NCBI GenBank assembly: GCA_030632085.1
Contig: DAOVJY010000001.1
Coordinates: forward strand, 142,289-206,288
Source of the DNA: Candidatus Omnitrophota bacterium
GTDB taxonomy: Bacteria; Omnitrophota; Gorgyraeia; JAGLLT01
Direction of reading: 5' to 3'
DNA: 64,000 nt
Part shown: positions 1-64,000 of the stretch, one piece after another
Layout: every line of letters begins with the position of its first letter
Numbering within the stretch: position 1 is the first letter of the stretch
The notes under the pieces: model-generated
What the model was told of the DNA's origin: nothing
Database searches by the model: none
The model's input: the letters and a program-made list of their open reading frames with translations, nothing else
Position numbers and translations under genes: made by a program

Positions 1-425
1 TTAAGCCACAACGGCCTGTCAATTTCAGAGCCGGCACCAACAAACTCAACAAACATGGTTAATCTTTCGCATGTTTGAGGGCTAAGAACGTGCTCCATTT
101 TACAAGCGTCGCCCGCGGCTACTTGCGGATCAATCTTTAAAATACTGGATAAAAATTTAGTCAACATCTTATGCCTTTTAAGCACATCATGAGCTATCCG
201 TTTGCCGTTTTCAGTAAGCTCCGCGTAACCGTAACGTTCGTGTTCAACAAGGCCCTTATTGGCCAAAACGTTAAGAGCACTGGTAACACTTGGAGTTTTT
301 ACCTTCATTAAACGGCTTATATCTTTAACCCTGGCAACCCCTTTATCCATCTCTATAAGGGCGATAGCCTCCAGATAATCTTCCATATTAGAACTTAATT
401 TTTCTCTATCACTTTCAATACGCAT
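1..425 (-). CDS. DtxR/MntR-family metal-dependent transcriptional repressor; the C-terminus runs off the window edge
   Basis: Manual translation from an ATG at 425-423 gives MRIESDREKLSSNMEDYLEAIALIEMDKGVARVKDISRLMKVKTPSVTSALNVLANKGLVEHERYGYAELTENGKRIAHDVLKRHKMLTKFL, the typical DtxR winged-helix N-terminal domain. It is not in the ORF track because no stop lies in the window. Confidence 0.7.
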   Translation of the reverse strand, partial: MRIESDREKLSSNMEDYLEAIALIEMDKGVARVKDISRLMKVKTPSVTSALNVLANKGLVEHERYGYAELTENGKRIAHDVLKRHKMLTKFLSSILKIDPQVAAGDACKMEHVLSPQTCERLTMFVEFVGAGSEIDRPLWL

Positions 426-666
426 GAGCCGTATTAATTCCTTCTTTTTGTATAAGTATTAAATTTCGCTTCATACCATTAACCTTTTTATTTGATTTAC
501 AAAACTATATTAGTTACTTCTAACATTCAAAACAAAAAAATATATCCCTTTATTAGATAAACCTTTATTTGTTAGACAAGTTTAACAAATACAAATTATT
601 TTGTCAAGGGGGTTTTTAGATATACTAAAACACGCTATTCTCGCAAACTTATACGTACCCTAAGCC

Positions 667-3216
667 TTAATCTACTAATATAAAACTATCCTTCAGCCTT
701 ATGTCCCTTGATGAGGAGCCTATTAATACTTCAAACTCTCCGGGTTCCGCTACCCATTTCTTTTTTGCTTCATCATAAAAAGATAAAGATGATTTATCAA
801 CTTTTAATCTTACGGTTTTCTTCTCACCCGGCTTAAGGTTTATCTTTTTAAACGCCTTGAGTTCTTTCGGAGGCCTTTCAAGAGAGGCTTGTTTGTCATT
901 AATATAAAGCTGAACTACCTCTTTTCCTTCACGATCACTTATATTCTTAATGTCAACCTGAACAGTGACTTCTCCGTCTTTAGTTTCTTTAGGACTTATA
1001 ACCAAATTTGAATACTCAAATTCCGAGTAAGAAAGCCCGTGGCCGAAAGGAAATTGAGGTTCAATATTATTTTCGTCATAATGCCTGTAACCTACAAATA
1101 TACCTTCTCTATAATAGACTTTGCCATTGCTGCCGGGATAATTTCCATAAGAAGGATTGTCCCGCAACTTTTTGGGCAAAGTCACAGATAGCTTTCCGGA
1201 GGGATTAACATCACCGAAAAGGATATTTGCTATCGCGTTGCCGCCTTCCATGCCAGGATACCAGGCTTCAATCGCGGCGGGAACGTTATTTATCCATTTT
1301 TGCATCTCAACGGGGGTTCCATTTATTAAAACTACAACTGTATTTTTATTAACAGCGCTTACAACGTCTATAAGTTCATCCTGCCCTTCGGGAAGCTTCA
1401 TATTTCTTCTATCAACACCTTCGCCTTCTATTAAGTTATTAAGCCCGGCAAATATAATGGCAACATCAGCTTTTCTTGCCGCTGCAACCGCCTTTTGCTG
1501 CATATCCTTACCCGGTGGCACCCATCCAAATTTCATTACCGCTCCGCCGGCGTTTTCGTAATATTCAATACGTATATCGTACTTCTTTCCTTCGATAAGT
1601 TCCAATACGCCTTTCTTCGCTTCCGGGCCGTGATCACCCCAGTTACGAACAACAAGCTTATCATCAATATACAAACGGCTTCCGTCATCACTCAGTAAAC
1701 TTAAATCATAACTCCCCGTTTTCGGAGGAATAAGTTTTCCGGTCCAGCGAACAGAAAAACTATCATTCTTTATGCTTTTAGCCGGAGAATTTCCCACCCA
1801 ATCAAAATTAATTATTTTATCTATTCTTGTAAGTACGGGGTTCCCCTTGCAATCTTTATTATTAAAGTATTCGCCTTTTAAACCAAACTCTTCAGAATTT
1901 TCCGACGGCCTAAACGCTGAGGAAGGTATTTCATTTACCTCATTCGGCATATTGCAGCCCTTCGCGTAATTGATTGTTATCGCGTTGCCGCATTTATTTT
2001 TTAATCCTTCAAGAGGGCTTATAGAATATGGAGGGCCTACTTGTGAGCTTCCTCCGCCACCATGGCGCGCCTGCGAAACATTGGGGCCAATTACGGCTAT
2101 TGACTTAATTTTTCCGAGGTTTAACGGCAAAACATTGTTTTCGTTTTTTAATAAAACCATACCGCTCTCGGCAACTTCTCTTGCTAAATCCTGATGTTCT
2201 TTAGAATTAACCGAGCCCTTAAACTTCTTATTTACGTCATCAAATAATCCAAGCTTGTATTTTACACGCAAAATCCTTCTCACTTTATCATCTATAACCG
2301 ATTCTTTTATCCGATCGCTTCTTACATCAGACAGAATCTTTACCTTTGTAAAAAAGTGGCCCGGGCCCGGCATTTCCATATCACAGCCGTCGTTTGCCGC
2401 TTTTATTCTATTTTTTATGCCCCACCAGTCAGAAACGACAAAACCTTCAAAGCCCCAATCGTCTTTAAGTATGTCTATAAGTATATGAGAGTTCTCACAA
2501 CAGTAGGAACCATTTATCATGTTATACGCGCCCATGACAGTATAGGTATCCGCTTCCTGTACAGCCGCCTTAAAACCGGGAAGATATATTTCCCTTAAAG
2601 CTCTTTCGCTTATTTCAACGCTTATATTTGCTCTTTCCCATTCCTGGTTATTAGCGGCAAAATGCTTTGTAGAAGTTGCTATATTTTCACTTTGAACACC
2701 TTTGACATAACCAACCGCCAATTTTCCTATAAGATAAGGGTCTTCTCCGAAACTTTCAAAATTCCGCCCGCCAAGCGGAGTCCTGTGTATGTTAATACAA
2801 GGGCCTAAAACTAAATTTCTTCCTTTAGCCCGTGTTTCTTCTGCCAGAGCGACACCAAACCTTTTCGATAAATCTTCGTCCCAGGTGCAGCCCAGCATAA
2901 CAAGCGTAGGAAAACATGTTGCTTTACCGTACATATCTCTTATGCCATGAGGCCCGTCAGTCATTAATAATGGTGGAATTCCAAGGCGCCTATTTGTTTT
3001 TCCATCCATAAAATCTTTACCGCAAATTTCATCTATTTTTTCTTCAAGGGTCATTCTGCCTAGAAGGTCATCAATTCTATCTTCAAGTTGCACACGTGAA
3101 TTCTTATAAGGAAAATCTTCCGCGCAAAAAACCAAATTATTACCAACCATTACCGTCATCAGGATGGCAAATGCAAAAATAACCAACGTTTTCTTATAAT
3201 GCTTTAGCGTACTCAT
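667..3216 (-). CDS. Glycoside hydrolase family 3 beta-glucosidase with inserted PA14 domain, secreted
   Basis: 849 aa with an N-terminal signal/TM segment and GH3 N- and C-terminal domain motifs. A PA14-like insert is present ([11 protein letters not shown]...[10 protein letters not shown]...[20 protein letters not shown]). Confidence 0.85.
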
Positions 3217-3294
3217 GTTCTCCCTTTTCTTTGTATAAAGTTAATTTAAAAACTTAAATACAAACCTCAAAACAAAACATCAAATATTAAGTTA

Positions 3295-4884
3295 TTACCT
3301 TTTGGGTTTCTTGGCATGGCTGATTAGAGGTTTTTGGCCTTTTTCTTTAAAACTAATAACGATTTTTTCCGCGACATTGAAGGGAACGGTTATAAAAGAA
3401 AATTTATCCATTACCTGTACGTCGCTGATGAGTTTGGCCTTAACCGGGACTTTACTCATAATAAGATCAACAAGTTTTTTAGCACTCATCTTATCTTTCT
3501 TGCCGAGTGCTACGAAAAGCCTCGCTTTACCCTGTTGATCAACTTGCTTCCCTTTTCCACTGACCTCTTTTATTTCGCCATAGGTATCAGGATTAAGTTC
3601 TTCTTCAAAACAATGACTTAATGTCGCGGCCACTATTTCTACCGGATCATTATTCCCAAGCATTTTTTTAGCCCAGTTATAAAAATTAACGTCAATCTTA
3701 CCCCTAAGAACGGCGTCTAAATCATCGTGAATTTTTTTCCTTTTGACATCAATAATATCTTTTACGTTTGGTACTTTTGCTTTCTTAATATCAGTCTTGG
3801 CGATACGCTGTATAAACATCAACTGCTTATATTCACTTGGCGTAATAAATGTAATAGCGGTGCCCTCATTGCCCGCCCTTCCTGTACGGCCTACTCTATG
3901 AACATAGTACTCCGGATCCTGAGGCAATGAAAAGTTGATAACGTGGGTGAGATTAATAACATCTATTCCTCGAGCGGCAACATCTGTGGCTATAAGAATA
4001 CGAACTCTTTGTTTCCTGAATTTATCAAGAGTTCTTTCCCTTTGCGACTGGGAAATATCCCCATGAATAGCAGCCGCGTCATATCCTCTATCTATTAAGC
4101 GAGATGAAACAGAATCAACATTACTTTTTGTTCTGCAAAAAACTAAAGCGTAAAAATCGTCTTCAATATCTATTATTCTGCATAACGCCTCGAATTTATC
4201 GGAGGCTTTTACCTCAAAGTATATTTGCTCGGTTAAGTTAGTTGTCAGCTGCTCCGCCTTAACCGCAATAAACTCATAACCTTCCATGTATTTGTGGGCA
4301 AGGTCCTTTATCCTCTTGGGCATTGTAGCTGAAAACAAAAGCGTTCTTTTGTCGGGGTTTGTATACCTCATTATTTTTTCCATATCCTCAACAAATCCCA
4401 TATTAAGCATTTCATCCGCCTCATCAAGTATGAGGTGATCTATTTCTCCAAGCTTTAGTGTTTTTCTTTTAAGATGATCAATTACCCTACCCGGAGTTCC
4501 AACGACAATATGCACACCTTTTTTTAATCTGCGCAACTGCTGATCAATTGACTGGCCGCCATATATGGGAACTATTCTGATATCCTTGCTGCCTTTAAGT
4601 GAATTGATTTCTTCCGAGACCTGAATAGCCAACTCCCGCGTAGGAACCAGAATTAGCGCCTGAACCGCTCTGGTGTCGGCGTCAATCATTTCGATTAAAG
4701 GTAATCCGAAGGCGGCTGTTTTGCCTGTGCCTGTTTGGGCCTGAGCAATGATATTAGTATCATCTCTTAACATAACAGGGATAGTCATAGCCTGAATTTC
4801 AGTTGGCTCTTCAAAACCCTTTTTGTTAATCGCCTCCAGCACTTTTGCTGAAAGTCCTAAATCGCTAAATTTCTTCTTATTCAT
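3295..4884 (-). CDS. DEAD-box ATP-dependent RNA helicase with C-terminal DbpA-type RNA-binding domain
   Basis: AQTGTGKT (motif I), DEAD, SAT and HRVGRTGRAG motifs are present, with a DbpA-like C-terminus. The likely start is MNKKKFSDLGL at 4884 rather than the ORF-track start at 4950. Confidence 0.85.
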   Translation of the reverse strand: MNKKKFSDLGLSAKVLEAINKKGFEEPTEIQAMTIPVMLRDDTNIIAQAQTGTGKTAAFGLPLIEMIDADTRAVQALILVPTRELAIQVSEEINSLKGSKDIRIVPIYGGQSIDQQLRRLKKGVHIVVGTPGRVIDHLKRKTLKLGEIDHLILDEADEMLNMGFVEDMEKIMRYTNPDKRTLLFSATMPKRIKDLAHKYMEGYEFIAVKAEQLTTNLTEQIYFEVKASDKFEALCRIIDIEDDFYALVFCRTKSNVDSVSSRLIDRGYDAAAIHGDISQSQRERTLDKFRKQRVRILIATDVAARGIDVINLTHVINFSLPQDPEYYVHRVGRTGRAGNEGTAITFITPSEYKQLMFIQRIAKTDIKKAKVPNVKDIIDVKRKKIHDDLDAVLRGKIDVNFYNWAKKMLGNNDPVEIVAATLSHCFEEELNPDTYGEIKEVSGKGKQVDQQGKARLFVALGKKDKMSAKKLVDLIMSKVPVKAKLISDVQVMDKFSFITVPFNVAEKIVISFKEKGQKPLISHAKKPKR

Positions 4885-5123
4885 CAAAATATCTTTCTTT
4901 TCTATTAATATAATTTTATTATTTACACTATTATATTTATCATACCCCATTATCTGCTAAAAAGATATATAAATATCTCTTAAGCATAATAAGACCTGAA
5001 TTGAGTTATAGGGAATGTGTCTCTAGAGAACGCCCACCAGGGTTTTTCTAACACCAAACAAAAGTACAATTATTCCCATTTTGTTTGAGTTAGATAAAGT
5101 GATTTATTATATCCTTGAAAATT

Positions 5124-5837
5124 TTACCACATCCTGCGGACTCTTGCTTTTTCTCGGTCAATTTTCTTACCAACCAGCCGTTCCCACAACTTGATGCCGG
5201 CTAATTTTTCAACAAGCTTAGTTGAAACTAAAAAAGTATCAAGCGACTGCTTGGATTCATCGTTCGGCATTACAAAAGACCACATACGCAAAACCCCCTT
5301 GTTGTTCTCAGCTAAAACAGATTTAAAATACGCGTGCGGTATTGGTATGGTTACTTCATTCGGATCATTAGCGCCTATACCTTCGACCGACCGATCGAAA
5401 TAAAAAATAGGCCCGCAAATAACATACGTTTCTAATGTTTTGGGCTTCGCGTCTAAATTTCTAACTTCAGCTTCCAACTCTCTCCAGACGTTTCTATTAA
5501 ATTGAGGCCTCTGAGGAGACATATTGGACAAAAGGAATGTTTCGCTATTCTGCAACTCTGTTTCTCTCTGATTAGCACTCGCGACAAGATGCCCGCGATC
5601 ATACCCGGACTTTGCATAATCAACAAGGTCGGCCCGAAACATCTCCGGAATTCGATAATCCGGACGAAAATTATCTGAACGATCTAAACCAAGATTATCA
5701 GGATCTACAATTTCTAAAGCCCACTTTGCCTGACGAAAATAATATGAATAGCCCAGCACATAATGCCTATTAAACATTATCTGGTCTGCTACCGGCATTC
5801 CGTATATAGTTTCGCGTCTTAAACTAGGTAAACTCAT
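5124..5837 (-). CDS. DNA/RNA non-specific endonuclease (Serratia NucA/EndoG family), no signal peptide
   Basis: DRGHLVASANQ active-site motif (DRGH) and the NUC-family fold signature are present. The N-terminus is not hydrophobic. Confidence 0.7.
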   Translation of the reverse strand: MSLPSLRRETIYGMPVADQIMFNRHYVLGYSYYFRQAKWALEIVDPDNLGLDRSDNFRPDYRIPEMFRADLVDYAKSGYDRGHLVASANQRETELQNSETFLLSNMSPQRPQFNRNVWRELEAEVRNLDAKPKTLETYVICGPIFYFDRSVEGIGANDPNEVTIPIPHAYFKSVLAENNKGVLRMWSFVMPNDESKQSLDTFLVSTKLVEKLAGIKLWERLVGKKIDREKARVRRMW

Positions 5838-5968
5838 TTATACCCCCCTTTAAAGTTTTTATATCATCAAGAATTAATATATGAATTCCCTCTTTTTGAG
5901 GCCTTTTAATATCATACACACATATTATACATAAATTATATTAGACTTTCAAGGTGAGATGCTTCATT

Positions 5969-6610
5969 TTACCTCTTAAGGACCGTAACCCAAAGAAATG
6001 TTTCATTACCTATATCTCTATACTTAAATGATTCTATTACAAAACCAATATCAGTCAATTCATTCTCTAACTCATCGGGTGTTCTATGACTATAATATAA
6101 CTTCTCACCCATAAACTCCGTATAGCCGCTAAAAGTATCATGATGGGTATATTCTTTAGTCGCATATGTAAAAAGTAAACTTCCCTTACCCTTAAGCCAT
6201 TTAAAGAATTTTTTAAGTATGTTCTTTTGATCATCAGGTGATAAATGAAATAAACTATATATAGCGGTAATGGCTTCAAAAGAATTATCTTCAAAATCAA
6301 CTTCCTGCATTGGAGCGCAAATTCTCTTCATTTGAGGTACATAGTCTTTAGCTAAGTTGAGCATCTTATCGGATAAGTCAACACCGGTAACCTGCCAACC
6401 CTTTTTAATAAACCAGTCCGCGAAAGGTTCCCCCGCTCCGCAGCCGGCATCAAGTAAACTACCCTTTTTAATCTCTAAAGACTCATAAAAATCATTTAGG
6501 ACACCTGTCATATCGAAGGCATCTCTATTTTTATCATATGTTGCCGCCATATGATTATAAGCCTTAACTAAACTGTTATTTATTTCTTTATTATTTATCA
6601 TTATTAACAA
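5969..6610 (-). CDS. Class I SAM-dependent methyltransferase
   Basis: Motif I LLDAGCGAGEP and the downstream methyltransferase fold motifs are present. Confidence 0.7.
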   Translation of the reverse strand: MLIMINNKEINNSLVKAYNHMAATYDKNRDAFDMTGVLNDFYESLEIKKGSLLDAGCGAGEPFADWFIKKGWQVTGVDLSDKMLNLAKDYVPQMKRICAPMQEVDFEDNSFEAITAIYSLFHLSPDDQKNILKKFFKWLKGKGSLLFTYATKEYTHHDTFSGYTEFMGEKLYYSHRTPDELENELTDIGFVIESFKYRDIGNETFLWVTVLKR

Positions 6611-6788
6611 AACTCCCGTCAGGCATCACATTATCACTTTGCGCAACACCCTTTTCCTCCGCCTGATAGCGCTTGCAGTTTATCCAGTTATTAGCAGACT
6701 CACAATACTCCCTGCTCCAACTGTAATCAATTAAACCCGCTTTTTCTAATTTTCTTAAAGGACAGATACTGTTCCATTTGCAAGGCAT
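6591..6788 (-). CDS. Small Cys-containing hypothetical protein (65 aa)
   Basis: The ORF overlaps the methyltransferase start by 20 nt. It has four Cys residues and no recognisable family. Confidence 0.3.
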   Translation of the reverse strand: MPCKWNSICPLRKLEKAGLIDYSWSREYCESANNWINCKRYQAEEKGVAQSDNVMPDGSFVNNDK

Positions 6789-6794
6789 GATTTT

Positions 6795-7274
6795 TTAGCT
6801 AAACTGTTGTTTTACCTTCGGCCGGGTAAAGAAATAGACTAAACAAATAGCGAAGCAAAATTCAATAACATAACTAAAAATAAGAAAAAACCACATAACA
6901 GCTGAAACACCTTTTAGAGAAATATCCGGCGTTTCAATTGCAAGAAGAGCGGCTTGCTGCTCAACGAAACCCGGAAGGTTCCGATAAATTATTAACGGCC
7001 CTTCTATTAAATAAGAAAAAAATGTAAAGAAAGTGGTAAATATAATTATTTTCCTGAAATAATCTTTAAGAAATAATATGCCGACACCGGAAATAAGCGC
7101 TAAACTTATAACAAAAACCGTTATAAAATAACGTATCTGTATAAATATTTCCGGCAGGGGCTGAAAAAGAAAATTCCAGCCTTCTACATTTGACATACCC
7201 ATTAAACTATAGAATGCCCCAACTATCAGTAAAACTGAAAATACTGTAATTCCTGTAGATCTTTTAGTTGCCAT
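6795..7274 (-). CDS. Hypothetical integral membrane protein
   Basis: 159 aa with four hydrophobic helices. Confidence 0.45.
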   Translation of the reverse strand: MATKRSTGITVFSVLLIVGAFYSLMGMSNVEGWNFLFQPLPEIFIQIRYFITVFVISLALISGVGILFLKDYFRKIIIFTTFFTFFSYLIEGPLIIYRNLPGFVEQQAALLAIETPDISLKGVSAVMWFFLIFSYVIEFCFAICLVYFFTRPKVKQQFS

Positions 7275-7312
7275 AAGATACTCCCTTAGTTAATATACCC
7301 AAATGAGATAGT

Positions 7313-7726
7313 CTATGCTTTCGCGAATATCTTCTTAACAAACTCTCTATTTAAAACCGTGATGCTGAATATGCCGAGGATAGTCCCAAAGGGAATCATG
7401 AGGCAACTAATAACTGAAACTGCTAAACAAAATCCCCGATGATTTTTCTTTTTAAGAAAAGTACCCGTCAGTATCTGAAGTATTCCCAATGTTAAACCCA
7501 GGACAATAATAACACTGGCAATAATTACCATAAACCAACCAACAATCTCCGGGCTTGACTCTGAAGCGCTTTCGGCGGTTGGAGCCAATTTAATCATAGC
7601 TATACCCATAATCAAATGCAAAATGGGAAACAATCCATAAAAACAGGTAATGCCTCCCATGATATAGTAGAATATTGATAGTAATCTTAAGTGTTCGTTG
7701 TCAATTATTACTTGTTTATCTTCCAT
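7313..7726 (-). CDS. Hypothetical integral membrane protein
   Basis: 137 aa with three to four hydrophobic helices. Confidence 0.45.
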   Translation of the reverse strand: MEDKQVIIDNEHLRLLSIFYYIMGGITCFYGLFPILHLIMGIAMIKLAPTAESASESSPEIVGWFMVIIASVIIVLGLTLGILQILTGTFLKKKNHRGFCLAVSVISCLMIPFGTILGIFSITVLNREFVKKIFAKA

Positions 7727-7763
7727 GAACCTGCCTCCGCCTTTCCTTATAAATATGAAATTT

Positions 7764-7782
7764 AAAGGTGTCTGTCCCCTTT
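7764..7782 (+). repeat. Family-A hairpin AAAGGTGTCTGTCCCCTTT, 2 nt downstream of the RRM gene stop
   Basis: Same form at 8485-8503, 9261-9279, 10211-10229, 22043-22061, 22722-22740 and 24947-24965. Perfect-stem variant AAAGGGGTCTGTCCCCTT at 11758-11777 and 13171-13188. Divergent variants at 25388-25410 and 23566-23600. Confidence 0.9.
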
Positions 7783-7784
7783 AA

Positions 7785-8201
7785 TTAGCTGCGGCCTTTA
7801 CCTTCTCCTCCGCGGCTACCGCCGCCTCGTCCCCCGTGACCACCGCGACTATTGGTGTATCCGCCGCCGTATCCGCCGCCGCCGCCACCGTGTCCACCGC
7901 GGCTGCTGCCGCCATATCCACCGCTGCTACTATATCCGCTCCTACTGCCGCCGCGATCTTCGCGAGGGCGAGCTTCGTTCACCTTAAGCTCTCTTCCTTT
8001 TAACTCTTTGCCATTTAGGCCATCGATTGCCGCCTGGCCTTCTTCATTAGAGGGCATCTCCACAAAACCAAATCCTTTTGATTGACCATTATACTTGTCT
8101 TTAATGATGCTGACCGATTCAACCTCTCCGAATTCCGCTACAGCCTGCCGTAAGTCATCTTCAGTGACCTCATACGACAAATTTCCTACATAAATCTTCA
8201 T
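7785..8201 (-). CDS. RRM-domain RNA-binding protein with Gly-rich (RGG/GGYGG) tail
   Basis: IYVGNLSY (RNP2) and KGFGFVEM (RNP1) motifs are followed by a glycine/arginine-rich tail. This resembles cyanobacterial Rbp and cold-shock glycine-rich proteins. Confidence 0.85.
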   Translation of the reverse strand: MKIYVGNLSYEVTEDDLRQAVAEFGEVESVSIIKDKYNGQSKGFGFVEMPSNEEGQAAIDGLNGKELKGRELKVNEARPREDRGGSRSGYSSSGGYGGSSRGGHGGGGGGYGGGYTNSRGGHGGRGGGSRGGEGKGRS

Positions 8202-8296
8202 CTTACTCTCCTTTTGTAATAAATTATAGATTATTACACTACCTAGCGCTTAATCTACAATTTTCTTTCTTTAAGGAACTTTTATATTACACATAG

Positions 8297-8325
8297 ATTA
8301 TACATAAAACACATTAAATAATCAA
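8297..8325 (-). promoter_or_regulatory. Promoter TTGATT-17-TATAAT for the RRM gene 7785..8201
   Basis: Reverse complement reads caagcTTGATTatttaatgtgttttatgTATAAT, followed by an AAAGTTCCTTAAAG leader. Confidence 0.65.
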
Positions 8326-8484
8326 GCTTGGACACTTGGTTCTATGTCTTCCGCCTCGAAGATGATACAACCGATATTCTACCACTTCCGAGGTAATATA
8401 TACACGGTTTATTAAGATAATTGAAGTGAGTCAGAAAATTAGCATGCGACCAAAGGGAGTGCTAAGCAAAGTGAATATAAAATT

Positions 8485-8503
8485 AAAGGTGTCTGTCCCC
8501 TTT
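8485..8503 (+). repeat. Family-A hairpin copy
   Basis: 13 nt from the stop of gene 8517..9035. Confidence 0.9.
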
Positions 8504-8516
8504 AAAAATTAGAACT

Positions 8517-9035
8517 TTATTCCTTACTCACTCCAGTAATTTTAAGTTTAAGTAAATATTGCCTAATGTTTGCCGTTATATCAGGAATAACTATATCTGT
8601 ATATAGGATGTTATCTTGATATGATTCACTAATGATAACTTGATATTGCTTTCCAAACAACTTTTCGATTAGTACAATTAGCTCTCCTTTAACCAAATTT
8701 TCTATTTTTTTTTGCTCATCCATATTGCTGGAAGAAAAGGTTTCAGTAAAATCCATGGGATTAAATTCACCCGTTTCTTGCATCTCTAATGCTTTGCGCA
8801 TCATAGAGTCCTCTAATTCTTTATAGGTTTGATAGCTGTCTTTAAGCTCCTTGTTTTCCGGTTTAGAAAAAACCAGTTCTAATAATAAAGGTTCAACTTC
8901 TCTAAATTGTATTTTAGCAACACTGATTGAGGTTTTTTCGGCAAAACAAAAATTTTGAACACAGAGGATTAATAAAATTACAAGTACAATTTTTTTACTC
9001 ATTTTTCTCCTTTTTTCATTTTCTTTATCTAACAA
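8517..9035 (-). CDS. Secreted hypothetical protein
   Basis: A signal peptide is present (MSKKIVLVILLILCVQNFCFA). There is no family match. The likely start is the internal Met. Confidence 0.45.
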   Translation of the reverse strand: MLDKENEKRRKMSKKIVLVILLILCVQNFCFAEKTSISVAKIQFREVEPLLLELVFSKPENKELKDSYQTYKELEDSMMRKALEMQETGEFNPMDFTETFSSSNMDEQKKIENLVKGELIVLIEKLFGKQYQVIISESYQDNILYTDIVIPDITANIRQYLLKLKITGVSKE

Positions 9036-9079
9036 TTAATATACGAACTTCATTTTTTAAGGAATCTTATATTGCATTT

Positions 9080-9109
9080 ATTATAACATAAAGCATACTA
9101 AATACTCAA
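9080..9109 (-). promoter_or_regulatory. Promoter TTGAGT-18-TATAAT plus conserved leader for gene 8517..9035
   Basis: The reverse-complement leader AGATTCCTTAAAAAATGAAGTTCGTATATTAATTGTTAGATAAAG aligns with the leader at 22160-22227. Confidence 0.65.
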
Positions 9110-9260
9110 GCTTAGTGCTTCTATGTCTTTCGCCGTAAAATTCATTTATTGTTCGAGGTTTCGCCTCGAACACTATAAGATTAAAGCACGCATTACCAAA
9201 AGAAGAGCATATTGTTACACCTACGAGGTGTAATATATTTAATATCATATTTGTCAAATA

Positions 9261-9279
9261 AAAGGTGTCTGTCCCCTTT
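9261..9279 (+). repeat. Family-A hairpin copy
   Basis: 36 nt from the relE-like stop. Confidence 0.9.
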
Positions 9280-9315
9280 TATCCATTGCTATAAGCTCTT
9301 GCTATCAATATTAAC

Positions 9316-9762
9316 CTAAGGATATTTATCTTTAATCCATTTTTGAATCTTGGGGTCATTCGGGTTATGTGAAACATAGCCCTTTTTAACGAATTTCTTA
9401 AACTCTTCATAGGGATCGTTTTTGCTGCCGGACTTACGTATATGGCCTTCATCATTCAAATATAAATAAATTATAATCAAAGGGTTGCTGGAAAAACAGA
9501 AAATAATGCGATAACGCTGTAATCCGCTCTTATAACGCCTGTATTTTTTCAGATCTCTCTTAAGGCGATATTCAGGAAGATTCGGATCTTGGGGGATGAT
9601 ATTTTGATCGGCATTGCGGATACGCGCGGCAAGTTTTACAATCTCATGCTGTTTATAATCTTTATTTGATAATTTTGCTTTTAAAGCTTTGACTTGCTCT
9701 TTTAAACCTGAAACGCGAAGATAATAGTGATGATGATATTTCAAAACATATTTATTCACCAT
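9316..9762 (-). CDS. RelE/ParE-superfamily toxin
   Basis: YRLKRDL...YRIIFCF...IIIYLYLNDEGHIRK matches the RelE/ParE YRIIY...IGHRK pattern. It overlaps the upstream antitoxin gene by 11 nt. Confidence 0.6.
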   Translation of the reverse strand: MVNKYVLKYHHHYYLRVSGLKEQVKALKAKLSNKDYKQHEIVKLAARIRNADQNIIPQDPNLPEYRLKRDLKKYRRYKSGLQRYRIIFCFSSNPLIIIYLYLNDEGHIRKSGSKNDPYEEFKKFVKKGYVSHNPNDPKIQKWIKDKYP

Positions 9763-10051
9763 CTACTTCAATACCCTCAAGAAGCTTGTCCCACTCCTTA
9801 TCCCAGACTTCTTTAACATTTCTTAACTTATCTGGATGCTTTAAGGCATCTTTTATCAAAGCCTCTACAAATGAATGAAAAAGAGGGTCAGCTTCAATAG
9901 TATCAAGATTATTTTGGGCGCGGATACTAATCTTGTCCTGCGCACTTTCTATAATCACTTCTTTAGTACCGGTGTGTCTCACAAAATCCATAGGTATATC
10001 TACGGCATAACTGCCGCCATGCTTAAACAATTTTTTAACTGCAGTTCTCAT
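9752..10051 (-). CDS. AbrB/MazE-fold antitoxin partner of the RelE-like toxin
   Basis: 99 aa with a GGSYAVDIPMDFV swapped-hairpin-like N-terminus. The antitoxin-first operon layout is preceded by a TTGACA-17-TATACT promoter on the minus strand (about 10090-10125). Confidence 0.5.
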   Translation of the reverse strand: MRTAVKKLFKHGGSYAVDIPMDFVRHTGTKEVIIESAQDKISIRAQNNLDTIEADPLFHSFVEALIKDALKHPDKLRNVKEVWDKEWDKLLEGIEVDGE

Positions 10052-10210
10052 TTCTCATCTCCTATATTATCATTTCTATAAGTATTACTTTGATCTATTG
10101 CATAAGTATATACTAATGTGTATATATTGTCAAGATAATAGCATATATTCACCATCTTTATCTGAGAGGATTCTTCTGGTAAGATTTGATAGAATTTTCA
10201 TTAATAATTA

Positions 10211-10229
10211 AAAGGTGTCTGTCCCCTTT
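10211..10229 (+). repeat. Family-A hairpin copy
   Basis: 11 nt from the PEP-CTERM gene stop. Confidence 0.9.
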
Positions 10230-10240
10230 TAATTAAAAAC

Positions 10241-11239
10241 CTATTCTTTTAACTTTTTCCTCAATCCAAAAACTCCAAACAACCCCGCGCCTAAGAGTAA
10301 AATGGTCGAGGGTTCAGGGACAGCATAAACGTCTATCCTGTTTATAAAATAATCGCTTTCTTCCATTAACATATCCAAATCATTTATATATCGAGGAAGA
10401 AAAGTATCATACGTATACCAACTGGTCATTGGAGGCACGGCAGATACCGCAGAATGAACACCAAATAGCGTCAACTCCCCGCCCCATAATACAAAGGTTG
10501 GACTGCTAGAATCTCCTCCCACGGCCCCGGCATTATCAGGATAGCCGGGATCTGGACCTAAACGATTGTAGTTTTCCTCGCTACGAAAAAGGGAAGAAGC
10601 ATATAATGTCTGTTCATAGGCATTAGCAGGGCAGTGATAACCAAAACTACCTATTTCATTATTGCGTCCTACCTGCGCGCCTTGGCCATAAAGATATATA
10701 TTACTTTCAACTTGCGCACCGAGAGAGGTTCCCCACCAGTTTACATCATAATAAGGAGAACTTGGATCATCGGTATCCAGAATAGAATAGTGGGAAATCT
10801 TGTCAGCCTCAGACACAGTTTCACTAAGCCAACCAAGGGCAAGATCACAGGGATGAGAACCGAATTCATTAACATTGTCAATAACGCGGGAAGAATATTT
10901 ATTAACTGTATAAGATTTCAGTTGCCCTTCTCTGTTTATGAAGTTAATTGTGTTTCCAGTGGGCACTTTCCAGTGATTGGCGCAAACAAAATGTTGCGGC
11001 GATACCATTGTCACGCTGCGCGATGACATGCCCATGTCCCACCCTACACCCGACCAGTCATATTGTGAAGCAAAAAAATCAGGGTTGTTTACAGGATTAC
11101 CGGCATATGTTCCCGGATTAAACCTGTCATGCCGAGCGGGATTATACCCGTTTATTTGCAGGGCTTGAGCGTTTGCGGAATAACCAATACCCAGAAATAG
11201 TAAGAAAATCGCTGTCCATTTAGGTAAATTCATATACAT
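10241..11239 (-). CDS. PEP-CTERM sorting-signal secreted protein
   Basis: An N-terminal signal peptide is present. The C-terminus VPEPSTILLLGAGLFGVFGLRKKLKE is a VPEP motif followed by a TM helix and a basic tail. Confidence 0.75.
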   Translation of the reverse strand: MYMNLPKWTAIFLLFLGIGYSANAQALQINGYNPARHDRFNPGTYAGNPVNNPDFFASQYDWSGVGWDMGMSSRSVTMVSPQHFVCANHWKVPTGNTINFINREGQLKSYTVNKYSSRVIDNVNEFGSHPCDLALGWLSETVSEADKISHYSILDTDDPSSPYYDVNWWGTSLGAQVESNIYLYGQGAQVGRNNEIGSFGYHCPANAYEQTLYASSLFRSEENYNRLGPDPGYPDNAGAVGGDSSSPTFVLWGGELTLFGVHSAVSAVPPMTSWYTYDTFLPRYINDLDMLMEESDYFINRIDVYAVPEPSTILLLGAGLFGVFGLRKKLKE

Positions 11240-11426
11240 AACTTTCTCCAGTATTAAAAAAACACAAAGAAGTAAACAAAACTATATCAATTATAACAGA
11301 AAGATACAGGTTATCAAGTGGAGAAATTTTTCTTATTTAGGGAATATATTGCTGTATGCTATATAAGCTATTGAAGAAATTTAGGAAATTAGTAGCGTGA
11401 TTGAATGTGTCAATTAAGGGGTACTT

Positions 11427-11448
11427 AAGGGAGGTGACCCCTTTTTAA
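11427..11448 (+). repeat. Family-B hairpin AAGGGAGGTGACCCCTTTTTAA
   Basis: 17 nt from the RRM2 stop. Family-B copies at 13139-13160, 24396-24415 and 25136-25158 read AAGGGAGTTGACCCCTTTTT. Confidence 0.85.
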
Positions 11449-11465
11449 TTTCCTTTTTAATTTTG

Positions 11466-11714
11466 CTATGCCTTTTTGTCTTCAGCTTTTTTAACACGGA
11501 TTTTATTGCTGGCAACTTTCTTATTGTTCAAGCTTTTTATCGCAAATTTGGCTTCTTCTGGTTTCAGCATTTCAACAAAACCAAAACCCTTGGATCCACC
11601 GGTGGATTTATCTAACACCAAATCACAAGATTGTACGGCGCCATATTCTTCAAAGAGAACTTTTAATTCTTCTTCGGTAGTACTACGAGCAAGATTAAGA
11701 ATTATTAATTTCAT
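11466..11714 (-). CDS. RRM-domain RNA-binding protein (short, no Gly tail)
   Basis: LIILNLARS (RNP2) and KGFGFVEM (RNP1) motifs are present. It is a paralog of the gene at 7785..8201. Confidence 0.8.
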   Translation of the reverse strand: MKLIILNLARSTTEEELKVLFEEYGAVQSCDLVLDKSTGGSKGFGFVEMLKPEEAKFAIKSLNNKKVASNKIRVKKAEDKKA

Positions 11715-11757
11715 AAGTTAATACCCCTTTAAGTATCTAGTGATTCCACAGTATCGT

Positions 11758-11777
11758 AAAAAGGGGTCTGTCCCCTT
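11758..11777 (+). repeat. Family-A hairpin, perfect-stem variant
   Basis: It lies between the stop of 11834..12148 and the RRM2 start. Confidence 0.85.
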
Positions 11778-11833
11778 ATTCGAGTGGAAACCCTTCATTA
11801 TTGATTTGAGTTTTAACAGTTACTATTATGGTG

Positions 11834-12148
11834 TCAATATTCATTTGCTTCAGTATATGCTGCGTTTATGCCCTCTTTATAATATTGAACGATTTCACTA
11901 TTCAAATCTGCCTTAGTTTGAGTTGTCAAAGCACAATGTAAATCTGACCATATAGTATAAAGATATCCGGCAGATATTCTTAAATTTGACCACCCTTCAT
12001 TGTAATATCCTTTGTCAATATAAGAACTATTTTGAAAGTATTTCTTCCTGAAACTTGCTAATTTTCGGTTCCAACTATGAGACCATTCCAACCAGTCTTT
12101 TTCGTACATTACAAAATTATTTTCTTTGGTACTGTACTTATGAATCAA
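11834..12148 (-). CDS. Hypothetical protein (W/Y-rich), TTG start
   Basis: ORF-track ORF. Manual extension (my base indexing was not exact) suggests the frame stays open about 230 nt further upstream without an ATG. Confidence 0.35.
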   Translation of the reverse strand: MIHKYSTKENNFVMYEKDWLEWSHSWNRKLASFRKKYFQNSSYIDKGYYNEGWSNLRISAGYLYTIWSDLHCALTTQTKADLNSEIVQYYKEGINAAYTEANEY

Positions 12149-12339
12149 ATCATTATAAAAAAATTCTAGTTCATTAATTGCAACAAAAAGTTCCTTTTTC
12201 TCTGGGTCATGTTTTTTAATGTTTTCTTCTAGATTTTTAACGTAGTTTTTACTGGGAAAGATAAAAGTATTGGAATCTGCTTCTATTGTATTAAACTGGT
12301 AATTTCTGAAATCAATTTGTTTAGTATAAGAATCTATTT

Positions 12340-12999
12340 TTATATTTTCTCCATATTTTCCAATTTTTTCATAGATGTTTTTTCCTCATTTGTCATTTTG
12401 TAATTTTTAATCACAAATTTTTTGTCAAAATACCATTGACTACCAGTGTACAAATGTAGTTGATATATACCTTGAGGAAGAAATTTATTATCACGGGTTC
12501 GCATTTCAATAAAACCTTTTAATCGACCAGCTTCTACTTTAATTTTATTAGTATCTGTTGCTATATATTTATTGGTTGGTTTCAAGTTAGCCTCTTGTAC
12601 ATTAATAAAAAACTCTAAACCATTTGGTAGATCTGTTTCAATAAGAAATTCTATTTTGTCAAAGCTTGTTTGCTCTACATTGACAAAATTTAACATAGTG
12701 AAAGGTTTTTTGCATTGTTTTTCTTGTTTTTTAACATTGTCTATTTTGTAATCAATTGTCTTTACTTTTTTTGTGGCTACAGAAGGTGGTAAATTGGCTG
12801 AATAAACAATAATACTTACAAAAGTAGTGACTATTGTAGATAAAAAGCAAACTTTAAAAACTCGTCCACGAGTCCGATGTTTCTTATTGCCCCACCACAA
12901 AACAAGTTTAGGACTTAGCATTCCTAAAATGAATGCGAAAAATAAAAAAATATATACATGCACCGTATAGTTGGCAATTGTATATCTTATATCTTCCAT
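12340..12999 (-). CDS. Membrane-anchored hypothetical protein
   Basis: Two N-terminal TM helices precede a soluble domain. No family was recognised. Confidence 0.4.
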   Translation of the reverse strand: MEDIRYTIANYTVHVYIFLFFAFILGMLSPKLVLWWGNKKHRTRGRVFKVCFLSTIVTTFVSIIVYSANLPPSVATKKVKTIDYKIDNVKKQEKQCKKPFTMLNFVNVEQTSFDKIEFLIETDLPNGLEFFINVQEANLKPTNKYIATDTNKIKVEAGRLKGFIEMRTRDNKFLPQGIYQLHLYTGSQWYFDKKFVIKNYKMTNEEKTSMKKLENMEKI

Positions 13000-13138
13000 T
13001 TTAACCCTCCATTTACTATGTCATAAAAACGAAATCACCAGTCGAAAAGCGCAGCTTTTTAGTCAGTTGGATTAGTTTGTTAGGATTTTTCTGTTTCTTC
13101 TACTTTTAATATTTCTTCGTTTTTTTTAGGGATCTATT

Positions 13139-13188
13139 AAGGGAGTTGACCCCTTTTTAATTTTAGAATTAAAGGGGTCTGTCCCCTT
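13139..13188 (+). repeat. Tandem family-B plus family-A hairpins followed by (CCTTAT)n
   Basis: B at 13139-13160, A at 13171-13188, then CGTCCCCTTATCCTTATCCTTATCC. Confidence 0.85.
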
Positions 13189-13231
13189 ATCGTCCCCTTA
13201 TCCTTATCCTTATCCATTCTTATAATTACAC

Positions 13232-13699
13232 TTAGAAATTCGTCGTTTTACTTAATTTATTAATTAATTTTTCTGAATTTATTACTTTGAATCTTTGTCC
13301 CAATGTGTTTTCAAACCAAAAATTTACATGATCGGATTCATTTCCTTCCGGATCAATAATATGTAAATCTTCCAAATAGACAGAGGTTTCATATTTTTCA
13401 TGTTCACCCAATCTGACCCCTTTTCCCTCTTTACCTATATGCGTTCCACAGTAACCACCTTCGCTCAAATTTCCACCAAACATAGTCAAGATTACCGGTC
13501 TCCTACCGCAATTCACAATTTTAATAGCTATATGAGCACGATCATAACTAGAATTATAAGGGTAAAATTTAGCATGTGTTTTTAAATGGGCCCTGTCACG
13601 AAATCCAAAATAACCCGATATCGCTATGCTTGTAATAGAAATTATTAGTGCAGCTATTGAAACATAATCAGATATCTGCATATTTTTTTCTCCTAACAT
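13232..13699 (-). CDS. Hypothetical protein with N-terminal TM anchor
   Basis: 155 aa. The RBS leader TTAGGAGAAAAAAATATG is shared with other cassette genes. Confidence 0.4.
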   Translation of the reverse strand: MLGEKNMQISDYVSIAALIISITSIAISGYFGFRDRAHLKTHAKFYPYNSSYDRAHIAIKIVNCGRRPVILTMFGGNLSEGGYCGTHIGKEGKGVRLGEHEKYETSVYLEDLHIIDPEGNESDHVNFWFENTLGQRFKVINSEKLINKLSKTTNF

Positions 13700-13844
13700 T
13701 CATGTATACCTGCCATTAGCCAAGCTTGATAGAACGCAGAAAAAGGGCAGGTGTAGTGCATTGTTAAATGTTTTTTAAATTTATTTGTTAATTGAAATGC
13801 TGAAAAATTAAAATCAGTTTTTTTCTTTTGAGGCACCCCTTCTT

Positions 13845-14315
13845 TTATCTCTTTTTACTAGGCTGAACTATCGTATTATAATCTTTTTCATCTATAGGAA
13901 TGATAGTCTTATTCTTAAATGCCATCCCAACATTGGGAGCAGATCTAACAAAATCCAAATTATCTCTTAAATTCTTTGTCCAAAAAACTGGAGGGTCCCA
14001 AATAGATTCAATCTTGAAGTCAATCTCAAATGGCCGATATTTATTATCACCTCTTGGCGCTCTTGTAGGTTCATGGGGTTCTCTTGTAATAATCGCCTCC
14101 CCAGAGAAATACTTCACTTTTTTGCTTTTATCGCTAATATAAAATAATATTTTATCTCCACTTCTTATCTTATTAATATGTGAATCAGTGCCAAGCTGCC
14201 AACTTTGATCTTTTTGTAGCTGTTTAAAACTACTTTCAGCATTATCAGCAATGTGTGGCAGAATCCAATATCTATTAGAATAGCCGTTCATAATCCACCT
14301 CCGCTTAATTTTCAT
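13845..14315 (-). CDS. Hypothetical protein, possibly PUA-like (EVE/ASCH-type) fold
   Basis: The RYWIL...W motif near the N-terminus is weakly similar. This is a low-confidence assignment. Confidence 0.3.
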   Translation of the reverse strand: MKIKRRWIMNGYSNRYWILPHIADNAESSFKQLQKDQSWQLGTDSHINKIRSGDKILFYISDKSKKVKYFSGEAIITREPHEPTRAPRGDNKYRPFEIDFKIESIWDPPVFWTKNLRDNLDFVRSAPNVGMAFKNKTIIPIDEKDYNTIVQPSKKR

Positions 14316-14364
14316 TATTTATCTAACGATTGAGCTCACCTGCCGCCGAACGAAGTGAGGGAAC

Positions 14365-14383
14365 AAAAACGCCGCGCGTTTTT
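14365..14383. terminator. Palindromic hairpin AAAAACGCCGCGCGTTTTT, a bidirectional terminator candidate
   Basis: Immediately 3' of the serine-protease gene. It is embedded in a CACCTGC...GCAGGTG outer inverted repeat. Confidence 0.5.
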
Positions 14384-14419
14384 GCGGTCAGGTGCAGCGT
14401 TTGGTTGAGCAAAACTTCT

Positions 14420-15313
14420 TTATTTTGTATGTGCCATATCTATTGTCTCCGCAATATAGAAAGCCGGAAGAATTGCTGCGAATTTTCCTCCAGTTGGATC
14501 ATTAAAAGTTCCATGCACTATTCCCACGCAATTAAAAGCCCCTTGTCCAGAAGACATAACCCCAATTTTTACACTTGAAAGTTTAAATACGGGAGCTCCA
14601 CTAAATCCAGCAACGCTTGGGTCATCCAAAATAAAGAATGAAGCTTCAGTATTATTATCAAATCTAGAATGTCTGAATAAAGCGCTAGCAGGGTGTGCTA
14701 CTTTCACTATTGGAGAGAATTTACCTTTGACACCCAATTCAAGAGGAAAACCAACTGTAGTCAAAAAGATATCTAAATTAGGAGCTGAATTCTCAATTGC
14801 AAGTTGGTCATATGAAACGGCACGTATTGCTGCTCTAAAATTCTCGGGAGGTGAAATCGGTAATACAGCAATATCAGCTTCATTATGCAATATCCATTTT
14901 GGTGCTTGCATACCAGCAAGTTCTGATAGATTGTAGGTAAGTGGTATACCATTAGCTCCATATACCGTTGCCTTAGAATCAAAAGGTATTCCATTGGAAA
15001 CATGACTTGCCGTTACAAGATACAAATTCGGCCCTTTGGACACAAAAAAACCTGACCCTGATGTAATTAAGTTTAGTGGCTCAGGATTTGTCTTGGTTTT
15101 TTTTATCCAGACTTCCACCTCTTCTCCATTAATTGTTGTCTTCTTTACTCCTTGATGTCCCTGAAGAAACACCACTGCAGGAAAAACATCGTGAGCGGTT
15201 TGAGACAAAACTTCCGTCGGGGCTGAAAGAAGACAGATTAGTATCAACATCATCCATAATGAATATCTTCCAACCATTTTAATCCTCCTGATCATCATAT
15301 TTGTGTCCAACAA
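14420..15313 (-). CDS. Secreted trypsin-like (S1/S1B-type) serine protease
   Basis: Signal peptide present. GSGFFV...LVTASHV contains the His motif and GFSGAPVF is the GxSGxP Ser motif. Confidence 0.7.
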   Translation of the reverse strand: MLDTNMMIRRIKMVGRYSLWMMLILICLLSAPTEVLSQTAHDVFPAVVFLQGHQGVKKTTINGEEVEVWIKKTKTNPEPLNLITSGSGFFVSKGPNLYLVTASHVSNGIPFDSKATVYGANGIPLTYNLSELAGMQAPKWILHNEADIAVLPISPPENFRAAIRAVSYDQLAIENSAPNLDIFLTTVGFPLELGVKGKFSPIVKVAHPASALFRHSRFDNNTEASFFILDDPSVAGFSGAPVFKLSSVKIGVMSSGQGAFNCVGIVHGTFNDPTGGKFAAILPAFYIAETIDMAHTK

Positions 15314-15461
15314 TTAATATATGGAATAGGTATTTTCTGGATATTTAATATCATACACATTTATATTACACCATCTGTTTAAATTTACAAGTTCATTTTT
15401 TTGCTTATATTCCGCATTTTATCCATAATATAAGGATATACGAAGTTCACAAATTAATCTA

Positions 15462-16193
15462 TCAATACCCAACCCTAACCAATACCAACCCACAGGCTTT
15501 GGCTGTGGGGCCAGCTTTGTTTCTGTCTTTGGTTTTGATTAATTCTTTAATAGTTCCTTTGGGGAATTTACCTCTTCCTATTTCAATAAGAGTTCCTATT
15601 ATATTTCTGACCATATTGTACAAAAAACCATTTCCTTCTATGGTGAAATATAGTTTATTTCCTTTTTTAGTAAAATTTGCTTTTGAGATAATGCGAACGG
15701 TATCCTTAGCCCTTCTTCCTGAGGCCTCAAAGCATTTAAAATCATGCTTGCCTAATAAATCTTTGGCTTCTTTTTTCATGAGGGGTAAATTAAGTTTATA
15801 AGGAATGTAGTTATAGTAATATCTTTCAAAAACACCCGGCTCTGTTAATGAAATTTGATACCTATAGGTCTTTTTCTTGGCGGAGAACCTGGCATGAAAG
15901 TCCTTATCAACTTTAGAAACACTTTTTATCCTGATATCTTTATCCAGAAGTGAATTAAGGGCTTTTTTAATTATGGGGGGTTTTATTATTGAGGTAGTTT
16001 TGAAGCTTGCAACCTGGCCTAAAGCATGAACTCCGGCATCTGTTCTGCCGGAGCCGTTAATCTTTATTTTTTCATTTAATATTTTACTTAATCTTCTTTC
16101 TATTTCCTGCTGGATGGTTTTTTGATGAGGTTGGATTTGCCAACCGGAGTAATGTGTACCATCATATTCTATTATAAGCTTGAAATTAGTCAT
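15462..16193 (-). CDS. truA: tRNA pseudouridine(38-40) synthase
   Basis: IEYDGTHYSGWQ and GSGRTDAGVHALGQV motifs are present. Confidence 0.9.
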   Translation of the reverse strand: MTNFKLIIEYDGTHYSGWQIQPHQKTIQQEIERRLSKILNEKIKINGSGRTDAGVHALGQVASFKTTSIIKPPIIKKALNSLLDKDIRIKSVSKVDKDFHARFSAKKKTYRYQISLTEPGVFERYYYNYIPYKLNLPLMKKEAKDLLGKHDFKCFEASGRRAKDTVRIISKANFTKKGNKLYFTIEGNGFLYNMVRNIIGTLIEIGRGKFPKGTIKELIKTKDRNKAGPTAKACGLVLVRVGY

Positions 16194-17190
16194 CTTTGAT
16201 TAATGCTTCTGCTATCTGCACGGCATTTAAGGCCGCACCCTTTCTGAGGTTATCAGCTACTACCCAGAGCCAAAGGCCTTCAGGCACAAAGGGATCCTTA
16301 CGAATACGTCCCACAAAGACATCATCAGTTCCTTCTGATTGATATGGCATAGGATAGCGTCCACCCTTTATATCATCAACCACTTTTACTCCCGGCTGAT
16401 TATTTAAAACCTCTCTCACCTCTTCAACTGAAAGCGGCCTCTCGGTTTCTATATAGATAGACTCGCTGTGCCCGGTCTTAACCGGCACTCTGATAGCGGT
16501 GGCTGAAATCTTAATATCATTATCATGAAGTATCTTATGAGTTTCATGGACAAGCTTCCATTCTTCCGAAGTATAGTCTAGTTCAGTAAATCCGCCTATT
16601 TGAGGAATAACATTAAAAGCTATTCTTTTACTTAAGGCCTTAATAGTTAAGTCTTTGCCATCAAGAAATTCAGCAGTCTGGCTATAAAGTTCATCACAAG
16701 CGCCTTGACCGGCACCTGAAGCCGCTTGATAGGTGCTGGCAATAATCCTCTTTATTTTAGATAGCTTATAAATAGGACTTAAAGCCACGACCATCTGAAT
16801 GGTTGAGCAGTTAGGATTTGAGATAATACCTTTATTGTTTTTAACATCAGCCGCGTTTACTTCGGTGACGACTAAAGGCACATCATCCTTAAGCCTGAAG
16901 TCAGCTCCATTATCTATGACTACCGCCCCTTCTTTTACCGCAGTTGGCGCGTAAGTAACTGAAGCTCCCTTCTCACCTTCGGTGCCGGCAAACAAGGCTA
17001 TCTCAATACCCTTGAAGGAATCATGGCTAATAGACTCCACCTGGTATTTAAAACCATCAAGCTCCATCTCCCGGGCACTTCTGGCTAAAACTTTCAGGGA
17101 TGCAATAGGAAAATTTCTCTCTTTAAGAATTCTTAAGATTTCTTTTCCAACGGCTCCAACGCCGACTACACATAGCTTATATTGTTTCAT
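16186..17190 (-). CDS. asd: Aspartate-semialdehyde dehydrogenase
   Basis: NAD-binding VVGVGAVG motif and the active-site NCSTIQMVVAL motif are present. Confidence 0.9.
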   Translation of the reverse strand: MKQYKLCVVGVGAVGKEILRILKERNFPIASLKVLARSAREMELDGFKYQVESISHDSFKGIEIALFAGTEGEKGASVTYAPTAVKEGAVVIDNGADFRLKDDVPLVVTEVNAADVKNNKGIISNPNCSTIQMVVALSPIYKLSKIKRIIASTYQAASGAGQGACDELYSQTAEFLDGKDLTIKALSKRIAFNVIPQIGGFTELDYTSEEWKLVHETHKILHDNDIKISATAIRVPVKTGHSESIYIETERPLSVEEVREVLNNQPGVKVVDDIKGGRYPMPYQSEGTDDVFVGRIRKDPFVPEGLWLWVVADNLRKGAALNAVQIAEALIKDD

Positions 17191-17270
17191 GTGTTTATCC
17201 TTTTATTAGCTCATAGTTCATAGTTATTAGCTCATAGCAAAAAATAAAAATCAAAAAAAGCTGATAGTTC

Positions 17271-17648
17271 TTAGTTGATAGTCTTTTTGATAGATTTTAT
17301 TAAACTTGAGAGCATTTTACCTATTTGACTACCAAAAACTTTTAATTCATTAAGCTGAGTTTCATTAATCCAATTCTTTTTTTGAAATATTATTAACAAA
17401 GCAATAGTCTCATACAAAGAACCACGAGCAAAATACAAAAACCGAATAAATTCTTTTTTTGAATATCGACCTTTACCTTCTGCTATATTCAGCGCTATTG
17501 ATGCGGTACAAGCTTCCAAATTTTCAATTAATCTGAAATGTTTTCTATCTGTATCAAGCTCGTCAATAGTGCCGATGACTTCTTCAGCGAAATTAACCGA
17601 CTTTTGCCAGACATCTAAATCTTCAAAACTAAATTTTGGGTTATCCAT
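17271..17648 (-). CDS. Four-helix-bundle protein (23S rRNA intervening-sequence protein / Avd-like family)
   Basis: DLDVWQKSVNFAEEV...RFLYFARGSLYE signature is present. The gene is flanked by inverted repeats at 17208-17238 and 17665-17695. Confidence 0.8.
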   Translation of the reverse strand: MDNPKFSFEDLDVWQKSVNFAEEVIGTIDELDTDRKHFRLIENLEACTASIALNIAEGKGRYSKKEFIRFLYFARGSLYETIALLIIFQKKNWINETQLNELKVFGSQIGKMLSSLIKSIKKTIN

Positions 17649-17691
17649 CTTTTTTGCTTGTCCCCATCAGCCATCAGCTATGAGCCATGAA

Positions 17692-18741
17692 CTATTTCAA
17701 ATTTTTAACTACTAAATCGCCGACTTCCTGGGTGGAATAACCCATCTTACCGGCTGATAAACTCTTTAACTGAGTAGTTGTTTTCATAACTGAAGCCTCA
17801 ACAGCTTTACCGGCTTCTTCCTCGCCTATATTTTCCAAAAGCATTCCCGCCGCGCAAATAGCAGCCAGAGGATTAATTACACTTTTACCTGTGTATTTGG
17901 GAGCAGAACCGCCAATGGGCTCAAACATCGAAACACCCTCGGGATTAATGTTGCCACCCGCAGCAATTCCCATGCCGCCCTGAATCATAGCCCCTAAGTC
18001 GGTTATAATATCCCCGAACATATTATCGGTGACAATAACATCGAACCATTCGGGATTTTTAATCATCCACATACAAGTGGCATCCACATGAGCATAATCT
18101 GTTTTTACATCAGGATAATTAGCAGCTAATTTGTTAAAGGTTCTTTCCCACAAGTCCCAAGCATAAGTTAGAACGTTTGTCTTTCCACAAAGAGTAAGCT
18201 TCTTTTCTTTATTTCTCTTCTGGGTGTATTCATAAGCATATCGAAGGCAGCGCTCAACTCCTTTATAGGAATTTCTAGATACCTGAATTGCGACTTCTTC
18301 TTCAGTGCCTTTATTTATAAATTCACCTTCACCTACATAAAGGCCTTCTGTGTTTTCTCTGACGACCACGAAGTCAATATCCTCAGGGCCCTTATCCTTT
18401 AAGGGAGATAAAACTCCGGGATATAACTTAACCGGCCTTAGATTAATGTACTGGTCTAATGAAAATCTTAACTTTAACAATAAACCCTTCTCTAAAATAC
18501 CGGGCTTAACATCAGGATGGCCTACAGCTCCTAAATATATCGCATCAAAGCCCCTTAATTCTTCTATGGCTGAATCAGCTAAGACTTCACCTGTTTTCAT
18601 ATATCTTTCGCCGCCGAAGTCGTAATTGGCTAACTCATACTTAAAGCCTTTTTTAGAAGCTATGGCTTCTAAGACCTTTAAGCCCTCAGCTACTACTTCC
18701 GGCCCTGTGCCGTCTCCCGGGATAACTGCTATCTTGTACAT
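17692..18741 (-). CDS. leuB: 3-isopropylmalate dehydrogenase
   Basis: The N-terminus [13 protein letters not shown] and the IDH/IMDH family fold are present, in a leu operon context. Confidence 0.85.
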
Positions 18742-18759
18742 TTTTTTCTCCTGTTGATT

Positions 18760-18903
18760 AAACTCTAAATTCTAATATCTAAATCCTAAATAAATTACAA
18801 ATTCTAATTTCAAAATTACAAAACAAAACAACTAATAACCGTTTTGAGTTTGGAGCATTTGAGTTTTGATATTACTTAGTATTTAGTGCTTAGTGTTTAG
18901 AAT
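18760..18903. repeat. ~145-bp imperfect palindromic element (CTAAATCCTAAA...TTTAGGATTT-like arms) between leuD and leuB
   Basis: The arms are homologous to the element at 40125-40285 (TAAATTACAAATTC, TTAGTATTTRGTGCTTAGT, TTAGRATTT). Confidence 0.6.
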
Positions 18904-19398
18904 TTATTTTTTTAGTGTCGCCATCAGGCCGCCGGCATCCATCACAGACTCAATGAACTTCGGAAACGGCTCTGTTTTATAAGTTTCATTTTTAGTTAAA
19001 TTTGTAATAATCCCTTTAGTTAAATCAACTTCCAGCTTGTCATGCTCTTTTATCTTATCCGCTTCAGGGCATTCTAAAATAGGTAATCCCATATTAATAC
19101 TGTTTCTAAAGAATATCCTGGCAAAACTCTTAGCTATAACACAGCTAATACCGCAGCCTTTAATGGCCATAGGAGCATGTTCTCTTGAAGAGCCACAGCC
19201 GAAGTTCTTTTTGGCAACTATAATGTCACCCTTAATGAGATTTTTATGAAAATCCTTTTTCTTATCTATAAAGCAGTATTTCGCAAGTTCTACGGCATCT
19301 GTCATATGTAAATGTTTAGCCGCAATAATCTCATCTGTATTTATATCATCTCCGAAAAGATGGGCTTTACCAGTTAAAACAAATTTATCTTTTTTCAT
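18904..19398 (-). CDS. leuD: 3-isopropylmalate dehydratase small subunit (short archaeal-type)
   Basis: LeuD/aconitase swivel domain, coupled to leuC by a 4-nt overlap. Confidence 0.85.
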
Positions 19399-20672
19399 TT
19401 TATTTCTCCCGGGTGTGTTATATGGCCTGTAATAGCTGAAGCCGCGGCTACGGCCGGATTTGATAAATAAACCTGGCTTTCTACATGCCCCATACGGCCG
19501 ACAAAGTTTCTATTGGTTGTAGCCAGGGCCACCTCACCCTTATCCAAAATACCGCAATGGCCGCCTAAACAGGGCCCGCAGGTAGGCATGGTAAAGACGC
19601 CGCCGGACCTAACAAAAATATCAACCAGGCCTTCTTTTATGGCCTCTAAATATATCTTCTGGGTTGCGGGAATAACTATTAAACGCATCCCCTTTTGAAC
19701 CTTTTTACCTTTTAAGATACCGGCCGCTTCTCTTAAATCACTTATCCTGCCGTTTGTACAAGAACCGATTACAACCTGGTCTAATTTAATCTTATTTAAC
19801 TTATTAACCGCTTTAACGTTTGAAGGCAGATGCGGACAGGCAACCTGCGGCTGCATATCCGAAAAGTCATATTCTAAAACCTCGCTATAAACAGCGTCTT
19901 TATCGCTCTTATAAAACTCAATATCTCTTTTGATACCGTTTTCTTTCATGCGTTCTTTGACATATTCTTTAGTTATTTCATCGGCAGTTATTATACCGTT
20001 TTTACCTCCGGCCTCAATTGCCATATTACACATGGTAAAACGGCCGTCCATGGACAGCTGTTCTATTACGGGGCCGGTAAACTCCATAGCTTTATATATA
20101 GCACCGTCAACACCTATTTGACCAATAGTGTATAAAATCAAATCTTTACCGCTAACCCATTTATTTAATTTACCTTTATAAATAAACTTAATTGTCTCCG
20201 GCACTTTAAACCAGACTCTTCCGGTCGCAAACGCGAATGCCAGGTCGGTTGAACCGACTCCGGTAGAAAACGCCCCCAGAGCCCCATAAGTACAGGTATG
20301 TGAGTCAGCTCCAATTACTAAATCTCCGGGTAAGACTAAACCCTTCTCAGGCAATAAAGCATGCTCGATACCCACTTGCCCAAGTTCAAAGTAGTTGGTT
20401 ATCTGATGCTTATCCGCAAACTCCTTTAACTTTTTACAGTTGGCGGCACTTTGCTGATCCTTTGCCGGTGTAAAGTGATCAGGCACTAAGGCAATCTTAT
20501 CTCTACTAAAGACTTTCTTAACTTTAGCCTTCTCAAACTCATTAATGGCAACCGGTGCGGTAATATCATTACCCAGGCATAAGTCTATCTTGGCGTCAAT
20601 AAACTCACCCGGTGCGATTGATTTCTTATTAGTGTGATTCAATAATATTTTTTCTGTTATTGTATAACCCAT
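19395..20672 (-). CDS. leuC: 3-isopropylmalate dehydratase large subunit
   Basis: Aconitase-family catalytic domain with Cys ligands (CTNGR, CGPC). Confidence 0.85.
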
Positions 20673-20689
20673 CTTTTTCCTTATATTTA

Positions 20690-21097
20690 TTATAGAATGA
20701 TTTCTATAGCGTGATATGGACAGATGTCAACGCAGAGCCCGCAGGCAATGCATTTACTCTTATCAAAGGTAACGGTCATCTTCTCTCTATTGACGCTAAA
20801 CGCTTTGGTAGGACAGATTCCAACACATGCCGTGCAGTGAATGCACTTCTTCTTATCCCATTTAATATCACTGGTTAACGATTGAGTATTAGCACCTATC
20901 TCATGTAAATACTTAAGGCCTTTCTCAAGGTCTTCTTTTTTACCTGTAAGCTCAACCACTAAAAGGCCTTCTTCGTTAGGCATTACTCTGGCCTTCATGA
21001 TGTTGACTATCAGGTTATAATCCTTTACCAGGTGATATGTTATGGGTTTTTCAACTAATTGATGCGGAAAAGTTATAACTACTCTTTTCTTGACCAT
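20690..21097 (-). CDS. NIL-domain / 2x[4Fe-4S] ferredoxin-domain protein
   Basis: [12 protein letters not shown] and [12 protein letters not shown] clusters follow a NIL-like N-terminal domain. Confidence 0.65.
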
Positions 21098-21233
21098 ATT
21101 TTCTCCTTAAAATTACGAGTTTATTATACACAGATTAGGAATTATTGGCAAGCTTTTTTAGAGAAAATAGTTGGATTGCGGCTAGGGCGCCTGAGCACCG
21201 CGTACCACTTCGTAGGTGGAAATAGATTTTAGG

Positions 21234-21262
21234 TTGAATATTCAGCATATCTTATGTATAAT
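21234..21262 (+). promoter_or_regulatory. Near-consensus sigma70-type promoter TTGAAT-17-TATAAT (TG-extended), upstream of mntA/hepT
   Basis: TTGAATATTCAGCATATCTTATGTATAAT. The same module appears at 22132-22160 (plus) and as reverse-complement copies upstream of minus-strand genes. Confidence 0.7.
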
Positions 21263-21351
21263 ATATATAGTTTAAAAAAGCTTTAAAAGAAAGCTTAGTT
21301 ACTAATTGGCAGATGGAAAAAAGATAAAATTTCAGAAAGTGTTCTAATTAT

Positions 21352-21621
21352 ATGATTACTGAATCTGATAAAAAAACAATTGAGGAAATATCTAAGCGAT
21401 ATCACGTAAAGCGTGTGATGATATTTGGGTCAAGCTTATCTTCATCCGAGGAAAGCCGCGATATTGATATTGCCGTGGAAGGAATTCCTTCGAAGGATTT
21501 CTATCGTTATTATGGAGATCTTATATTCGCTCTGTCAAAACCAGTGGATATTGTTGACCTTTCAGGTACATCAAAATTTTCAAAACTAATTAGGCAGGAG
21601 GGTACATTCCTCTATGGCTGA
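21352..21621 (+). CDS. mntA: MntA-type minimal nucleotidyltransferase antitoxin (HepT/MntA type VII TA)
   Basis: GS...SRDIDIAV nucleotidyltransferase motif is present. It is followed by a HEPN gene with an 8-nt overlap. Confidence 0.75.
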
Positions 21622-22029
21622 TTATAAAATACGTATTGAAGCTGAATATGAATCTATTGAAAAAACTATTTCTTCTCTTCCCGAAATACCTTTATCGCAA
21701 CTTTCAGAGCTAGAACTTGCCGGAGTAGCAGCCTTGCTCCATAATTTTATAATGGTATCGAAAATGTTCTAAAACAGGTATTTCAGAAATCAGGGTTCCA
21801 AATACCTCAAGGGGCATCCTGGCATAGAGATTTACTTCTTGAAGCTGTAGATAAAAAGATTATTTCTACCTTGCTTATGGATAATTTAAAACGTTTTTTG
21901 GCTTTCCGGCATTTTTTTGGACACGCGTATGCTTTAGATCTTTTTCCAGAGAGAATGGAACCTCTCGTTTCAGATTCCTCGAATGTATTCAAACAGTTTA
22001 AATCTGAAGTAAATAAAGCAATAGACTAG
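21614..22029 (+). pseudogene. hepT: HepT (HEPN) toxin interrupted by a -1 frameshift in a T-tract (~21746-21749)
   Basis: Frame 1 gives [45 protein letters not shown] then a stop. Frame 2 continues [15 protein letters not shown]...[12 protein letters not shown] with the R-x4-HxY HEPN motif. Inserting one T into TTTT restores [13 protein letters not shown]. Confidence 0.65.
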
Positions 22030-22042
22030 CAAACTATAAATA

Positions 22043-22061
22043 AAAGGTGTCTGTCCCCTTT
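22043..22061 (+). repeat. Family-A hairpin copy, 13 nt after the plus-strand hepT stop
   Basis: Same plus-strand orientation as copies following minus-strand genes. Confidence 0.9.
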
Positions 22062-22131
22062 AAACCCTTTAAAAGAGTAAATCACCTTCATTTGGTATAT
22101 ATTCAGGCTTACTTAAATCAAACGCATAAGT

Positions 22132-22160
22132 TTGAATATTCAGCGTATTTTATGTATAAT
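22132..22160 (+). promoter_or_regulatory. Promoter TTGAAT-17-TATAAT plus conserved leader to the GTG at 22228
   Basis: The leader ...AAAGTTCCTTAAAAAACGAAGTTTGTATATTTATTGTTAGGAGAAAAAAG is shared with the minus-strand copies. Confidence 0.7.
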
Positions 22161-22227
22161 ATATGTATACCGTTAAAGTTCCTTAAAAAACGAAGTTTGT
22201 ATATTTATTGTTAGGAGAAAAAAGAGA

Positions 22228-22494
22228 GTGACTAAAAAACTACAGATGGTATTAAGCAGATTGTTATTGGTTTGCGCTTTGTTAGTTTTGGCAGTTGTCT
22301 TCCATATGGTTCTTGTGGTTCCCAAAGCTATGTCGCAGGCAAGTGACATGGCAAGACAGCTTTCGGCTCCCGAGAAGTTCGTCTACAACCTTAGCGGCAT
22401 ATGCATCACATACTGGATTCTTATCATCCCGATTCTTGTTTTCATCGTAATTGGAGCAATAATCTGGGTGATGGTTTCGAGAATTGAAACATAG
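22228..22494 (+). CDS. Small membrane protein (GTG start)
   Basis: 88 aa with two TM helices. It lies about 65 nt downstream of a consensus promoter plus conserved leader. Confidence 0.45.
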   Translation: MTKKLQMVLSRLLLVCALLVLAVVFHMVLVVPKAMSQASDMARQLSAPEKFVYNLSGICITYWILIIPILVFIVIGAIIWVMVSRIET

Positions 22495-22721
22495 AAGAAT
22501 TCCGCTAACAACGCGCCGCAACAGATTCCGAAATGACGGAACCGCTGAGTTCAAACGCAAAATAATAAATAATATAGAAACGTACTATACGCTTAAAATC
22601 ATAGTATATATTTTTTATGTAGAATTATTGCGAGCTTTTTTAGATAAAACGTTAGATTGCGGCTAGATATCCTCCGCACCCTGTACCATTTCGTAGGTGT
22701 TATTAGAATGACAAATAAATA

Positions 22722-22740
22722 AAAGGTGTCTGTCCCCTTT
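22722..22740 (+). repeat. Family-A hairpin copy
   Basis: 72 nt from the stop of methyltransferase 22813..23517. Confidence 0.9.
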
Positions 22741-22812
22741 TCCCTTTTTCTTTTTATTGGAAAATATTTATTTTTAAGAAAAAAGGTTCTGGGTATTTTT
22801 TACCTTCATTTA

Positions 22813-23517
22813 TTATTGGAGGCGAACCCTCAACATTTCGTTTCCGCCTTTTTGAAATTCGTAAGGTACTTTCTTTATATCGACCACAAAACCGCCTTTT
22901 TCAAGTCTATCTACGACTGTCTCGAGATGTCTTGATTTTTTGGCTCCCAACTCCAACAGGGGAAATATCCTTACCTCAGATGCAACCCGACAAAGTTCTT
23001 CTATTGACTGAATATGAAAATCTTCTGAAAGGTGCTCGCTGTAGAGAAAGAGAAAGTGAGAACATAAGGCAATGTCAAATTCTCGAGCTTTGAATGGAAG
23101 TGTGGGCAAACTCGCGTCTACATAACGACCTTCCTTTAAACCTGCCACATAATCGGATAAGAAGTTGTTCATAGCAGCCATACGAACTTTGCCGAGTTCC
23201 TTAACTGATGAAATATGTCTCCACACAAACTCATTTTTGTTCTTTCTGGTCTGTTCCATGATCTCTTCATATGTTTCATCCATTCGATTTCTTATTTCAT
23301 CTGCACTGAAACGGTAAATCGGATCAACAGAAACTACATGGCCTCCACGATGTTTCATCATGCAATTAAAGCTTGCGGGACCGTCGCAACATCCCAGAAA
23401 CCGCTTCCTAAGCTCTTTTTTCGCTAAGGCAAACATTGCCAAATATTCGTTGAAGGATCGTCCCCAAGGAACTACTTTTTCCAAAGTGAAAGCCATCTTG
23501 CTTTTCCTATTTGCCAT
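22813..23517 (-). CDS. Probable class I SAM-dependent methyltransferase
   Basis: FLGCCDGPASF motif-I-like sequence and a distal FDIALCSHFLFL motif are present. Confidence 0.5.
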   Translation of the reverse strand: MANRKSKMAFTLEKVVPWGRSFNEYLAMFALAKKELRKRFLGCCDGPASFNCMMKHRGGHVVSVDPIYRFSADEIRNRMDETYEEIMEQTRKNKNEFVWRHISSVKELGKVRMAAMNNFLSDYVAGLKEGRYVDASLPTLPFKAREFDIALCSHFLFLYSEHLSEDFHIQSIEELCRVASEVRIFPLLELGAKKSRHLETVVDRLEKGGFVVDIKKVPYEFQKGGNEMLRVRLQ

Positions 23518-23584
23518 ATAACGGTTGAAATCACCTGCTTGAAAAATCGCACAGCGATTATTTCAAGTCAGGTGCATTGATTTG

Positions 23585-24139
23585 TTAGATGTCCCCTTTT
23601 AATTTTGTTTTATACAATAGACAACAATCCCATTCATCCAAAGAATAAACAGACATGCAGTCCAAGATAAATTCTTCCTTTGGAAAAGAACTGCCAAGAA
23701 GTTCTTCCATTGTTTTTTCAGAACCATCTGTGAATCTTGCAATTGAACAATGCGGAGTATAATGATGTGGGTTGTTATTAAATCTGAGATTTGTATCGAT
23801 TATCTTTTTCTGAAGCAATGAAAATGGTTTTAAAACTCTTGGCTCCAAATAGCACATTTTAGTATTTGGGAAATGAGTAATTCTTGAAAAAGCAGTTTTA
23901 ATAGGTGAAAAATTCTGTGCAATTTGTTCTAAGGTTTCGAAAACAAATGATGGTTTTTGATCATTTTTAAGTATTCCAACTCCAGATGACCCAATAATTG
24001 TTATTTCAACAGGAATTACTGTGCGTTGTTTCTCATATTGCATGCGAAGTGCCATAACCTTACTAGATACTGGTTCAGGTATATCTAAAACAACATATGT
24101 ATCGTGTTCAAATTTTTCCATATCTTTTGCACCTAACAA
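23585..24139 (-). CDS. Hypothetical protein (possible 2H-phosphoesterase-like fold, weak)
   Basis: HYTPHCSIARF is weakly H-x-T/S-x-like. The likely start is MEKFEH at about 24121. A conserved promoter/leader lies upstream. Confidence 0.3.
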   Translation of the reverse strand: MLGAKDMEKFEHDTYVVLDIPEPVSSKVMALRMQYEKQRTVIPVEITIIGSSGVGILKNDQKPSFVFETLEQIAQNFSPIKTAFSRITHFPNTKMCYLEPRVLKPFSLLQKKIIDTNLRFNNNPHHYTPHCSIARFTDGSEKTMEELLGSSFPKEEFILDCMSVYSLDEWDCCLLYKTKLKGDI

Positions 24140-24187
24140 TTAATATACGAACTTCGTTTTTTAAGGAATTTTAATATCTATGTCAAT

Positions 24188-24216
24188 ATTATACGCTGGT
24201 AGTGAGCAAGTTTCAA
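24188..24216 (-). promoter_or_regulatory. Promoter TTGAAA-17-TATAAT plus conserved leader for gene 23585..24139
   Basis: Reverse complement reads cagcTTGAAActtgctcactaccagcgTATAAT, then ...AATTCCTTAAAAAACGAAGTTCGTATATTAATTGTTAGGTGCAAAAGATATG. Confidence 0.7.
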
Positions 24217-24324
24217 GCTGAAATCCTATATTCTATTTCGTAATTTGTCTATGATATGCAGAGGATGTTGTTCGAGGTTAAACCTCGAACATACCTTGAA
24301 CATGAGTTTAGGATAAAATATTGT

Positions 24325-24341
24325 ATCACCGCGGCGGTGAT
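24325..24341. terminator. Perfect GC-rich palindrome ATCACCGCGGCGGTGAT
   Basis: Located between genes 24449..24847 and 23585..24139. Confidence 0.5.
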
Positions 24342-24395
24342 ATTAAGGGAATTAGGTTTGAGTTTGGGTTTGGGTAGTTGGAAGGTCTAAACTAA

Positions 24396-24415
24396 AAAGG
24401 GAGTTGACCCCTTTT
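24396..24415 (+). repeat. Family-B hairpin plus pyrimidine tract
   Basis: Followed by CCTTTTTACCCCTTTTCCTTTTTCTTTTCC. It is 33 nt from the stop of 24449..24847. Confidence 0.85.
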
Positions 24416-24448
24416 CCTTTTTACCCCTTTTCCTTTTTCTTTTCCTTT

Positions 24449-24847
24449 TTATGAATTTTCGACTTTCTTTTTGTTGGGTAAAAATCCAGAAATAACCCAG
24501 AGGATACCCAAGTACGAGATTACAGGAATAATTCCAAGCCCAAAAAACTCTGTCCAGCTTTGGCTCTTGCCCCGATAACTGCGATATGGTTCCAAGGCAA
24601 CAAAGAAACCCGCTACCCATAAAACTGAAATGAGCACAACGAGACGAATAGCGCCTTTGTTTCCTCTAATAATATGACCGCCAAGATAACTTAGGCCAAA
24701 TGACCCAATGGCTATGCCAGCTGTAATGGCAGAAATAAAACCCCAATCTTCAGATGAAGGTGGAGATCCAATCGCACTCACAATACCCACATAAATAATC
24801 CAGACAACTAAACAAGTGCCACAAATCCAAAAACTAATCTTTATCAT
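24449..24847 (-). CDS. Hypothetical integral membrane protein
   Basis: 132 aa with four TM helices. Confidence 0.45.
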   Translation of the reverse strand: MIKISFWICGTCLVVWIIYVGIVSAIGSPPSSEDWGFISAITAGIAIGSFGLSYLGGHIIRGNKGAIRLVVLISVLWVAGFFVALEPYRSYRGKSQSWTEFFGLGIIPVISYLGILWVISGFLPNKKKVENS

Positions 24848-24946
24848 TAAATATATCCTTTCACTTTCTCATACCAACTAATATAAGTATTTTTTAAACA
24901 ACCCCCTCATGCCGCTACCAGATGCCCTGGCTCATGTTCTCTCATA

Positions 24947-24965
24947 AAAGGTGTCTGTCCCCTTT
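24947..24965 (+). repeat. Family-A hairpin copy adjacent to oppF-3'-end remnant 1
   Basis: Directly 3' (plus coordinates) of the remnant at 24907-24943. Confidence 0.85.
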
Positions 24966-25135
24966 AAACCCCCTTTAAACCGTAATTTACCTATGATATG
25001 CAGAGTACGTTGTCCGAGGCTTAGCCTCGGACATAAAATAGCCTCGGAGGTGGTATGTGGGGATTAGGTTTGAGTTTGGATATTTGGTATGTTCTATGTA
25101 TAATGTATATCGGTGGGATTAAAGGTCTAAACTAA

Positions 25136-25158
25136 AAAGGGAGTTGACCCCTTTTTAA
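25136..25158 (+). repeat. Family-B hairpin copy
   Basis: Preceded by AGGTCTAAACTAAAA, identical to the sequence before the copy at 24396. Confidence 0.85.
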
Positions 25159-25387
25159 TAGCTTTTCATTAAAAGCATTTTGTTCGTTTGCAAGAAAATC
25201 ATGCAATTTAGTCATAGTTTATAGATAATTTTCATATAGCAACTTCTATTTATATTTATTTACAAGCAATTATAACATCATACGTAAGTATTATACACTA
25301 GCAGTAAATTAGTTTCAACCCCAAAAAATCACACCTTCGCCAGATGCTCTATCTCATGCTCTCGAAAAAAAGAAAAAAAGTATGATC

Positions 25388-25410
25388 AAAAGGTGTCTGT
25401 CCTCTTTTTT
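25388..25410 (+). repeat. Family-A variant (…GTCCTCTTTTTT), 50 nt from the dam stop
   Basis: AAAAGGTGTCTGTCCTCTTTTTT. Confidence 0.75.
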
Positions 25411-25460
25411 CACTACTACTCTTCCTATTCTTGGCATATATAGCTATTGCTATTTAATGT

Positions 25461-26369
25461 TTAGAATGTCAATAAATAGTCGCTGTCCCTATTTAAAAAT
25501 ACAGGGGATTTGAGTGCGCGCACAGAATCAACAAAATCTATTTCATCACAAAAAACAAGTAGCTCATTCCCAATCCTATTAGATGTAGATTGAGAAAGTT
25601 TATGTATAAGTTTGCTTTCTTTTGCATATAGATTCAAAATAAATTTATGTGTGTCATATGAAACTATCCATTTCTTGCGTAATTGATGGACTTTTTCAGA
25701 AAGTCTTTTATGATCTTCTTTTGAATAGAAATTCATATAGAGATTTGCACCTTGCTGACAATAAGGAGGATCTAAGTAAATAAATGTTTCTTCTTTTCTC
25801 TTATCAAGTTGTTTGATAAATTGAATGCCGTCAAAATTTGAAACTGAAATACGACTCTTAACAGTTTCCAATTTATGTATTCTATCAATTAAGTTCCGCT
25901 TATTAAATCTTGCATCAATTTTATATTTACCTCTCTGTTTAAGTCCGCCGATAGCACCACCTTTTATTATCCCAGAAATATTTGTTCTATTGAGAAAAAA
26001 AGTCGATTTGGCAAGTTCAAATAAACTAACATCATTGGCTTGTTTTTGAATATTTTTATACTTTTGCCAATTGCGCATACTAACCTTAACATTTTTAATC
26101 CAATCACAAAATTCATCTGGATAATCAATTACTGTTTTCCAAAAAGCATATATAGATATATCAAGGTCGTTTATATAAATATGATTTACATAACCTTCAA
26201 ATAACAATCTAAGTGCCAATCCTGCCCCACCTGCATATGGTTCTGCATAATTTATCCCAATTAAATGGTTTTCATAAAACAATCGGGATATAAATGGAAA
26301 TATACAATTCTTCCCTCCCGGATATCTCAATGGGGAATAAAACCTAGTCATATTACTTATCCTTTTCAT
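25461..26369 (-). CDS. Dam-family N6-adenine DNA methyltransferase (D12 class)
   Basis: RYPGGK, EPYAGGAGL (motif I) and YLDPPY (motif IV) are present. Confidence 0.85.
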   Translation of the reverse strand: MKRISNMTRFYSPLRYPGGKNCIFPFISRLFYENHLIGINYAEPYAGGAGLALRLLFEGYVNHIYINDLDISIYAFWKTVIDYPDEFCDWIKNVKVSMRNWQKYKNIQKQANDVSLFELAKSTFFLNRTNISGIIKGGAIGGLKQRGKYKIDARFNKRNLIDRIHKLETVKSRISVSNFDGIQFIKQLDKRKEETFIYLDPPYCQQGANLYMNFYSKEDHKRLSEKVHQLRKKWIVSYDTHKFILNLYAKESKLIHKLSQSTSNRIGNELLVFCDEIDFVDSVRALKSPVFLNRDSDYLLTF

Positions 26370-27597
26370 GAGTAATGCTTAATATTGCTCCAATAATTAA
26401 TGATATAGCTATAGTTTGATCAAGATTAGTTGATGATTCATAAGAATGCGCACCTGTTTGAAGCAATTGAACAATGCTTTTTTTTGTAACATTTTGATTA
26501 GCTAGTGTAGTTTTAGCATCTATATTAAGTGCTTTTTTCGCATCGTTAAAATATTTAATCAAATACTTGCCAGTCACCATCCTTTTGTCCTTAGCTGCAG
26601 TTTCACATAATAAGCGTAAAGACATTCTGATTATAGCTGGAAACATTTGTGATAAGCGCTTTTTTTCAGTAATATAAAATTCATACAAATCTACTATATC
26701 TCTATAAAAATTACTAGTATTTCCTGGATTCAAATAAAGATGACCTCCAAAAAGATCAGTTTTTTTATATGTTCTCTTTGTGCGCCTTTTATCTTTTATT
26801 ATACTAGTTAATTTCTTAAATTTTATTTTAGACAGATGAAATTTATTTTTTTTATTTTTATCAATTGATGCCTGGTTTGATGGCATCAATTTTTCGACAA
26901 TTTTCCCTCTATTTTTTCTTGTTGTTATTATCTTTTCAGCAATTTTTCTTGAAACATCAGAAAGAATAGCATGCGCTTTCTTATTACTGTGTTTGCTATA
27001 TAGTTTTCCATCTCTAAATTGAAATCCCATATTTTTTAATATGTCTTCTCTAAATACCTCTTCCTTAACAAAGCGCTGATTCAAATGCGGGTTTAAACTA
27101 ATAATACCTGTATTTTCATCCAATATAAGAAATATGCTTTTCTTTTTATTCATAAATTTGTGCACGAAAATATCTCTCTCAAGTGATTGCCAAGAACCAG
27201 TATCACTATGTTTTCGATAGATATTCTTTATAGCTATGCTCTCTGAGCATACATTACAAGGTATTTTTTCTGGAAATTCAGGAATTTTAACTTTCGATTT
27301 TGTTGGATCAATAGCTAAGCCGTGCTTGATTTTCCCTAGTATAATTCTTCTATTACCATCATATACAATGGGTCTTTTATCATGATATACCACAGTGGGA
27401 ATTTCACTAAAATCATAATAACTCCCCATCTCTTTTGCCAATTTTGCTAATGACCATTTTCCAAGAGGGTCTTGAAATGCCTTGTTTACAATGGCCTGAT
27501 CCACTGCATCTTTATTAATGGGGTCTCTGGGGTTTTCAGTCCACAAAACTAAATCTTTAATATTTATATATTCAATTTTCTGACTCATGATTAGCAT
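26353..27597 (-). CDS. ParB/Srx-like (DUF262/DGQQR-like) N-terminal domain protein, partner of the Dam methyltransferase
   Basis: The N-terminus INIKDLVLWTENPRD...PIVYDGNRRII resembles the ParB-like/DGQ(H/Q)R motif. The C-terminal ~250 aa is lysine-rich and unassigned. It overlaps the methyltransferase gene by 17 nt. Confidence 0.5.
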   Translation of the reverse strand: MLIMSQKIEYINIKDLVLWTENPRDPINKDAVDQAIVNKAFQDPLGKWSLAKLAKEMGSYYDFSEIPTVVYHDKRPIVYDGNRRIILGKIKHGLAIDPTKSKVKIPEFPEKIPCNVCSESIAIKNIYRKHSDTGSWQSLERDIFVHKFMNKKKSIFLILDENTGIISLNPHLNQRFVKEEVFREDILKNMGFQFRDGKLYSKHSNKKAHAILSDVSRKIAEKIITTRKNRGKIVEKLMPSNQASIDKNKKNKFHLSKIKFKKLTSIIKDKRRTKRTYKKTDLFGGHLYLNPGNTSNFYRDIVDLYEFYITEKKRLSQMFPAIIRMSLRLLCETAAKDKRMVTGKYLIKYFNDAKKALNIDAKTTLANQNVTKKSIVQLLQTGAHSYESSTNLDQTIAISLIIGAILSITHEKDK

Positions 27598-27713
27598 ACC
27601 TCATTTTTTTACTTCATATTATATGTAACATTATGATAGAACTGAAGACGAACAATGCATTAATTAACATTATATATCACTTATAAATTTGATTCAATAT
27701 AACTTTTACCATC

Positions 27714-28607
27714 TCACACCTTCGCCAGATGACCATCCCCATGCTCTCTTAGAGGGATATCATCATCTGGAGGGGTATATTCAAACTTAGTGATATCAAT
27801 CTTAAGCTTCCTGGTTTCAGGCTCAGGAGCTAATCCTGCCTGAAAGAGGATTTTGGTATAGGGGTGGAGCGGATTATTGTATATTTCTTTGGCGTCTGCT
27901 ATTTCAACTATTTTACCTTGATACATAACAGCAACTCTATCACAGAAATATTCAACTAAGGGTAAGTCGTGACTTATAAATAAATAACTAAGGTTTAATT
28001 CTTTTTGTAATTGTTTAAGTAAGTTTAATATCTGGGCTCTAATTGACATATCAAGTGATGAAACCGCCTCATCACAAACAATAAACTCCGGCTCCACCGA
28101 TAATGCCCTGGCAATGGCTACTCTCTGCCTCTGGCCTCCTGAGAACTGATGAGGGTATTTATTTTTATCAGCATAAACTAAACCTACCAACTCTAATAAC
28201 TCTCTTAATCTTTTACCTTCACCTTGACTATCATATAGCTTATGTATTCTAATGCCCTCGAGTAAAATATCTTTAATAGACATCCGGGGATTAAGGGAAT
28301 TGAAAGGGTCCTGAAAGATTATCTGAGAGCTTCTTCTTACCTTTCTGATGTCTCCCCTATCCCGACTAAAAACATCTATACCTTTAATTAAAACTTCACC
28401 CTTATCAGGTTTTAATAAATTTAAAATCAGCCTTCCGCAAGTAGTCTTACCGCTTCCGGACTCACCAACTAACCCGAGACTACTTCCCTCTTTAATTTCA
28501 AAGTCCACATTATCAACGGCTCTGACTTCTGTCTTTTTGTATCCAAAAAGACCTTTAGAGATACTAAATATTTTAGTTAAGTTTTTTACTTCAACTATTT
28601 TTTGCAT
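27714..28607 (-). CDS. oppF: Oligopeptide/dipeptide ABC transporter ATP-binding protein
   Basis: Walker A GESGSGKTT, ABC signature LSGGQRQRV and an Opp C-terminal extension are present. Confidence 0.85.
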   Translation of the reverse strand: MQKIVEVKNLTKIFSISKGLFGYKKTEVRAVDNVDFEIKEGSSLGLVGESGSGKTTCGRLILNLLKPDKGEVLIKGIDVFSRDRGDIRKVRRSSQIIFQDPFNSLNPRMSIKDILLEGIRIHKLYDSQGEGKRLRELLELVGLVYADKNKYPHQFSGGQRQRVAIARALSVEPEFIVCDEAVSSLDMSIRAQILNLLKQLQKELNLSYLFISHDLPLVEYFCDRVAVMYQGKIVEIADAKEIYNNPLHPYTKILFQAGLAPEPETRKLKIDITKFEYTPPDDDIPLREHGDGHLAKV

Positions 28608-29551
28608 TTATGACACCTTACAAAGTGGCCTTTATTGATTTCTACTAATTCGGTAATTTTATTTTTACACTCCGCGTCCGCCTCGCTACATCTGGGCTTA
28701 AACCTGCAGCCGATGGGTAGTTTAGTTAAATCGCAGACCGCACCTTTTAGCACCGTGAGATTATCCTTCTTCTGCTGCATCTGTTTTAGGGAAACCAGTA
28801 ATGCTTTTGTATAAGGATGCCGCGGATTTTTAAAGAGGTCTTCACTTGAGGCATATTCAACTATTTCACCGGCATACATTACCGCGATTGAATCCGCTAA
28901 GCGGGCAATTACCCCAAAATCATGACTGACAATTAAAACAGACATATTATACTCTCTTTGAAGTTCATCAAGCAGCTCTAAAACCTGCGCCTGGGTAGTG
29001 ACATCCAGCGCCGTGGTCGGCTCATCAGCGATTAAGATATCCGGCTTAAGAGAAATAGCCATTGCTATCATCACCCTTTGCCTCATACCGCCGCTTAAAT
29101 TATGGGGATATTCATAGAACCTGGCTTCGGGTTTATCTATTTTTACTTTCTTTAAAAGCTCTATCGCCTGCTTCTTAGCCTCACTTTGAGTAACCTGCTT
29201 ATGAGTCATGATGGCTTCGGTTAGTTGTTCACCGATGGTTATTACCGGATTTAGAGAACTCATCGGCTCCTGAAAAATCATAGATATCTTATCACCCCGG
29301 ACAGTTCTTAACTTTTTGCTATCCATCTTAAAGATATTTTCATCCTTAAATAAAATCTTCCCCCAGGTTATCTGGGCTTCAGCCGGAAGCAGTTTTAGAA
29401 TAGCTAAACAGGTCATACTTTTACCGCAGCCGGACTCACCTACCAGGCCCAGGTTCTTTCCTTTTTCTATCTTTAAGGAAACCTTATCGCAGGCCTTCAG
29501 TTCACCTTGAGGGGTCTTGAATTTAACTGTAAGTTCTTTTATCTCTAACAT
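28595..29551 (-). CDS. oppD: Oligopeptide/dipeptide ABC transporter ATP-binding protein
   Basis: Walker A GESGCGKS, signature LSGGMRQRV and a C-terminal Cys cluster are present. Confidence 0.85.
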
Positions 29552-30420
29552 TATTTCTGATTAAATCCTTTTAGTCTGGGGTCCAGAACATCCCTGAGCG
29601 TCTCACCCACCAGGTTATAACTTAAAACAGTTATTAGGATTGCTAAACCGGGAAAGAGCATCAGCCACCAGGCGCTTTCAATATAATGCATACCGGTAGT
29701 TAGAATATTGCCCCAACTAGGCGTTGGTATCTGTACTCCCAGGCCTAAAAAACTCAAAGAGGACTCAATTAATATCGCTCCGCCGACACCTAAGACAGCG
29801 CTGACATATACCGGCGATAAAGCATTGGGGAGAATGTGCCTGAAGATTATCCTTCTATCTCCCGCCCCTAAAGCCCTGGCGGCATGAACATAATCCCTTT
29901 CTTTTAGGGATAAAAACTCTGCCCTGACTAATCTGGCTAAACCTGTCCAACCGGTTAAACCAATAACCGCCATTACTATCAGGATATTGGGCCCTAAAAA
30001 AGCAATCAGCATTAAAATCAAAAATATCCTGGGAAAACACATAATTATTTCGACTATTCTCATTAAAAGGATATCCACCCAACCGCCAAAATATCCCGCA
30101 ATTGCCCCTACCGTGACTCCGATAATTAAAGATAAACCCACCGCCACAAAACCCACGCTTAACGATATTCGCGCTCCATAGACCATACGCGAGAAGACAT
30201 CCCGGCCTAAATCATCCGTACCTAAAAGATGTTTTAATGACGGTGCCTGAAGCCTGGCTCCGGGAGCTAGATTTATTTCTTCGGGGTCATAAGGCGCGAT
30301 AAAGTTGGCGAAGACAGCTATTAGAAACATAACTAAGATAACCGCTAAACCCACAGCCGCGTATTTTTTTCTAAAGTCTTTTTTCTTACTCATATCTAAT
30401 CCTGGGGTCAATTGCCGCAT
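29551..30420 (-). CDS. oppC: Oligopeptide ABC transporter permease
   Basis: BPD-type inner-membrane component with six TM helices. Confidence 0.85.
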   Translation of the reverse strand: MRQLTPGLDMSKKKDFRKKYAAVGLAVILVMFLIAVFANFIAPYDPEEINLAPGARLQAPSLKHLLGTDDLGRDVFSRMVYGARISLSVGFVAVGLSLIIGVTVGAIAGYFGGWVDILLMRIVEIIMCFPRIFLILMLIAFLGPNILIVMAVIGLTGWTGLARLVRAEFLSLKERDYVHAARALGAGDRRIIFRHILPNALSPVYVSAVLGVGGAILIESSLSFLGLGVQIPTPSWGNILTTGMHYIESAWWLMLFPGLAILITVLSYNLVGETLRDVLDPRLKGFNQK

Positions 30421-31357
30421 AAAGAATATCTGAAATTAGAATTCCCAAAAGGGTTAAGAAAACACTTATAATCCCGACACCCATAACTGTGGGATAGTCA
30501 TACTGCATAATTGACATATATCCTAAGCGTCCCATTCCCGGCCAGGCAAAGATGGTCTCAAAAATAAAACTGCCCCCGATTAAAGCCGGCAGGGTCATAC
30601 CTAAAATGGTTACAACCGGTAAAAGCGCATTTTTTAAGGCATGCTTAAATATTATCCTGTTCTCAGCTAAACCTTTGGCCCGGGCGGTTCTGATATAATC
30701 CTGCCTGATAACTTCCAACATGCTGTATCTGACATAACGGGAAAGGCTAGCCAGGCCGGTAAAGGCCAGAGTAACCAGGGGCAGGACTAAATGCCATAAA
30801 ATATCCCCTATCCTTTGAGGTAGGCTCATATACTGGGCATACCAAGGACTCATACCAGAGACCGGAAACCACTCTAACTCAAAAGAAAATAGACGCATTA
30901 ACATTAAGGCCAGCCAGAATGTAGGCGTGGCAAAACCGATAAAAACTAAAAAAGTGGTTACTTTATCAAAAAATGAATTTTGTTTTACCGCCGATAAAAC
31001 CCCCACGGGGATAGCAATGGAAAAGATTAATAACAAGGCTGAAATCTGCAGGAGTAAGGTTGCCGGAAGTCGCTCTTTAATCTTATCTATAACCGGGCGA
31101 TTATCTACAAAAGACCTTCCAAAATCAAGGGTAACTACCCTTTTGAGCCAGCAGCCATATTGAACCACAAAAGGTTTATCTAAATTATAGAGTTCTTTTA
31201 ACTGGGCTCTGGCCGAGCCGGACACTTCCGGATTGAGGCCATAACGCAAGCTGGTCGGATCCCCGGGGGATAAATGCATTATCAGCAGGGTTAATAAAGA
31301 AATCCCGAGTAACATGGGAACCATTAATAATAATCTTTTTGCTATATATTTAATCAT
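30386..31357 (-). CDS. oppB: Oligopeptide ABC transporter permease
   Basis: BPD-type permease. Confidence 0.85.
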   Translation of the reverse strand: MIKYIAKRLLLMVPMLLGISLLTLLIMHLSPGDPTSLRYGLNPEVSGSARAQLKELYNLDKPFVVQYGCWLKRVVTLDFGRSFVDNRPVIDKIKERLPATLLLQISALLLIFSIAIPVGVLSAVKQNSFFDKVTTFLVFIGFATPTFWLALMLMRLFSFELEWFPVSGMSPWYAQYMSLPQRIGDILWHLVLPLVTLAFTGLASLSRYVRYSMLEVIRQDYIRTARAKGLAENRIIFKHALKNALLPVVTILGMTLPALIGGSFIFETIFAWPGMGRLGYMSIMQYDYPTVMGVGIISVFLTLLGILISDILYAAIDPRIRYE

Positions 31358-31360
31358 ATC

Positions 31361-32956
31361 TTAAAACACATATCTCTGCTCAGCTTTAGGCACATGCCAG
31401 TTAATAAAATCATATGAAATCCCGGCCGGTGCCGGAACAATTCCCTTAAATCTTTTATTTACCGCCGGTAAAGCATAAGGAAAATATAAAAATGTATAAG
31501 GCTGTTCTTCGGCAATAAGAGCGTGTATCTTCTGATAACATTTGGCCCTCTCGCTTATATCATAAGTGCCCCTTGCCGCCTCAATCAGTTTATCAACCTC
31601 CGGATTATTATAGCCGATAAAATTAAGCCCGCCTTCTTTTATAGTCTCACTGTGCCAGACATTATAACAGTCCGGGTCAATGGGCATGGTCCAGCCTAAA
31701 ATAAGCGCCTGGAAATTTCTCTTATCCACGAACTCTTTTAAAAAGGTTACAAAGGCGATAGTCTGGACTTCCACTTTAATACCTATATCCTGCCAGTTGC
31801 GCTGGGTGATGGTCGCCACATCTTCTCTTTGTTTATTGCCCTGATTAGTAATCAATTTAAAAGAAAAAGGTTGGCCATTTTTATCTAAGATACCATCAGC
31901 ATCCGTATCTTCCCAGCCGGCCTCAGCCAATAACTCCCGAGCCTTATCGGGGTCATAAGGATATTTTTTTACGTCATCATTATAGGCATAGGTATTTTTA
32001 ATAAAGGGCCCGCTGCACTCCTCGCCTAAACCCATTAAAACCCCTTCAATAATAGCCTCTTTATCAATAGCATAAGAAAGGGCCTGCCTGACTCTCTTAT
32101 CAGAAAACATGGGGTCTTTTAAATTATAGCCGATATAGGTATACTGATGCGCCAGGTATTTATATTTATTAAAGCGCTGATTAAACTTAATTGTCTCTGT
32201 ACGGTATTTATACTGATAGGGGCTTAAGCTCATATAGTCAATGCCGCCGGTAATAAGCTCCAAGAACTGAACCGCCTGGTCGGGAATAATACGCTCAACA
32301 TATTTTGAAATATAGGGCTCACCATCAAAATAATCTTTATAACTGTTTAGAATCATATGCTGGTCTGTCTTCCAGACGTCTAATATATAAGGGCCTGTTC
32401 CTACGGGAGCGCGGGCATATTTGGAATCGCGGATATTAATCCCTTTAAATAAATGTTTAGGAATAATACCCATACCCAGTTTTAATAACGCGGGGGCATA
32501 GGGTTTTTTATAAACAAATTCTATTGTATGCTTATCAATAACTCTTATATTTTCTATATCCTGAAAACTGGCTATATAGGGTACGGCATTATCAGGATTA
32601 AGAATGGTTTCAAAGGTGAACTTAACATCCTCCGCCGTAAATTCCACACCGTCCTGCCAAATAACATTTTCTCGAAGCTTGAAAATAATTCGCAGCTTAT
32701 CATCAGAGACTTCCCAGCTTTTTGCCAAATCACCGACAACCTTTAAATCTTTGTCAACTTTAGTAAGGCCGTTATAAACCAGGCCGCAAATACCGCCTGA
32801 AGCCGAATCATCGGCTAAAAAAGGAATTAATATAGTCGCGTCAGATAAACTGCCCGAGACATAAGCATCGCCGTAATCGTCCGCGAAACTAAAAGAAAAA
32901 CCAAAAATAAACAATAAAAAAGACACTGTTATTGCAAACAATGTCTTCATTATCAT
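31361..32956 (-). CDS. oppA: Oligopeptide ABC transporter substrate-binding protein (SBP family 5)
   Basis: SBP_bac_5 fold. The likely start is the internal MIMKTLFAITVSFLLF signal peptide, whereas the ORF track extends to 33046. Confidence 0.8.
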   Translation of the reverse strand: MIMKTLFAITVSFLLFIFGFSFSFADDYGDAYVSGSLSDATILIPFLADDSASGGICGLVYNGLTKVDKDLKVVGDLAKSWEVSDDKLRIIFKLRENVIWQDGVEFTAEDVKFTFETILNPDNAVPYIASFQDIENIRVIDKHTIEFVYKKPYAPALLKLGMGIIPKHLFKGINIRDSKYARAPVGTGPYILDVWKTDQHMILNSYKDYFDGEPYISKYVERIIPDQAVQFLELITGGIDYMSLSPYQYKYRTETIKFNQRFNKYKYLAHQYTYIGYNLKDPMFSDKRVRQALSYAIDKEAIIEGVLMGLGEECSGPFIKNTYAYNDDVKKYPYDPDKARELLAEAGWEDTDADGILDKNGQPFSFKLITNQGNKQREDVATITQRNWQDIGIKVEVQTIAFVTFLKEFVDKRNFQALILGWTMPIDPDCYNVWHSETIKEGGLNFIGYNNPEVDKLIEAARGTYDISERAKCYQKIHALIAEEQPYTFLYFPYALPAVNKRFKGIVPAPAGISYDFINWHVPKAEQRYVF

Positions 32957-33008
32957 CCCTTCAATAATATATGAGGGTTTGAAAGTATAAGAACTGCTAC
33001 TAAAGAAT

Positions 33009-33335
33009 TTACTCTCCTTTAGCTTCATCTTGCACAGGCTCGGCACCGGCAGCCTTTTCTACCTGCTCTTGATTAGCAGCTTCAGGGCCTTCAAAGAGAG
33101 ACTCTGTCTTTTTGCCTGTAAGTATTGTCAGCGATATGCAGATTACAAAGAACAAGACCGCGAGAACAGCTGTACCCTTTGTGAGAAATTTAGAGGCTTT
33201 GGCACCTAAGAATGATTCGGCCATGCCGCCGCCAAAAGCACCGGCTATACCTCCGCCATCTCCCTGCTGCATTAAAACTAACCCTACTAAAATCACGCAG
33301 ACAATTACATGCAAGGTTATCAAAATTGCAAACAT
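33009..33335 (-). CDS. secG: Preprotein translocase subunit SecG
   Basis: LMQQGDGGGIAGAFGGG motif and two TM helices are present. Confidence 0.85.
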   Translation of the reverse strand: MFAILITLHVIVCVILVGLVLMQQGDGGGIAGAFGGGMAESFLGAKASKFLTKGTAVLAVLFFVICISLTILTGKKTESLFEGPEAANQEQVEKAAGAEPVQDEAKGE

Positions 33336-33338
33336 TTT

Positions 33339-34103
33339 TTACTCCTTATTAGATTTTTTGACTAATTCAGTAAAACTTTCGGCGTCTAAACTCGCCCCGC
33401 CTATAAGGCCCCCGTCAACATCAGGCTGGCTTATAAGCTCCTCTACGTTTGAGGACTTCATGCTGCCGCCATAGAGGATAATCGTCTCATTAGCTACTTC
33501 CTGATTATATTTTTCTTTAATAAGATTTCTGATAAAAGCGTGAGCTTCCTGAGCTTGTTCGGCAGTGGCCGTTTTACCGGTACCTATAGCCCAAACCGGC
33601 TCATAAGCAATGATTATTTCTTTCATGGCCTCAACATCTATATCCTTTAAATCACCTTCTAACTGAGAGGTGATAACATCAAATGTTTTATTGGCTTCTC
33701 TTTCTTCAAGTTTTTCCCCGATACAAAGGATGGGAGTCAAACCGGCTTCAATGGCTTTCTTTATTTTTTTATTTATAAGCGTGTCGGATTCATTAAAAAT
33801 AACTCTTCTCTCCGAGTGGCCTATAATAACATGGCTGCAACCGTTGTCCTTAAGCATAGAGGCTGATATTTCTCCGGTATAAGCTCCGCTCTCCTCAAAA
33901 TAGAAATTTTGCGCTCCCAGGGAGATATTTGATTCATTTATAACGTCACTGGCAACAGATAGGGCCGTAAACGGCGGACAAATTAAAATATCAACATTAT
34001 CTATATCGCATACTTCTCTTTTTATCTCATTAACCAAAATTGCGGCTTCTGTAGCCGTTTTGTTCATTTTCCAGTTTCCAGCAATTAATATTCTTCGTGC
34101 CAT
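33339..34103 (-). CDS. tpiA: Triosephosphate isomerase
   Basis: IAGNWKMN, IGHSERR and AYEPVWAIGTG motifs are present. Confidence 0.9.
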   Translation of the reverse strand: MARRILIAGNWKMNKTATEAAILVNEIKREVCDIDNVDILICPPFTALSVASDVINESNISLGAQNFYFEESGAYTGEISASMLKDNGCSHVIIGHSERRVIFNESDTLINKKIKKAIEAGLTPILCIGEKLEEREANKTFDVITSQLEGDLKDIDVEAMKEIIIAYEPVWAIGTGKTATAEQAQEAHAFIRNLIKEKYNQEVANETIILYGGSMKSSNVEELISQPDVDGGLIGGASLDAESFTELVKKSNKE

Positions 34104-34113
34104 TTTTTATTCC

Positions 34114-36358
<2,245 letters not shown>

Positions 36359-36379
36359 TTATATATAAAAAAGCCCTCT

Positions 36380-36416
36380 CTGTCAAGGTATTTATTGGAA
36401 ATTAGGCCTAATTATG
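36380..36416 (-). promoter_or_regulatory. Probable gap-operon promoter region; copy 1 of a 37-bp direct repeat
   Basis: The minus strand reads CATAATTAGGCCTAATTTCCAATAAATACCTTGACA, then 17 nt, then TATAAA. A 34/37-nt matching copy at 37034-37070 forms the yefM promoter. Confidence 0.55.
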
Positions 36417-36487
36417 CTTGGTGAAACTTAGAAGAAGAAAGGACCTCATTTACCCTTCTATAATAAATTATTTCACGTAATGCAGAA

Positions 36488-36757
36488 CTATTCATAATGT
36501 GTCCACATTCGGAGTATCTTTACAGTCTTGATATCTTTCAATATTTGGTAAACTAACCTATGATGAATATTAACACGACGAGAATATGCTCCAACTAAAT
36601 CTCCAACTAACTTTTCAAAAGATGGTTGCTGCTGGAAAGGATTATTGTTAAGGATTTCTAATAATTCTTCTACTTTTGGACGTAATCCCGAGGCATTAAT
36701 CTTTTTGGCATCTTTTTGAGCTTGTTTTGTGTAAACCAAGCGCCATTTCTTCACCAT
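36488..36757 (-). CDS. yoeB: YoeB/Txe-family toxin
   Basis: W.LVYTKQA...YSRRVNIHHRLVYQI..VKILRMWTHY matches YoeB. The likely start is MVKKW, which overlaps the yefM stop. Confidence 0.8.
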   Translation of the reverse strand: MVKKWRLVYTKQAQKDAKKINASGLRPKVEELLEILNNNPFQQQPSFEKLVGDLVGAYSRRVNIHHRLVYQILKDIKTVKILRMWTHYE

Positions 36758-37002
36758 TTCAGCACTTTGCTGCATTTTTCAACAGGTGTTTTGAGCCCTT
36801 CCCGTATTGATTTTCTCATCTCGGGGATTGACAATAAATAAAGTGTTTCCTTTACCGCGTTCCAATCATCAGTAGACACAAGAACAGCATTTGCCCTCTT
36901 GCCTGTAATCTGAATCGGCATATGAGAAGAAGCCGTTTCATCTAATAGTTTGTATAGTTTTGTTCTTGCTTCAGTTACGGTTATTGTTTTCATAATAATC
37001 AC
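36751..37002 (-). CDS. yefM: YefM/Phd-family antitoxin
   Basis: TVTEARTKLYKLLDE...VLVSTDDWNAVKETLYLLS matches Phd/YefM. A TTGACA-17-TATATT promoter and AGGTGA RBS lie upstream on the minus strand. Confidence 0.8.
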   Translation of the reverse strand: MIIMKTITVTEARTKLYKLLDETASSHMPIQITGKRANAVLVSTDDWNAVKETLYLLSIPEMRKSIREGLKTPVEKCSKVLKW

Positions 37003-37033
37003 CTCTAGTTAAATATACGTTATTACGTACGCA

Positions 37034-37070
37034 TTGTCAAGGTATTTATTGAAAATTAGGCATAATTATG
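37034..37070 (-). promoter_or_regulatory. yefM-yoeB promoter; copy 2 of the 37-bp direct repeat
   Basis: TTGACA-17-TATATT, AGGTGA RBS, then ATG. Confidence 0.55.
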
Positions 37071-37210
37071 TTTTCCAGATAACAATAAGACCTTATAGGG
37101 CTCTTCGCTTATTCGTTTTATTAGGATTTCTTCTAGTTTTTGCTTTAATTTGGGTGATAATGCACGAACATCTTTAAGGGCGGTTTTTGTAAGCGTGATT
37201 TAATAACGCC

Positions 37211-37402
37211 TTATTTCTGACTCTCAAATGCCTCATCCATGGAAACAGTTTCACCTTTTTTCATTTCTTTTACAGACTGAGCAATGCTTTTTCGAAAGCC
37301 CGGAATCGAAGATAAATATATTGTTTCCTCTTGGGCTTTCAAATCGTCCCCAACTGATACATAAACATCATTCTCTAATTTATTGCTCGTCATAAATAGC
37401 AT
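37211..37402 (-). pseudogene. Truncated second Phd/YefM-like antitoxin fragment (C-terminal half only)
   Basis: NDVYVSVGDDLKAQEETIYLSSIPGFRKSI aligns to the C-terminal half of the YefM at 36751..37002. The upstream 37403-37513 is open in another frame with no toxin partner. Confidence 0.4.
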
Positions 37403-37513
37403 CCTTTTCGTTATCCCACAACTCTTTCAAAACGATGTCTTCCTCCAGATGAATAGTAAGTAATTTTAACTCTTTTTCTTCAGTAATTCGCTGTAAATAT
37501 TTAGGTATATTTT

Positions 37514-38467
37514 TCACAATACCTTCTCCAGCCTATCCCCGCTTGCTAATCTAAAACCAATTAAAAAATCAGTATCATCCAGGGGTTTTTTGCCCTCTTG
37601 TTGTAAGCTAAGCAGTCTAATATAGCCATTTTTACATTTAACGACTAAACCTTGCTTCTTGTGAGCTAATGCCACTTCGGAGGGTTTATAATCCCTATCC
37701 TCTAATAAATCACTAGCTACCTCAATCACCCGGCTCTTAAGAACCTTTATTCTTTTGTCCTTAAAGAAAAAATAAGCTCCCGGCCAACCGGATGTACCTC
37801 TTATTAAATTATGAACTTCCCGGGCATCTTTATTCCAAACAATCAACCCATCTTCTTTCTTTAGGGCTCTGGCAAGCGATACTTTACTTTTGTCTTGAGG
37901 AGTGAAAATAATTTTGCCTTCAATAATTTCATCAATAACTTCTAAAATCATTTCACCTGATAAACCGGACAACTTATCTGAAAGCGTCTGCGCATTATCG
38001 TCCGAACTTATATCCAGTTCTTTTATATTAGCTATCTCACCCGCATCCATACTATTATTTATCTTAAAAATACTCACACCAGCCTTAGCCTCCCCGTTTA
38101 TCAGCGCCCAGTTTATGGGTGCCGCTCCTCTGTATTTTGGTAAAAGCGAGGGATGGATATTAATTGAATATAGTTTAGGAAGATTGAAGATGCTTTCAGG
38201 TAAAAAACTGCCATAAGCACAGACAACATAGATATCAGCTTTAATCTCGCGAAGTTCATTTAGGGCATCAAATGGTTTTTTATATTCAAGCACTTTTTGC
38301 CCCTTACTTAGAGCTAATTTCTTTACAGGCGACTGCATTAGCCCCAATGACCTGCCGCCTTTGCTATCGGGCTGGGTTACAACGGCCTCAACTCTATGTT
38401 CACTCGCCCAAAGCCTTTTAAGAGGCTCTAAAGCAAACTCCGAAGTACCAAAATAGACTATTTTCAT
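37514..38467 (-). CDS. fmt: Methionyl-tRNA formyltransferase
   Basis: MKIVYFGTSEFA start and an SLLPKYRGAAPI motif are present, with the C-terminal Fmt domain. Confidence 0.85.
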   Translation of the reverse strand: MKIVYFGTSEFALEPLKRLWASEHRVEAVVTQPDSKGGRSLGLMQSPVKKLALSKGQKVLEYKKPFDALNELREIKADIYVVCAYGSFLPESIFNLPKLYSINIHPSLLPKYRGAAPINWALINGEAKAGVSIFKINNSMDAGEIANIKELDISSDDNAQTLSDKLSGLSGEMILEVIDEIIEGKIIFTPQDKSKVSLARALKKEDGLIVWNKDAREVHNLIRGTSGWPGAYFFFKDKRIKVLKSRVIEVASDLLEDRDYKPSEVALAHKKQGLVVKCKNGYIRLLSLQQEGKKPLDDTDFLIGFRLASGDRLEKVL

Positions 38468-38612
38468 ACACTTATCCATGATTATACAACTTATCATAGC
38501 TTGTACTTAAATTCAACTTAAATATGCTATAATTACATATAACCTTATATATTGACAAAATTTACGCTTTTGCATATAATCATATTTAGACATTTAATAA
38601 TAGGAGAAAATT

Positions 38613-40019
38613 ATGGCTGATGCTCCCAAGGAAATACCTCAGGAAATACAAGCATATTTAATTAAAGCCGAAGGCGCTTTTAAAAAACATAATTATGACT
38701 ATGCTATCGAGCTCTACAGCAATGCCCTCGAATCAGATAAGACTATTAATAAGATACGTCATTACCTGCATATAAGTAAAATAAAAAACAACCGGGAAAA
38801 CCCGCCTTCATTTATTGTTCTGGGACTACATAAGGCCAAAGGCCAGGCTATTGCTTTAAACGCCAAAAAACTCGCATCCCAGGATAAGATTAATGAAGCT
38901 ATAGATGAATATGAAAAATCCCTTTCAGTAAACCCTTTAAATACTAAGACATTGTGCCATATGGGCGATCTTTTTGATCAGCTTGATAATAAGGAAGCCG
39001 CTATAATGACATTTCAGGATGCCCTCATGGTAAATCCTAATGAATTAAACGCTCTTAAAGAACTGGGTAGGCTCTTTAAAGAAAAAGAGGAGTTTGATAA
39101 AGCCAGACAATATTACAGCCACGCGCAAAAGTTAAATCCTACCGACGCAGATATCTTACAGGGATTAAAAGACCTCTCCGCCCTGCAGACTATAGATAGA
39201 GGCGGTTGGCAGGACCAGGATACATTCCGCGATAAAATCTTAGATAAAGAGAAAGCCTCCGAATTGGAAATCGAAACCAGAGCTTCAAAATCAGCTGAAG
39301 ATATAGAGTATCTCATTAACAGCATTAAAAAAAATCTTGCCTCAGACCCTGAGAACGTTAACCTTCTATTTAAATTAGCTGATAGCTATAAAGCCAAAGG
39401 TTTCCTCGCTGAAGCTATAGAAATTTATTCGCAAATCTTAAAATTAAAACCGGAAAACGAAGTCGCTTTAAGGAATATTGAAGATATAAACATTAAGAGC
39501 CTGGAAGTCGACTTAAATAAATTAAAAGAATCCTTAAAAATAGACCCCGAAAACACCCAAATAAAACAGAAAATCCAAGAAGTTGAAAATAAACAAAATC
39601 AAATACATTGTGAGCGCATAAAAAATCAAGTCGCGAAGCTGCCCAACGACCTTGCCCTGCGTTTTAAATACGGTATGCTCCTGAAACAAAAAGGAATGCT
39701 TGATGAAGCTATCAGCCAGTTTCAGGAAGCCATCAAAGATCCCTCCAGGCGGCTTGATGGCCTTAATATAATTGGGGAATGTTTCAAGGATAAAGGTTTG
39801 CTTGACCTAGCCGTAACCCAGTTCAAGAAAGCTCTATCGCTAACCGGTGAAGTTAATGAAAAAACTAAAATGATTATATACAATCTTGGTACAGCTTATG
39901 AGAAAATGGGTAAATCTCAGGAAGCCGTTGAAGAGTTCAAGAAAATCTACGAGGTAGATATCAGCTATAAAGATGTCGCTAAAAAAATCGAGCAAGCCTA
40001 TCAAGGGCCTAAAGATTAG
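38613..40019 (+). CDS. TPR-repeat protein
   Basis: Multiple 34-aa TPR units (A..Y....A....P.N) are spread over 468 aa. Confidence 0.7.
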   Translation: MADAPKEIPQEIQAYLIKAEGAFKKHNYDYAIELYSNALESDKTINKIRHYLHISKIKNNRENPPSFIVLGLHKAKGQAIALNAKKLASQDKINEAIDEYEKSLSVNPLNTKTLCHMGDLFDQLDNKEAAIMTFQDALMVNPNELNALKELGRLFKEKEEFDKARQYYSHAQKLNPTDADILQGLKDLSALQTIDRGGWQDQDTFRDKILDKEKASELEIETRASKSAEDIEYLINSIKKNLASDPENVNLLFKLADSYKAKGFLAEAIEIYSQILKLKPENEVALRNIEDINIKSLEVDLNKLKESLKIDPENTQIKQKIQEVENKQNQIHCERIKNQVAKLPNDLALRFKYGMLLKQKGMLDEAISQFQEAIKDPSRRLDGLNIIGECFKDKGLLDLAVTQFKKALSLTGEVNEKTKMIIYNLGTAYEKMGKSQEAVEEFKKIYEVDISYKDVAKKIEQAYQGPKD

Positions 40020-40124
40020 ACAAGTTGCAAGATACAAGTCATAAGAGACAAGCAAACAAGAAATAAGTCACAAGTCACAAGCAAAAAAACAAAAACAAAA
40101 GACAAGATGCAAGATGCAAGATGC

Positions 40125-40285
40125 AAAAACAAATCCTAAATCCTAAACAAATCTCAAATACTAATATTTAAATTCTAAACAAATTACAAATTCAAATTTC
40201 AAAGCCTTACTGTTTTGGATTTTGGTCATTTGAATTTTAGTATTGTTTAGTATTTGGTGCTTAGTACTTAGGATTTATTTCTCTG
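40125..40285. repeat. Second copy of the long imperfect palindromic element, between convergent TPR and priA genes
   Basis: AAATCCTAAATCCTAAACAAATCTCAAATACTAATATTTAAATTCTAAACAAATTACAAATTC ... TTTGAATTTTAGTATTGTTTAGTATTTGGTGCTTAGTACTTAGGATTT. Confidence 0.6.
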
Positions 40286-40286
40286 A

Positions 40287-42218
40287 TTAAACAGCGTCTA
40301 ATTCAATTATAATCAGAACTTTTGAAGGAGTCTTATAAGGCGTGAGAACTTTGTCTAAGGCGGCTTTGACAGTTTCAAGTTTTTTAGCCTTAATATCAAT
40401 TGAGGTCGCAAAAGTTTCCCGATGCCTATAAATAAAAATATCGGACGCATCCCGCGGATTAATTATTAAATCTTTTTTATTTACTTCATTCAATCTGTTA
40501 ACTAAATCACTTGACGCTTTTTGAACCTTTAACTTATCCTGTGACCTGAGGTGAACTTTGCTGAGCGAAAAAAGCGGAGGCAGTTTCAAATCTTTTCTCT
40601 CCTCAAGCTCAAACTCCAAGAAAGACTCATAATCGTTATTTTTTAAAAATTCCAACGCCTTAAGTTTAGATAAAAAAGTCTGAATTAAAAAATTAGGGTT
40701 TTTAGAAGCCGAATAGTATTCATTTAAAAGCGTAAACATAAATGAAAATGCTTTCTCCATACCCCTAAAATCATTCTGCTTTATAAGGCTCTCCAGGGAT
40801 AAAGTTGCCAGGCAATCAGTGTTGGTAAAATCAATACCTGCCCCTAATATTTGAGTTCCGATTAAAAAATCAATCCTGCCTTTATTAAAGGCATCTATTA
40901 TTTTGAACCTGTCTTTAATTTGAGAAGCTTCATCTAAGTCTAAGCGTTCAATTTTAGCGTTAGGAAATAAATAAGCTAAGTTGCTCTGTAGTTTTTGGGT
41001 ACCGTGACCGAAAAATTTAACGTAGGCCTTCTTACAGGCGGGACATATTTTTGGAACCTCTCGCGTGTAATTACAATGATGGCAAACGGCCGTCTTTTTA
41101 TCATAATGATAGCTTAAAATACAATCGCATCGGGGACAAGTTAATATATGCTGACATTTCTGACATTTTATGATACTCGCAAAACCCCGACGATTAAAAA
41201 CAATAAGCGCTTGTTTTTTATTATCCAGACATTTTTTAAGCGCCTCCTGGAACCTGAAAGACATAAACTTCTTGCGGGTGGTTATATCTTCTTCCTCGTT
41301 TAAATCTATGAGCTGAAAGTTTTTAATAAGCGGTTTTGTCTTTGGTTCATTTACAACTTGAATGTTTTTTTCTTTGGCTTGATAATAAGTTTTTAATGAA
41401 AGGTTAATACTTGCCTTTATTAGAGGAAAATCAGCCGCCTGGGCCCTAAATAATGCCGCCTGCCTGGCATCATAGCGAGGTGTATCAGGCCTTTTATAAA
41501 ACTCTGATTCTTCCTGCTCTAAAATAATTAACCCCAGTTTTTTTATATCTAAAAAAACGCAGGACCTGGTGCCGATAATGACTGAAGCCTTATCGTCGTA
41601 TAATTTCTCTAAATTTATCTTATTTAGTTTTTGAGACTGTTGGCTTGAAAAACATATAAGCTCCCCGCTTAAATCCCCCTCAAGTTCCCTTCTTAAGTAT
41701 TCAACACCAAAGGCATCAGGAGAAAGCAGTAATATTTTTTTATCCCCCTTAGATGTCTCTTGAATAATTTTCTTATAAATTTCTATCTTTTCACGAGAAT
41801 TATTAAAAGAGTATAAAACTTCTTTAAAAACAGTTTTATCCACACTCTTACTATTAGCCCCGCAAGCAGGATTCACTTTATCAAAATTCTTAATAATGGA
41901 CTTTTTGCTTTTTAAGGCAAAAGGGACACCGGCCTCTAACATTTGTCCCCAGGAACAAAAGTAATAATCGGCAACTTTTTTAGTTAGCTCAAGTAAAGCT
42001 TGCGTATAAATGGCCTCAACATCAACTAAACCTTCAATAGAACTTAGTTTTTTAAAATCACTTTTTTCTTTTAGGGCGACAACAAAGGCAATGGTTCTTT
42101 TACGCGCGAAAGAAACGTGAACCCTCTGCCCTATTTTTATATATTTGATTAGATTGTCCGGTATGTGGTAATCGAAAACTTTATTGATGGGTCTGTTGAC
42201 GGCAACTTCGGCTATCAT
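40287..42218 (-). CDS. priA: Primosomal protein N' (replication restart helicase)
   Basis: N-terminal 3'-binding domain, a helicase core and a Cys-rich zinc motif (CQKCQH...CPRCDC...CHHCNY...CPAC) are present. Confidence 0.85.
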   Translation of the reverse strand: MIAEVAVNRPINKVFDYHIPDNLIKYIKIGQRVHVSFARKRTIAFVVALKEKSDFKKLSSIEGLVDVEAIYTQALLELTKKVADYYFCSWGQMLEAGVPFALKSKKSIIKNFDKVNPACGANSKSVDKTVFKEVLYSFNNSREKIEIYKKIIQETSKGDKKILLLSPDAFGVEYLRRELEGDLSGELICFSSQQSQKLNKINLEKLYDDKASVIIGTRSCVFLDIKKLGLIILEQEESEFYKRPDTPRYDARQAALFRAQAADFPLIKASINLSLKTYYQAKEKNIQVVNEPKTKPLIKNFQLIDLNEEEDITTRKKFMSFRFQEALKKCLDNKKQALIVFNRRGFASIIKCQKCQHILTCPRCDCILSYHYDKKTAVCHHCNYTREVPKICPACKKAYVKFFGHGTQKLQSNLAYLFPNAKIERLDLDEASQIKDRFKIIDAFNKGRIDFLIGTQILGAGIDFTNTDCLATLSLESLIKQNDFRGMEKAFSFMFTLLNEYYSASKNPNFLIQTFLSKLKALEFLKNNDYESFLEFELEERKDLKLPPLFSLSKVHLRSQDKLKVQKASSDLVNRLNEVNKKDLIINPRDASDIFIYRHRETFATSIDIKAKKLETVKAALDKVLTPYKTPSKVLIIIELDAV

Positions 42219-42880
42219 TTGATTTTAAGATTTAATTCTTTCATTATAAGTTTCATGTCGCCCCAGACAGTGCTCTTTTCTTTTTGATTGCGTAATAAGT
42301 AGGCCGGATGAAAAGTAGGCATAAACTTAATGCCTTCGTAAACATAAAACTTACCCCTTAATCTGGAAATTGGTGTTTCCACTTCAAGCAGAACTTGAGC
42401 CGCGAAAGTACCCAGAGCGCAAATAACTTTAGGTTTGATAATCTTTATCTGACTTTTTAAGTGTGAAAGACAAGCCGTAATTTCGTCTCCTCTGGGATTG
42501 CGGTTAGCGGGAGGCCTGTCTTTTAAAATATTGGCAATATAGATATCTTCCCTTTTTAATCCCATGGCTTCAATAATCTTGGTTAAAAGCTTGCCGGACC
42601 TGCCCACGAAAGGCCTGCCCTGTAAATCTTCATCCCTGCCCGGAGCTTCACCTACAAACATGAGCCTTGCTTTGGGGCTGCCTTCTCCGAAAACAAGGTT
42701 AATCCGGGTTTTATAAAGAGGGCATTTTTTACACTTTAGAACTTTCGCTTTTAATTCTTCCATGGCCGCCGCTTTTTCTTTTTCATCAGAAGCACAATGA
42801 AATTCTTCTATACCTAAATTCATATCCGTCTCAAGAGACATTTTTATTTTTTTCAAATCTTCAGACAATTTCTTTTGCAA
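42215..42880 (-). CDS. Family 4 uracil-DNA glycosylase (Fe-S type)
   Basis: GEGSPKARLMFVGEAPG...FVGRSGKLL motifs and an N-terminal CKKCPLY Cys pair are present. Confidence 0.8.
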   Translation of the reverse strand: MQKKLSEDLKKIKMSLETDMNLGIEEFHCASDEKEKAAAMEELKAKVLKCKKCPLYKTRINLVFGEGSPKARLMFVGEAPGRDEDLQGRPFVGRSGKLLTKIIEAMGLKREDIYIANILKDRPPANRNPRGDEITACLSHLKSQIKIIKPKVICALGTFAAQVLLEVETPISRLRGKFYVYEGIKFMPTFHPAYLLRNQKEKSTVWGDMKLIMKELNLKIK

Positions 42881-43979
42881 TTTCCACCATCCTATCGGCT
42901 GCCTTACCCTGAGCTTCCGCCAAAGCGCTTTGCCTCATTTTTAAAAGAATATCCCCGTTTTTTAAAACCTGACTGATAAATTCCACTATAGCCTGAGGAG
43001 TTTTTTTAGCAACCACCGCTCCTTTAGATGCCAGATAAACGGCATTACCTTCTTCCTGTCCGGGTATGGGCTTGATAACTATAGCCGGCAAGCCGGAAAC
43101 CAAAGACTCTGTCAAGGTTATGCCCCCCGCTTTAGTGATAATCAAATCACAGACCTGCATTAGCTCATCCACATTATCGGCATAGCCCAACAAACTAACC
43201 TCAAACTCCAATTCTTCGGCGCAACCCTTTAAATTCGCAAGCAATTCCCGATTATAGCCGCAGACAAAAATTAAACCTAATTTATCTTTAAAATCCGCGA
43301 GCTTTTTAAGTAAATACTCATAAGGGCCCACCCCAAAACCGCCTCCCATAATCAGGATACGCAGTTCTTTATTTTCTAAATTCAGTTTTTCTATTATGGA
43401 CTCTTTGTCCTTAATAACCGAAAACTTTAAATCAACGGGAATGCCGGTTACCTCTATTTTCTCTTTAAGGACACCGTCATTGATTAAGTCCTCTTTAGTG
43501 CGTTCACTGGCCACCAGAAACTTATCAGTCTCTTTACTCAACCAATAAGCATGCACGCGGTAGTCTGTAATTACAGTTACAAGTTTACTTTTGATTTGAG
43601 ACTTTCTTTTAAGCTCCCCCACCATAGAAGAGGCATAAAAATGAGTTGAAACAATAACGTCAAATTTCTCACCTTTAAGGTACTTTATAAATTCGGGGCA
43701 ATTACAGCTTTCAATAAATAATTTAAGCTTTTTTGTCAATCGGCAAAAAATCCGGTTGTTAGACATTAAAAAAAGCAAAGCCCAAATCCAGGTTAAATGC
43801 TTGACGGCAAAGATATATAATCCGGGATATGCCACCCGCGTCAGTGAGTTACATTTATCAAGCATATCCAGATAAACTATCTCATCAGACGTGTTTTTGG
43901 CTTTATAAGCGTTGTAAATAGCTTCAGCCGCCTTCTTATGGCCAATCCCGGCGGAAGCATAAACAATAAGTGCCTTCAT
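42861..43979 (-). CDS. GT28-family glycosyltransferase (MGDG synthase / UgtP-like)
   Basis: The N-terminus ALIVYASAGIGHKKAAEAI and the C-terminal GT-B domain resemble diacylglycerol glycosyltransferases. Confidence 0.6.
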   Translation of the reverse strand: MKALIVYASAGIGHKKAAEAIYNAYKAKNTSDEIVYLDMLDKCNSLTRVAYPGLYIFAVKHLTWIWALLFLMSNNRIFCRLTKKLKLFIESCNCPEFIKYLKGEKFDVIVSTHFYASSMVGELKRKSQIKSKLVTVITDYRVHAYWLSKETDKFLVASERTKEDLINDGVLKEKIEVTGIPVDLKFSVIKDKESIIEKLNLENKELRILIMGGGFGVGPYEYLLKKLADFKDKLGLIFVCGYNRELLANLKGCAEELEFEVSLLGYADNVDELMQVCDLIITKAGGITLTESLVSGLPAIVIKPIPGQEEGNAVYLASKGAVVAKKTPQAIVEFISQVLKNGDILLKMRQSALAEAQGKAADRMVEIAKEIV

Positions 43980-44521
43980 TTAATATCCTCGCTAAGGAGC
44001 CATAAAACCGCATCCTTGAGATCTTTTTTAATACAATCGGGTTTGGTTTGCCAATGGCTTGCATCAACTTCTTTAGTCTTGCCACATAAGACCAATATCG
44101 TTTTACAGCCTATGTTTTTTCCGGCAATAACATCGCTTTCTTTATCACCGATAAAGTACACCCGGCTGATATCGATATCTTTTTTATCTAAGACTCTCTT
44201 AAATAAACCTGTCTTCGGTTTACGGCAGGAGCAGTTATCGCTGTCCGCGTGTAGACAATATTCCACCCGGGAAATTTTAGCGCCGGCTTTTTCGATTGCC
44301 TTAACCATTTTTATATTTACCTGATCAAGCTCATTCTCAGTATAAATCCCCTTAGCTATACCGGCCTGATTTGAGACAATCACAATTTCATATCCGGCCA
44401 TGGTTAAACGCTTTAAAGCCTCAAGGACACCGGGCAAGAATTCAAAATCCTCACTCCGGCTGACATAAGTATTTAAATCTTTATTTATAACCCCGTCTCT
44501 GTCCAAAAATATTAGTTTCAT
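43976..44521 (-). CDS. gmhB: D-glycero-D-manno-heptose 1,7-bisphosphate phosphatase (HAD-IIIA)
   Basis: FLDRDGVIN motif is present. The DxCxCRKP zinc motif reads DNCSCRKP. Confidence 0.75.
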   Translation of the reverse strand: MKLIFLDRDGVINKDLNTYVSRSEDFEFLPGVLEALKRLTMAGYEIVIVSNQAGIAKGIYTENELDQVNIKMVKAIEKAGAKISRVEYCLHADSDNCSCRKPKTGLFKRVLDKKDIDISRVYFIGDKESDVIAGKNIGCKTILVLCGKTKEVDASHWQTKPDCIKKDLKDAVLWLLSEDIK

Positions 44522-44734
44522 AATTTTACCAGTATAACCAATTACTTCTTTGGCTGTAATATGTATAGGTTATTAATGGAGATATCTTCAAAACCAGATA
44601 TCTCCAAAGCTATTTTTTGAGCTATTTGATTAATTTTCGCTTTAAATCGCGGTTTCTTTGGCATAACTAATAATGGCTGTACTATTCGGGACAGATATTT
44701 TCTATATCTCTATTATTGCTCTTCCTCACGTAAA

Positions 44735-45694
44735 CTACTTCGAATTTTTTCTAAACCATTTAATTGTCCGCATTATACCCTCTTCTAAATCAACTTTCGG
44801 CTTAAAACCGAGCAACTTGATCGCTTTGTCTATTTTAGGCACTCTTAAATAAACATCTACCCCTTTTTGCTGAAGATAGCTAATTTTGGACTTTGAATGG
44901 GTTAAGCTTATAACCTTTTTAGCTAAATTTAATATAGTAATTTGAGATTCAGCATTAGCTATATTAAATACTTGGTTTTTAGACTTATCTTTGCTTAGAG
45001 ACAAGAAAACACCTTCAAGTAAATCATCAACATAGGTCCAGGTGCGTATTTGGCCGCCATCACCACTTATCTTTATATTCTCATTCTTGAGGGCTTTTTT
45101 GATAAACACCTGAATGGCACCCTCGCCAACCTGTTGCGGGCCGTATATATTAAAAGGCCTCAGTATGGTATATGGCATTTTGTATTTTTTTGAATAGGCC
45201 GCTATCATATGTTCACTAAAGAATTTTCCCGTGGCATAAACCCATCTTGGCTCGCCTACTTTACCTAAAACGGCATCATCATCTTCTTTGACCTGATACG
45301 CTTTTGATCCAAATATCTCACTCGTTGAAAAATATAGAAATCTTTTTAAACCCTTTAATCCTTTTGCCGCTTCAAGCATATAATATGTTCCAATAGCATT
45401 TATTTCAATCGTTTTAACCGGTTCTTTTACAACAGTGTCTATACCGGCGATAGCTGCCAAATGGATAATATAATCAGCTTTAGGTAATGATTTTTTTAAT
45501 AACTCTAAATTTAAAATATCACCCTTGATAATTTCAACATTTTTATGTGAAAAAATGCTGGATTTAGACAGGGCATCTCTATGAAAATTATCATATACAA
45601 CAATCTTGTTTTTATCCGCTAAACATTGCGTTAAATGGGTACCGATGAAACCGGCGCCCCCGGTAATAAATATCGTTTTATTTTTTATTGTCAT
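44735..45694 (-). CDS. NAD-dependent nucleotide-sugar epimerase/dehydratase (SDR extended family)
   Basis: IFITGGAGFIGTHL Rossmann motif and a YxxxK motif (YATGKF) are present. Confidence 0.8.
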   Translation of the reverse strand: MTIKNKTIFITGGAGFIGTHLTQCLADKNKIVVYDNFHRDALSKSSIFSHKNVEIIKGDILNLELLKKSLPKADYIIHLAAIAGIDTVVKEPVKTIEINAIGTYYMLEAAKGLKGLKRFLYFSTSEIFGSKAYQVKEDDDAVLGKVGEPRWVYATGKFFSEHMIAAYSKKYKMPYTILRPFNIYGPQQVGEGAIQVFIKKALKNENIKISGDGGQIRTWTYVDDLLEGVFLSLSKDKSKNQVFNIANAESQITILNLAKKVISLTHSKSKISYLQQKGVDVYLRVPKIDKAIKLLGFKPKVDLEEGIMRTIKWFRKNSK

Positions 45695-46812
45695 TTGGCT
45701 GCCTTTCTATAAAAATTAGCTATCTCTGTTACAATTCTTCGTTGTTCAATTTTTGTTAATTCGGGATACATAGGTAAAGATAAGATATCCTTTGAAGCCT
45801 TTTCACTTACAGGCATGCTGCCTTTTTTATATTTAAGATTTTTATAAACTTCCTGAAGATGCAAAGGAATCGGATAATATATTGCACTTGAAATACCTTT
45901 CGCTTTAAGATAAGCACTTAGCTTATCTCTTGAGGAAGCTTTGATTGTATATAGATAAAAAACATGTTTATTCTCTTTCGGTTTAAAAGGAATTACGCAT
46001 TGCTTAGCTAAATCTTTAAAAAGCACATTATAATAATCGGCATTTATATTTCGGGCATCGTTCCACTTATCCAAATATCTCAATTTTACTCTTAATATAG
46101 CCGCCTGAATTTCATCCAAACGGCTATTATACCCGTTAATAAGGTGGTGGTATTTCTTTTGGCATCCATGTGATCTAAGAATACGAAGCTTATCATAAAC
46201 TTTCTTATTTTTAGTTACTATCATGCCTCCATCTCCGTAAGCCCCTAAATTTTTACTTGGAAAAAAGCTAAAGGTTCCGGCGTCTCCAAAAGAACCGGCT
46301 TTTTTTCCTTTGTATTCGGCCCCTATTGATTGAGCGGTATCTTCTATAACTCTTAAATCGTACTTTCCGGCTAATTTCATTATTGGGGCCATATCACAAG
46401 ATTGCCCATATAAATGAACCGGCATTATAGCTTTTGTCTTTTTATTTATTTTTCTTTCTATTTTCCGCGGATCGATATTGAAGGTCTTTGCGTCAATATC
46501 TACAAAAACAGGCCTTGCGCCAACCTTACAAATTGTTTCCGTCGTTGCCACAAAAGTATAGGGTGTCGTTATAACTTCATCTCCTCTGCCTATATCTAAT
46601 GCCGCTAATGACAGCTCTAAGGCATCTGTCCCCGAAGCAACACCAACCGCGTATTTCGTACCGCAATAGCGCGCTATTTCTTCCTCGAACTTGGAAACAT
46701 TATCACCCAAAACGAATCTACCTTTAGTCAATACTTCATCTATTGATTTTTTAATCTCCGGTTTTATGCTCAAATATTGCTTTTTTAAATCCAGCAGTGA
46801 TATAGATTTCAT
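45691..46812 (-). CDS. DegT/DnrJ/EryC1/StrS-family PLP-dependent sugar aminotransferase
   Basis: The family fold and a SFFPSKNLGAYGDGG Lys-PLP region are present. Confidence 0.85.
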   Translation of the reverse strand: MKSISLLDLKKQYLSIKPEIKKSIDEVLTKGRFVLGDNVSKFEEEIARYCGTKYAVGVASGTDALELSLAALDIGRGDEVITTPYTFVATTETICKVGARPVFVDIDAKTFNIDPRKIERKINKKTKAIMPVHLYGQSCDMAPIMKLAGKYDLRVIEDTAQSIGAEYKGKKAGSFGDAGTFSFFPSKNLGAYGDGGMIVTKNKKVYDKLRILRSHGCQKKYHHLINGYNSRLDEIQAAILRVKLRYLDKWNDARNINADYYNVLFKDLAKQCVIPFKPKENKHVFYLYTIKASSRDKLSAYLKAKGISSAIYYPIPLHLQEVYKNLKYKKGSMPVSEKASKDILSLPMYPELTKIEQRRIVTEIANFYRKAAK

Positions 46813-47393
46813 TTTATCTCCTTACATTTGATTTTATCTTCAAGAGCATATTTTTTTTTGCATATTTTACATTCTGCCTTATTATTTTCAAAATGTAATT
46901 TTTCACCACACCGGCACATCCATCCTTTTATCCTAGCCGGAGTTCCAAAAACCAAGGCATAATCCGGCACATCTTTAGTGACTACACTTCCAGCCCCGAT
47001 AAAAGCACATTTTCCTATGCTATGACTGCAAACAACAGTAGCATTAGCACCTATAGATGCACCTTCTTTAACTAATGTTTTCTTGTATGACTCGGATGTA
47101 TTTCTCGGATACGCGGAGCGTGGATTATTAATATTAGTAAAAACCATTGATGGCCCGCAGAAAACATCATTTTCTAAAATTACACCATCGTATACGGAAA
47201 CATTATTTTGAATTTTAACATTGTCTCCTATGACAGCACTTCCATGAATAACTACATTTTGCCCAATTTTACATTTTTTTCCTATTAGAGCTCCCTTAAA
47301 AATATGCGAACAATGCCATATTTGCGTTTCTTCTCCAATGTTGACTCCCTCATCTATAAAAGCTGAAGGATGTGCATAATATTTCTTCTTCAT
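46809..47393 (-). CDS. Hexapeptide-repeat sugar N-acetyltransferase with C-terminal Zn-ribbon
   Basis: Left-handed beta-helix repeats precede a CRCGEKL...CKICKKKY motif. Confidence 0.7.
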   Translation of the reverse strand: MKKKYYAHPSAFIDEGVNIGEETQIWHCSHIFKGALIGKKCKIGQNVVIHGSAVIGDNVKIQNNVSVYDGVILENDVFCGPSMVFTNINNPRSAYPRNTSESYKKTLVKEGASIGANATVVCSHSIGKCAFIGAGSVVTKDVPDYALVFGTPARIKGWMCRCGEKLHFENNKAECKICKKKYALEDKIKCKEIK

Positions 47394-47406
47394 TTCCTAA
47401 CCTCCA

Positions 47407-48426
47407 TTATAATCTAACAGGGATTCCATTCTTCTTAAGAGATTTCTTAGCAGCTTCTAAAACACGAACTACCCTTAATCCATCATATCCATCACTAAGC
47501 GGTTTCTTGTTTTTTATAATACAGTCTAAGAAATGCTGACATTCTAATTTAAGAGGTTCTTTTAAATCAAAACTTGGTATTAAGACATCACCATCTCTTA
47601 ATGTAATAGACTCCTCATAGGATACATATTTAACAGATAGATCTGCGCCTTTATCATAAATCCTTATTTTCTCAGTGGGTTCCATATCATCAAAGGCTAC
47701 CATTTTTTTACTGCCAACCACTGTTATCTTTCTAATTTTATGCGGGTCAAGCCAACTTAAATGAATATTAGCCATTCTTTTATTCTTAAACTGTAGATTT
47801 AAAAATACAACATCTTCTAAATCTTTTTGTAAATAATATTCTCCGCGAGCAGAAACCGAAACCGGTTCCTCATTAAGCAAATATAGAATAACAGATATAT
47901 CGTGCGGCGCCAAACTCCAAAGCGCATTTTCATCATATCTAATCTTACCCAAATTTACTCTTTGTGAATATATATAATAAACATTTCCTAGTTTTCCAGA
48001 TTCAATGAAGTCTTTAAGGTAATTTACGGCAGGATGATATTCCAACAGGTGCCCGACCATAATTTTCTTATGTTTCTCTTTTGCAATTTTATTTAATTCC
48101 TTTACATCCTTTACATGTAGACATAAAGGTTTTTCTACAAACACATGCTTGCCACTTAAAAGACATTTCTTTGCCACTTTAAAATGCGTTGACGCGGAAG
48201 TTGCCACAATAACTGCATCTATCTCGGGATTGAGCAATATATCATTAACATTTTTAGTTACTGAAACTTTTGGCAAGGACTTCTTTATTTTATTAAGCTT
48301 TTTTTCATCCAGATCACAACACATTAACAAGTTAGAATCTGAAAGTTCCGCAAAATTTCTAACTAGATTCTTACCCCAATTACCTACTCCTATAATTGCA
48401 GTATTAACTATTTTTTTTGCACTCAT
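47407..48426 (-). CDS. Gfo/Idh/MocA-family oxidoreductase (UDP-sugar 3-dehydrogenase-like)
   Basis: AIIGVGNWGKN Rossmann motif and the family C-terminal domain are present. It sits in a WbpB/WbpE/WbpD-like context with the adjacent aminotransferase and acetyltransferase. Confidence 0.8.
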   Translation of the reverse strand: MSAKKIVNTAIIGVGNWGKNLVRNFAELSDSNLLMCCDLDEKKLNKIKKSLPKVSVTKNVNDILLNPEIDAVIVATSASTHFKVAKKCLLSGKHVFVEKPLCLHVKDVKELNKIAKEKHKKIMVGHLLEYHPAVNYLKDFIESGKLGNVYYIYSQRVNLGKIRYDENALWSLAPHDISVILYLLNEEPVSVSARGEYYLQKDLEDVVFLNLQFKNKRMANIHLSWLDPHKIRKITVVGSKKMVAFDDMEPTEKIRIYDKGADLSVKYVSYEESITLRDGDVLIPSFDLKEPLKLECQHFLDCIIKNKKPLSDGYDGLRVVRVLEAAKKSLKKNGIPVRL

Positions 48427-49294
48427 TTGTTTCTCCTTGTTTTATATCGCTAATTTTCTTTTCTGCAATAGCCCAAATATCCGGCCCCCAGAATTTTTTG
48501 CAGGCAATTGAAATAAGATTACTCGACCCGTCCTCACACCAAATGCGCGATTTTAAGCCGGCCTTATTTAAATGCCTTTTTAGTGTTGCCGGAGTCTGTT
48601 CATTAATATGCATATCCAGACTGTAATTATAATAATCCCTGATATAAGCCAAATCAAGGTAGGCAATAACCTTTTTAAAAGTTCCACCACTTTCAGGAGC
48701 TTTATACGGTTTTTTGGCATTAAGCCTTTTAATAATGGTCGCCGGTATTTTAAAAAATCTCTTCAGGGGATATTCAAACCTGAGCCAATTGACATTAGGG
48801 GCTGTGTGAATGATAATTCTGCCTTTAGCTGAAAGATGTTTTTTAATTTTGGTAAATAACTTTTCAAGCTGTTCGTCCGTCAAATGCTCAACTATGTCCG
48901 TCAAAAAACAACAATCAAACTCCGCTTCTAAACTTAAATCTGAAACATTAGAACATAAAAAATTACTCTTGGCTTTTAACTCAAGAGGCAGTTCATCTAA
49001 GGCGGACCGGGCTATTTTTAAAGCATCCTGACTGTAATCAATGCCTGTTGCCGAGGAAGCTCCTTTTAAGAGTGAGTAATATACCAACTCTCCTCTGCCG
49101 CAGCCAATATCAAGCACACTTTCACCTTCTTTTAAGTCGGCTCTTCTAAAAACCTCCTCAAAACGGTTATCCATCTGCCGGCTTTTAAGGCTTTTAATGA
49201 AATTATCCAATTTGCCGTCAAAGGCGTTGGTATAATATTTACCGGCATATATGGAACTATTTACTTCAGCTTTTGACATCTTCATTGGTTTCAA
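48404..49294 (-). CDS. SAM-dependent methyltransferase
   Basis: VLDIGCGRGELVYY motif I is present. Confidence 0.65.
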   Translation of the reverse strand: MKPMKMSKAEVNSSIYAGKYYTNAFDGKLDNFIKSLKSRQMDNRFEEVFRRADLKEGESVLDIGCGRGELVYYSLLKGASSATGIDYSQDALKIARSALDELPLELKAKSNFLCSNVSDLSLEAEFDCCFLTDIVEHLTDEQLEKLFTKIKKHLSAKGRIIIHTAPNVNWLRFEYPLKRFFKIPATIIKRLNAKKPYKAPESGGTFKKVIAYLDLAYIRDYYNYSLDMHINEQTPATLKRHLNKAGLKSRIWCEDGSSNLISIACKKFWGPDIWAIAEKKISDIKQGETNECKKNS

Positions 49295-50042
49295 TCTTTA
49301 GTTGACGGTACTTAGCATAGGTTATGAACTGATATAGGCCCGCGAATACAGCTACCACCAGACCGATAAACCCATCGCGGTAACCTTTTTTTAATACATA
49401 CGCCCTAAAAGACCTGTCCAGCGTTTTTCTTAAGGCCCTCACTAAGGACATCTTGCGCTTGTCTTCAAACCATTTCTGAGCTTCCTTCGTTGTTTGATAG
49501 TTGAGACTGCCTAAAAAATGCCCTATATCTGGATAACCTTTATGAATAATATCCGATTTAAGATAACCGCACTCACCTTCTAAAAAAATTCGCGGGTGAA
49601 CTCCGGCATCTTCATATTTAAATTTGCTTTTTCTAAAAAGCCTTACCTTAGCTGCCGGATACCAACCGCCGTATTTAATCCAATAGGTGCCGATATAATT
49701 TCTTAGCGGAATACTATAGGCCGTGTACTCATTTTTTTCCGATAAAACCCTGCCTATCTCTTCTTTAAGTTCAGCTGTCACCGTCTCATCGGCATCCAGG
49801 CTTAGCACCCAGTCATTTTTTGAGAGGCTGTAGGCATAATTTCTATGCGTGCCTTCAACTTTCATTTTTTTAACTTCAACCTTATCGGCATATTCCCCGG
49901 CAATGCTGACTGTCTTGTCGGTGCTTTCATCATCCACCACTATAATCTCATCCGCCCAGCCCTTGACCGATTTAAGGCAATCGGCTATAGCCGCCTCTTC
50001 ATTTTTAGCCACAATTACAACTGATAACGCTTCTTTTTGCAT
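49266..50042 (-). CDS. Family 2 glycosyltransferase
   Basis: LSVVIVAKNEE...VVDDESTD...LSLDADE (DxD) motifs are present. Confidence 0.8.
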   Translation of the reverse strand: MQKEALSVVIVAKNEEAAIADCLKSVKGWADEIIVVDDESTDKTVSIAGEYADKVEVKKMKVEGTHRNYAYSLSKNDWVLSLDADETVTAELKEEIGRVLSEKNEYTAYSIPLRNYIGTYWIKYGGWYPAAKVRLFRKSKFKYEDAGVHPRIFLEGECGYLKSDIIHKGYPDIGHFLGSLNYQTTKEAQKWFEDKRKMSLVRALRKTLDRSFRAYVLKKGYRDGFIGLVVAVFAGLYQFITYAKYRQLKIETNEDVKS

Positions 50043-50046
50043 AGGT

Positions 50047-51078
50047 CTATTTTATCCTTTTTAGAGCTTGATGGAAGTTTAAAACTTCAGCTTTGTGAAT
50101 AAACTTTAGACGCCTTAAAATCTTTCTTAATTTCTCATTTCTGATAATAAGCATATTATATCGTTTTTTAAACCTTTTTAGTATTTTAAAAATCACTTTG
50201 ATATAGTAGACTGTACGGCCGTATGTAAGGAATTTTATATTGGAGTGTTTGATATCAATTTCCACCTTATCTTTGCGGGCAATTATGAACCAGTTAGCTT
50301 TATTCGCGAAGTCTAAAAAAGCTTTAATCTCATTAGGCCTTAACCCATCCGCCGCTTCAACAAAAATCCTTAGGGGCCTACCCCAACGTTCTTCAAAAAT
50401 TTTTCGATTGGCTTTAAATGTCTCATCGCGCCTTTTAAGTCCGCCAAAAGAAACATTTTCCTGATGATAAACATAACTGGCCTTAACGCGAGCCATCTTA
50501 AAACCGGCCTCCCTGGCCCTGCGCGAATAATCAGTATCCTCAAAATAACCCATACCGTAACTTTCATCTAAAATACCTATTTTATCAATGACTTCTCTTT
50601 TTATACACATACAGAAACCGCTCACCTGGGCCATTTCAACATACTCACCCCGGTATCTTCTTATTTTACCGGCATATTTATCTATATCCTTTAAGGGTAC
50701 TTTTTGGCCTAAGGTTGTACTTGACGGATTAAGGATGCCTAATCGCGGATTACTTTCAGCAACACTAATAAGTTCCCGCAGCCAACCTTTTGTTACAACC
50801 GTATCATTATTTAATAAACAGGCATATTTAGCCTGAGATTTTATCAGGCCTTGATTAGCGGCCTTTAAAAAACCCAGATTAGTCTTATTTCTTATTAAAA
50901 CAACCCTTTCACTGTTGGTATTTGTAAAATCATCCAGATACTTGCTTGTTTCATCATCTGAAGCGTTATCAATTAAAATAAGGCGGTAGTCCGCCTGAGT
51001 TCTATTAACAATACTTTCCAGGCATCTGCGGGTAATTCCAACTTGATTCCAGACAACAACGATTATATCACAACTCAT
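50047..51078 (-). CDS. Family 2 glycosyltransferase
   Basis: IIVVVWNQ...LIDNASDD...NNDT motifs are present. Confidence 0.75.
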   Translation of the reverse strand: MSCDIIVVVWNQVGITRRCLESIVNRTQADYRLILIDNASDDETSKYLDDFTNTNSERVVLIRNKTNLGFLKAANQGLIKSQAKYACLLNNDTVVTKGWLRELISVAESNPRLGILNPSSTTLGQKVPLKDIDKYAGKIRRYRGEYVEMAQVSGFCMCIKREVIDKIGILDESYGMGYFEDTDYSRRAREAGFKMARVKASYVYHQENVSFGGLKRRDETFKANRKIFEERWGRPLRIFVEAADGLRPNEIKAFLDFANKANWFIIARKDKVEIDIKHSNIKFLTYGRTVYYIKVIFKILKRFKKRYNMLIIRNEKLRKILRRLKFIHKAEVLNFHQALKRIK

Positions 51079-51947
51079 AATTTAAGTCCCTCAAACCGCT
51101 CTCGCGCGTTTTCTTTTATAATTGAAAACATCTTTTCTAAGCGGTTTTTATATGTGTGTTCATTTATAACCAACTTATAACCCTTTTGAGCAATACGCTC
51201 ACGCTCATCACCGTGCGACAAAAAATACTCTATTCTTTCGGCTAACTCCTCTTTATTTTTATAGGTCACTAAATGCTTGCCATCCTCAAAAAGCTCATTA
51301 AAGCCGTTATTCTCAACACGGCTGGTTATCAGCATAGCTCCACAGCTTAAAATTTCAAAAATACGCATATTTATATCATTATTCAGCGAAAAATTTATTC
51401 CGATCTTTGATGCTGAATATATACGGCTCATTTCATTATAAGGAGTATTGCCTATAAAGCAATCATTAAATTTACTCTTAATATACCTTAGTGTTTCTTC
51501 TCTTACGCTTCCTTCTCCCCCGTAAGAACCAACAAAGCCAACATCATAAACTTTTTCGATGTCCTGTTTTTTATGAATTTCCGGATCGCAGGCCAGCGGT
51601 ATCCAATAAACAGGGCGCTTAAGGACCCTGGAGAGACTTTCCGCGCCATCTTTTTGAGTAGCAAAAAGAAAGTCGTAATGTTTCGCCTGGCGGCAAATTT
51701 TTCTAAACGGTTTCTTGAGATGGGTGTCGATTGCTAAAAAAGCGGCGGGCCTAAAACTTTTAGGCAAATCATATTTATAATCACCGTGGTCTATTCTTAA
51801 AAATAAATCATATTTATTCTTAATTAATGACTTCGAACCTTCAACCGGATAATAATCAAAATCTAAGCGGCTGTCTTCAAGTGCCCTTTTAAAGTATATC
51901 CCGGTTGTATCCGAGCGATCTTCATTAAAGACTAAAGCAATCTTCAT
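51075..51947 (-). CDS. Glycosyltransferase (CgeB-like / GT1-like C-terminal domain)
   Basis: A GT-B C-terminal half with an EILSCGAMLITSRVENNG motif is present. Confidence 0.5.
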   Translation of the reverse strand: MKIALVFNEDRSDTTGIYFKRALEDSRLDFDYYPVEGSKSLIKNKYDLFLRIDHGDYKYDLPKSFRPAAFLAIDTHLKKPFRKICRQAKHYDFLFATQKDGAESLSRVLKRPVYWIPLACDPEIHKKQDIEKVYDVGFVGSYGGEGSVREETLRYIKSKFNDCFIGNTPYNEMSRIYSASKIGINFSLNNDINMRIFEILSCGAMLITSRVENNGFNELFEDGKHLVTYKNKEELAERIEYFLSHGDERERIAQKGYKLVINEHTYKNRLEKMFSIIKENARERFEGLKL

Positions 51948-51964
51948 ATAGGCACCTTTTTGTA

Positions 51965-52771
51965 TTATAAGTCCAGGTCAAGCAGTCGAGCGCTCACCGG
52001 ACCGGCCTTGGTGTTAATATCAATACTCACAGGTATTCTTTTCTCATCAGCTGTAACCCACATATAGCCGCTAATTTCATGCCTTGAGGTCGCCTTAACT
52101 CTCTTTAAATGTATGTATATTTTATATGTCTCAAGCTTGCCAAAAGGCGTATCAAGCAGCTCGGTATCTTTATATTCAACATAAAGAGTCCTATCTCTCT
52201 TTCTGCTTTTAACATTAAGACTATATCCACCTTTAAGAAGCTCAAAATCAATTAATCTGATAACATAAAAACTGCTCAAAGGATCGACTGTATCCGGTAA
52301 CATTCTAAATTGCTCACCGTCTACTTCCAGATAGTGTTCATCCTGATTATAAATAATTACTTTATCATTCTGCCTGTGGCCCGTTGCCTGCGAATGCTCT
52401 TGAAAATATAAGGAATTTAATTCACTTTTATCAAGTTTTGATTTAACCCATCCTTCAATTTCAAAAAAAACTGATACGAAATCAGATGTTCTGGCTTTAC
52501 CACTTAAAAAATAAACATTTTTGCCTTTATAATCGCCTACACCATCAACCCTTAAGATAGCTTTACCTGAAGGAAGCCCCATATACCTTAGGGTGTAAAC
52601 AAGTTTCTCGGGTGCTGCTATTGCAGCTGTTGAATTAGCCTTTAACTCAGAAATAACATGCTTCTTATACTGACGAGCCGCAAATTGCCAACCAAAAAAC
52701 TGATAAAAAGCATAACTTAATACAAGTACAACTAAAAAAATTAAGAATAATTTTGATATAATTTTTTTCAT
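51965..52771 (-). CDS. Hypothetical exported/anchored protein
   Basis: N-terminal TM anchor with no clear family. Confidence 0.35.
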   Translation of the reverse strand: MKKIISKLFLIFLVVLVLSYAFYQFFGWQFAARQYKKHVISELKANSTAAIAAPEKLVYTLRYMGLPSGKAILRVDGVGDYKGKNVYFLSGKARTSDFVSVFFEIEGWVKSKLDKSELNSLYFQEHSQATGHRQNDKVIIYNQDEHYLEVDGEQFRMLPDTVDPLSSFYVIRLIDFELLKGGYSLNVKSRKRDRTLYVEYKDTELLDTPFGKLETYKIYIHLKRVKATSRHEISGYMWVTADEKRIPVSIDINTKAGPVSARLLDLDL

Positions 52772-54561
52772 TTTTTAATCCTATATACTTTTGTATCACC
52801 GAAATTTTTTTCCTCAATTAAACCATAGCTTTCGCTTGATTTCAGCAATTCAGCTTTGACATTTTCTTTTTCTGAGAGTTGAGTATATTTTGAGAAATGA
52901 ACTATCACATACGAAACTCCTAATCTATTAAGGATAACTTTGGTTTGCGGCGCTAAAATATCCCTTATCTTTTCATTAGTTGAATAGGCTTCTGTTTCCC
53001 TTAAGGCTCCGTTAACTAATTTTTTCTGATGCAGCCTTTGATTAAAAAAATACTCTACGGTATCATCCTCTTCTATAGGGTATTCAACTACTAAAATATC
53101 AGTCGGCTGTTCCTTAAGCCAGAAGTAAACACTCTCCCTAACTCCGATATCCGTCGCTTTAAATGGCGGGAAATTTACAAATTCAAAAATAACAATAATA
53201 GCAAATAATATTGCCAAACCGACTTTAGCCTTGGCTAAATTAATTCTCTCAAGTAAAAACTTAATACCAAAAGCCATTAGCACTGAAAAAGCCAGCATCA
53301 ATACTATCCCAAAGCGCCCTATTGATCTAAAAAACGGTACGATATAATAAATATAAGCTGAAGGTAACCATAATTCTTTTCCAAATAAAACAAACACGGG
53401 ATAAAGAGAAAACAGAAAAGCCACTACAGCTAATGTCATAAAAAACTTAATTGAAAAATCCATTTCCTCAGCCTTTTTGACATCCGCGCGCGCAGCTTCA
53501 CTCTTTTTAGAACTCCTCCAAAATCGAAAAGCCCAAAAAGACATAATGATTACAAAAAAACCTAAAAAGAGATTATATTCCTGGGAATTTTCTCCGTAAA
53601 ATAATGAACCATCCAGCCTGCCACTAAAGAAACCGAACACAGGATGATCTGGAGACGGTAAAATATAATTTAAAATACCAGCCGAAGAAGCCCGTAATTC
53701 ACCTATATTTTTTCGATGATATGTGGTTTCTAAAACAGACAACTTGCCATCTTTGGATAAATACGAATTAAGAATCGGAAATATATAAGGAAAACAGATA
53801 AGTGAGGCAGTAAATATTGTAATACATAACACGCCAATATTTTTTATTATGCCCACTTGCGGCGTAAAGTTTATCCGATGTAGTTTTTTAATCTTCCTAA
53901 AAAGTTTTCTTGCCAGCATGAATATAAAAAATGTTGCCGCCGTCACCAACATAAAATATCCATAATAGGTGTCGGATAATAATGTTAAAGCAAAAAATAA
54001 ACCACATAATACCGCATTAGAATACCTTCTCTCTTTATGAAGCTTAAAGAGAAATAATATAAATAGCGGCATCCATTGAATATTAGCTAAAGTTATATGA
54101 CTGGCGTGAGCAAAGTGATACGGACAAAAAGCATACGCTAAACCGGCCACAAACGACGCCCATTTGTTTTTTGTAAGATAAACAGCCAATAAATACATGG
54201 CCAGGCCGGCCAGAGGAAACGTAGCCAGCATAATAAAATTGTAAGCAAAGATTTCATTCTGTAAGAGAGTTAAAAGTAAAAGCGGGTAATTAGCAAATTG
54301 CAGGCCTATGTTTTTGGCAATATCCCGCGATAAGTCAATACCGTAAGGACAGGCCACAATAGAGACAAACTGACAATCTAAATCATGCTGCCAAGCGTAT
54401 TTTACCCACCATGCATACCAAAGCGTCTCCACCAAATCCCCTTGATAATCATAGATAGAAGTGTGCATATTGAGTATCAGAGGAAATGTAAAGATACATG
54501 CCAGGATAAAAAATACCACAAAAATTATAACTTCAAATTTATATTTCTGGAAAAAACCCAT
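52768..54561 (-). CDS. Large polytopic membrane protein (YfhO/ArnT-like glycosyltransferase-C fold candidate)
   Basis: 597 aa with at least 12 TM helices, within the polysaccharide cluster. Confidence 0.45.
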   Translation of the reverse strand: MGFFQKYKFEVIIFVVFFILACIFTFPLILNMHTSIYDYQGDLVETLWYAWWVKYAWQHDLDCQFVSIVACPYGIDLSRDIAKNIGLQFANYPLLLLTLLQNEIFAYNFIMLATFPLAGLAMYLLAVYLTKNKWASFVAGLAYAFCPYHFAHASHITLANIQWMPLFILFLFKLHKERRYSNAVLCGLFFALTLLSDTYYGYFMLVTAATFFIFMLARKLFRKIKKLHRINFTPQVGIIKNIGVLCITIFTASLICFPYIFPILNSYLSKDGKLSVLETTYHRKNIGELRASSAGILNYILPSPDHPVFGFFSGRLDGSLFYGENSQEYNLFLGFFVIIMSFWAFRFWRSSKKSEAARADVKKAEEMDFSIKFFMTLAVVAFLFSLYPVFVLFGKELWLPSAYIYYIVPFFRSIGRFGIVLMLAFSVLMAFGIKFLLERINLAKAKVGLAILFAIIVIFEFVNFPPFKATDIGVRESVYFWLKEQPTDILVVEYPIEEDDTVEYFFNQRLHQKKLVNGALRETEAYSTNEKIRDILAPQTKVILNRLGVSYVIVHFSKYTQLSEKENVKAELLKSSESYGLIEEKNFGDTKVYRIKK

Positions 54562-54564
54562 ATT

Positions 54565-55719
54565 TTATTTTCTGCCTTTAAAAATGATGATAGCTACTAA
54601 AGCAAGAAAAGCAATAACCGACACAAAAATTACTTTTACAAATTTACTTGACGCATTACTAGGCTGAACTTCTACTATTAATTCTTCAACCTTTCTTCTC
54701 TTAGCTCTTTCCTCTTCAATAAAGGCAATTCTTTTATTCATTAAAGCTTCTTCCCAAATTTTCTTAAAACCGGTTCCCTCGAAACTTAAGACCACATAAT
54801 CATCGTCCATTTTTACTTCACTGAGCCAATTGATGTCCTGCTTTACAAAGGAGCGGTTGATTATCTCTTCAAAGAAGCAGGCATCATCCTCAATGTTGAT
54901 TATATCATCGCTTTCATTAGGCATAAAAATTAACTCACCTTTAATAGCATCATCCGTGGCTAAATCAACGGCAAATAATAAAGCATTTATAGATTCAGAG
55001 GATAAAAGTACCCGCATGCCCTCTTTTTCTTCCCAGCGCCTTAAGTTTTTCGAAAAAAGCCCTCTTTGATTATTAATCAAGAAATAAGTATCCGCGTCTA
55101 CTGCTTTCTTTAGAAGCTTCAAGGCCTCTTTATTTTCAGAAAATGAAGCCCTTGTCCCCTTATGTACATCAATAGCCCGATATAAATCTCCGGGTTCCAT
55201 GCCCATCAAGAAATATTTACCCACCTGAACATAAGCGGCTATATCTTTTTGGCCATGATAAGGTTCAAGTTGTTTATCTCTATAGGTGATTTCATACCCT
55301 TTGTATGTTACTTTTTTAAGTGCTTTTCTTTTTTTAATCAAGGCGTTCATGGCCTCAGCGAAAGCGGCCTTTTTTGTCTTTAATTCAACCACAACTAAAA
55401 AATCAGGATAATTGGGTTCATCGTCACTATCAAAAGCTTCCTGAGGCAAATAAGCCGCGCCCACCAGCGTGCCTATAGGTAATTCCGCATGTAATTCCTT
55501 AATGGCGTCATTTTTGATTGTTGTTTCTTTAATTTCAAACCTCTCGCGCCAAAGATTTGTTACATAATTAAAACCGGTATCATCCGGGTCATTATTAATA
55601 AATATAATAATATCCGCATCTTTAGCAATAAAACTAAATTCATTTGCTCCGGCTTCTAAATTCGCGCCAGATAAAATCATCCAAGCTACTAAAATAAACA
55701 ACAGGCCTATTTTTTTCAT
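54565..55719 (-). CDS. Hypothetical protein with signal peptide and C-terminal TM anchor
   Basis: 384 aa. Confidence 0.4.
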   Translation of the reverse strand: MKKIGLLFILVAWMILSGANLEAGANEFSFIAKDADIIIFINNDPDDTGFNYVTNLWRERFEIKETTIKNDAIKELHAELPIGTLVGAAYLPQEAFDSDDEPNYPDFLVVVELKTKKAAFAEAMNALIKKRKALKKVTYKGYEITYRDKQLEPYHGQKDIAAYVQVGKYFLMGMEPGDLYRAIDVHKGTRASFSENKEALKLLKKAVDADTYFLINNQRGLFSKNLRRWEEKEGMRVLLSSESINALLFAVDLATDDAIKGELIFMPNESDDIINIEDDACFFEEIINRSFVKQDINWLSEVKMDDDYVVLSFEGTGFKKIWEEALMNKRIAFIEEERAKRRKVEELIVEVQPSNASSKFVKVIFVSVIAFLALVAIIIFKGRK

Positions 55720-55731
55720 TGACTCTCTCTC

Positions 55732-56631
55732 CTATTTTTTTCGCAAGTCATATCGCACCTTGACTGAATTAATATTTTCCTCAATTGCATATTTAAAAAC
55801 ATACGAATTAGCATCCATCACACGCCTGATGAACTGCATAAAAAAGCGTACATCTTTTTTTGAATTAGTTAAATCAGATCCAACTTTAAAATGAAATATC
55901 ATCCAGCCTTTATGGCTCAAGACTTCATCTGAAGCAACCATAGAAATAGTAATTTTTTTTAACTTATCGGCTGATCTGAAAACATTATATGATACTTCAT
56001 CTTTAAGTTCATCAACATAATACTCAAAAAAACCATGCTCATTATTAATTAAGACTTTCAATAAAACGTTATCAGATACTTTCTTTTCTTCTTTTATATT
56101 AGTTCCAAAAAGACTACTAAACATTTTTTCGTCCGAAGATAGTAAGATTGTATCTCCATACCAGGCAATGCGTTGAATATCATCATCCTTATCTTTGGCT
56201 TCCAATACCCGCCAGTTTCCCCGCTTCTTAGAGCTAAAATCAGAGGTCAATCTATATAGAACCAATGGAATCTGAATAACACGTATTGCGCGAGCTGACT
56301 TAATAACCGCCAGATAATTGAAATCCTCCGAGTCATCTTCTTTGGGGCACGCAATTAGGCTGATATTTAACGGTAATAAAAACCTGCCGCATGATTTTAT
56401 CGCCTCTCTAATCCATTTTGATTTAATGACATATTCTTCTTTAAACTTAAAATTAACAACCTCATCTAAAATTTGAGTATTTTCCGGCTGGATATTAATT
56501 GATGAGAAAATAAAATAATTATTTTCCCTGATTTCAATGCCGGCATCCTCAAGAGGTAATAATACCCATATAAATAAAGTTACAGTAAGTATTAATAAAA
56601 AAAGAAATAAACTCTTAAACATTTTTTTCAT
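55732..56631 (-). CDS. Hypothetical membrane-anchored protein
   Basis: 299 aa with an N-terminal TM segment. Confidence 0.4.
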   Translation of the reverse strand: MKKMFKSLFLFLLILTVTLFIWVLLPLEDAGIEIRENNYFIFSSINIQPENTQILDEVVNFKFKEEYVIKSKWIREAIKSCGRFLLPLNISLIACPKEDDSEDFNYLAVIKSARAIRVIQIPLVLYRLTSDFSSKKRGNWRVLEAKDKDDDIQRIAWYGDTILLSSDEKMFSSLFGTNIKEEKKVSDNVLLKVLINNEHGFFEYYVDELKDEVSYNVFRSADKLKKITISMVASDEVLSHKGWMIFHFKVGSDLTNSKKDVRFFMQFIRRVMDANSYVFKYAIEENINSVKVRYDLRKK

Positions 56632-56645
56632 TGTACAATATACAA

Positions 56646-57734
56646 TTATTCCATATTATATTCTTTTTCCACAAAATACCTGATGAGTTTGATTAAAATA
56701 CCAATAATCAAAATAAAAAAAGCCACATTGGTTAGCCTTTCAGCGGGAAATTTTAGTTCATACATCAGCAAACCAGCTGAAATAAGCATCATTACAATAA
56801 AAAGGCAAATAAATATATTGGCGTAAACATTATATTTTTTTATTGTACATTCATATGTCTGCTTTAGCCTTAGGATACACATATCTTTTTTGATATATTG
56901 AGTCATCTGATATATTTTACCGATACACATTGAACCTATGAGAATTAAGAAGAAATCAAATTTATAATAGAAAAAAGTATAAGAATATGCAATTTTAGAA
57001 ATTAAAAAGAGGATACTAAAAATAAGTACCGGCGGCAAATATGTCCAAAAATCAAGGCGCAATATATATAAATATTTTTTTTCGGTTAGCGGCCAGAATA
57101 TAGCCGAATAAACTAGCCAGATGCCGGTGAAAATGAAGCTACCCAGAAAACATATGTTCCAATTGACATTTATGCACCCCCTTTTGCGAAACCATTTAGT
57201 CGAATCCCATACAGCATAAGCCCTTAAAAAAGTAAGTTTTATATCCTGATAATTCGTAATTTTAATACTGTAGAAATCCAGCTTTGTTTTTTCGGTTTTT
57301 TTCAGTTCAATTTTATTAAGCCCCTTCTTCATCATCCTGGCATTAATCATTACGCGCTGCTCTTCCCATTCGCCTATCTTACTACCCCTTAGCACATCTA
57401 TTAACTTCTGCTTTACGTAAACTTTTATTTTCTGGTTCGGATCGTGAAATCTTAATTTAAATGCCAGTGAAATAGCATCTTTACTGGGCAAAAAAATGAG
57501 GAATATTGCCCTATCTTTATCCATTGAGGTATAATTTATACCGCTCTCTTTTCTGGCTTTCCAGCCGTTAAGAAGTAAAAAGTTATCTTCATAATCGACG
57601 GCACAAGCGTATTGGTATTCTTTCTTAAATTTTGTAATTTGGGAATCAACCATTGTCTGATAGAAAAACAATAGTAAAAAGCCTATAACTAAGGATAGAA
57701 CTAAATAAATCGCTATTTTAGTATACGTTTTCAT
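56646..57734 (-). CDS. Hypothetical integral membrane protein
   Basis: 362 aa with N-terminal and C-terminal TM clusters. Confidence 0.4.
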   Translation of the reverse strand: MKTYTKIAIYLVLSLVIGFLLLFFYQTMVDSQITKFKKEYQYACAVDYEDNFLLLNGWKARKESGINYTSMDKDRAIFLIFLPSKDAISLAFKLRFHDPNQKIKVYVKQKLIDVLRGSKIGEWEEQRVMINARMMKKGLNKIELKKTEKTKLDFYSIKITNYQDIKLTFLRAYAVWDSTKWFRKRGCINVNWNICFLGSFIFTGIWLVYSAIFWPLTEKKYLYILRLDFWTYLPPVLIFSILFLISKIAYSYTFFYYKFDFFLILIGSMCIGKIYQMTQYIKKDMCILRLKQTYECTIKKYNVYANIFICLFIVMMLISAGLLMYELKFPAERLTNVAFFILIIGILIKLIRYFVEKEYNME

Positions 57735-57751
57735 ATTTTAACCCTTTAATT

Positions 57752-60700
57752 TTAACCTTTATACCTTAGAATTCCTAATAAGAGACCAAGTGCGCAAAAG
57801 ATAAAAATAGTCACACTTACCGCAAGTCCCGCCCAGAATTGCCTTTGAACGCTATATTTTAACATAATGGTTAATTGTTGTCCAACCTTTTGTTCTCCGT
57901 TAAGGAACCACGTGTTAGCGTAACCGTTGCCTACAACATGAGTTTCATATTTATTAGCATCATGCCGCGCTCCCCCCAGTTGAACTGTCCAAAGCGGATC
58001 GTATGACTCTAAAAAAAAGAGAAATCTCCACTTAGCAAGGTAATGCTTATTGCTAAGCTTAAAGCAAACGGGGCTAATTTGAGTTTCTTCAAGCGGCAAA
58101 ATCTCGCTTGTGGGCGTATCTACCGGCGCAATCAGAACATAATAACCCTCATCCTGATACTGAAGGAAACTTAAACTCTTATTTCCACCGGCAATATTAT
58201 GAATCGGAGAGCTGTATTTGAGATTATTTTTATTATATGCCAGCCTTAATACATTATTATTTTCTTTAAACATAACAGATTTAGGTAAACCTTTAATATA
58301 CTCAATTGGTTTCGGATACAAACTTATCCTGCCGCTAAATTCTTTTTCAATGAATATGCTACAATTAAACTCATAGGTATAAATATCTATCTCTTTTTGT
58401 AAACATAGTTGATTATCAACTTCAGAGTCATTAGCTACAAATTTCAATAAATTTTTTCCCGGATTTAAAGTCAAAGCCTCAAGTTTTATAACCGAGTCGG
58501 TGTTTCTTCTGGAGTAGAATTTTTTTATGAGCTTATCGTTTAGAAAAATATCTATAAAGCAATCCCGGCTTTGACTATGCGAAGTTAATTTTAAATTAAC
58601 TCTGGATGAGTTTTTCTGTCTTAAATCAATTTCGGCTATAATTGGAATTTTGTCATTTTTAAAGAAATTTAGATTTTTCTCACCGCTTTTTTCGTTATAT
58701 GATTCAGGTAGAAATTTAATTTTTATTTTCTCACCTGTAATTTGGTCTTTCACTTCTTTTTTATAGAATATATCTTTGTTGTCCGTATCCAAAAGAAGAT
58801 ATTCGTTACTCTTATATTTAGCGGGCAATGTATTCTGATTATAATAAATAACTTTACTGATTAGATTATCGCTATTAAGCTGCTTGAGTAAACTTTCAGT
58901 TATATTAGCCTCAAAAATATTATTATATTCAAATATAGGTGTTCTACTCAAAGCCTCATAACATTCTACACCGCCATAAATTATATTTATCTTATCAGTC
59001 AGGAAACTATGCGGGAGCGTTTTATTTATTGAATATATTTTCCACTTACCAAAAACTTTATCCAGCTTCACACCTTTTTGGAGCCCCAGCTTGGCGGACA
59101 CAAAATCAGGCGATTCATACTTGTCATAAAAATCCCACCTTAAATCACCTTCATACAGTAGATATTTGATATTAAACATAGGCAATATCTTTAAAGCAAC
59201 ATAGGGTGAATTCTGATTGCGTATGTGCAGTTGTTTGACTTTTTCATCTTTATATTCTTTATCAATGTAAAGCCACTTATAAAGTGAATTCCCAAAATTA
59301 GGAATTGAGTAAGCTGACCCAAAACTTGCCTGCATCACCGGCGTTATAATAGGCCTATCGCTAAAATAAGCTAAGACGGGTTCATACCCCGCGTATCCCC
59401 AATCAGTAATTCTTCTGGCACTGGAATTTAAAACCATTATCCTGAAATAATCATCTTGAGTATCAAGCCAATTAGCCGCGTTATAGACATACTGCGGAAC
59501 TTCAATGTGGTTGGGAGGTATATAATGGCGCTCCTCTTTAGAAGTAAACATGCAGCCGCTTACAATCGGAAAGGCATAAACAAGGAACAAAACAGAAGTA
59601 AAAACACTTAAAAAGCTAAAGGTTAGTTTCTGTCTTGGCCAAAGGCTGAAAACCTTTTTAGTTAAATAAAATATACATACCGAGAAACCTAAAACTGTAA
59701 ATAGAGACCACTTATACCAATGAGTTCTAATAATCCAAAACCCGGGCAGATGCTTAATAAAAAATAAATTAATAGACGCAAATGGCGGGTGCACACCTAC
59801 CGAGAAAATAATTCCTATAAAGGCAATTAGAATGAAAAAAGGTAAATAAACCTGCCCTCTTAGGTTAAAACAAGATAAAAAAACCAATATAACCGGAATT
59901 ATACTTAATAAAATAAAGAGCTTACTTTTTTTATAGAATTCACTATATAAAACATAAGGATCATCCTCATAATCTTCATGCCATGTCCAAGCGGCCTGAA
60001 AACGCAGGACATTTAATAAGCCGGTATACTTAGCTCTTTCTTTTAATATTTGTATATACTCTTTGTATTTATCCGGATTTTTTTCATTCAAATCAACTTT
60101 TACAAACTCTTTATAAGAGTTTAGAGACTGCATCTCATTCATATATTTCAATCGCATGCCCTGAGGATAAATCCAAAAGGCGTTAATTAGAGTAATTATT
60201 AATACCAATAAAAGCACAAAACTTATAAATCTGACGGCTGATACTTTTTTTGTTTTTAGTACGTGGATTACAAAGCAATAAATAAGCCAAAGCATCACAA
60301 AACAAACAGCTACATACATAATAGGCGGGTTTACGCCTACCCCCGATAAAATAATTCCAAGAAAGCCCGCAAGGCATAAATATTTAAAATATCTTTTTGA
60401 GTGTATGGCATTAATTACAAAACCCGCCAAAAAAGGCATACCCACATACGCGGATAAATTTGCAATATTAAATCCCAGCCAGACCGGCTCAAGATATAAG
60501 TTAAACATATAAAAAACTATAGCCGGCAAGACTATTAAAGGCTTAGGGTGCTTACCCTTATTCAGAGCAACTATCAGATAGTATATGGAAAAACCCGAGA
60601 GCATAAACCAGAATATAAATTGCATCTTCTGAGCGCTTAATATGGAAAACCCTATTTTTTGCAAAAAAGCAGGCATAAAAAGAAAAAATAAGGCGGCAAA

Positions 60701-60910
60701 ATTATCTATTGGGTAAGTGCCGGTAGCTCTCTGATTAAACCAAGAGAAAAGATATGAATACCACTCATTTAAAGACAAGGGTATGCTTAAATCCTCGGAT
60801 TTAATTAAATAACCTTCCTTAAACCATAGTAATGGACATAATCCAAGGACTATAATAATCAGTAAATTGATTGCTGATCTGCGCTTAATCAAACTCATGC
60901 TTTCGCTCAA
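57752..60910 (-). CDS. Giant polytopic membrane protein, paralog 1 (putative membrane glycosyl/arabinosyl-type transferase)
   Basis: 1052 aa with an N-terminal ~450-aa multi-TM domain, a large soluble domain and a C-terminal TM helix. It shares the LLWF.EG...SED...PL motifs with the downstream paralog. Confidence 0.5.
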   Translation of the reverse strand: MSESMSLIKRRSAINLLIIIVLGLCPLLWFKEGYLIKSEDLSIPLSLNEWYSYLFSWFNQRATGTYPIDNFAALFFLFMPAFLQKIGFSILSAQKMQFIFWFMLSGFSIYYLIVALNKGKHPKPLIVLPAIVFYMFNLYLEPVWLGFNIANLSAYVGMPFLAGFVINAIHSKRYFKYLCLAGFLGIILSGVGVNPPIMYVAVCFVMLWLIYCFVIHVLKTKKVSAVRFISFVLLLVLIITLINAFWIYPQGMRLKYMNEMQSLNSYKEFVKVDLNEKNPDKYKEYIQILKERAKYTGLLNVLRFQAAWTWHEDYEDDPYVLYSEFYKKSKLFILLSIIPVILVFLSCFNLRGQVYLPFFILIAFIGIIFSVGVHPPFASINLFFIKHLPGFWIIRTHWYKWSLFTVLGFSVCIFYLTKKVFSLWPRQKLTFSFLSVFTSVLFLVYAFPIVSGCMFTSKEERHYIPPNHIEVPQYVYNAANWLDTQDDYFRIMVLNSSARRITDWGYAGYEPVLAYFSDRPIITPVMQASFGSAYSIPNFGNSLYKWLYIDKEYKDEKVKQLHIRNQNSPYVALKILPMFNIKYLLYEGDLRWDFYDKYESPDFVSAKLGLQKGVKLDKVFGKWKIYSINKTLPHSFLTDKINIIYGGVECYEALSRTPIFEYNNIFEANITESLLKQLNSDNLISKVIYYNQNTLPAKYKSNEYLLLDTDNKDIFYKKEVKDQITGEKIKIKFLPESYNEKSGEKNLNFFKNDKIPIIAEIDLRQKNSSRVNLKLTSHSQSRDCFIDIFLNDKLIKKFYSRRNTDSVIKLEALTLNPGKNLLKFVANDSEVDNQLCLQKEIDIYTYEFNCSIFIEKEFSGRISLYPKPIEYIKGLPKSVMFKENNNVLRLAYNKNNLKYSSPIHNIAGGNKSLSFLQYQDEGYYVLIAPVDTPTSEILPLEETQISPVCFKLSNKHYLAKWRFLFFLESYDPLWTVQLGGARHDANKYETHVVGNGYANTWFLNGEQKVGQQLTIMLKYSVQRQFWAGLAVSVTIFIFCALGLLLGILRYKG

Positions 60911-63900
60911 TTACAGAAACTATTACAAATAGACAAAGCAAAGTGCAAAAAGTCATAATAGATATAACGCAACCTATTATAAAAAGATTTTGAGGCCTAT
61001 ATTTAATGGTTAATTCTTGATTTTTTATTTCATCAACATACCAGCCGCTTGCGTAACCATTAGCAATAAAATGATTATTTAATTCAGCGCCAGAATTATC
61101 AATAAGATCCCACTGAGGATGGTAAGATTCATTAAAGACTAGAAAATATGAACCGGGCTTATCAATACATACCTTGTATTCTGTAGGATTAATTTTTTCA
61201 TAACTTACTTCTGAAACACGGAAATTATCTTTTTTATTATTAACCGGGTGAATACCTATTATATAATTTTCACCGGAATTTACCTGCTCCATTTTAACTG
61301 CCTGTATGCCGCTTTTTAAATTAGTATTCGCAAAATATACAATAGTGCTATCTTTTCTATATCTTTCTAATTTTATAGCCTCACCATTAATAAAGATTAT
61401 GTACTGCTCAGGAAGAGTATCATATGTTTCAAGGGGATAAGGATATAAACTTATACAATATTTACTTTCTAATGGTAAATTTATTTGCTTATTAAAAGTA
61501 AATTTTCCAAGGGCAGCGTCGTCTCTTATGCCAAAGCTAACTAATTTGCCTTTATAATTATCGGCTTCGGCCATATTAGCAAAAGAAAGGATATTCTCTC
61601 CCGGATTAAGTAAAATATTTTCTAGCACAATTTGTTTATTTTCTTCATTTGGCACAGGGAAAAAATTAATATACTCACCATTAAGATAGACATAAAGATT
61701 TCTATCTCTGCCAAAAGAATGAGCACTAAAAGCCAAATTGACATTCTGTGATGAAGTCGAGGCATTATTAAGAACAATATGCTCACCGTTGTTTGCCTTT
61801 AATAAATACCAGGTATCCTGGCCATCAAGTGTAATAGTCTCATCATGAAAGCCTTGATTATATTTAATCGTTATCTTTTCTTGTTCACCTTCCACTTTAT
61901 TTAAAAAATCAACATCCATTTGAGAACTGTCTAAAAATATATAGTAATCCAATGAATTCTTTTGGATATCCGTAAAACCATTATCGCCAGCTTGAAAATC
62001 ATAATTATAATAAACGATTTCATTTATCAAATCTTTTTCTATAAAGCTTCGTAAGAGGCCGTTATTGAGCTGACTTTCAAATAGCAACAAGGGCTGATCT
62101 AATAAACTTGTATTAGTTAGCGCAGCTAATACACCCAAGTCACCTTTTACTAAAGTTGCCCTGTCTTTAGTATAAATATAAGGTAAATCAACATCAGCTT
62201 TATATAAATCCCAATTTCCAAATTTTTTCTCTAAGGTTATTCCCTTTTGCCTGCTGAGCCTCTCTAAAACATATTCAGGAGAATCGATTCCATTGTCCGG
62301 AATTATATAACCAACATCATTTTCCTGTAAAACATAGCCTGCATTAAGAATGTTAAGTAATTTTACGGCCGGAAATCCTTTATTATATAACACGTCATAA
62401 AAAGCGGAGGTCACATCTTTACTTTGACTTCCGGCAAGCTGCGTATAAATATTGAACAAAACCGGCTTAAGAGAAACTTGAGTAATAAAAGGTGTAGGAC
62501 CCGAAAGCCCCCAGCTATAAGCCCAGTATTGATTGTCCGGTAAATCCATAATACGGAAATATTCATCTTTGCTGTTTATATAATCACTAAATTCAGTTAT
62601 ATATCCCGGTATAACGGCATGATTAGGCGGTAAAAATTTTCTTACCTCAGGAGAAACAAAAAATTTGCCGAATACTACCGGATAGGCATAGACCATATTA
62701 AAAATAATAAGGACCGCTATCAAGCCGCGCTTTATTAAAATTGTTTTTTGCCATTTTCTATTTTCAATAAATTCGCATAATGCTTCTACAGCCAGGCCTA
62801 TAAAGAATGCATATCCTAAGCAAGTTAAAAGCGTAAACTTATACCAAGGGCTTCTTATGATCCAGAAAAAAGGTACGTGATTAACACACCACAGATATAT
62901 ACTCCCAAATGGCGCATGAGCACCCATACTGAAAATTAAACCTAAAAGTGTAAGAGGTATAAAGAAAATTTTATATCTATTTTTACGTATAAACAATCCG
63001 CATAAAACTAATAAAGGTAGGCCCCAGCTAAGAATAATAAAAAACACATTTTCTCTAAAAACAATAGCATAAGGACAATAAGGTTCTTTCCATCCCTGGA
63101 ACCAGGTCCATATACCTTGAAGACGCAGCACATTAGATATTGATGAATTAGCGCTTATGCCCTGCAGCCACTGCAAAGCATCATCCTTAGACAAAAATGA
63201 GAACCCACTATCGGAAACACTATAAAACACCTCACCTATCCTGGGTAGAAGCCAGAATGAATTAATTAGGATAACCGGCACAAATATAGAAAACAAGTAT
63301 TTAAAAAAGAACCTTCGATCTTCGGATTTTAAAAATGTTTTCTCTTTCACTGCGTAAATAAAGAAGGATAAAAAGAATATAGGCAAGACAGCAACCAGTA
63401 GCGGTGGATTAGCTCCACTTGCCGAAGCTATTAAAGAAGCCAAACCTATTAGGGTAGCTGCCTTTAAAATACTATACTTCCTTTGCAGGCCTTTAAGGAA
63501 AATCACAACAACAAAAGGCAGTACAGTATACAAAGCAAGGTTAGCTATATTAAAACCTAACCAGATAGGATCCAAATATAGATTAAACATATAAAAACCA
63601 ACCGCTGCCAATGAAGCCAGATATTTATTTTTAGAATTCAACAATTGGCTCATCATGTAAAACATTGAAAAACCGGGCAGCATAAACCAAATTATAAATT
63701 GTATTTTCTGAATAGAAATAAGAGATAGATTTAATAATCTCAAAAAAGCCTGAAGGCCAAAAAAAGTCAGAGCAGTAAACTGAACATTATAATTAACACC
63801 TGTATTGTAAAGATTGTTCCAGCCGTACCAGGTTAAATTGAATTGCTCAAGTGTTAGGGGCAGCCTCATATCATCTGAGGTTATAACCATACCCTCATCA

Positions 63901-63980
63901 AACCATAATAATGGCGTCAGCCCCCATATAAATATTACTATTAAACAAAATAAAAGATATTTTTTTTGTGTTTTGCTCAT
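60885..63980 (-). CDS. Giant polytopic membrane protein, paralog 2
   Basis: 1031 aa with the same architecture. The N-terminal domains of the two paralogs align throughout (FYMFNLYL.P.WLGFNIANL identical). Confidence 0.5.
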   Translation of the reverse strand: MSKTQKKYLLFCLIVIFIWGLTPLLWFDEGMVITSDDMRLPLTLEQFNLTWYGWNNLYNTGVNYNVQFTALTFFGLQAFLRLLNLSLISIQKIQFIIWFMLPGFSMFYMMSQLLNSKNKYLASLAAVGFYMFNLYLDPIWLGFNIANLALYTVLPFVVVIFLKGLQRKYSILKAATLIGLASLIASASGANPPLLVAVLPIFFLSFFIYAVKEKTFLKSEDRRFFFKYLFSIFVPVILINSFWLLPRIGEVFYSVSDSGFSFLSKDDALQWLQGISANSSISNVLRLQGIWTWFQGWKEPYCPYAIVFRENVFFIILSWGLPLLVLCGLFIRKNRYKIFFIPLTLLGLIFSMGAHAPFGSIYLWCVNHVPFFWIIRSPWYKFTLLTCLGYAFFIGLAVEALCEFIENRKWQKTILIKRGLIAVLIIFNMVYAYPVVFGKFFVSPEVRKFLPPNHAVIPGYITEFSDYINSKDEYFRIMDLPDNQYWAYSWGLSGPTPFITQVSLKPVLFNIYTQLAGSQSKDVTSAFYDVLYNKGFPAVKLLNILNAGYVLQENDVGYIIPDNGIDSPEYVLERLSRQKGITLEKKFGNWDLYKADVDLPYIYTKDRATLVKGDLGVLAALTNTSLLDQPLLLFESQLNNGLLRSFIEKDLINEIVYYNYDFQAGDNGFTDIQKNSLDYYIFLDSSQMDVDFLNKVEGEQEKITIKYNQGFHDETITLDGQDTWYLLKANNGEHIVLNNASTSSQNVNLAFSAHSFGRDRNLYVYLNGEYINFFPVPNEENKQIVLENILLNPGENILSFANMAEADNYKGKLVSFGIRDDAALGKFTFNKQINLPLESKYCISLYPYPLETYDTLPEQYIIFINGEAIKLERYRKDSTIVYFANTNLKSGIQAVKMEQVNSGENYIIGIHPVNNKKDNFRVSEVSYEKINPTEYKVCIDKPGSYFLVFNESYHPQWDLIDNSGAELNNHFIANGYASGWYVDEIKNQELTIKYRPQNLFIIGCVISIMTFCTLLCLFVIVSVIERKHEFD

Positions 63981-64000
63981 TTTTTTTCTATTATATAGTT

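Follow-up and report, generated by a model that had tools for sequence, protein, structure and literature searches.

Fourteen short hairpins in the 64-kb stretch of DNA analyzed here (the window) appear to be lineage-specific, dispersed, imperfect palindromes of a REP-like kind, which would act as weak, orientation-tolerant terminators or insulators and would turn over at the DNA level, and which do not seem to be cassette sites. On the sequence evidence, we consider this reading somewhat likelier to be right than wrong. A motif scan of the window placed all 14 hairpins on the + strand, one fewer than the 15 that the initial annotation had counted. Family A (10 copies of 19 nt) follows the pattern AAAGG[T/G]GTCTGTCC[C/T]CTT[T/A], and family B (4 copies of 20 nt) the pattern AAGGGAG[G/T]TGACCCCTTTT[T/C]. 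Read in the sense of the adjacent gene, family A consists of an A-tract, GGGG, the loop ACAGA, C(A/C)CC, and a U-tract, and family B of GGGG-UCAAC-UCCC. Shuffled sequence gave 0.00-0.01 chance matches to the two motifs, and the expectation for the rest of the window is ≈0. Eight copies are identical at 19 of 19 positions in flanks that are unrelated, so that conservation is limited to ≈19-20 nt. The copies and the one rearranged segment are as follows.

7746..7784, no strand assigned, 39-nt segment with the first hairpin, flipped against its flanks when the window is compared to L376/L377
7764..7782, + strand, family A, T variant (AAAGGTGTCTGTCCCCTTT), 2 nt 3' of RRM gene 7785-8201(-) and 38 nt 5' of the start of 7313-7726(-)
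8485..8503, + strand, family A, T variant, 13 nt 3' of ORF 8517-9035(-)
9261..9279, + strand, family A, T variant, 36 nt 3' of YhaV toxin gene 9316-9762(-)
10211..10229, + strand, family A, T variant, 11 nt 3' of PEP-CTERM gene 10241-11239(-)
11427..11446, + strand, family B, 19 nt 3' of a second RRM gene 11466-11714(-)
11760..11778, + strand, family A, perfect GGGG/CCCC variant, 55 nt 3' of ORF 11834-12148(-)
13139..13189, + strand, tandem of B (13139-13158) and A (13171-13189), 42-73 nt 3' of ORF 13232-13699(-)
22043..22061, + strand, family A, T variant, 13 nt 3' of a + strand HepT fragment ending at 22029
22722..22740, + strand, family A, T variant, at a convergent junction, 72 nt 3' of 22813-23517(-) and 227 nt 3' of membrane ORF 22228-22494(+)
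24397..24416, + strand, family B, 32 nt 3' of ORF 24449-24847(-)
24947..24965, + strand, family A, T variant, no credible ORF on either side
25137..25156, + strand, family B, ≈130 nt downstream (- strand) of a promoter-like site at 25318-25290
25389..25407, + strand, family A, mutated CCTC arm, 53 nt 3' of PD-Lambda-5_B-like methyltransferase gene 25461-26369(-)

Half-copies adjoin some of the hairpins, and a decayed second hairpin (D10) lies beside the copy at 22722..22740.

The hairpins span 7764-13189 and 22043-25407, which is narrower than the 7.7-15.3 kb and 21.1-25.5 kb first proposed. Their absence elsewhere was borne out: the remaining ≈46 kb of the window, genes and backbone alike, holds no additional or degenerate copy with up to 5 mismatches allowed. 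The motif is also missing from all of the ≈8 housekeeping operon ends in the window and is therefore not a general terminator of the Omnitrophota host. Both spans fall in islands.

7213..15453, no strand assigned, hypervariable island V1, from truA to a conserved 159-aa gene
21163..27777, no strand assigned, hypervariable island V2, from the opp operon to NIL-Fer4-leuC

Synteny with related Omnitrophota revealed a common backbone (opp operon, V2, NIL-Fer4-leuCDB-IVP-asd-truA, V1, 159aa-65aa-methyltransferase) in which V1 and V2 hold different genes or none. The V1 site is empty (94 nt) in L367 and carries 5 kb of other genes in L368 and L371. These islands are rich in defence and toxin-antitoxin genes; V2 of the window contains an MNT/HepT toxin-antitoxin pair and a PD-Lambda-5-like pair. 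Because both stretches are hypervariable around the conserved NIL-Fer4-leuCDB-asd-truA block, the description of the region as accessory is correct.

Confinement to islands that differ between related genomes, together with small, unrelated genes pointing mostly in one direction, recalls the attC-like system raised by the initial annotation, in which gene plus hairpin would form a mobile unit exchanged by a site-specific recombinase. An insertion in L368 ends 25-40 nt past a hairpin, and the copy at 10211..10229, whose stem is lengthened by flanking A/T pairs, is only ≈10 nt away from a point where homology with L376 breaks off. However, indel breakpoints between relatives are separated from hairpins by 10 to ≈190 nt or lie remote from any, and neither end of a 1.8-kb indel relative to L376 (window 8332-10143) is at a hairpin. 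Most island genes of the relatives lack the hairpin, as do PrlF-YhaV homologues of three other Omnitrophota lineages; some hairpins lack a gene, one has been flipped in place in a relative, and in other genomes housekeeping genes precede the hairpin too. No integrase, transposase, or other recombinase was found among the ORFs of the window or in ≈90 kb of the relatives' loci; the 19-20-nt hairpin is far shorter than attC and lacks R/L boxes; and the island genes have their own predicted sigma-70-like promoters. We regard cassette exchange as largely refuted already and as very improbable.

A stop codon precedes the hairpin by 2-73 nt in 11 of the 14 copies. The placement 2-72 nt 3' of a stop had been asserted for every copy, which does not hold for those at 24947 and 25137, neither of which is 3' of any credible ORF; a 613-nt stretch that lacks a credible ORF holds 3 copies. 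The hairpin at 25137..25156 may mark the end of a small RNA or of a 27-aa ORF. About 10-11 of the ≈17 transcription units in the islands carry a hairpin, and none follows ORFs 7313-7726, 12340-12999, 13845-14315, 14420-15313, and 23585-24139, so that "nearly every gene" was too strong. Each hairpin that follows a stop codon is in turn followed, at 70-170 nt, by a sigma-70-like site that ranks among the best of the region, and then by the next ORF.

8325-8297, sigma-70-like site after a hairpin
9109-9080, sigma-70-like site after a hairpin
10133-10105, sigma-70-like site after a hairpin
11317-11290, sigma-70-like site after a hairpin
24216-24188, sigma-70-like site after a hairpin
25318-25290, sigma-70-like site after a hairpin

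This order of stop codon, hairpin, promoter-like site, and next ORF argues for termination or insulation, as do the tract-flanked structure, the stability of the tandem, and the widespread terminator-like apex described below. Every copy is flanked by A- and T-tracts, with T in the gene sense richer than A in 6 of 7 copies, and the G.U wobble in family B arises on the gene-sense strand only. The A+B tandem noted earlier at 13139-13189 is real; its two members can pair into a single long hairpin (-30 kcal/mol; z -3.7) and are immediately followed by GTCCCCTTATCC half-copies at 13190-13215.

Stem strength is not conserved across variants, as had been supposed. Predicted folding gave -6.3 kcal/mol (z about -1.7) for the T variant (GGTG/CCCC), which contains a mismatch or bulge, compared to -11.4 kcal/mol for the GGGG copy. 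T-variant hairpins combine 3 G:C pairs and a bulge with U-tracts of just 3-5 nt broken by A, and a generic terminator scan of the window did not pick up family A. As modeled, these hairpins would be weak intrinsic terminators. The destabilizing T is nevertheless kept in 8 of the 10 family A copies and in relatives, which is not expected from selection for stability alone. Its conservation would fit a word, GGGGACAGAC(A/C)CC, that is read by a protein, either as a binding or uptake signal or as the site recognized by an RNA-binding protein, for example the two RRM proteins whose genes lie beside copies, with near-palindromy secondary. DUS/USS words in the terminators of Neisseria and Pasteurellaceae provide a model, and GCCGTCTGAA is present in 55% of Neisseria terminators (PMC1852404). 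The exact word, non-pairing base included, recurs in distant phyla and sometimes forms both arms of a perfect long inverted repeat (L060, L007). By contrast, uptake signals occur about once per kb and the backbone and genes here hold none; the word has no known candidate receptor and is used in either orientation to genes; and copies decay in relatives. A protein-read word is distinctly improbable on this balance.

Turnover at the DNA level is suggested by comparison with relatives. In blastn alignments, L376 3814-3850 and window 7746-7784 run in the same direction, and the flanks (L376 3270-5962) match in reverse. In L376/L377, the closest relative, the ortholog of the hairpin behind the RRM gene is thus inverted in situ, within the 39-nt segment. 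This ortholog is decayed in L378, other decayed copies are present in L367 and L368, and the strain variant L377 carries an extra half-copy. The same master sequence is maintained in relatives at 88-94% LeuC identity. From identical copies in unrelated flanks, inversion in situ, and half or decayed copies, we infer a turnover like that of REP-type elements, in which members of the family are copied, flip, and decay. DNA-level propagation had originally been argued from orientation, which is a weak ground. The fixed orientation is true of the window; the - strand carries nearly all genes of the 64 kb, so that a fixed DNA orientation is barely separable from a fixed orientation relative to transcription, and the uniform strand is mostly a consequence of near-uniform gene direction. 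The plus-strand loop is indeed kept in the copy at 22043, behind the HepT fragment, which is the only clear case of a + strand gene.

A rival account is that the hairpins are REP/RAYT-type or IS200-like single-stranded DNA elements spread by an HUH (Y1) transposase encoded elsewhere, which would recognize the unpaired T/A on one DNA strand, with the strand bias reflecting replication coupling and termination incidental. Identical copies in unrelated flanks, the conserved stem mismatch, and the occupation of a single DNA strand by 14 of 14 copies over 18 kb, even by the one behind a + strand gene, agree with this mechanism. GC skew is uniformly negative, which puts the entire window on one replichore arm. 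Moreover, the master sequence persists in relatives, inverted doublets of the word are seen in other taxa, and REPIN populations are known to retain a master sequence over long times (PMC8049555; PMC3116915). On the other side, the ortholog flipped on the same backbone in the nearest relative speaks against a strict coupling to the replication strand. The hairpin has no GTAG/CGTC tag beside it, the window and ≈90 kb of the relatives' loci contain no Y1 or other transposase, and copies are restricted to two islands instead of spreading through extragenic space, with a single doublet in the window. We consider active spread by such an enzyme unlikely.

In other genomes, the hairpin points either way relative to genes (54:24, about 2:1), has symmetric A/T tracts around it, and is also found behind housekeeping genes, such as that of H+-PPase. 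In many phyla, some distant, the exact apex, mismatch included, caps longer palindromes that resemble terminators and follow genes, and the lower stems of these palindromes covary (57-82% paired compared to 36-47% in shuffles). Metagenome and viral contigs of 26-77% GC hold the general form AAAGGGG-N5-CCCCTTT in abundance, often directly after stop codons, and its loops are strongly non-random. The hairpin is therefore a member of a very widespread class (A-tract, GGGG, pentaloop, CCCC, T-tract) at gene 3' ends in many phyla. Such convergent recurrence across phyla and GC contents, and the non-random loops, could mean that the copies are independent intrinsic terminators, inherited with their genes or evolved in place, kept identical by a strong constraint on a minimal A-tract/G4/loop/C4/T-tract design. 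Yet 8 copies within 18 kb share loop and mismatch exactly, the hairpin is missing from PrlF-YhaV homologues of three other Omnitrophota lineages and from PEP-CTERM homologues elsewhere, inversion in situ and half-copies occur, and some copies have no adjacent gene. Independent origin is improbable.

We favor dispersed REP-like palindromes that, on the transcript, would most likely form small bidirectional intrinsic terminators or 3'-end-stabilizing insulators. Placed where small transcription units with promoters of their own end, they would prevent read-through between neighboring accessory genes; between the RRM gene and its 137-aa partner, the hairpin may serve as an intercistronic attenuator. 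Against this reading stand the weak T-variant stems, the conserved T, the housekeeping ends that lack the motif, and the 3 copies that lack a credible ORF.

Among known systems, attC/CALIN arrays likewise combine small, unrelated, mostly co-oriented genes in a region that varies between relatives with an imperfect palindrome containing an unpaired base after each gene. Unlike the hairpins here, attC sites are 57-141 nt long, have R''/L''/L'/R' boxes, and are cut by IntI, and integron cassettes are promoterless with breakpoints inside attC. In Neisseriaceae and Pasteurellaceae, a conserved 10-13-nt DUS/USS word forms hairpins after genes, which makes these terminators identical in sequence (PMC1852404); these signals occur genome-wide, genes included, and their stems usually consist of two inverted copies of the word, whereas here the word is the entire hairpin and is confined to islands. 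Bidirectional Rho-independent terminators resemble our elements in their short G+C stem between an A-tract and a T-tract, their distance of a few to tens of nt from the preceding stop codon, their function in either orientation, and their occurrence in tandem or pairs. The hairpins of the window differ from them by having a very short stem of 3-4 G:C pairs with a conserved mismatch and short, interrupted U-tracts, by being identical in sequence and not just similar in structure, and by being absent from housekeeping operon ends. Relative to the REP/BIME/REPIN elements of Proteobacteria, which are associated with RAYT, they lack the GTAG/CGTC tag and a detectable RAYT, are conserved over 19-20 nt only, cluster in two islands of an Omnitrophota host, and have an apex that is shared across phyla, unlike the lineage-specific REP sequences. 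Both groups consist of short, imperfect palindromes outside genes, of which many identical copies lie in unrelated flanks; both have a master sequence that persists among relatives, occasional inverted doublets, and a position at gene 3' ends and between cistrons. REPs at gene ends stabilize upstream mRNA and can terminate transcription.

Pattern searches of the window recovered 14 copies of two related 19-20-nt hairpins, families A and B, all on the + strand, and shuffled sequence gave 0.00-0.01 matches. The initial annotation had counted fifteen; because a scan of both strands of the 64 kb with five mismatches allowed revealed no further or degenerate copies, the total is 14. All copies are intergenic, none lies within an ORF, and all 14 fall inside one of two hypervariable islands, V1 and V2:

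7764, 8485, 9261, 10211, 11760, 13171, 22043, 22722, 24947 and 25389 (+): family A hairpins, by start (n=10)
11427, 13139, 24397 and 25137 (+): family B hairpins, by start (n=4)
7213-15453: island V1
21163-27777: island V2, a hypervariable hotspot on the other flank of the NIL-Fer4-leuCDB-IVP-asd-truA block

The conserved core spans about 19-20 nt, and the sequence around the hairpins is unrelated between copies. In family A, eight copies are identical over 19 nt (AAAGGTGTCTGTCCCCTTT), GGGG replaces GGTG in two copies, and one has a CCTC arm. Stem strength, originally described as equal across variants, differs between them. The GGTG/CCCC stem of the T variants has a mismatch or bulge and consists of three G:C pairs, the bulge and A:U pairs; it folds at -6.3 to -12 kcal/mol depending on its flanks (z -1.7 to -4.9), remaining at -6.3 kcal/mol (z about -1.7) unless lengthened by flanking A:T pairs, compared to -11.4 kcal/mol for the GGGG copy and -9.4 to -11.7 kcal/mol for family B. 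Family B contains a G.U wobble in gene-sense RNA only (A.C on the opposite strand), a small hint, and effectively one observation, as to which strand is transcribed. The tandem of families A and B noted earlier is present at 13139-13189; it can also fold into a single hairpin of -30 kcal/mol, like the inverted pairs in other taxa. Half-copies follow hairpins at 13189, 22061 and 24965. Alignment neither favours nor disfavours family B as an inverted family A, since both are near-palindromes and direct (75%) and inverted (~74%) alignments are about equal. A tRNA or CRISPR origin was rejected, there being no tRNAs and an irregular spacing between copies (189-8872 nt), as was a HIP1-type octamer (GCGATCGC, count 0). 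Rfam 15 gave no window match at gathering scores and, permissively, nothing relevant in 7-14 kb (E<=5) or 15 loci of other taxa (E<=1), and a full-text literature search with the motif and related 13-mers returned unrelated primer and oligo matches only.

The window, assigned to Omnitrophota by its LeuC homologues, has 36% G+C, a negative GC skew throughout, and nearly all genes on the - strand. The genes adjoining the hairpins are small and varied:

two RRM proteins
a PrlF/YhaV toxin-antitoxin pair
a PEP-CTERM protein
an EVE-domain protein
a trypsin-like protein
21352-22029 (+): an MNT (Polbeta nucleotidyltransferase)/HepT toxin-antitoxin pair, with HepT split into two ORFs (21614-21772 and 21871-22029), probably by a frameshift
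a 2'-5' RNA-ligase-like protein
25461-27597 (-): a two-gene PD-Lambda-5-like defence pair, with a methyltransferase matching PD-Lambda-5_B (E 3e-110) and an upstream 414-aa ORF matching PD-Lambda-5_A weakly (1e-9)
several ORFs without matches

The remaining window consists of housekeeping sequence (GH3, DEAD helicase, truA-asd-leuBDC, opp, gap-pgk-tpi-secG, fmt, priA and polysaccharide genes). As the initial annotation had stated, this sequence lacks the hairpin: there were 0 copies in the ~46 kb beyond the islands with five mismatches allowed, and none at the ends of about eight housekeeping operons in the window. The accompanying proposal that nearly every island gene is followed by a hairpin just 3' of its stop codon was borne out in part. 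A stop codon lies 2-73 nt before the hairpin in 11 of the 14 copies, but copies 24947 and 25137 fall within 613 nt that contain no credible ORF, and several island genes have no hairpin. This stretch (24848-25460) contains a strong promoter-like site (25318-25290, -) and three hairpins; a small RNA or micro-ORF may be encoded there, with the family B copy at 25137-25156 as its end. Six of the region's best sigma-70-like matches lie 70-170 nt downstream, in gene sense, of a hairpin and before the next ORF, a placement that lets the islands be read as a series of putative promoter-ORF-hairpin units.

Accessory genes have other expression signals in common besides the hairpins. Repeated promoter/5'-leader modules (TATGTATAAT... 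AAAGTTCCTTAAAGAA-like) precede unrelated accessory genes, including an RRM gene:

9018-9069 and 24122-24173: promoter/5'-leader repeat
21218-21268, 22116-22166 and 25060-25110: promoter/5'-leader repeat
8250-8350: promoter/5'-leader repeat

A second small hairpin family, GTTCGAGG-N5-CCTCGAAC, occurs at 9149-9172, 24268-24291 and 25010-25033, with compensatory changes in one copy (GTCCGAGG...CCTCGGAC); it forms part of a module of ~175 nt that is repeated at 24239-24416 and 24981-25156 and has family B at its end. Low-complexity intergenic repeats (caagatgcaag..., ctaaatcctaaa...) are found at a convergent junction (40020-40286) and after leuD (18742-18903), and relatives carry similar 'ggactcaggacataggact' repeats.

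We compared the islands with loci fetched from relatives. The window and loci L367 and L368/L369/L371 (88% LeuC identity) have a backbone in common, which runs opp operon, V2, NIL-Fer4-leuC-leuD-leuB-IVP-asd-truA, V1, 159aa-65aa-methyltransferase, and the gene content of V1 and V2 is entirely different in these relatives; V1 amounts to an empty 94 nt in L367 and to 5 kb of other genes in L368. Since every hairpin of the window is in V1 or V2, the designation of this region as accessory is right. Island genes of relatives include REase-ARP, FRG-domain and DsrE/TrmO/CPT genes. The same relatives contain a single perfect hairpin (L368, 20421) together with decayed copies such as AAAGTGACAAACACCTTTTT, which usually adjoin an intact terminator of another kind, CCACCTACGCGGTGG with a T-run after it. 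This third element, a canonical terminator that we designate D10, is intact 3' of three genes in the relatives, just after decayed family A copies (L367/L368, 6700-8620), whereas in the window (21165-21226 and 22646-22707) D10 is decayed and family A is intact.

If the hairpins bounded exchangeable cassettes, as had been suggested, homology would break at the motif. Instead, the breakpoints against L367, L368 and the closer relative L376 lie outside the hairpins, 10-190 nt from them or unrelated to them: hairpin 10211 has a breakpoint ~10 nt away, in L368 the inserted DNA begins at the stop codon of truA and extends 25-40 nt past a hairpin, and a 1.8-kb block of the window missing from L376 (8332-10143) has neither end at a hairpin. 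An independently assembled 3.3-kb Logan contig (SRR13892601; L126) covers window 18765-22065 with 100% identity and stops exactly in hairpin 22043, which is consistent with an assembly break at a repeat and carries no information on variation. No such hairpin accompanies the PrlF-YhaV homologues (68-70% identity) of three further Omnitrophota lineages in 3.4-5.5 kb of surrounding sequence; therefore, the hairpin does not travel with the YhaV gene. When the island proteins were all compared by tblastn with each of the fetched loci, a distant homologue emerged for the PEP-CTERM protein alone, and that homologue was hairpin-free.

The orientation of the hairpin was also informative in close relatives. 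L376/L377 (a bin with 94% LeuC identity) and L378 keep the order RRM-137aa-159aa-65aa-methyltransferase, and in L376/L377 the hairpin that follows the RRM stop codon at the orthologous place is flipped: window 7746-7784, a segment of 39 nt, aligns with L376 in the same direction, and its surroundings align in reverse. L378 has a decayed copy at the orthologous place after RRM, and in L377, which is a strain variant of L376, an additional half-copy (CTGTCCCCTTT) lies next to the hairpin. Thus, the orientation of the hairpin is not fixed in this lineage, and the element is a hotspot for small DNA rearrangements. The earlier claim of one fixed DNA orientation holds for the 14 copies of the window and fails for this flipped orthologue. 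That claim had relied on one clear case, copy 22043 located 3' of the + strand HepT fragment, and one convergent junction (22722). All 12 of 12 gene-adjacent copies have the loop ACAGA in gene sense, which is somewhat unusual given a 2:1 background (0.69^12, about 0.01). This uniformity could reflect recent copying from one master and, with the flipped orthologue in particular, is no proof of DNA-strand specificity.

A scan of one genome per species for exact AAGG[G/T]GTCTGTCCCCTT returned at least 119 loci. Among the matches listed, which came from Bacteroidales, Clostridia, Olsenella, Collinsella, Methylophilaceae, Bacillus, Acidobacteriota, Planctomycetota and Omnitrophota, nearly all sit at the apex of a longer palindrome of terminator-like form, and the lower stems vary with the taxon. 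In 83 non-redundant contexts from these matches, positions 2-7 outside the 17-mer are paired in 57-82% of cases compared to 36-47% in shuffles, with all pair types represented. Further copies, tandem arrays or inverted pairs occur at many of the listed loci, the A- and T-tracts around the hairpin are symmetric, and the sense-strand loop relative to the nearest gene is ACAGA in 54 and UCUGU in 24 of the matches listed. The hairpin also lies 3' of housekeeping genes elsewhere, for example after H+-PPase in L082. Viral contigs contained only six motif matches, about chance level, one of them a Collinsella-type hairpin. In 10 of 11 inverted pairs (L007, L014, L042, L056, L060, L086, L088, L097 and L101 versus L019), the left loop is ACAGA and the right loop TCTGT, so that each converging transcript would meet ACAGA first; such pairs can form one long stem as well. 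A Coriobacteriia MAG (L065) has twenty copies of GGGGACAGACCC clustered in 8 kb at 35-50-nt spacing, many preceded by TGACAAYNR, an array much denser than that of the window.

Loop specificity was controlled with the pattern AAAGGGG-N5-CCCCTTT in viral and metagenome contigs. Viral contigs yielded at least 129 hairpins with at least 68 loops, none ACAGA among the matches listed, and metagenome contigs (26-77% G+C; L247-L366) yielded at least 141 hairpins with at least 49 loops, many with a stop codon directly at the start of the hairpin. Loops in the listed metagenome matches are far from random: ACWGT 28, TCWGA 22, CGAAG 9, TACGA 7, ACAGG 7 and ACAGA 3. CGAAG corresponds to the stable GAA triloop already described, and ACWGT and TCWGA loops produce perfect odd palindromes, GGGGWC-N-GWCCCC. 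The window element thus belongs to a class of minimal A-tract/G4/pentaloop/C4/T-tract hairpins that is pan-bacterial and located at gene ends. As a remote possibility, the strong bias of the class toward perfect GGGG-WC-N-GW-CCCC palindromes would come from a general, so far undescribed process that shapes terminator DNA.

For the GGGG form, convergence within a small sequence space can account for its presence in many phyla. Convergence is a less comfortable account of the mismatch-bearing GGTG form. Multiple copies of that form occur in Omnitrophota, in Collinsella (loop TCTGT or CCTGT) and in MAGs labelled as Firestonebacteria and Aminicenantes; a proteobacterial MAG of 61% G+C also has multiple copies, which there make up the arms of a perfect long inverted repeat. 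Single-mismatch stem variants in unselected samples were too few to show whether GGTG is special.

We conclude that the repeat family is real, non-random and located in a truly accessory region, and that its nature is most likely ordinary, that of a terminator/REP-like hairpin. The hairpins end small, separately promoted units and tolerate both orientations; identical copies have unrelated flanks; in situ inversion, half-copies and decay are seen; and in the window the hairpins are limited to two hypervariable islands, with no recombinase in the scanned ORFs of the window or of relatives' loci and with breakpoints outside the hairpins. As RNA, the hairpin would terminate or insulate transcripts or protect their 3' ends, and we infer that the family spreads by some DNA-level copying in the fashion of REPs. 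Of the initial proposal, dynamics at the DNA level are supported by inversion and half-copies. A purely thermodynamic terminator role sits poorly with stems as weak as those of the T variants, with U-tracts that are short and interrupted, and with retention of the destabilising T. It is a long shot that the hairpin is instead a 'word', GG(T/G)G-YCTGT-CCCC with a conserved unpaired base, read strand-specifically by a factor that copies or flips it and places it by preference in recently acquired DNA; the factor would be a conserved or mobile HUH-type enzyme or another hairpin-binding protein. Such a word would account for the exact mismatch-bearing apex in multiple copies in Omnitrophota, Aminicenantes, Collinsella and Proteobacteria, for the destabilising T kept in 8 of 10 copies, and for the marking of hypervariable islands only.

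If the terminator/REP-like reading holds, accessory genes of a poorly studied phylum are organized as promoter-ORF-hairpin units in hypervariable hotspots, where small palindromic terminators turn over through copying and in situ inversion. This would be useful for annotating Omnitrophota and for telling such regions from integrons, and it is not surprising. Of greater weight are two loose ends worth a genome-wide look, the mismatch-bearing apex common to several phyla and the non-random loop usage of the pan-bacterial class, which hint either at a constraint that minimal terminators have in common or at an undescribed factor or mutational process that acts on them.

Among known systems, integron attC sites are 57-141 nt long with R''-L''...L'-R' boxes (GTTRRRY core), and their promoterless cassettes, whose exchange breaks fall within the site, form an array beside attI and the tyrosine recombinase IntI. 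The suggested likeness fails in every testable defining feature: the conserved unit here is 19-20 nt, no GTTRRRY/RYYYAAC pair flanks the hairpins, island genes have strong promoter-like sites in front of them, breakpoints are not inside the hairpins, and no integrase, transposase or other recombinase domain was found in any scanned ORF of the 64 kb or of syntenic loci. MITEs are 50-500-nt units with terminal inverted repeats and target-site duplications; our conserved unit measures 19-20 nt, or 39 nt if the inverted segment is taken, with no direct repeats flanking the copies. DNA-uptake words (DUS/USS) occur at high density genome-wide and also inside genes, a distribution at odds with the confinement of our hairpins to intergenic island sequence. 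Uptake signals of Neisseria and Pasteurellaceae give a precedent for terminators built from a conserved word (PMC1852404).

The window hairpins are closer to REPs in being short imperfect extragenic palindromes in many near-identical copies with unrelated flanks (14 in 64 kb). REP/REPIN-RAYT systems have GTAG or CGTC at the hairpin foot, inverted doublets that replicate, and RAYT, a Y1 HUH transposase usually flanked by REPs. The feet of our hairpins have A/T runs only and no GTAG/CGTC tetranucleotide; no RAYT gene was found among window ORFs >=90 aa, the scanned smaller island ORFs or relatives' loci; and doublets, though found in other taxa, are not the unit in the window, where one pair (13139-13189, A with B) stands beside 12 single copies. 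Without the tag, a detectable RAYT and doublet organization, the hairpins are therefore REP-like in a descriptive sense only. REPs, too, are located between cistrons; they stabilise the mRNA upstream of them and retain a master sequence (PMC3116915, PMC8049555, PMC3479197). The gene-sense U-tract of our hairpins comprises 3-5 U followed by A/U-rich sequence, and a generic terminator scan (>=5 T in 8) detected family B on the + strand and missed family A. Intrinsic terminators are G+C-rich stem-loops, typically of 5-14 bp and about -8 to -20 kcal/mol, with a U-tract directly after the stem. Like them, the window hairpins lie at the end of transcription units shortly after the stop codon (11/14, 2-73 nt), and in behaviour they resemble bidirectional intrinsic terminators.

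Follow-up and report, generated by a model that had tools for sequence, protein, structure and literature searches.

The closest described systems to the repeat analyzed here are the putative mobile promoters (PMPs) of "Promoter propagation in prokaryotes" (Matus-Garcia et al, 2012; PMC3488235), a survey that did not look at hairpin or variable-region context, and the PeSL cassettes of T4-type phages (Arbiol et al, 2010, PMC2839356; Comeau et al, 2014, PMC4122927). Like the PMPs, our repeat matches neither a riboswitch nor an insertion sequence and precedes mostly hypothetical genes, and its conserved stretch extends from close to the start codon out to about −120, much like the Treponema PMP example (PMC3488235). 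With PeSL it shares a small composite of stem-loop terminator and putative strong sigma-70-like promoter, which in both cases recurs in hyperplastic regions, between ORFans that are small and non-essential, and where close-relative indels cluster (PMC2839356, PMC4122927); the likeness is one of cassette layout.

The window (the whole 64-kb stretch of DNA analyzed) contains a repeat upstream of unrelated genes that consists of two modules, not one. The promoter module P (~40 nt) has five clear copies, upstream of RRM1, a secreted ORFan, mntA and a membrane gene and at an orphan site. The leader module L (~45 nt) has three, at the secreted gene, the membrane gene and a 2H-phosphoesterase-like (2H) gene, with a diverged copy at RRM1 and weak copies at an endonuclease and a trypsin-like gene. 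An earlier note had described one ~110-nt module in at least five places; the repeat and its sites are borne out, but not as a single unit, since the full leader is present in three copies and mntA shares the promoter only. These features, the ferredoxin promoter and a copy of the segment 5' of it are as follows; L202, L203 and similar numbers denote loci on related metagenome contigs.

5870..5952, minus strand: weak, old P+L of the DNA/RNA non-specific endonuclease gene (5124..5837), at the same site in L202-L204
8241..8282, minus strand: diverged L in the RRM1 leader (nhmmer E=1.5e-3; outside the training set)
8290..8330, minus strand: P of RRM1 (7785..8201), kept at the orthologous site in L202-L204
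9028..9070, minus strand: L of the secreted ORFan, a pairwise repeat match
9073..9113, minus strand: P of the secreted ORFan (8517..9002), with TTGAGT, an 18-nt spacer and TGtTATAAT
15307..15342, minus strand: weak L-like element of the trypsin-like gene, with core ATATATTAATTGTTGG
21123..21151, minus strand: promoter of the NIL-ferredoxin/leuCD operon, with TTGCCA, a 17-nt spacer and TATAAT, kept in all relatives
21230..21270, plus strand: P of mntA (21352..21621), 90% identical to the membrane-gene copy, with an unrelated leader next to it
22128..22167, plus strand: P of the membrane gene (22228..22494), with −35 TTGAAT at 22132-22137 and −10 TATAAT at 22155-22160
22171..22215, plus strand: L of the membrane gene, ending in Shine-Dalgarno (SD)-like AGGAG
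22622..22707, minus strand: decayed second copy of the segment 5' of the ferredoxin promoter (21139-21226; 80% over 88 nt), oriented antisense to the membrane gene
24132..24174, minus strand: L of the 2H gene, a pairwise repeat match
24188..24216, minus strand: promoter of the 2H gene (23585..24121), with TTGAAA, a 17-nt spacer and TATAAT, 11/12 to consensus
25072..25112, plus strand: orphan P with no ORF 3', running into the hp2 hairpin at 25133-25157

Similarity between copies is sharp-edged, and the flanks are not alignable. In the leader, the membrane gene and the 2H gene are 90% identical over 50 nt, the secreted gene and the 2H gene 86.5% over 52 nt, and the secreted gene and the membrane gene 82% over 50 nt. 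The mntA and membrane-gene promoters are 90% identical over 39 nt, and the RRM1 and membrane-gene repeats 76% over 88 nt; conservation of P covers the spacer and start region as well as the −35 and −10 elements. The leader likeness is far beyond chance: the 23-mer AAAGTTCCTTAAAAAACGAAGTT occurs at three sites with up to three mismatches, and at none in 100 shuffles. Moreover, the copies are mosaic. The membrane gene combines an mntA-type P with a 2H-type L, the P of mntA runs into a leader of unrelated sequence, and the 2H gene has L behind a promoter whose −35/−10 spacer is not homologous to that of other P copies. With P alone at mntA and L behind another promoter at the 2H gene, P and L therefore appear to recombine independently. 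A check for further copies, proposed in the earlier note and run here in the 64-kb window, added the orphan 25072-25112(+), the endonuclease site and the trypsin-like site. Copy counts thus cover one 64-kb window of the genome, and nhmmer E-values of the strong copies are circular, as those copies are the training sequences. Every P/L copy lies within 5.8-25.3 kb and none among the housekeeping genes at 27-64 kb; the module models have no match in the remaining 38 kb of the window or in L208.

We predict P to be an active, strong sigma-70-type promoter, with transcription probably starting at the predicted sites. The top consensus promoter matches in 5-25 kb (10-11/12) are exactly these gene-upstream sites; promoter-like sites as a class show no excess over shuffles (66 vs 67.4). 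The spacers of 17-18 nt were correctly described for the module copies. The reported TG extension is present, but in most copies it directly abuts TATAAT (TGTATAAT) rather than forming canonical TGnTATAAT, which occurs only in the secreted-gene copy and in the promoter of a PEP-CTERM gene (11317-11290). The PEP-CTERM promoter is not a module copy. The orphan P faces a minus-strand promoter and a 27-codon ORF.

The downstream genes are indeed unrelated: all-vs-all BLASTP of their proteins gave no match below E=0.6. Two start codons, placed earlier at 9035 (secreted gene) and 24139 (2H gene), are instead at 9002 and 24121. The secreted, membrane, 2H and mntA proteins are singletons at 90% identity among ~15 billion proteins, except for one 67-aa 2H fragment, and a homology search with the secreted gene at E≤0.001 found nothing. 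Module-bearing genes include toxin-antitoxin genes, ORFans and an RNA-binding protein, mostly strain-specific and with no common functional theme; the islands also hold defence-type genes.

L itself reads as an AU-rich, essentially unstructured 5' leader of ~45 nt, ending at or beside the ribosome-binding site. Predicted folding of the shared leader is no stronger than that of shuffles (z = +1.75, +0.54 and −0.46; two further leaders, +0.93 and +0.22), and an Rfam search of the modules gave no family match, even at E≤1. A conserved RNA hairpin is predicted in only one of the module leaders and seems specific to RRM1 (8208..8278, minus strand). There, UUCCUU (8278-8273) would pair with the SD AAGGAG (8213-8208) so as to enclose a 43-nt hairpin (8263-8221). 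Four genomes retain all 24 pairs (96/96 cells paired); seven pairs vary and one is changed on both sides, the change of CC to UU keeping G-U pairing. This covariation is not significant, being reached by 138 of 500 shuffles of four closely related sequences. The RRM1 promoter-leader is under constraint (86-87% identity), and in RRM1 orthologs the core TTCCTT becomes TTTTTT. The L203 RRM1 locus is otherwise L202-like with a ~60-nt window-like patch, which indicates recombination within the leader.

P and L sit within an ordered set of hairpins:

7764..7782, plus strand: hp1 terminator-like hairpin 3' of RRM1, AAAGGTGTCTGTCCCCTTT; more copies start at 8485, 9261, 10211, 22043, 22722, 24947 and 25389 (the last a variant)
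24395..24415, plus strand: hp2 terminator-like hairpin, AAAAGGGAGTTGACCCCTTTT; other copies have cores at 11429-11441, 13141-13153 and 25139-25151
11763-11775 and 13174-13186: hp3, GGGGTCTGTCCCC
9215..9233, unstranded: hairpin A, between terminator hairpin and hairpin B, TTACACCT acg AGGTGTAA
24324..24342, unstranded: hairpin A copy, TATCACCG cgg CGGTGATA
9150..9172, unstranded: hairpin B, 5' of the secreted-gene promoter, TGTTCGAGG tttcg CCTCGAACA
24269..24291, unstranded: hairpin B copy, 5' of the 2H promoter, TGTTCGAGGT taa ACCTCGAACA
25011..25033, unstranded: hairpin B copy, TGTCCGAGGC tta GCCTCGGACA, differing from the other copies on both sides of the stem at two positions

A conserved terminator hairpin stands 3' of each gene, and the full order of terminator hairpin, GC-rich hairpins A and B, promoter and leader (T-A-B-P-L) is found in two cassettes in the window. 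The arrangement recurs in the more distant relatives L208 and L216, built from different sequences, and there a repeated promoter likewise stands ahead of genes that are unrelated.

The P/L-bearing regions differ in gene content in every related metagenome contig found that spans the variable region. Between the ferredoxin gene and opp, the window, L208 and L218 each carry a different set of genes; L216 has yet other genes upstream of the ferredoxin gene, and the secreted-gene and prlF/yhaV cassettes are absent from L202 and L203. Similarity to relatives stops between 21151 and 21176, 0-25 nt 5' of the ferredoxin promoter depending on the contig, and the closest relatives' contigs end 54-135 nt upstream of the ferredoxin start, at the promoter/island edge. 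One indel is precisely mapped (window ~8374-10143 vs L202); its edges fall outside P and L, ~45-60 nt 5' of P, where there is a short direct repeat, TGGT(A)GAATAT. The family is old and heritable: in L202-L204 (~84% identical DNA), RRM1 and the endonuclease gene have P+L at the orthologous positions.

Overall, these data probably describe a lineage-specific family of propagated promoter/5'-UTR cassettes with two separable modules, a "putative mobile promoter" family, and promoter copying by recombination is most likely rather than a new RNA switch. The earlier suggestion of a mobile promoter cassette associated with hairpin-delimited genes fits the mosaic of P and L, the orphan promoter, the variable-region location, the terminator hairpins and the layout in relatives. 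In the mechanism we infer, the intergenic modules (terminator hairpin, hairpins A and B, P and L) would provide portable homology. Exchange between copies, by recombination or gene conversion, would duplicate modules and mix P with L, and could also move or replace the intervening gene, so that new genes would gain a ready-made promoter, leader and terminator. Copies would thereby come to precede unrelated, mostly strain-specific accessory genes in chromosomal regions rebuilt in each related genome. The role of P+L would be generic expression, providing a transcription start and an open, ribosome-accessible leader rather than ligand or temperature sensing. The modules may thus supply expression signals to accessory genes of an uncultured bacterium in highly variable parts of its chromosome.

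It is also conceivable, if unlikely, that L (perhaps with P) is the binding site of one trans-acting factor, which might be a repressor sitting 3' of the start site, an RNA-binding protein (the RRM proteins, for example) or a small RNA, and that the genes form one stress or cold regulon under joint control. Among themselves, the strong L copies (three) are 82-90% alike, compared with 69-79% at neutral four-fold sites between sister species, which could reflect recent copying or selection on a specific function, for example as an operator. The sharp repeat edges with unalignable flanks and the constraint on the RRM1 promoter-leader are consistent with such a site, some RRM1 homologs are named "cold-inducible RNA-binding protein" in sources, and the L core holds the short palindromes CGAAgTTCG and ATTAAT. 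However, orthologous endonuclease leaders are 78% identical and so drift at about the neutral rate, the core is altered in RRM1 orthologs, mntA has only the promoter in common, and no nearby gene is an evident regulator; instead of a conserved regulon, the genes make up a set of strain-specific ORFans without a common theme. The neutral drift and missing theme, with the unstructured leader and absent Rfam match, also count against the cis-regulatory RNA or operator of a cold/stress regulon that the earlier note had put forward. We regard as doubtful a weak thermometer-like leader, in which an anti-SD UUCCUU pairs with AGGAG or AAGGAG and opens with temperature or factor binding. In their minimum-energy folds, the leaders of the membrane gene, the secreted gene and RRM1 do pair UUCCUU with the SD; the conserved RRM1 hairpin is closed by this helix, and the trypsin-like copy has UCCA...UGGA instead. 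Outside RRM1, however, the helix spans a 30-46-nt loop at −3 to −5 kcal/mol, no better than shuffles; the 2H copy has AGGUG as its SD, breaking the pairing, the module "SD" position of the secreted-gene copy is not a working SD, and the RRM1 covariation is not significant.

Promoter-bearing MITEs or Correia-like elements are known in Neisseria, and copies that are dispersed, intergenic, on both strands and in one case orphan would suit a miniature transposable element with an outward promoter and a transposase encoded elsewhere. We nonetheless consider this origin very improbable: four copies examined share no terminal inverted repeats around the unit, no consistent target duplication was seen, P and L are found separately, no transposase or integrase is among the ORFs screened (5.1-48.4 kb), and no copy occurs in 2.9 million viral contigs or 200 unrelated loci. 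Convergence on the organism's optimal promoter and ribosome-binding consensus, without common descent, is scarcely credible as a general account. All strong promoters here do read TTGA-N17-TGTATAAT, including those of the non-repeat ferredoxin, prlF and PEP-CTERM genes, but the spacer, the start region and a 45-nt leader that has no known consensus role are 82-90% identical, and the module models are silent in the other 38 kb and L208. For the strong P/L copies convergence is refuted by this identity beyond the promoter consensus and by the 0/100 shuffles; for the weakest (the trypsin-like gene and a promoter at 25297) it is possible.

Returning to known systems, Correia/CREE and other MITEs with outward promoters are likewise short, dispersed intergenic repeats able to supply promoters to neighbors, but P/L is without terminal inverted repeats or target duplications and its modules are separable. 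REP/BIME palindromes resemble hairpins A, B and hp1-hp3 in being short and clustered in ordered intergenic mosaics 3' of stop codons; unlike them, P and L are not palindromic, and the ORFs screened include no RAYT-type transposase. The RRM1 leader may be likened, from its sequence, to RBS-masking RNA thermometers (fourU, ROSE) in that a U/C-rich stretch (UUCCUU; UUUUUU in two relatives) would pair with AAGGAG, but it matches neither the sequences nor the structures of these families in Rfam, and the pairing is negligible in other copies. Integron gene-cassette arrays likewise string together small accessory genes one by one (toxin-antitoxin, ORFans), with a conserved same-strand hairpin after each; here, however, the stem of that hairpin is terminator-like, 19 nt long and free of attC core sites, every gene has a separate promoter, the ORFs screened include no integrase, and housekeeping genes are interleaved. 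Unlike PeSL, the P/L cassettes lie in a bacterial chromosome (with leu, asd, truA, opp and gap/pgk/tpi neighbors), and their unit includes a conserved leader and the extra GC-rich hairpins A and B. Unlike PMPs, P/L is visibly two recombining modules, set inside an ordered series of hairpins and confined to variable accessory regions.

We read the regions named in the earlier note directly, and for each plausible gene in the 5-27 kb stretch we extracted the preceding 170 nt. The genes and copies concerned are:

5124..5837, DNA/RNA non-specific endonuclease gene, weak copy at 5870-5952
7785..8201, minus strand, RRM1
8517..9002, minus strand, secreted ORFan
15307-15342, weak copy before a trypsin-like gene
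21352..21621, plus strand, mntA
22228..22494, plus strand, membrane gene
23585..24121, minus strand, 2H-phosphoesterase-like gene (2H)

The secreted and 2H genes start at 9002 and 24121, not at 9035 and 24139 as the earlier note gave them. Repeat finding and self-BLAST showed that the upstream DNA of the 2H gene is 90% identical to that of the membrane gene over 50 nt and 86.5% identical to that of the secreted gene over 52 nt, with the secreted and membrane genes matching at 82% over 50 nt. RRM1 aligns with the membrane gene at 76% over 88 nt and with the secreted gene at 73% over 116 nt. The earlier note had described a single 110-nt module in five places. The repeat is real, but alignment of nine sequences shows two separable units, a promoter module (P) and a leader module (L); full copies are fewer than the note stated, and partial ones more numerous. 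The P consensus, AGyTTGAATATTyAGyrTATyTTATGTATAATATATGTA, spans the -35 box, the entire spacer, the -10 box and the start region; clear copies precede the membrane gene, mntA, RRM1 and the secreted gene, and a fifth, at 25072-25112, is an orphan with no gene behind it. The L consensus, ATATTAAAgTTCCTTAAAAAAyGAAGTTyGTATATTwATTGTTAGG, is found before the membrane, 2H and secreted genes, is diverged in RRM1, and is weak in the endonuclease and trypsin-like genes. mntA shares only P with the membrane gene (90% over 39 nt) and has a leader unrelated to L, and the 2H gene has L behind a promoter whose spacer differs from P. Of the extended -10 box noted previously, the TG itself stands, directly abutting TATAAT in most copies; canonical TGnTATAAT is not the usual form.

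Separate P and L profile searches agree with this two-unit split, and place every copy within 5.8-25.3 kb and none in the other 38 kb of the window. A 23-mer from the leader core occurs at three sites with at most 3 mismatches, versus none in 100 dinucleotide-preserving shuffles. E-values are circular for the copies that built the profiles; independent matches are the window's RRM1 L copy (E=1.5e-3), the P copies on related contigs (E=4e-7 to 4e-4), and L in the RRM1 copy of L203, a sister-population contig, and in three endonuclease copies (E=2.5e-4 to 0.017). The RRM1 L copies of its companion contigs L202 and L204 did not reach significance (E=9 and 0.69, respectively). In 200 unrelated loci totalling 2 Mb the module HMM detected no copy, and the 26-nt leader core had no exact match in genome, metagenome and viral contig collections, among which the source genome apparently is not included. 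Consensus promoter matches as a class are not enriched (66 versus 67.4 in shuffles); the top matches, with 10-11 of 12 positions agreeing, coincide with the module promoters and with a few further sites close to genes.

The downstream genes are indeed unrelated, as claimed: all-versus-all BLASTP of eight proteins gave no match below E=0.6, which rejects a segmental duplication spanning the ORFs. Pfam results for the upstream neighbors of the copies differ or are absent, and self-BLAST finds no coding DNA in common.

The proposal that the shared leader is a cis-regulatory RNA is not supported. Rfam gave no match at gathering thresholds across the window and one chance snoRNA match at E<=1 in 5.5-26 kb, and the window contains no tRNA. 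Folding z-scores of the predicted L-bearing leaders were +1.75 (membrane), +0.54 (secreted), -0.46 (2H), +0.93 (trypsin-like) and +0.22 (endonuclease), and the mntA leader scored +0.90. RRM1 excepted, the predicted leaders fold no better than shuffles, and we therefore reject a structured cis-regulatory RNA for shared L; if anything, these folding models suggest that the leader is selected to be open. RRM1 stands apart (z = -2.6): in its leader the L-derived part has gained a partner arm to give a separate, predicted 43-nt hairpin closed by pairing of UUCCUU with the AAGGAG ribosome-binding site. Four genomes preserve all 24 pairs; seven vary, six via G-U intermediates and one on both sides, and shifted registers leave only ~50% of cells paired. 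The covariation is not significant, with 138 of 500 shuffles doing as well on these four close sequences, making the structure suggestive. This hairpin belongs to RRM1, not to the shared module.

Two coding readings of the leader were also rejected. A 5-codon ORF (MKFVY-stop) is unique to the L of the secreted gene, with ACG replacing ATG in the other copies, which speaks against a leader peptide. An upstream in-frame TTG start within L (2H, secreted, trypsin-like) lacks a ribosome-binding site, and in the membrane-gene copy it falls out of frame. The secreted gene's leader also holds, at 9003-9022, a 6-codon ORF (MKKGEK-stop) that ends in ATGA, overlapping the gene's start codon.

Exact protein matching retrieved an 8.6-kb contig of the same strain (L001). 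LeuC's best relatives among GTDB species genomes are at most 69% identical, and no close genome is therefore present there. We reached sister populations through two protein searches. RRM1 homologues led to L202, L203 and L204, which are ~84-90% identical in DNA and syntenic with the window from 8331 down to 436. NIL-ferredoxin homologues led to L205-L207 (95% amino-acid identity), L208-L215 (~78% DNA identity), L216, and L218-L220 (76% amino-acid identity). L202-L204 carry P+L copies at orthologous sites before RRM1 and the endonuclease gene, and the P/L family thus predates the species they represent. Between species the RRM1 promoter-leader is 86-87% identical versus 69-79% at four-fold degenerate sites, indicating constraint, and the endonuclease promoter-leader is 78% identical, approximately neutral apart from its hexamers. 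At the L203 RRM1 locus (L203:169-297 versus window 8202-8331), the flanks and RRM1 protein are identical to those of L202, and window variants occupy ~60 nt from the -10 box into the RRM1 leader hairpin, a short patch of recombination.

Gene content across the copy-bearing 5.8-25.3 kb differs in L202, L208, L216 and L218. The secreted-gene and prlF/yhaV cassettes (window ~8374-10143) are absent from L202 and L203, which hold two other small genes nearby. This indel, aligned to L202:3146-3270, has at its edges a short direct repeat, TGGT(A)GAATAT, lying 45-60 nt upstream of P and outside both modules; its imperfect copies are TGGTGAATAT / TGGTAGAATAT. From the ferredoxin-leu operon to the opp transporter, gene content is wholly different in each lineage:

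Gene content beside the ferredoxin gene
Window, ferredoxin-opp interval: mntA/hepT, membrane gene, 234-aa ORF, 2H, 132-aa ORF, PD-Lambda-5-like methyltransferase pair
L208, ferredoxin-opp interval: restriction-endonuclease-like gene, SpoIIAA-like genes, DsrE, TrmO, CPT
L216, upstream of the ferredoxin gene (contig stops before opp): ParE toxin-antitoxin pair, hemerythrin, others
L218, ferredoxin-opp interval: sulfate-assimilation genes

Similarity between window and relatives stops at 21151-21176, depending on the contig, that is, 0-25 nt upstream of the ferredoxin promoter; the closest relatives' contigs end at this same edge. Among ~15 billion proteins, the accessory genes behind strong copies are all singletons at the 90% identity level: protein searches gave the secreted gene no homologue of any kind, and the 90%-identity clusters of the others hold only the window's own sequences. 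The three strong L copies consequently yielded no orthologous leaders for comparison.

Behind each small gene lies a short hairpin with a T-run, in recurring forms:

Terminator-like hairpins and GC-rich spacer hairpins
hp1, AAAGGTGTCTGTCCCCTTT, 19 nt, 8 copies: 7764-7782, 8485-8503, 9261-9279, 10211-10229, 22043-22061, 22722-22740, 24947-24965, 25389-25407
hp2, GGGAGTTGACCCC, 4 copies
hp3, perfect-stem form, 2 copies
Hairpin A, ACACC-loop-GGTGT type
Hairpin B, TGTTCGAGG-loop-CCTCGAACA

All 14 terminator-like hairpins share one loop orientation on the plus strand, regardless of gene direction. Predicted terminators (hp1/hp2), A and B precede promoters matching 10-11 of 12 consensus positions, and the complete order, terminator hairpin, A, B, P, L, is found only in the secreted-gene and 2H cassettes. 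In a third copy of hairpin B two stem positions are changed, each on both sides, and the stem itself thus seems to be maintained.

L208 and L216 contain no copies of the window's P or L by the module HMM, and show a like spacer: a terminator hairpin and two hairpins, followed by a repeated promoter before unrelated genes.

Repeated spacer elements in L208 and L216
Spacer hairpins: TACCACC-loop-GGTGGTA and CCGAACCG-loop-CGGTTCGG
Repeated promoter: CTTGCAG, 17-nt spacer, TATAmT
Hairpin within the repeated modules: TACCACCTACGCGGTGGTA
Modules: L208:6284-6351, 7351-7418, 8146-8213, 7471-7507, 8695-8731; L216:791-976, 1594-1673

L208 also carries a duplicated 300-nt gene segment (5870-6169 and 8220-8519).

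The hp1 19-mer, T:C stem mismatch included, and its perfect form also occur beyond this genome. We counted at least 152 exact copies on 120 metagenome contigs (L082-L201) of 25-73% GC from soil, gut and freshwater; among the matches listed, 52 have the same T:C mismatch and 120 of 152 lie within 60 nt past an ORF stop, with enrichment over chance uncertain because some matches are one locus from several samples. Their outer stems are lengthened by differing complementary sequences. We found nothing relevant in the literature and no Rfam family for hp1. The hp1 after RRM1 (7764-7782) is loop-inverted relative to the gene in L202:3826-3846 and L203:723-743, which points to a hairpin flip or concerted evolution among copies.

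Several other features of the window bear recording. Beside an intact mntA, the hepT frame (21614-22030) is broken, 1 nt short in the T-run 21745-21748, and LHNF|YNGIENVLK resumes in another frame; the break marks either a pseudogene or a sequencing error in the homopolymer. Within 25072-25325, a minus-strand promoter (~25325-25292; TTGAAA, 17-nt spacer, TATAAT) lies upstream of a 27-codon ORF (25215..25132) ending in an hp2 hairpin, into which the orphan plus-strand P points from the opposite side, a possible small RNA/antisense pair. An 88-nt segment comprising the upstream part of the ferredoxin promoter (21139-21226) is duplicated at 80% identity at 22622-22707, downstream of the membrane gene and antisense to it; neither strand folds better than shuffles, and the segment is a putative third propagated promoter-bearing segment. 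A 39-nt direct repeat (36381-36419 and 37035-37073, 92% identity) flanks a yefM/yoeB toxin-antitoxin pair, with one copy upstream of yefM and the other upstream of gap; within it are a TTGACA -35 box and the perfect 14-bp palindrome AATTAGGCCTAATT, and it may reflect either reuse of a promoter where another cassette was inserted or a common activator site. At 25461-27597, PD-Lambda-5_B is a strong match for a Dam-like methyltransferase (E=3e-110) and PD-Lambda-5_A a weak one for the 414-aa ORF upstream of it (E=1e-9), making this module-adjacent island the carrier of a candidate anti-phage system. AT-rich TAAAT/CTAAAT-like repeats upstream of leuB (18767-18909) recur at 79-90% identity at 40145-40280, where the segment is partly self-complementary.

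Judged from sequence, P and L fit a family of propagated promoter/5'-UTR cassettes. We base this reading on their common descent, on reassortment of P and L, on one P stranded without a gene, and on the placement of copies before unrelated, recently acquired genes in fast-turnover regions; the same evidence bears out the mobile promoter cassette offered as an alternative in the earlier note. It is probable, with promoter activity, starts and recombination mechanism inferred, that these modules serve generic expression, in which a promoter and an open, AU-rich leader would give immediate expression of whatever gene stands behind them. A shared operator or RNA-protein site in L is unlikely: the three strong L copies resemble one another more closely than neutral sites do between species, but the genes share no theme, nor are they conserved, and the endonuclease leader, compared between orthologues, has been free to drift. 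An anti-Shine-Dalgarno thermometer is plausible for RRM1 only, and is improbable as an explanation of the family. We consider a MITE or Correia-like element highly improbable, as P and L fail the terminal-repeat test, with no shared inverted repeats flanking four copies. Convergence on the promoter consensus alone is scarcely credible, and would leave the identical spacers and leaders unexplained.

Propagated expression cassettes, if correctly identified, would let an uncultured bacterium express foreign or new genes at once by placing them behind recycled promoter-leader units. The copies would then be candidate strong native promoters and 5' UTRs for a lineage without genetics, and they caution that a conserved leader need not be a riboswitch. 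More tentatively, the accessory and defence islands of this lineage may be built from self-contained cassettes, each with a terminator hairpin, two GC-rich hairpins, a promoter, a leader and one gene, whose repeated non-coding modules would act as recombination substrates for inserting, swapping and deleting genes. Since relatives at ~78% DNA identity keep the architecture with different module sequences, the shared layout suggests a maintained mechanism rather than an accident.

Among known systems, putative mobile promoters (PMPs) are defined as stretches of >50 nt that are >=80% identical, precede non-homologous genes and are neither riboswitch nor insertion sequence (PMC3488235). The L-bearing pairs fall within this operational definition: 2H and secreted share 52 nt, 2H and membrane 50 nt, of borderline length, and secreted and membrane likewise 50 nt; the P-only pair of mntA and the membrane gene would be too short. 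The downstream coding sequences are non-homologous, as are the upstream neighbors (yhaV, hepT, the 132-aa ORF 24449..24847 and the secreted ORFan); there is no known riboswitch, and no transposase among the ORFs screened. An integron is rejected: hp1 lacks attC RYYYAAC/GTTRRRY cores, every gene has its own promoter, and the ORFs screened, which cover 5.1-48.4 kb, include none with an integrase domain. A PeSL-like cellular cassette system would be more interesting and is less certain than propagated promoters. PeSLs are terminator stem-loops with strong sigma-70 promoters, repeated in hyperplastic regions of T4-type phages, where recombination between them shuffles ORFans (PMC2839356, PMC4122927). 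We do not class the window's cassettes as PeSLs, because they lie on a bacterial chromosome, with leuBCD, asd, truA, opp, gap-pgk-tpi and priA as neighbors, and recombination at the modules is our inference; viral contigs gave no match to the leader core. By analogy, the PeSL cassette nevertheless appears to be the closest mechanistic analogue, being alike in layout and context, with the window's copies confined to a variable, singleton-rich region. The order of hairpins, promoter and leader seen in variable islands hints that T4-type cassette shuffling also shapes bacterial defence islands, and islands built in this manner would represent a cellular counterpart of phage PeSLs and a promoter-bearing alternative to integrons.

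Follow-up and report, generated by a model that had tools for sequence, protein, structure and literature searches.

The locus considered here lies in a biosynthetic operon on the minus strand of the window, by which we mean the whole 64-kb stretch of Omnitrophota DNA that was analysed. Reading along that strand, leuC and leuD are upstream and are followed by leuB (17692-18741, from its PF00180 match), by a small gene for a 125-aa four-helix-bundle protein (17271-17648), by asd (16186-17190, from its PF01118/PF02774 match, with its start codon at 17188-17190) and then by truA. The small gene thus has leuB as its upstream and asd as its downstream neighbour, all three on the same strand, which is where the earlier note had placed it. 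Its product was assigned in that note to the PF05635/TIGR02436 family, a family called '23S rRNA intervening sequence protein', and the profile matches agree: PF05635 is matched with E=7.7e-28 (97.3 bits, against a curated cut-off of 33.8) over its full length, residues 9-114 of the protein corresponding to positions 1-105 of the 106 in the profile, and TIGR02436 is matched with E=3.7e-28 (97.9 bits, against a cut-off of 24). The SxxxNxxE motif noted earlier for this family (PMC3936711) is represented by S50-N54-E57, and S50, N54, E57 and the adjacent G58 are invariant in the alignment of homologues. Among PDB sequences the relatives of the protein are 2GSC (E=1.3e-8) and 2RLD (E=1.2e-5), both stand-alone four-helix-bundle proteins whose entries contain five chains each.

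Tandem heptamers enclose this gene on both sides. The 5' arm (17664-17695, minus strand) comprises about 4.5 heptamers of the AGCTSAW type, which read AGTTCAT, GGCTCAT, AGCTGAT, GGCTGAT and a final GG in the sense direction; it is recovered by TRF (period 7, 3.6 copies at 17664-17688), by folding and by the duplex calculation, and the leuB stop codon TAG (17692-17694) falls within its first heptamer. Between this arm and the ATG lies a short leader (17649-17663, minus strand; sense GGGACAAGCAAAAAAG) with a weak purine-rich ribosome-binding region. On the 3' side the heptamers form two blocks. The proximal block (17259-17283, minus strand; sense CTATCAACTAAGAACTATCAGCT; called by TRF at 17262-17293) extends over the TAA stop of the four-helix ORF and its final codons, shares the direct-repeat family D2 with 17208-17230 (83%) and forms the inverted pairs I1 and I4 with 17673-17707. 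It is separated by a T-rich spacer (17239-17258, minus strand; sense TTTTTTTGATTTTTATTTTTT) from the distal arm (17207-17238, minus strand; sense GCTATGAGCTAATAACTATGAACTATGAGCTA), which consists of about 4.6 heptamers, is the reverse complement of the 5' arm type and is identified by TRF (period 7, 4.6 copies at 17207-17238), by the inverted pair I2 and by the duplex. The distal arm is followed by the end of the element (17191-17206, minus strand), whose sequence carries the asd ribosome-binding site, AAGGA.

The two repeats that the earlier note had quoted are found where it put them, at 17208-17238 and 17665-17695, and its description of them as imperfect inverted repeats bracketing the gene holds, with one qualification: the complementarity is real, and the repeats are tandem heptamer arrays rather than simple inverted repeats. 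The longest ungapped complementary arms (17220-17238 and 17677-17695) extend over 19 nt at 84%. When the two flanks are paired on the sense strand, RNAduplex gives -36.0 kcal/mol, compared with -17.3±3.5 for shuffled sequences, and none of 2000 shuffles does as well. In both the MFE and the centroid fold of the 510-nt minus-strand segment 17191-17700 the outer flanks are paired (z=-4.3), so that the ORF is predicted to sit in the loop of a long stem, as had been suggested. No sigma-70-like promoter flanks the four-helix gene in the part of the window that was scored, and no intrinsic terminator flanks it either, the T-rich spacer at 17239-17258 not being scored as one. Since it has no flanking promoter- or terminator-like sites and is co-oriented with its neighbours, the cassette appears to depend on read-through transcription.

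Homologues of asd assign the window to Omnitrophota, and comparison with other members of this group shows that the leuB-asd spacer is variable among close relatives. In L092 and L086, whose asd genes are 93% and 91% identical to that of the window, the spacer contains the same 125-aa gene and retains the distal 3' arm, and the number of upstream heptamers is 3.5 and 9, respectively, against 4.5 in the window. In L090 and L091 (asd 86% identical) the spacer is only 62 nt long and contains no gene, a short solo array being retained. In L082-85 and L087 it is occupied by a different four-helix subfamily with TTTAGGA-type repeats, and yet asd and the 4 kb downstream of it are 99.95% identical to those of L086, with one amino-acid difference in asd. 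The tract that is swapped between L082 and L086 begins some 15 nt ahead of the leuB stop codon and ends with the start codon of asd, this codon being ATG in one and GTG in the other; such a swap could be an ordinary homologous replacement through the flanking genes. In L088 and L089 four-helix genes flank asd on both sides, and the truA start codon lies within the last heptamer. In Omnitrophota that are more distant, the leuB-asd position is either occupied by ORF-less arrays or bare. Presence, absence and replacement of the spacer content in close relatives support the suggestion of a mobile IVS-like element outside rRNA, as does the joint inheritance of protein and repeat type across phyla that is described below.

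Similar structures without a gene occur elsewhere in the window. The 162-nt leuD-leuB spacer (18742-18903), compared here with that of relatives, forms an ORF-less hairpin whose heptamers are of the CTAAAnA / TnTTTAG type. Three relatives lack it and have 0-8 nt at this site, and a different ORF-less hairpin takes its place in L092; its 3' arm is near-identical to a flank of the L082 cassette. A further ORF-less hairpin lies at 40127-40275, within a region (40020-40275) that also holds a solo array of 15 units. At the three junctions where filled and empty states were compared (leuB-asd, leuD-leuB and asd-truA), no target-site duplication was found.

The four-helix gene itself evolves under constraint. 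Its dN/dS of 0.06-0.23 indicates a functional protein under purifying selection. Its synonymous divergence is also low: dS is 0.38, 0.15 and 0.36, compared with 1.25, 0.50-0.57 and 1.08 for asd/leuB in the same genome pairs, which is 3-4 times lower at a constant ratio of about 0.3, and the four-helix tree of the window, L086 and L092 is congruent with that of the flanks. We read the constant ratio and the congruent tree as vertical descent within a small clade with a slowed synonymous clock, a pattern that fits transfer equally well. With the ratio constant and the tree congruent, recent horizontal transfer among these three is not claimed from the low dS. The slowed clock itself hints at constraint at the nucleotide level.

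Looking beyond Omnitrophota, 2077 homologues of the 125-aa protein were detected, the top ones being about 70% identical and coming from Nitrospirota, Planctomycetota, Desulfobacterota and other groups. From these, a set of 80 loci was assembled from species-representative genomes (GTDB; the genome of the window is not one of those scanned), made up of the best matches of one clade at 50-70% identity. The loci span more than 12 phyla, are mostly MAG contigs and include Omnitrophota, Nitrospirota, Planctomycetota, Desulfobacterota, Bacteroidota, Chloroflexota, Ignavibacteria, Nitrospinota, WOR-3, Kryptoniota, a Syntrophoarchaeum MAG and two isolates. Almost all of the homologous genes have an (AGCTNNN)n array upstream and its reverse complement downstream. 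The score of the upstream flank against the reverse-complemented downstream flank has a median of 17 for cognate pairs, compared with 7 for shuffles and 9 for non-cognate pairs, and the flanks are complementary, scoring above the 95th percentile of shuffles, in 69 of 74 genes. Under detection thresholds that are arbitrary, 207 arrays of lag 7 are found across the 80 loci, compared with 11-37 for lags 5, 6, 8 and 9 and a single one for lag 10, period 7 thus exceeding periods 5, 6, 8 and 9 by about 5- to 20-fold. These arrays are concentrated at the gene, with 113 of 206 lying within 150 nt of the ORF ends, zones that make up 5% of the sequence, and an array is present at 84% of the homologous genes compared with 26% of the other gene boundaries in the same loci. 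The heptamers follow the consensus A-G-C-T-[C/G]-[A>G,T]-[T/A]; arrays have a median length of about 30 nt, or about 4-5 units.

These same loci reveal how the two arms and the protein are related. Both arms read AGCTSAW when followed inward from either end, so that their polarity is fixed and symmetric, and the variable heptamer positions 6-7 are identical between the arms in 32 of 41 loci, compared with 12±2.5 when permuted. A protein and its nearest protein relative have the same class of heptamer in 32 of 61 cases (14.6 expected), including cases across phyla. The gene points the same way as its upstream neighbour in 70 of 74 loci, as its downstream neighbour in 69 of 73 and as both neighbours in 61 of 67. 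It is separated from them by gaps of about 85 nt that are mostly occupied by arrays, and the host operons vary between loci without a common functional theme. In these genomes, further PF05635 subfamilies are accompanied by other units (such as TAGGACA, CTTGTAA, TTTAGGA and AGTCTAT), several divergent four-helix paralogues with differing repeats being found per genome, and some divergent paralogues are without arrays or lie within direct 8-mer arrays. Heptamer arrays as such are not exclusive to the four-helix gene, occurring also at 26% of the other gene boundaries in these loci.

The mismatches between the arms on the sense strand comprise 91 G·U, 126 A·C and 199 transversions, the pairing register being ambiguous in periodic arrays; there is thus no excess of G·U over A·C, in what is a weak test given that ambiguity, and as there is no such excess, RNA pairing as the property for which complementarity is kept is not supported. 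The complementarity could equally reflect symmetry at the DNA level or concerted evolution of the arrays. The strong tendency to co-directional placement speaks for a role of transcription, at least as far as the ORF is concerned.

Among known systems, the 23S rRNA intervening sequences (IVSs) are among the closest. In Coxiella burnetii, the 23S IVS has two to three tandem GACAGAT heptamers, variable in number among strains, upstream of a homologous S23p ORF (Warrier et al. 2016, PMC4990558), its terminal inverted repeats form a stem that RNase III cuts at the start of the first repeat, and, having no promoter of its own, it is expressed via the host transcript and is regarded as a selfish element (PMC4990558). 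The cassette in the window resembles the 23S IVSs of Coxiella and Leptospira in having a homologous ORF enclosed by terminal inverted repeats, and that of Coxiella in particular in having tandem heptamers of variable copy number before the ORF (4.5 for the window, 3.5 for L092, 9 for L086); the variable heptamers of the Coxiella element (PMC4990558) are a further point in favour of an IVS-like element here. Unlike the 23S IVSs, which lie in helix 25 or 45 of 23S rRNA, it occupies a spacer of an mRNA operon, and unlike the Coxiella IVS it has heptamers in both arms and of another type (AGCTSAW rather than GACAGAT). Cleavage by RNase III has been demonstrated for the rRNA elements only. A true rRNA insertion was considered for the window element and rejected, given that its neighbours are leuB and asd and that no rRNA or other Rfam family reaches its gathering score anywhere in the 64 kb or is matched at E<=1 within 17100-19000. 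Genes of this family have been described outside the usual rRNA positions before: IVP (23S_rRNA_IVP) genes are wedged in cas operons (Zhang and Ye 2013, PMC3936711) and occupy scattered rRNA insertion sites in CPR bacteria (Tsurumaki et al. 2024, PMC11270868). In the papers searched, a general link between PF05635 genes and flanking heptamer arrays was not found beyond Coxiella.

The ORF-less hairpins have a counterpart of their own. In Geobacter metallireducens, according to Aklujkar et al. (2009, PMC2700814), tandem heptamers, about five to an array, form inverted pairs between operon genes (proB-proA and moaA-mosC, for example), about 100 nt apart, and such paired arrays, heptanucleotide or octanucleotide, are presented as 'putative global regulator binding sites', the interpretation being that they are sites for IHF/HU. 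Their architecture is the same as that of the hairpins at 18742-18903 and 40127-40275, and, unlike the window cassette, they are described without an enclosed gene and, in the text consulted, without a link to PF05635 (PMC2700814). With its inverted heptamer arrays at both ends the cassette is also reminiscent of a TIR transposon or MITE, and unlike these it has no transposase, its sole gene being that of the 125-aa helical bundle. Inverted ends built of variable numbers of short tandem sub-repeats are a feature of foldback (FB) elements and MITEs and of REP/RAYT systems, where many copies are without a coding region and few have an ORF in the loop. Unlike the window element, these are eukaryotic or IS-derived and come with identified transposases and target-site duplications. 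Abundant intergenic tandem heptamers with lineage-specific unit sequences are also known as the STRR of cyanobacteria. The TAACTGA repeats of Beggiatoaceae are likewise abundant intergenic tandem heptanucleotide arrays (PMC4679880). Unlike those in the window, STRR and the Beggiatoaceae repeats are described as direct arrays, in other phyla, and no four-helix gene flanked by them has been reported. Finally, Avd is a pentameric, nucleic-acid-associated helical bundle. It belongs to the same fold superfamily as the window protein, and its solved structures are not matched by that protein at E<=0.01 in the PDB sequence search. The 125-aa protein also has no match among PADLOC defence families or PHROGs phage families, and no relatives on IMG/VR viral contigs by pattern and tblastn searches.

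In the main rival to the reading that we prefer, the inverted arrays are terminal inverted repeats of a foldback or TIR element that act on DNA, as a cruciform, as a single-strand hairpin or as binding sites for the four-helix protein or a host factor, with the ORF-containing copies corresponding to autonomous transposons, the ORF-less ones to MITEs, and the RNA stem being a by-product. We take this to be a serious competitor, if a rather improbable one. The mismatches between arms show no sense-strand G·U bias, with transversions as common as transitions; the inward AGCTSAW at both ends has the symmetric polarity expected of one recognising protein; and heptamer type and protein travel together across phyla. 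The polymorphic copy number of the arrays speaks for it as well, as do the ORF-less hairpins, newly inserted where relatives have 0-8 nt, their arms being near-identical to sequence that flanks a four-helix gene elsewhere in a relative's genome. Against this stand the absence of target-site duplications at the three filled/empty comparisons and the nature of the protein, a 125-aa helical bundle without a known nuclease or recombinase fold and with no relatives in PADLOC or PHROGs. The strong co-orientation with the host genes is not required by a pure DNA mechanism either, although selection for expression could add it. The alternative that the unit is a domesticated regulatory module, in which the host uses the four-helix protein as a regulator that binds RNA or DNA, with the arrays as operators that tune the expression or mRNA stability of leuB and asd, so that nothing selfish is involved, is in our judgement unlikely. 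It would account for the strong purifying selection, for the agreement, in three relatives, between the gene tree and the flanks and for arrays that sit exactly at cistron junctions, where they give a ribosome-binding site or start codon, and the paired inverted arrays of Geobacter metallireducens have been proposed as global-regulator sites (PMC2700814). Such a module is difficult to reconcile with a spacer that is empty in L090/L091 and that another subfamily occupies in strains with 99.95% identity downstream, with operons that differ among loci and share no functional theme, or with several divergent paralogues per genome, each with different repeats.

Two further readings carry much less weight. 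A derivation of the gene from a diversity-generating retroelement (DGR), as its remnant or its accessory gene (Avd), a link raised in the earlier note, is suggested by the inclusion of Avd in the PF05635 superfamily (PMC10053308), and we consider it very improbable: an RT (RVT) domain is found in none of the 20 ORFs of 289-414 aa within the window, and the 64 kb contain no long direct repeats resembling TR/VR, which are about 100 nt, the longest repeats being 30-62 nt and unrelated to the locus. IMG/VR viral contigs contain no relatives, and the PDB sequence search returns only the stand-alone 2GSC and 2RLD. With no RT among the candidate ORFs and no long direct repeats in the window, the DGR link is rejected. 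The least probable reading of all, which we count as refuted, is that the arms are microsatellite noise produced by slippage, with accidental complementarity around an ordinary small gene. The arms are indeed low-complexity heptamer runs whose top ungapped match is 19 nt at 84%, and the earlier note had allowed for noise of this kind without complementarity. The observed duplex energy is reached by 0 of 2000 shuffles, however; the arms covary at their variable positions, period 7 dominates over other periods, and complementary flanks recur in 69 of 74 homologous loci, so that the arms are microsatellite-like and nonetheless complementary.

The reading that we prefer, with moderate confidence, is that of an IVS-type selfish cassette in an mRNA operon, that is, a promoterless PF05635 gene within inverted AGCTSAW arrays, inserted co-directionally at the Omnitrophota leuB/asd junction. 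The gene together with its cognate inverted heptamer arrays is a unit that recurs in many phyla; its two arms covary, it is nearly always co-oriented with its neighbours in short spacers, the spacer is polymorphic, ORF-less versions exist elsewhere, and the gene is under purifying selection. This layout, recurring in relatives of more than 12 phyla, identifies the cassette as a genetic element in its own right that is prone to insertion, rather than a repeat that arose by chance. In the proposed mechanism, read-through from the leu operon would transcribe the cassette, and the arms would then pair in the transcript to form a stem, imperfect and about 30 bp long, whose loop contains the ORF. 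RNase III may cut this stem, by homology with the 23S IVSs of Coxiella and Leptospira, and would thereby detach the mRNA of the cassette from the cistrons of the host. The neighbours would obtain stop codons, a ribosome-binding site and sometimes a start codon from the arrays and from the ends of the element, which may be how the insertion is tolerated. More speculatively, a pentameric Avd-like protein might bind the arrays with about one unit per subunit and so maintain or spread the element, an idea prompted by the median array of about 4-5 units and by the subfamily specificity of the units.

The origin of rRNA IVSs, their mobility and the role of their conserved ORF are questions that have stood since about 1990. 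The locus in the window and its 80 relatives show that inverted heptamer arrays normally accompany this ORF as a defined nucleic-acid partner, and that the unit of gene and inverted arrays colonises mRNA operons across phyla. Scattered reports on the Coxiella heptamers, on the paired sites of Geobacter and on IVP genes inside cas operons are thereby joined in one picture, and what has been a 'hypothetical four-helix bundle protein' becomes open to concrete tests. For annotation there is a warning that such spacers are mobile insertions, able to give essential neighbours their stop codons, ribosome-binding sites and start codons. Going further, we tentatively put forward a wider proposal, which we regard as rather improbable, namely that PF05635 proteins are the dedicated partners of pan-bacterial, and occasionally archaeal, 'heptamer-array foldback' elements. 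Each subfamily would be specific for a 7-nt unit of its own, every subunit of the pentamer recognising one, and would keep, protect or spread cassettes at cistron junctions, with the 23S/16S rRNA IVSs, the ORF-less hairpins seen in Geobacter and in Omnitrophota and, perhaps, arrays of the STRR kind being members or relics of these elements. If true, this would provide a function for a very large 'hypothetical' family and an origin for the rRNA IVSs.

The four-helix-bundle gene lying between leuB and asd (17271-17648) has diverged at synonymous sites about 0.3 times as much as the two genes that flank it, a ratio that is constant in all three pairs formed by the window and the homologous loci L086 and L092 from other genomes. 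The comparison suggests that the ORF sequence itself is under nucleotide-level constraint.

Genes of this kind are also found at other loci. At L088, a gene of a third subfamily (3973-4514) is inserted between asd and truA, two genes that share an 8-nt overlap in the window; TAGGACA heptamers flank the inserted gene, and the last of them contains the start codon of truA. L046 carries two divergent four-helix genes (1700-5100), each preceded by GATTTTC heptamers and by a duplicate of the beginning of the ABC-type gene downstream, ~35 nt long and containing its start codon. The arrangement resembles the outcome of serial insertion in which the 5′ end of the target gene was duplicated. An exception to the inverted-heptamer rule is a divergent PF05635 paralogue (36% identical) at L003:1100-1670, which lies inside arrays (CAGCTTAC) that are direct, not inverted, and have a period of 8 nt.

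Inverted heptamer arrays also occur without an enclosed gene. Such an ORF-less hairpin (18742-18903; sense CTAAAnA ... TnTTTAG) fills the leuD-leuB spacer of the window, whereas the same junction measures 0-8 nt in three relatives, and the end of the element forms a new leuB ribosome-binding site. In L092, this junction holds a different ORF-less hairpin, 99 nt in length and of GCTGATA type. Elsewhere in the window, a solo array of ~15 ACAAGNN heptamers (40020-40126) is followed, within 40020-40275, by a hairpin of ~70 bp built of CTAAATN/TTTAG heptamers, the right arm of which is similar to that of 18742-18903. The array beside the class-B four-helix gene of L088 is the reverse complement of ACAAGNN. 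The genes on either side of 40020-40275 are convergent.

The window contains further features. A D12-class N6-adenine DNA methyltransferase (25461-26369) and an adjoining 414-aa ORF, the latter without a Pfam match, may form a restriction-modification pair. A 19-nt motif, AAAGGGGACAGACACCTTT on the minus strand, recurs in eight copies (7759-25415) found 3′ of small genes, one encoding a PEP-CTERM protein; it comprises a 5-bp stem, a 9-nt loop and then T residues, and could be either a terminator specific to this lineage or a motif of the REP-like kind. Finally, two pairs of conserved non-coding modules of ~55-62 nt (21165-21226 and 22646-22707, 76% identical; 24239-24293 and 24981-25035, 84% identical), together with additional common blocks (21231/22129/25073), have small genes downstream of modules and blocks alike; the modules gave no Rfam match and could represent an undescribed leader or sRNA family.

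Follow-up and report, generated by a model that had tools for sequence, protein, structure and literature searches.

Characterised MntA antitoxins attach AMP residues to the RX4HXY tyrosine of their partner HepT by means of a GSX10DXD motif, and this modification blocks the HepT RNase (PMC7641770; PMC13000451). The roles of the RX4H RNase motif and of the AMPylated tyrosine have been described for the characterised HepTs (PMC7641770). Among solved structures, the closest relative of both proteins considered here is the type VII HepT/MntA pair of Shewanella oneidensis (SO_3166/SO_3165; PDB 5yep, 6m6u/v/w, 7bxo; Yao et al. 2020, PMC7641770), in which the MNT gene comes first and overlaps the toxin gene, the toxin carries R-X4-H-X-Y with its acceptor tyrosine, and the transferase carries GS...DXD. 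Structures are also available for the HEPN/MNT pair of Aphanizomenon flos-aquae (PDB 7ae2, 7ae6, 7ae8, 7ae9), whose entry titles describe a mono- or di-AMPylated HEPN toxin and its complexes with the MNT antitoxin, and for YutE of B. subtilis (PDB 1ylm, UPF0331/DUF86), which shares the HEPN fold.

We analysed a 64,000-nucleotide stretch of DNA from a Candidatus Omnitrophota bacterium (hereafter the window), which holds a module of this general design on its plus strand. An mntA-like gene at 21352-21621 encodes an 89-residue minimal nucleotidyltransferase, the presumed antitoxin, from an intact open reading frame. It is followed by a hepT-like pseudogene at 21614-22029, which with one T restored would encode a HepT-like_2 HEPN RNase toxin of 138 residues. 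The first-pass annotation had described an MntA/HepT pair in which a missing T disrupts the toxin, and the reading frames, the match to Pfam family PF20797 and the alignment with orthologues all agree with that description. In our judgement it is probable that a real and recent deletion, private to this lineage, shortened a run of five T residues (T5) to four (T4) and thereby inactivated hepT of a HepT-like_2/MntA-like module, as part of ordinary early decay.

According to this explanation, intact relatives would make the 89-residue nucleotidyltransferase first, apparently from a leaderless mRNA, with synthesis of the 138-residue HEPN RNase translationally coupled to it, and the transferase would then silence the RNase by AMPylating the RX4HXY tyrosine. 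In the window, the deletion would truncate the toxin after residue 45, before R99 and H104, and leave no active RNase; the cassette would thus stand at an early stage of decay, its own promoter eroded and its antitoxin reading frame still intact. A frameshifted toxin beside an intact antitoxin is a routine stage in the decay of toxin-antitoxin systems and matters little alone. The HepT-like_2 family to which the toxin belongs is large and very conserved, with about 1,900 matches, and we found no experimentally tested member of it in the literature.

Family, fold and relation to characterised systems

With its missing base restored, HepT scores 71.9 bits against PF20797 (HepT-like_2; cut-off 27), and the match spans positions 2-105 of the 110-position model. 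The toxin matches this Pfam family only, and neither PF01934 (DUF86) nor PF08780. Against the NCBIfam model HepT_toxin (NF047751) it reaches 13.6 bits, below the cut-off of 60. The partner protein behaves similarly, with 35.3 bits against Polbeta (PF18765; cut-off 26.9), 21.9 bits against NTP_transf_2 (cut-off 21) and 28.6 bits against MntA_antitoxin (NF047752), again below a cut-off of 60. PADLOC assigns the MntA-like protein to the candidate system PDC-S09 only and HepT to nothing. Thus the type VII MntA/HepT assignment made at first pass is borne out by the motifs, the adjacency of the genes and the fold, and not by the Pfam DUF86 family or the NCBIfam equivalog cut-offs. A label of HepT-like_2/MntA-like describes the pair better, and the 52-residue open reading frame and the region downstream of it should be annotated as one pseudogene.

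Structural comparison was carried out on a model of the orthologue P0001 (87% identical), built from 38 homologues, and not on the restored window sequence. The model is an all-helical bundle with a pLDDT of 91.8. HEPN toxin or HEPN-domain chains take all of the first 37 places among its PDB matches, with S. oneidensis HepT, in complex with MntA, at the top (TM score 0.73-0.77). The A. flos-aquae toxin has the same fold as the model (TM 0.62-0.71), although sequence identity is 12-15% and the A. flos-aquae proteins are longer. YutE is similarly close in fold (TM 0.73), but its sequence similarity is marginal (E = 1.2 with the profile); several homologues of our toxin carry the JGI label 'YutE (UPF0331/DUF86 family)'.

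At the level of sequence, PDB searches with HepT or MntA as single sequences returned nothing meaningful. The toxin family profile reaches the S. oneidensis HepT chains marginally (E = 0.05), aligning LAFRHyFsHAY with GLRNIAVHDY, and a profile of ten MntA orthologues has S. oneidensis MntA (5yep_A) as its best PDB match (E = 1.2e-5). In the HMMER alignment to 5yep_A, the elements GS...DIDI...VD.VDL are aligned with a one-residue gap where the S. oneidensis protein has an extra residue, and the motif of the window protein accordingly reads GSX9DXD, not GSX10DXD. The residues concerned are strongly conserved within the family: R99, H100, H104 and Y106 of HepT are invariant in 38 homologues, and G26, S27, D37, I38, D39, D66 and D69 of MntA are invariant in ten orthologues. 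In the window, translation places the MntA catalytic codons G26-S27-X9-D37-X-D39 at 21427-21468.

The S. oneidensis system therefore resembles ours in its MNT-first gene order, its motifs and the size of its toxin (133-139 residues, versus 138 here), and differs from it in several other ways. Toxin identity is 17-20%, the family is DUF86 (PF01934) rather than PF20797, MntA is 139 residues long instead of 89, the spacer in the transferase motif is X10 instead of X9, and only the toxin described here is frameshifted. By analogy with these characterised relatives, which share 12-20% identity with the toxin, we infer that intact members of the subfamily would use the same AMPylation and RNase mechanism.

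Much closer relatives exist in the locus's own family, which pairs PF20797 toxins with 89-residue Polbeta (PF18765) proteins. Its members, at 66-87% identity, have the same architecture of 89 plus 138 residues and the same 8-nt gene overlap and upstream promoter, and come mostly from metagenome bins of Desulfobacterales or Syntrophaceae type. Each of the relatives examined is in frame; what sets the window copy apart is its T5-to-T4 deletion and the changes in its promoter. In the window the overlap between the two genes is ATGGCTGA at 21614-21621, and the same letters are kept in the closest orthologues, with ATGCCTGA in more distant ones. The MNT gene lies upstream of, and is co-oriented with, the HEPN gene, an arrangement seen in 8/8 orthologue loci, and the hepT Shine-Dalgarno sequence, GGAGGG, lies inside the 3' end of mntA. 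In other genomes the pair of 89- and 138-residue genes adjoins HigBA, VapBC, an Unstab_antitox gene, a restriction-modification pair, a Y1 transposase or unrelated metabolic genes, and judged by these different contexts the mntA-hepT module is mobile. A scan of IMG/VR with the family alignment yielded no relatives and so gave no sign of a phage-borne module in that collection.

The frameshift in hepT

Six-frame translation and the list of open reading frames both show that the hepT reading frame, which starts at 21614, ends after 52 codons at a premature TAA (21770-21772) in the shifted frame. The truncated product consists of 45 native residues followed by seven out-of-frame ones (IMVSKMF). 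In the -1 frame, no stop codon occurs from 21745 until the normal one at 22027-22029, and this stretch encodes the WHRDLL and RHFFGHAY segments. The toxin frame is thus intact on both sides of the T run, as had been claimed at first pass from the sequence. The position of the shift is confined to 21745-21769, because the downstream frame is closed by a TAA at 21742-21744 and the upstream frame terminates at 21770-21772. Within this interval, only one homopolymer, the TTTT at 21745-21748, lacks a base relative to the orthologues; the run had earlier been placed at about 21746-21749, and its actual position is one base further left.

Insertion of a single T changes the site to CAT AAT TTT TAT AAT GGT, encoding H-N-F-Y-N-G, and produces a protein of 138 residues, so the expectation that one extra T would give a full-length HepT proved correct. 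The RX4HXY motif is likewise preserved as R99-X4-H104-X-Y106 of the restored frame; its codons (R99-H-F-F-G-H104-A-Y106, 21907-21930) no longer share the frame of the start codon. A search with the restored protein found 1,878 homologues at about 99% coverage. Among the best 120 of the 1,878, alignments span 97-100% of the restored HepT, and 113 of these 120 proteins are exactly 138 residues long. The restored protein departs from columns conserved at 90% or more at three mild positions only (S14, G103 and V133), two of which are common to its nearest intact relatives. Judged by these alignments, the presence of an intact, restorable HepT frame is far beyond chance.

The break falls between residues 45 and 46, in the middle of helix 2 (residues 32-60 in the model of P0001), and the truncated product has neither three of the helices nor the catalytic R99 and H104; it therefore cannot be an RNase. 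We also considered internal restart at TTG 21871 or ATG 21877, which we reject: no Shine-Dalgarno sequence lies upstream, and the product would comprise the last 50-odd residues only, without helices 1-3.

Comparison of the T run across orthologues had been proposed as a check on the lesion. We compared the window with the closest available orthologue DNA, from P0001 (87% identity), P0002 (86%) and P0003 (74%), and the coding-region alignment with these three contains a single gap, which falls in the T run, where the window reads AA-TTTTA against AATTTTTA. A more distant locus, L017, also has T5 (AATTTTTA) and is in frame. None of these four has T4, and in all of them the context is AAT TTT TAY, coding N44-F45-Y46. 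In other orthologues the run is broken by synonymous codons, with AAT TTC TAC in L013, L018 and L022 and AAT CTT TAT in L021. At this site the frame is unbroken in each of the eight distinct orthologue loci. Based on the alignment and on this site comparison over nine loci, the window carries a one-base deletion relative to an ancestral T5. Separately, a hairpin at 21722-21740, just 5' of the T run, is encoded by the conserved residues AGVAALL and is found in the in-frame orthologues as well.

A change of one base in the length of a homopolymer is a classic artefact of sequencing or assembly, and it might be supposed that T5 is the true state of the organism and that its toxin-antitoxin pair is ordinary and intact. 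All T4 records do trace to one contig or sample: the entries for the 52-residue product in NCBI, ENA and Logan all come from one lineage, on a contig of 413,928 bp, the assemblies are probably from one sample, and a systematic error may be common to all assemblies of the same run. Yet indel errors at runs of four to five bases are rare on the Illumina HiSeq X, and consensus errors at such runs are not expected. Run SRR13892601, from sample RS_11 of reductive sediment at the Site-F cold seep in the South China Sea, was sequenced on an Illumina HiSeq X Ten in 2x150 format with Q30 above 94% (about 95%) and assembled with MEGAHIT (PMC9357000). The Logan contig SRR13892601_528743 (3,301 nt) is 100% identical to window positions 18765-22065, T4 included, and gene calling on it yields the same 52-residue product. 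An assembly error is unlikely because this independent assembly is identical throughout. Furthermore, there is no sign of homopolymer frame breaks elsewhere in the 64-kb window, where non-overlapping open reading frames of at least 100 residues (median 297) cover 86% of the sequence despite more than 600 A/T runs of at least five bases, and where two other toxin-antitoxin pairs, PrlF/YhaV (9316-10051) and YefM/YoeB (36488-37002), are intact. We consider an artefact unlikely on these grounds. The source population may nevertheless hold a minority T5 allele.

No second lesion was found in hepT. Compared with its two nearest relatives, the window has a dN/dS of 0.12-0.16 over the whole of hepT and of 0.09-0.13 downstream of the break, and the value for the window's own branch in the downstream part is 0.15; intact pairs range from 0.06 to 0.20, which covers the window's downstream range. 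As judged by these ratios, too little time has passed for relaxed selection to mark hepT. Continued translation of the frame beyond the break would be expected to keep dN/dS low there as well.

The lesion appears in this lineage alone. No intact protein at least 90% identical to the restored HepT is present among 5.8 billion protein clusters, in which the best match is 87% identical, and pattern scans of 185,579 species genomes and of the JGI metagenomes for this lineage's T4 or T5 allele gave no match. Degenerate T4 scans of the same two collections found no frameshift in any family member. Their 2 + 1 matches, from Caldithrix, Ignavibacteriaceae and one metagenome contig, are in-frame members in which Gln replaces Asn (LAQFYNGIEN), and we discarded them as false positives. 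Since the degenerate scans returned only in-frame members, the hepT lesion is not a conserved feature of the family.

These searches also bear on the idea of a reversible, phase-variable toxin, switched between T4 and T5 by slipped-strand mispairing. In keeping with such a switch, the lesion lies in a homopolymer, a single insertion restores the gene, and the hepT frame downstream is still pristine. The run is only T4, however, with T5 in relatives, which is far short of contingency tracts; known contingency loci have tracts of about seven to eight bases or more for useful rates of switching. A T5 allele of the lineage is missing from the protein clusters, neither allele was recovered by the scans of species genomes and metagenomes, and the OFF state occurs in no other family member, though several use the T5 codon choice. 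Phase variation is accordingly an explanation to which we attach very little probability. Of the three options offered at first pass, then, recent inactivation is the one we favour, while sequencing error is unlikely and phase variation finds no support.

A different way to keep the gene in use would be recoding, either by programmed -1 ribosomal frameshifting or by RNA polymerase slippage at A-AUU-UUA, so that some full-length HepT is made. The geometry of the site is suggestive in one respect, as tRNA-Phe on UUU 21746-21748 could re-pair with UUU 21745-21747, the next codon would then be UAU, and the slip would give the exact family sequence H-N-F-Y-N-G; the low dN/dS of the downstream hepT frame could be read in the same way. 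But the site has no X-XXY-YYZ heptamer: the zero frame is AAU-UUU-AUA, in which the A-site AUA cannot re-pair, leaving slippage to the P-site tRNA only. The 89 nt downstream (21752-21840) fold at -13.2 kcal/mol, with z = +0.8 against shuffles, and thus form no stable structure, and no Shine-Dalgarno-like stimulator is suitably spaced from the site. A T4 run is, moreover, too short for known transcriptional slippage. Finally, 8/8 orthologue loci are in frame, and the shift is found in no homologue, such that nothing about it is conserved. Recoding is in our view very improbable.

The antitoxin gene and its promoter

The intactness of MntA reported at first pass holds for the open reading frame and fails for the conserved promoter in front of it, which is altered in the window. 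In 8/8 orthologue loci, an extended -10 element, TGnTA(T/C)AAT (TTGATATAAT in L021), is followed after exactly 6 nt by the mntA ATG, and in 6/8 a -35 element, TAGA(C/T)(A/T), lies about 17 nt upstream of the -10. With a spacing of 6 nt, transcription would usually begin at the A of the ATG itself, and hence the mRNA would be leaderless. This promoter geometry suggests leaderless expression of mntA across the family, and the conserved TGnTATAAT-N6-ATG arrangement is of interest for that reason beyond the locus described here.

Comparison with the eight orthologue loci identifies a remnant of the family promoter abutting mntA in the window (21321-21351, plus strand). Its -10 element reads TGtTCTAAT (21340-21348), with C at the second and most critical position of the hexamer, and is separated from the mntA ATG by only 3 nt, versus 6 nt in the orthologues. 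The -35-like box reads AAGATA where orthologues have TAGATA, an A in place of T, and no good Shine-Dalgarno sequence precedes the mntA ATG in the window. With consensus spacing as the guide, these changes should weaken or misplace transcription of mntA. The damage to the promoter looks like a second sign of decay, one that was not part of the first-pass annotation. About 90 nt upstream of mntA, a promoter-like match to the consensus, TTGAAT-N17-TATAAT (21234-21262, plus strand), might supply a leadered transcript.

The retention of an intact mntA raises the possibility that the gene is deliberately kept as an orphan against incoming mobile HepT toxins, in the manner of an anti-addiction module, and that loss of the toxin was selected. 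The mntA reading frame and all of its catalytic residues are intact, its dN/dS against orthologues is low (0.11-0.12), and related intact modules, with toxins 74-86% identical, co-occur in the same cold-seep sample series. The altered family promoter before mntA, together with the missing Shine-Dalgarno sequence, argues against maintained expression, and, given how recent the lesion is, an intact mntA frame carries no information on selection. We regard selected retention of this kind as very unlikely. A more elaborate version holds that the T4 allele is not dead, that occasional -1 slippage of tRNA-Phe on U-UUU ahead of AUA, or rare replication slippage between T4 and T5 in the population, yields a trickle of full-length HepT, that the frameshift serves as a very tight throttle on toxin dosage and that MntA is kept as immunity; this combination strikes us as very improbable. 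Were it true, the immunity conferred by MntA would act against the related intact modules in the same sediment.

Setting of the module in the window

The module lies in the window's largest stretch without a long open reading frame (21098-22812), flanked on both sides by minus-strand genes, namely a NIL-ferredoxin/leuCD operon that ends at 21097 and, starting from 22813, a weak methyltransferase-like gene. A direct duplication of about 70-80 nt brackets a 1.5-kb island that contains the mntA-hepT pair. Its left copy (21148-21226, plus strand) overlaps the promoter of the minus-strand NIL-ferredoxin/leuCD operon, and its right copy (22630-22707, plus strand) is 76-90% identical to the left. Relatives of the NIL-ferredoxin operon keep the promoter and do not keep the outer 45 nt; the contigs of these relatives (n = 3) end about 135 nt (62 nt in L012) upstream of the NIL-ferredoxin gene. 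We rejected a reading of the flanking repeats as integron cassette (attC) sites, as they are direct copies of the promoter region of the neighbouring operon and not imperfect palindromes. A scan of the whole window against Rfam at gathering thresholds gave no match, which means that the flanking repeats do not represent a known RNA.

Directly 3' of hepT is a REP-like 20-mer, AAAAGGTGTCTGTCCCCTTT (22042-22061, plus strand), which by repeat count occurs in 10 copies in the window, all on the plus strand, where none would be expected by chance. The Logan contig ends at this copy. Beyond it, at 22132-22160, lies a second, near-identical copy of the promoter-like TTGAAT-N17-TATAAT site found upstream of mntA.

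Conservation and reach of the mntA/hepT family

The HepT-like_2/MntA-like family is unusually conserved, with 66-87% identity and lengths fixed at 89 and 138 aa, and it appears to have no tested member. When the 50 nt upstream of the antitoxin gene mntA were compared across distinct in-frame loci (L002, L003, L004, L013, L017, L018, L021 and L022), the arrangement TGnTATAAT-N6-ATG proved strikingly conserved, being kept in all eight. Such retention, read from sequence, implies that the antitoxin of this family would be translated from a leaderless message. More distant members, in a Caldithrix sp. MAG (L007), an Ignavibacteriaceae MAG (L008) and a third locus (L009), are likewise in frame and have the same two-gene architecture at 28-35% identity, together with the motifs LAQFYNGIEN and FRHV..H.Y. 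Their membership thus extends the module beyond Desulfobacterota-type bins.

A hairpin beside the hepT T run

Directly 5' of the T run at which hepT is frameshifted lies a 7-bp hairpin (GGAGTAG...CTTGCTCC, 21722-21740), which together with ATAATTTTAT forms a terminator-like arrangement within the coding sequence. Because in-frame orthologues share the hairpin, it is probably a by-product of conserved hepT codons. It might favour replication slippage at the T run.

Repeats in and around the toxin-antitoxin island

A direct duplication of ~70-80 nt, with copies that are 76-90% identical (left, 21148-21226; right, 22630-22707), encloses a 1.5-kb island containing the toxin-antitoxin pair and a small 88-aa ORF (22228-22494). 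In its left copy, the duplication overlaps the -35 region of the NIL-ferredoxin/leuCD promoter, which reads on the minus strand. This promoter is common to related genomes, where the outer ~45 nt of the duplication (CACCTACGAAGTGGTAC...GCCGCA) differs; no Rfam match was found for that outer segment. The mntA gene and the 88-aa ORF are each preceded by a promoter-like box of 33-39 nt (TTGAAT-N17-TATAAT plus flanks; 21234-21266 and 22132-22164, 90% identical), and a weaker copy lies at ~25073-25111.

A REP-like intergenic 20-mer, AAAAGGTGTCTGTCCCCTTT, occurs 10 times in the window, always in the same orientation on the plus strand (7763, 8484, 9260, 10210, 11759, 13170, 22042, 22721, 24946 and 25388), where none would be expected by chance. 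It could represent a short element of the hairpin or terminator type. One copy immediately follows the hepT stop codon, and the independently assembled Logan contig ends at this same copy.

Other toxin-antitoxin units and small ORFs

Two further units, both on the minus strand, have intact toxins: a YhaV-like toxin (PF11663, E = 3.5e-26) with an overlapping PrlF-like antitoxin, a weak match (9316-9762 and 9752-10051), and a YoeB/ParE-like toxin paired with a Phd/YefM antitoxin (36488-37002). Just upstream of the latter, two short overlapping minus-strand ORFs (37211-37517), one with a faint Phd/YefM C-terminal match (E = 0.045), may be the remnant of a broken second antitoxin; a 39-nt repeat (36381 and 37035, 92% identical) stands ahead of each unit.

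From translation reading only, two small minus-strand ORFs (7785-8201 and 11466-11714) resemble RRM-type RNA-binding proteins, one bearing a long Gly/Ser/Arg-rich tail, and the ORF at 10241-11239 has a PEP-CTERM-like C-terminus.
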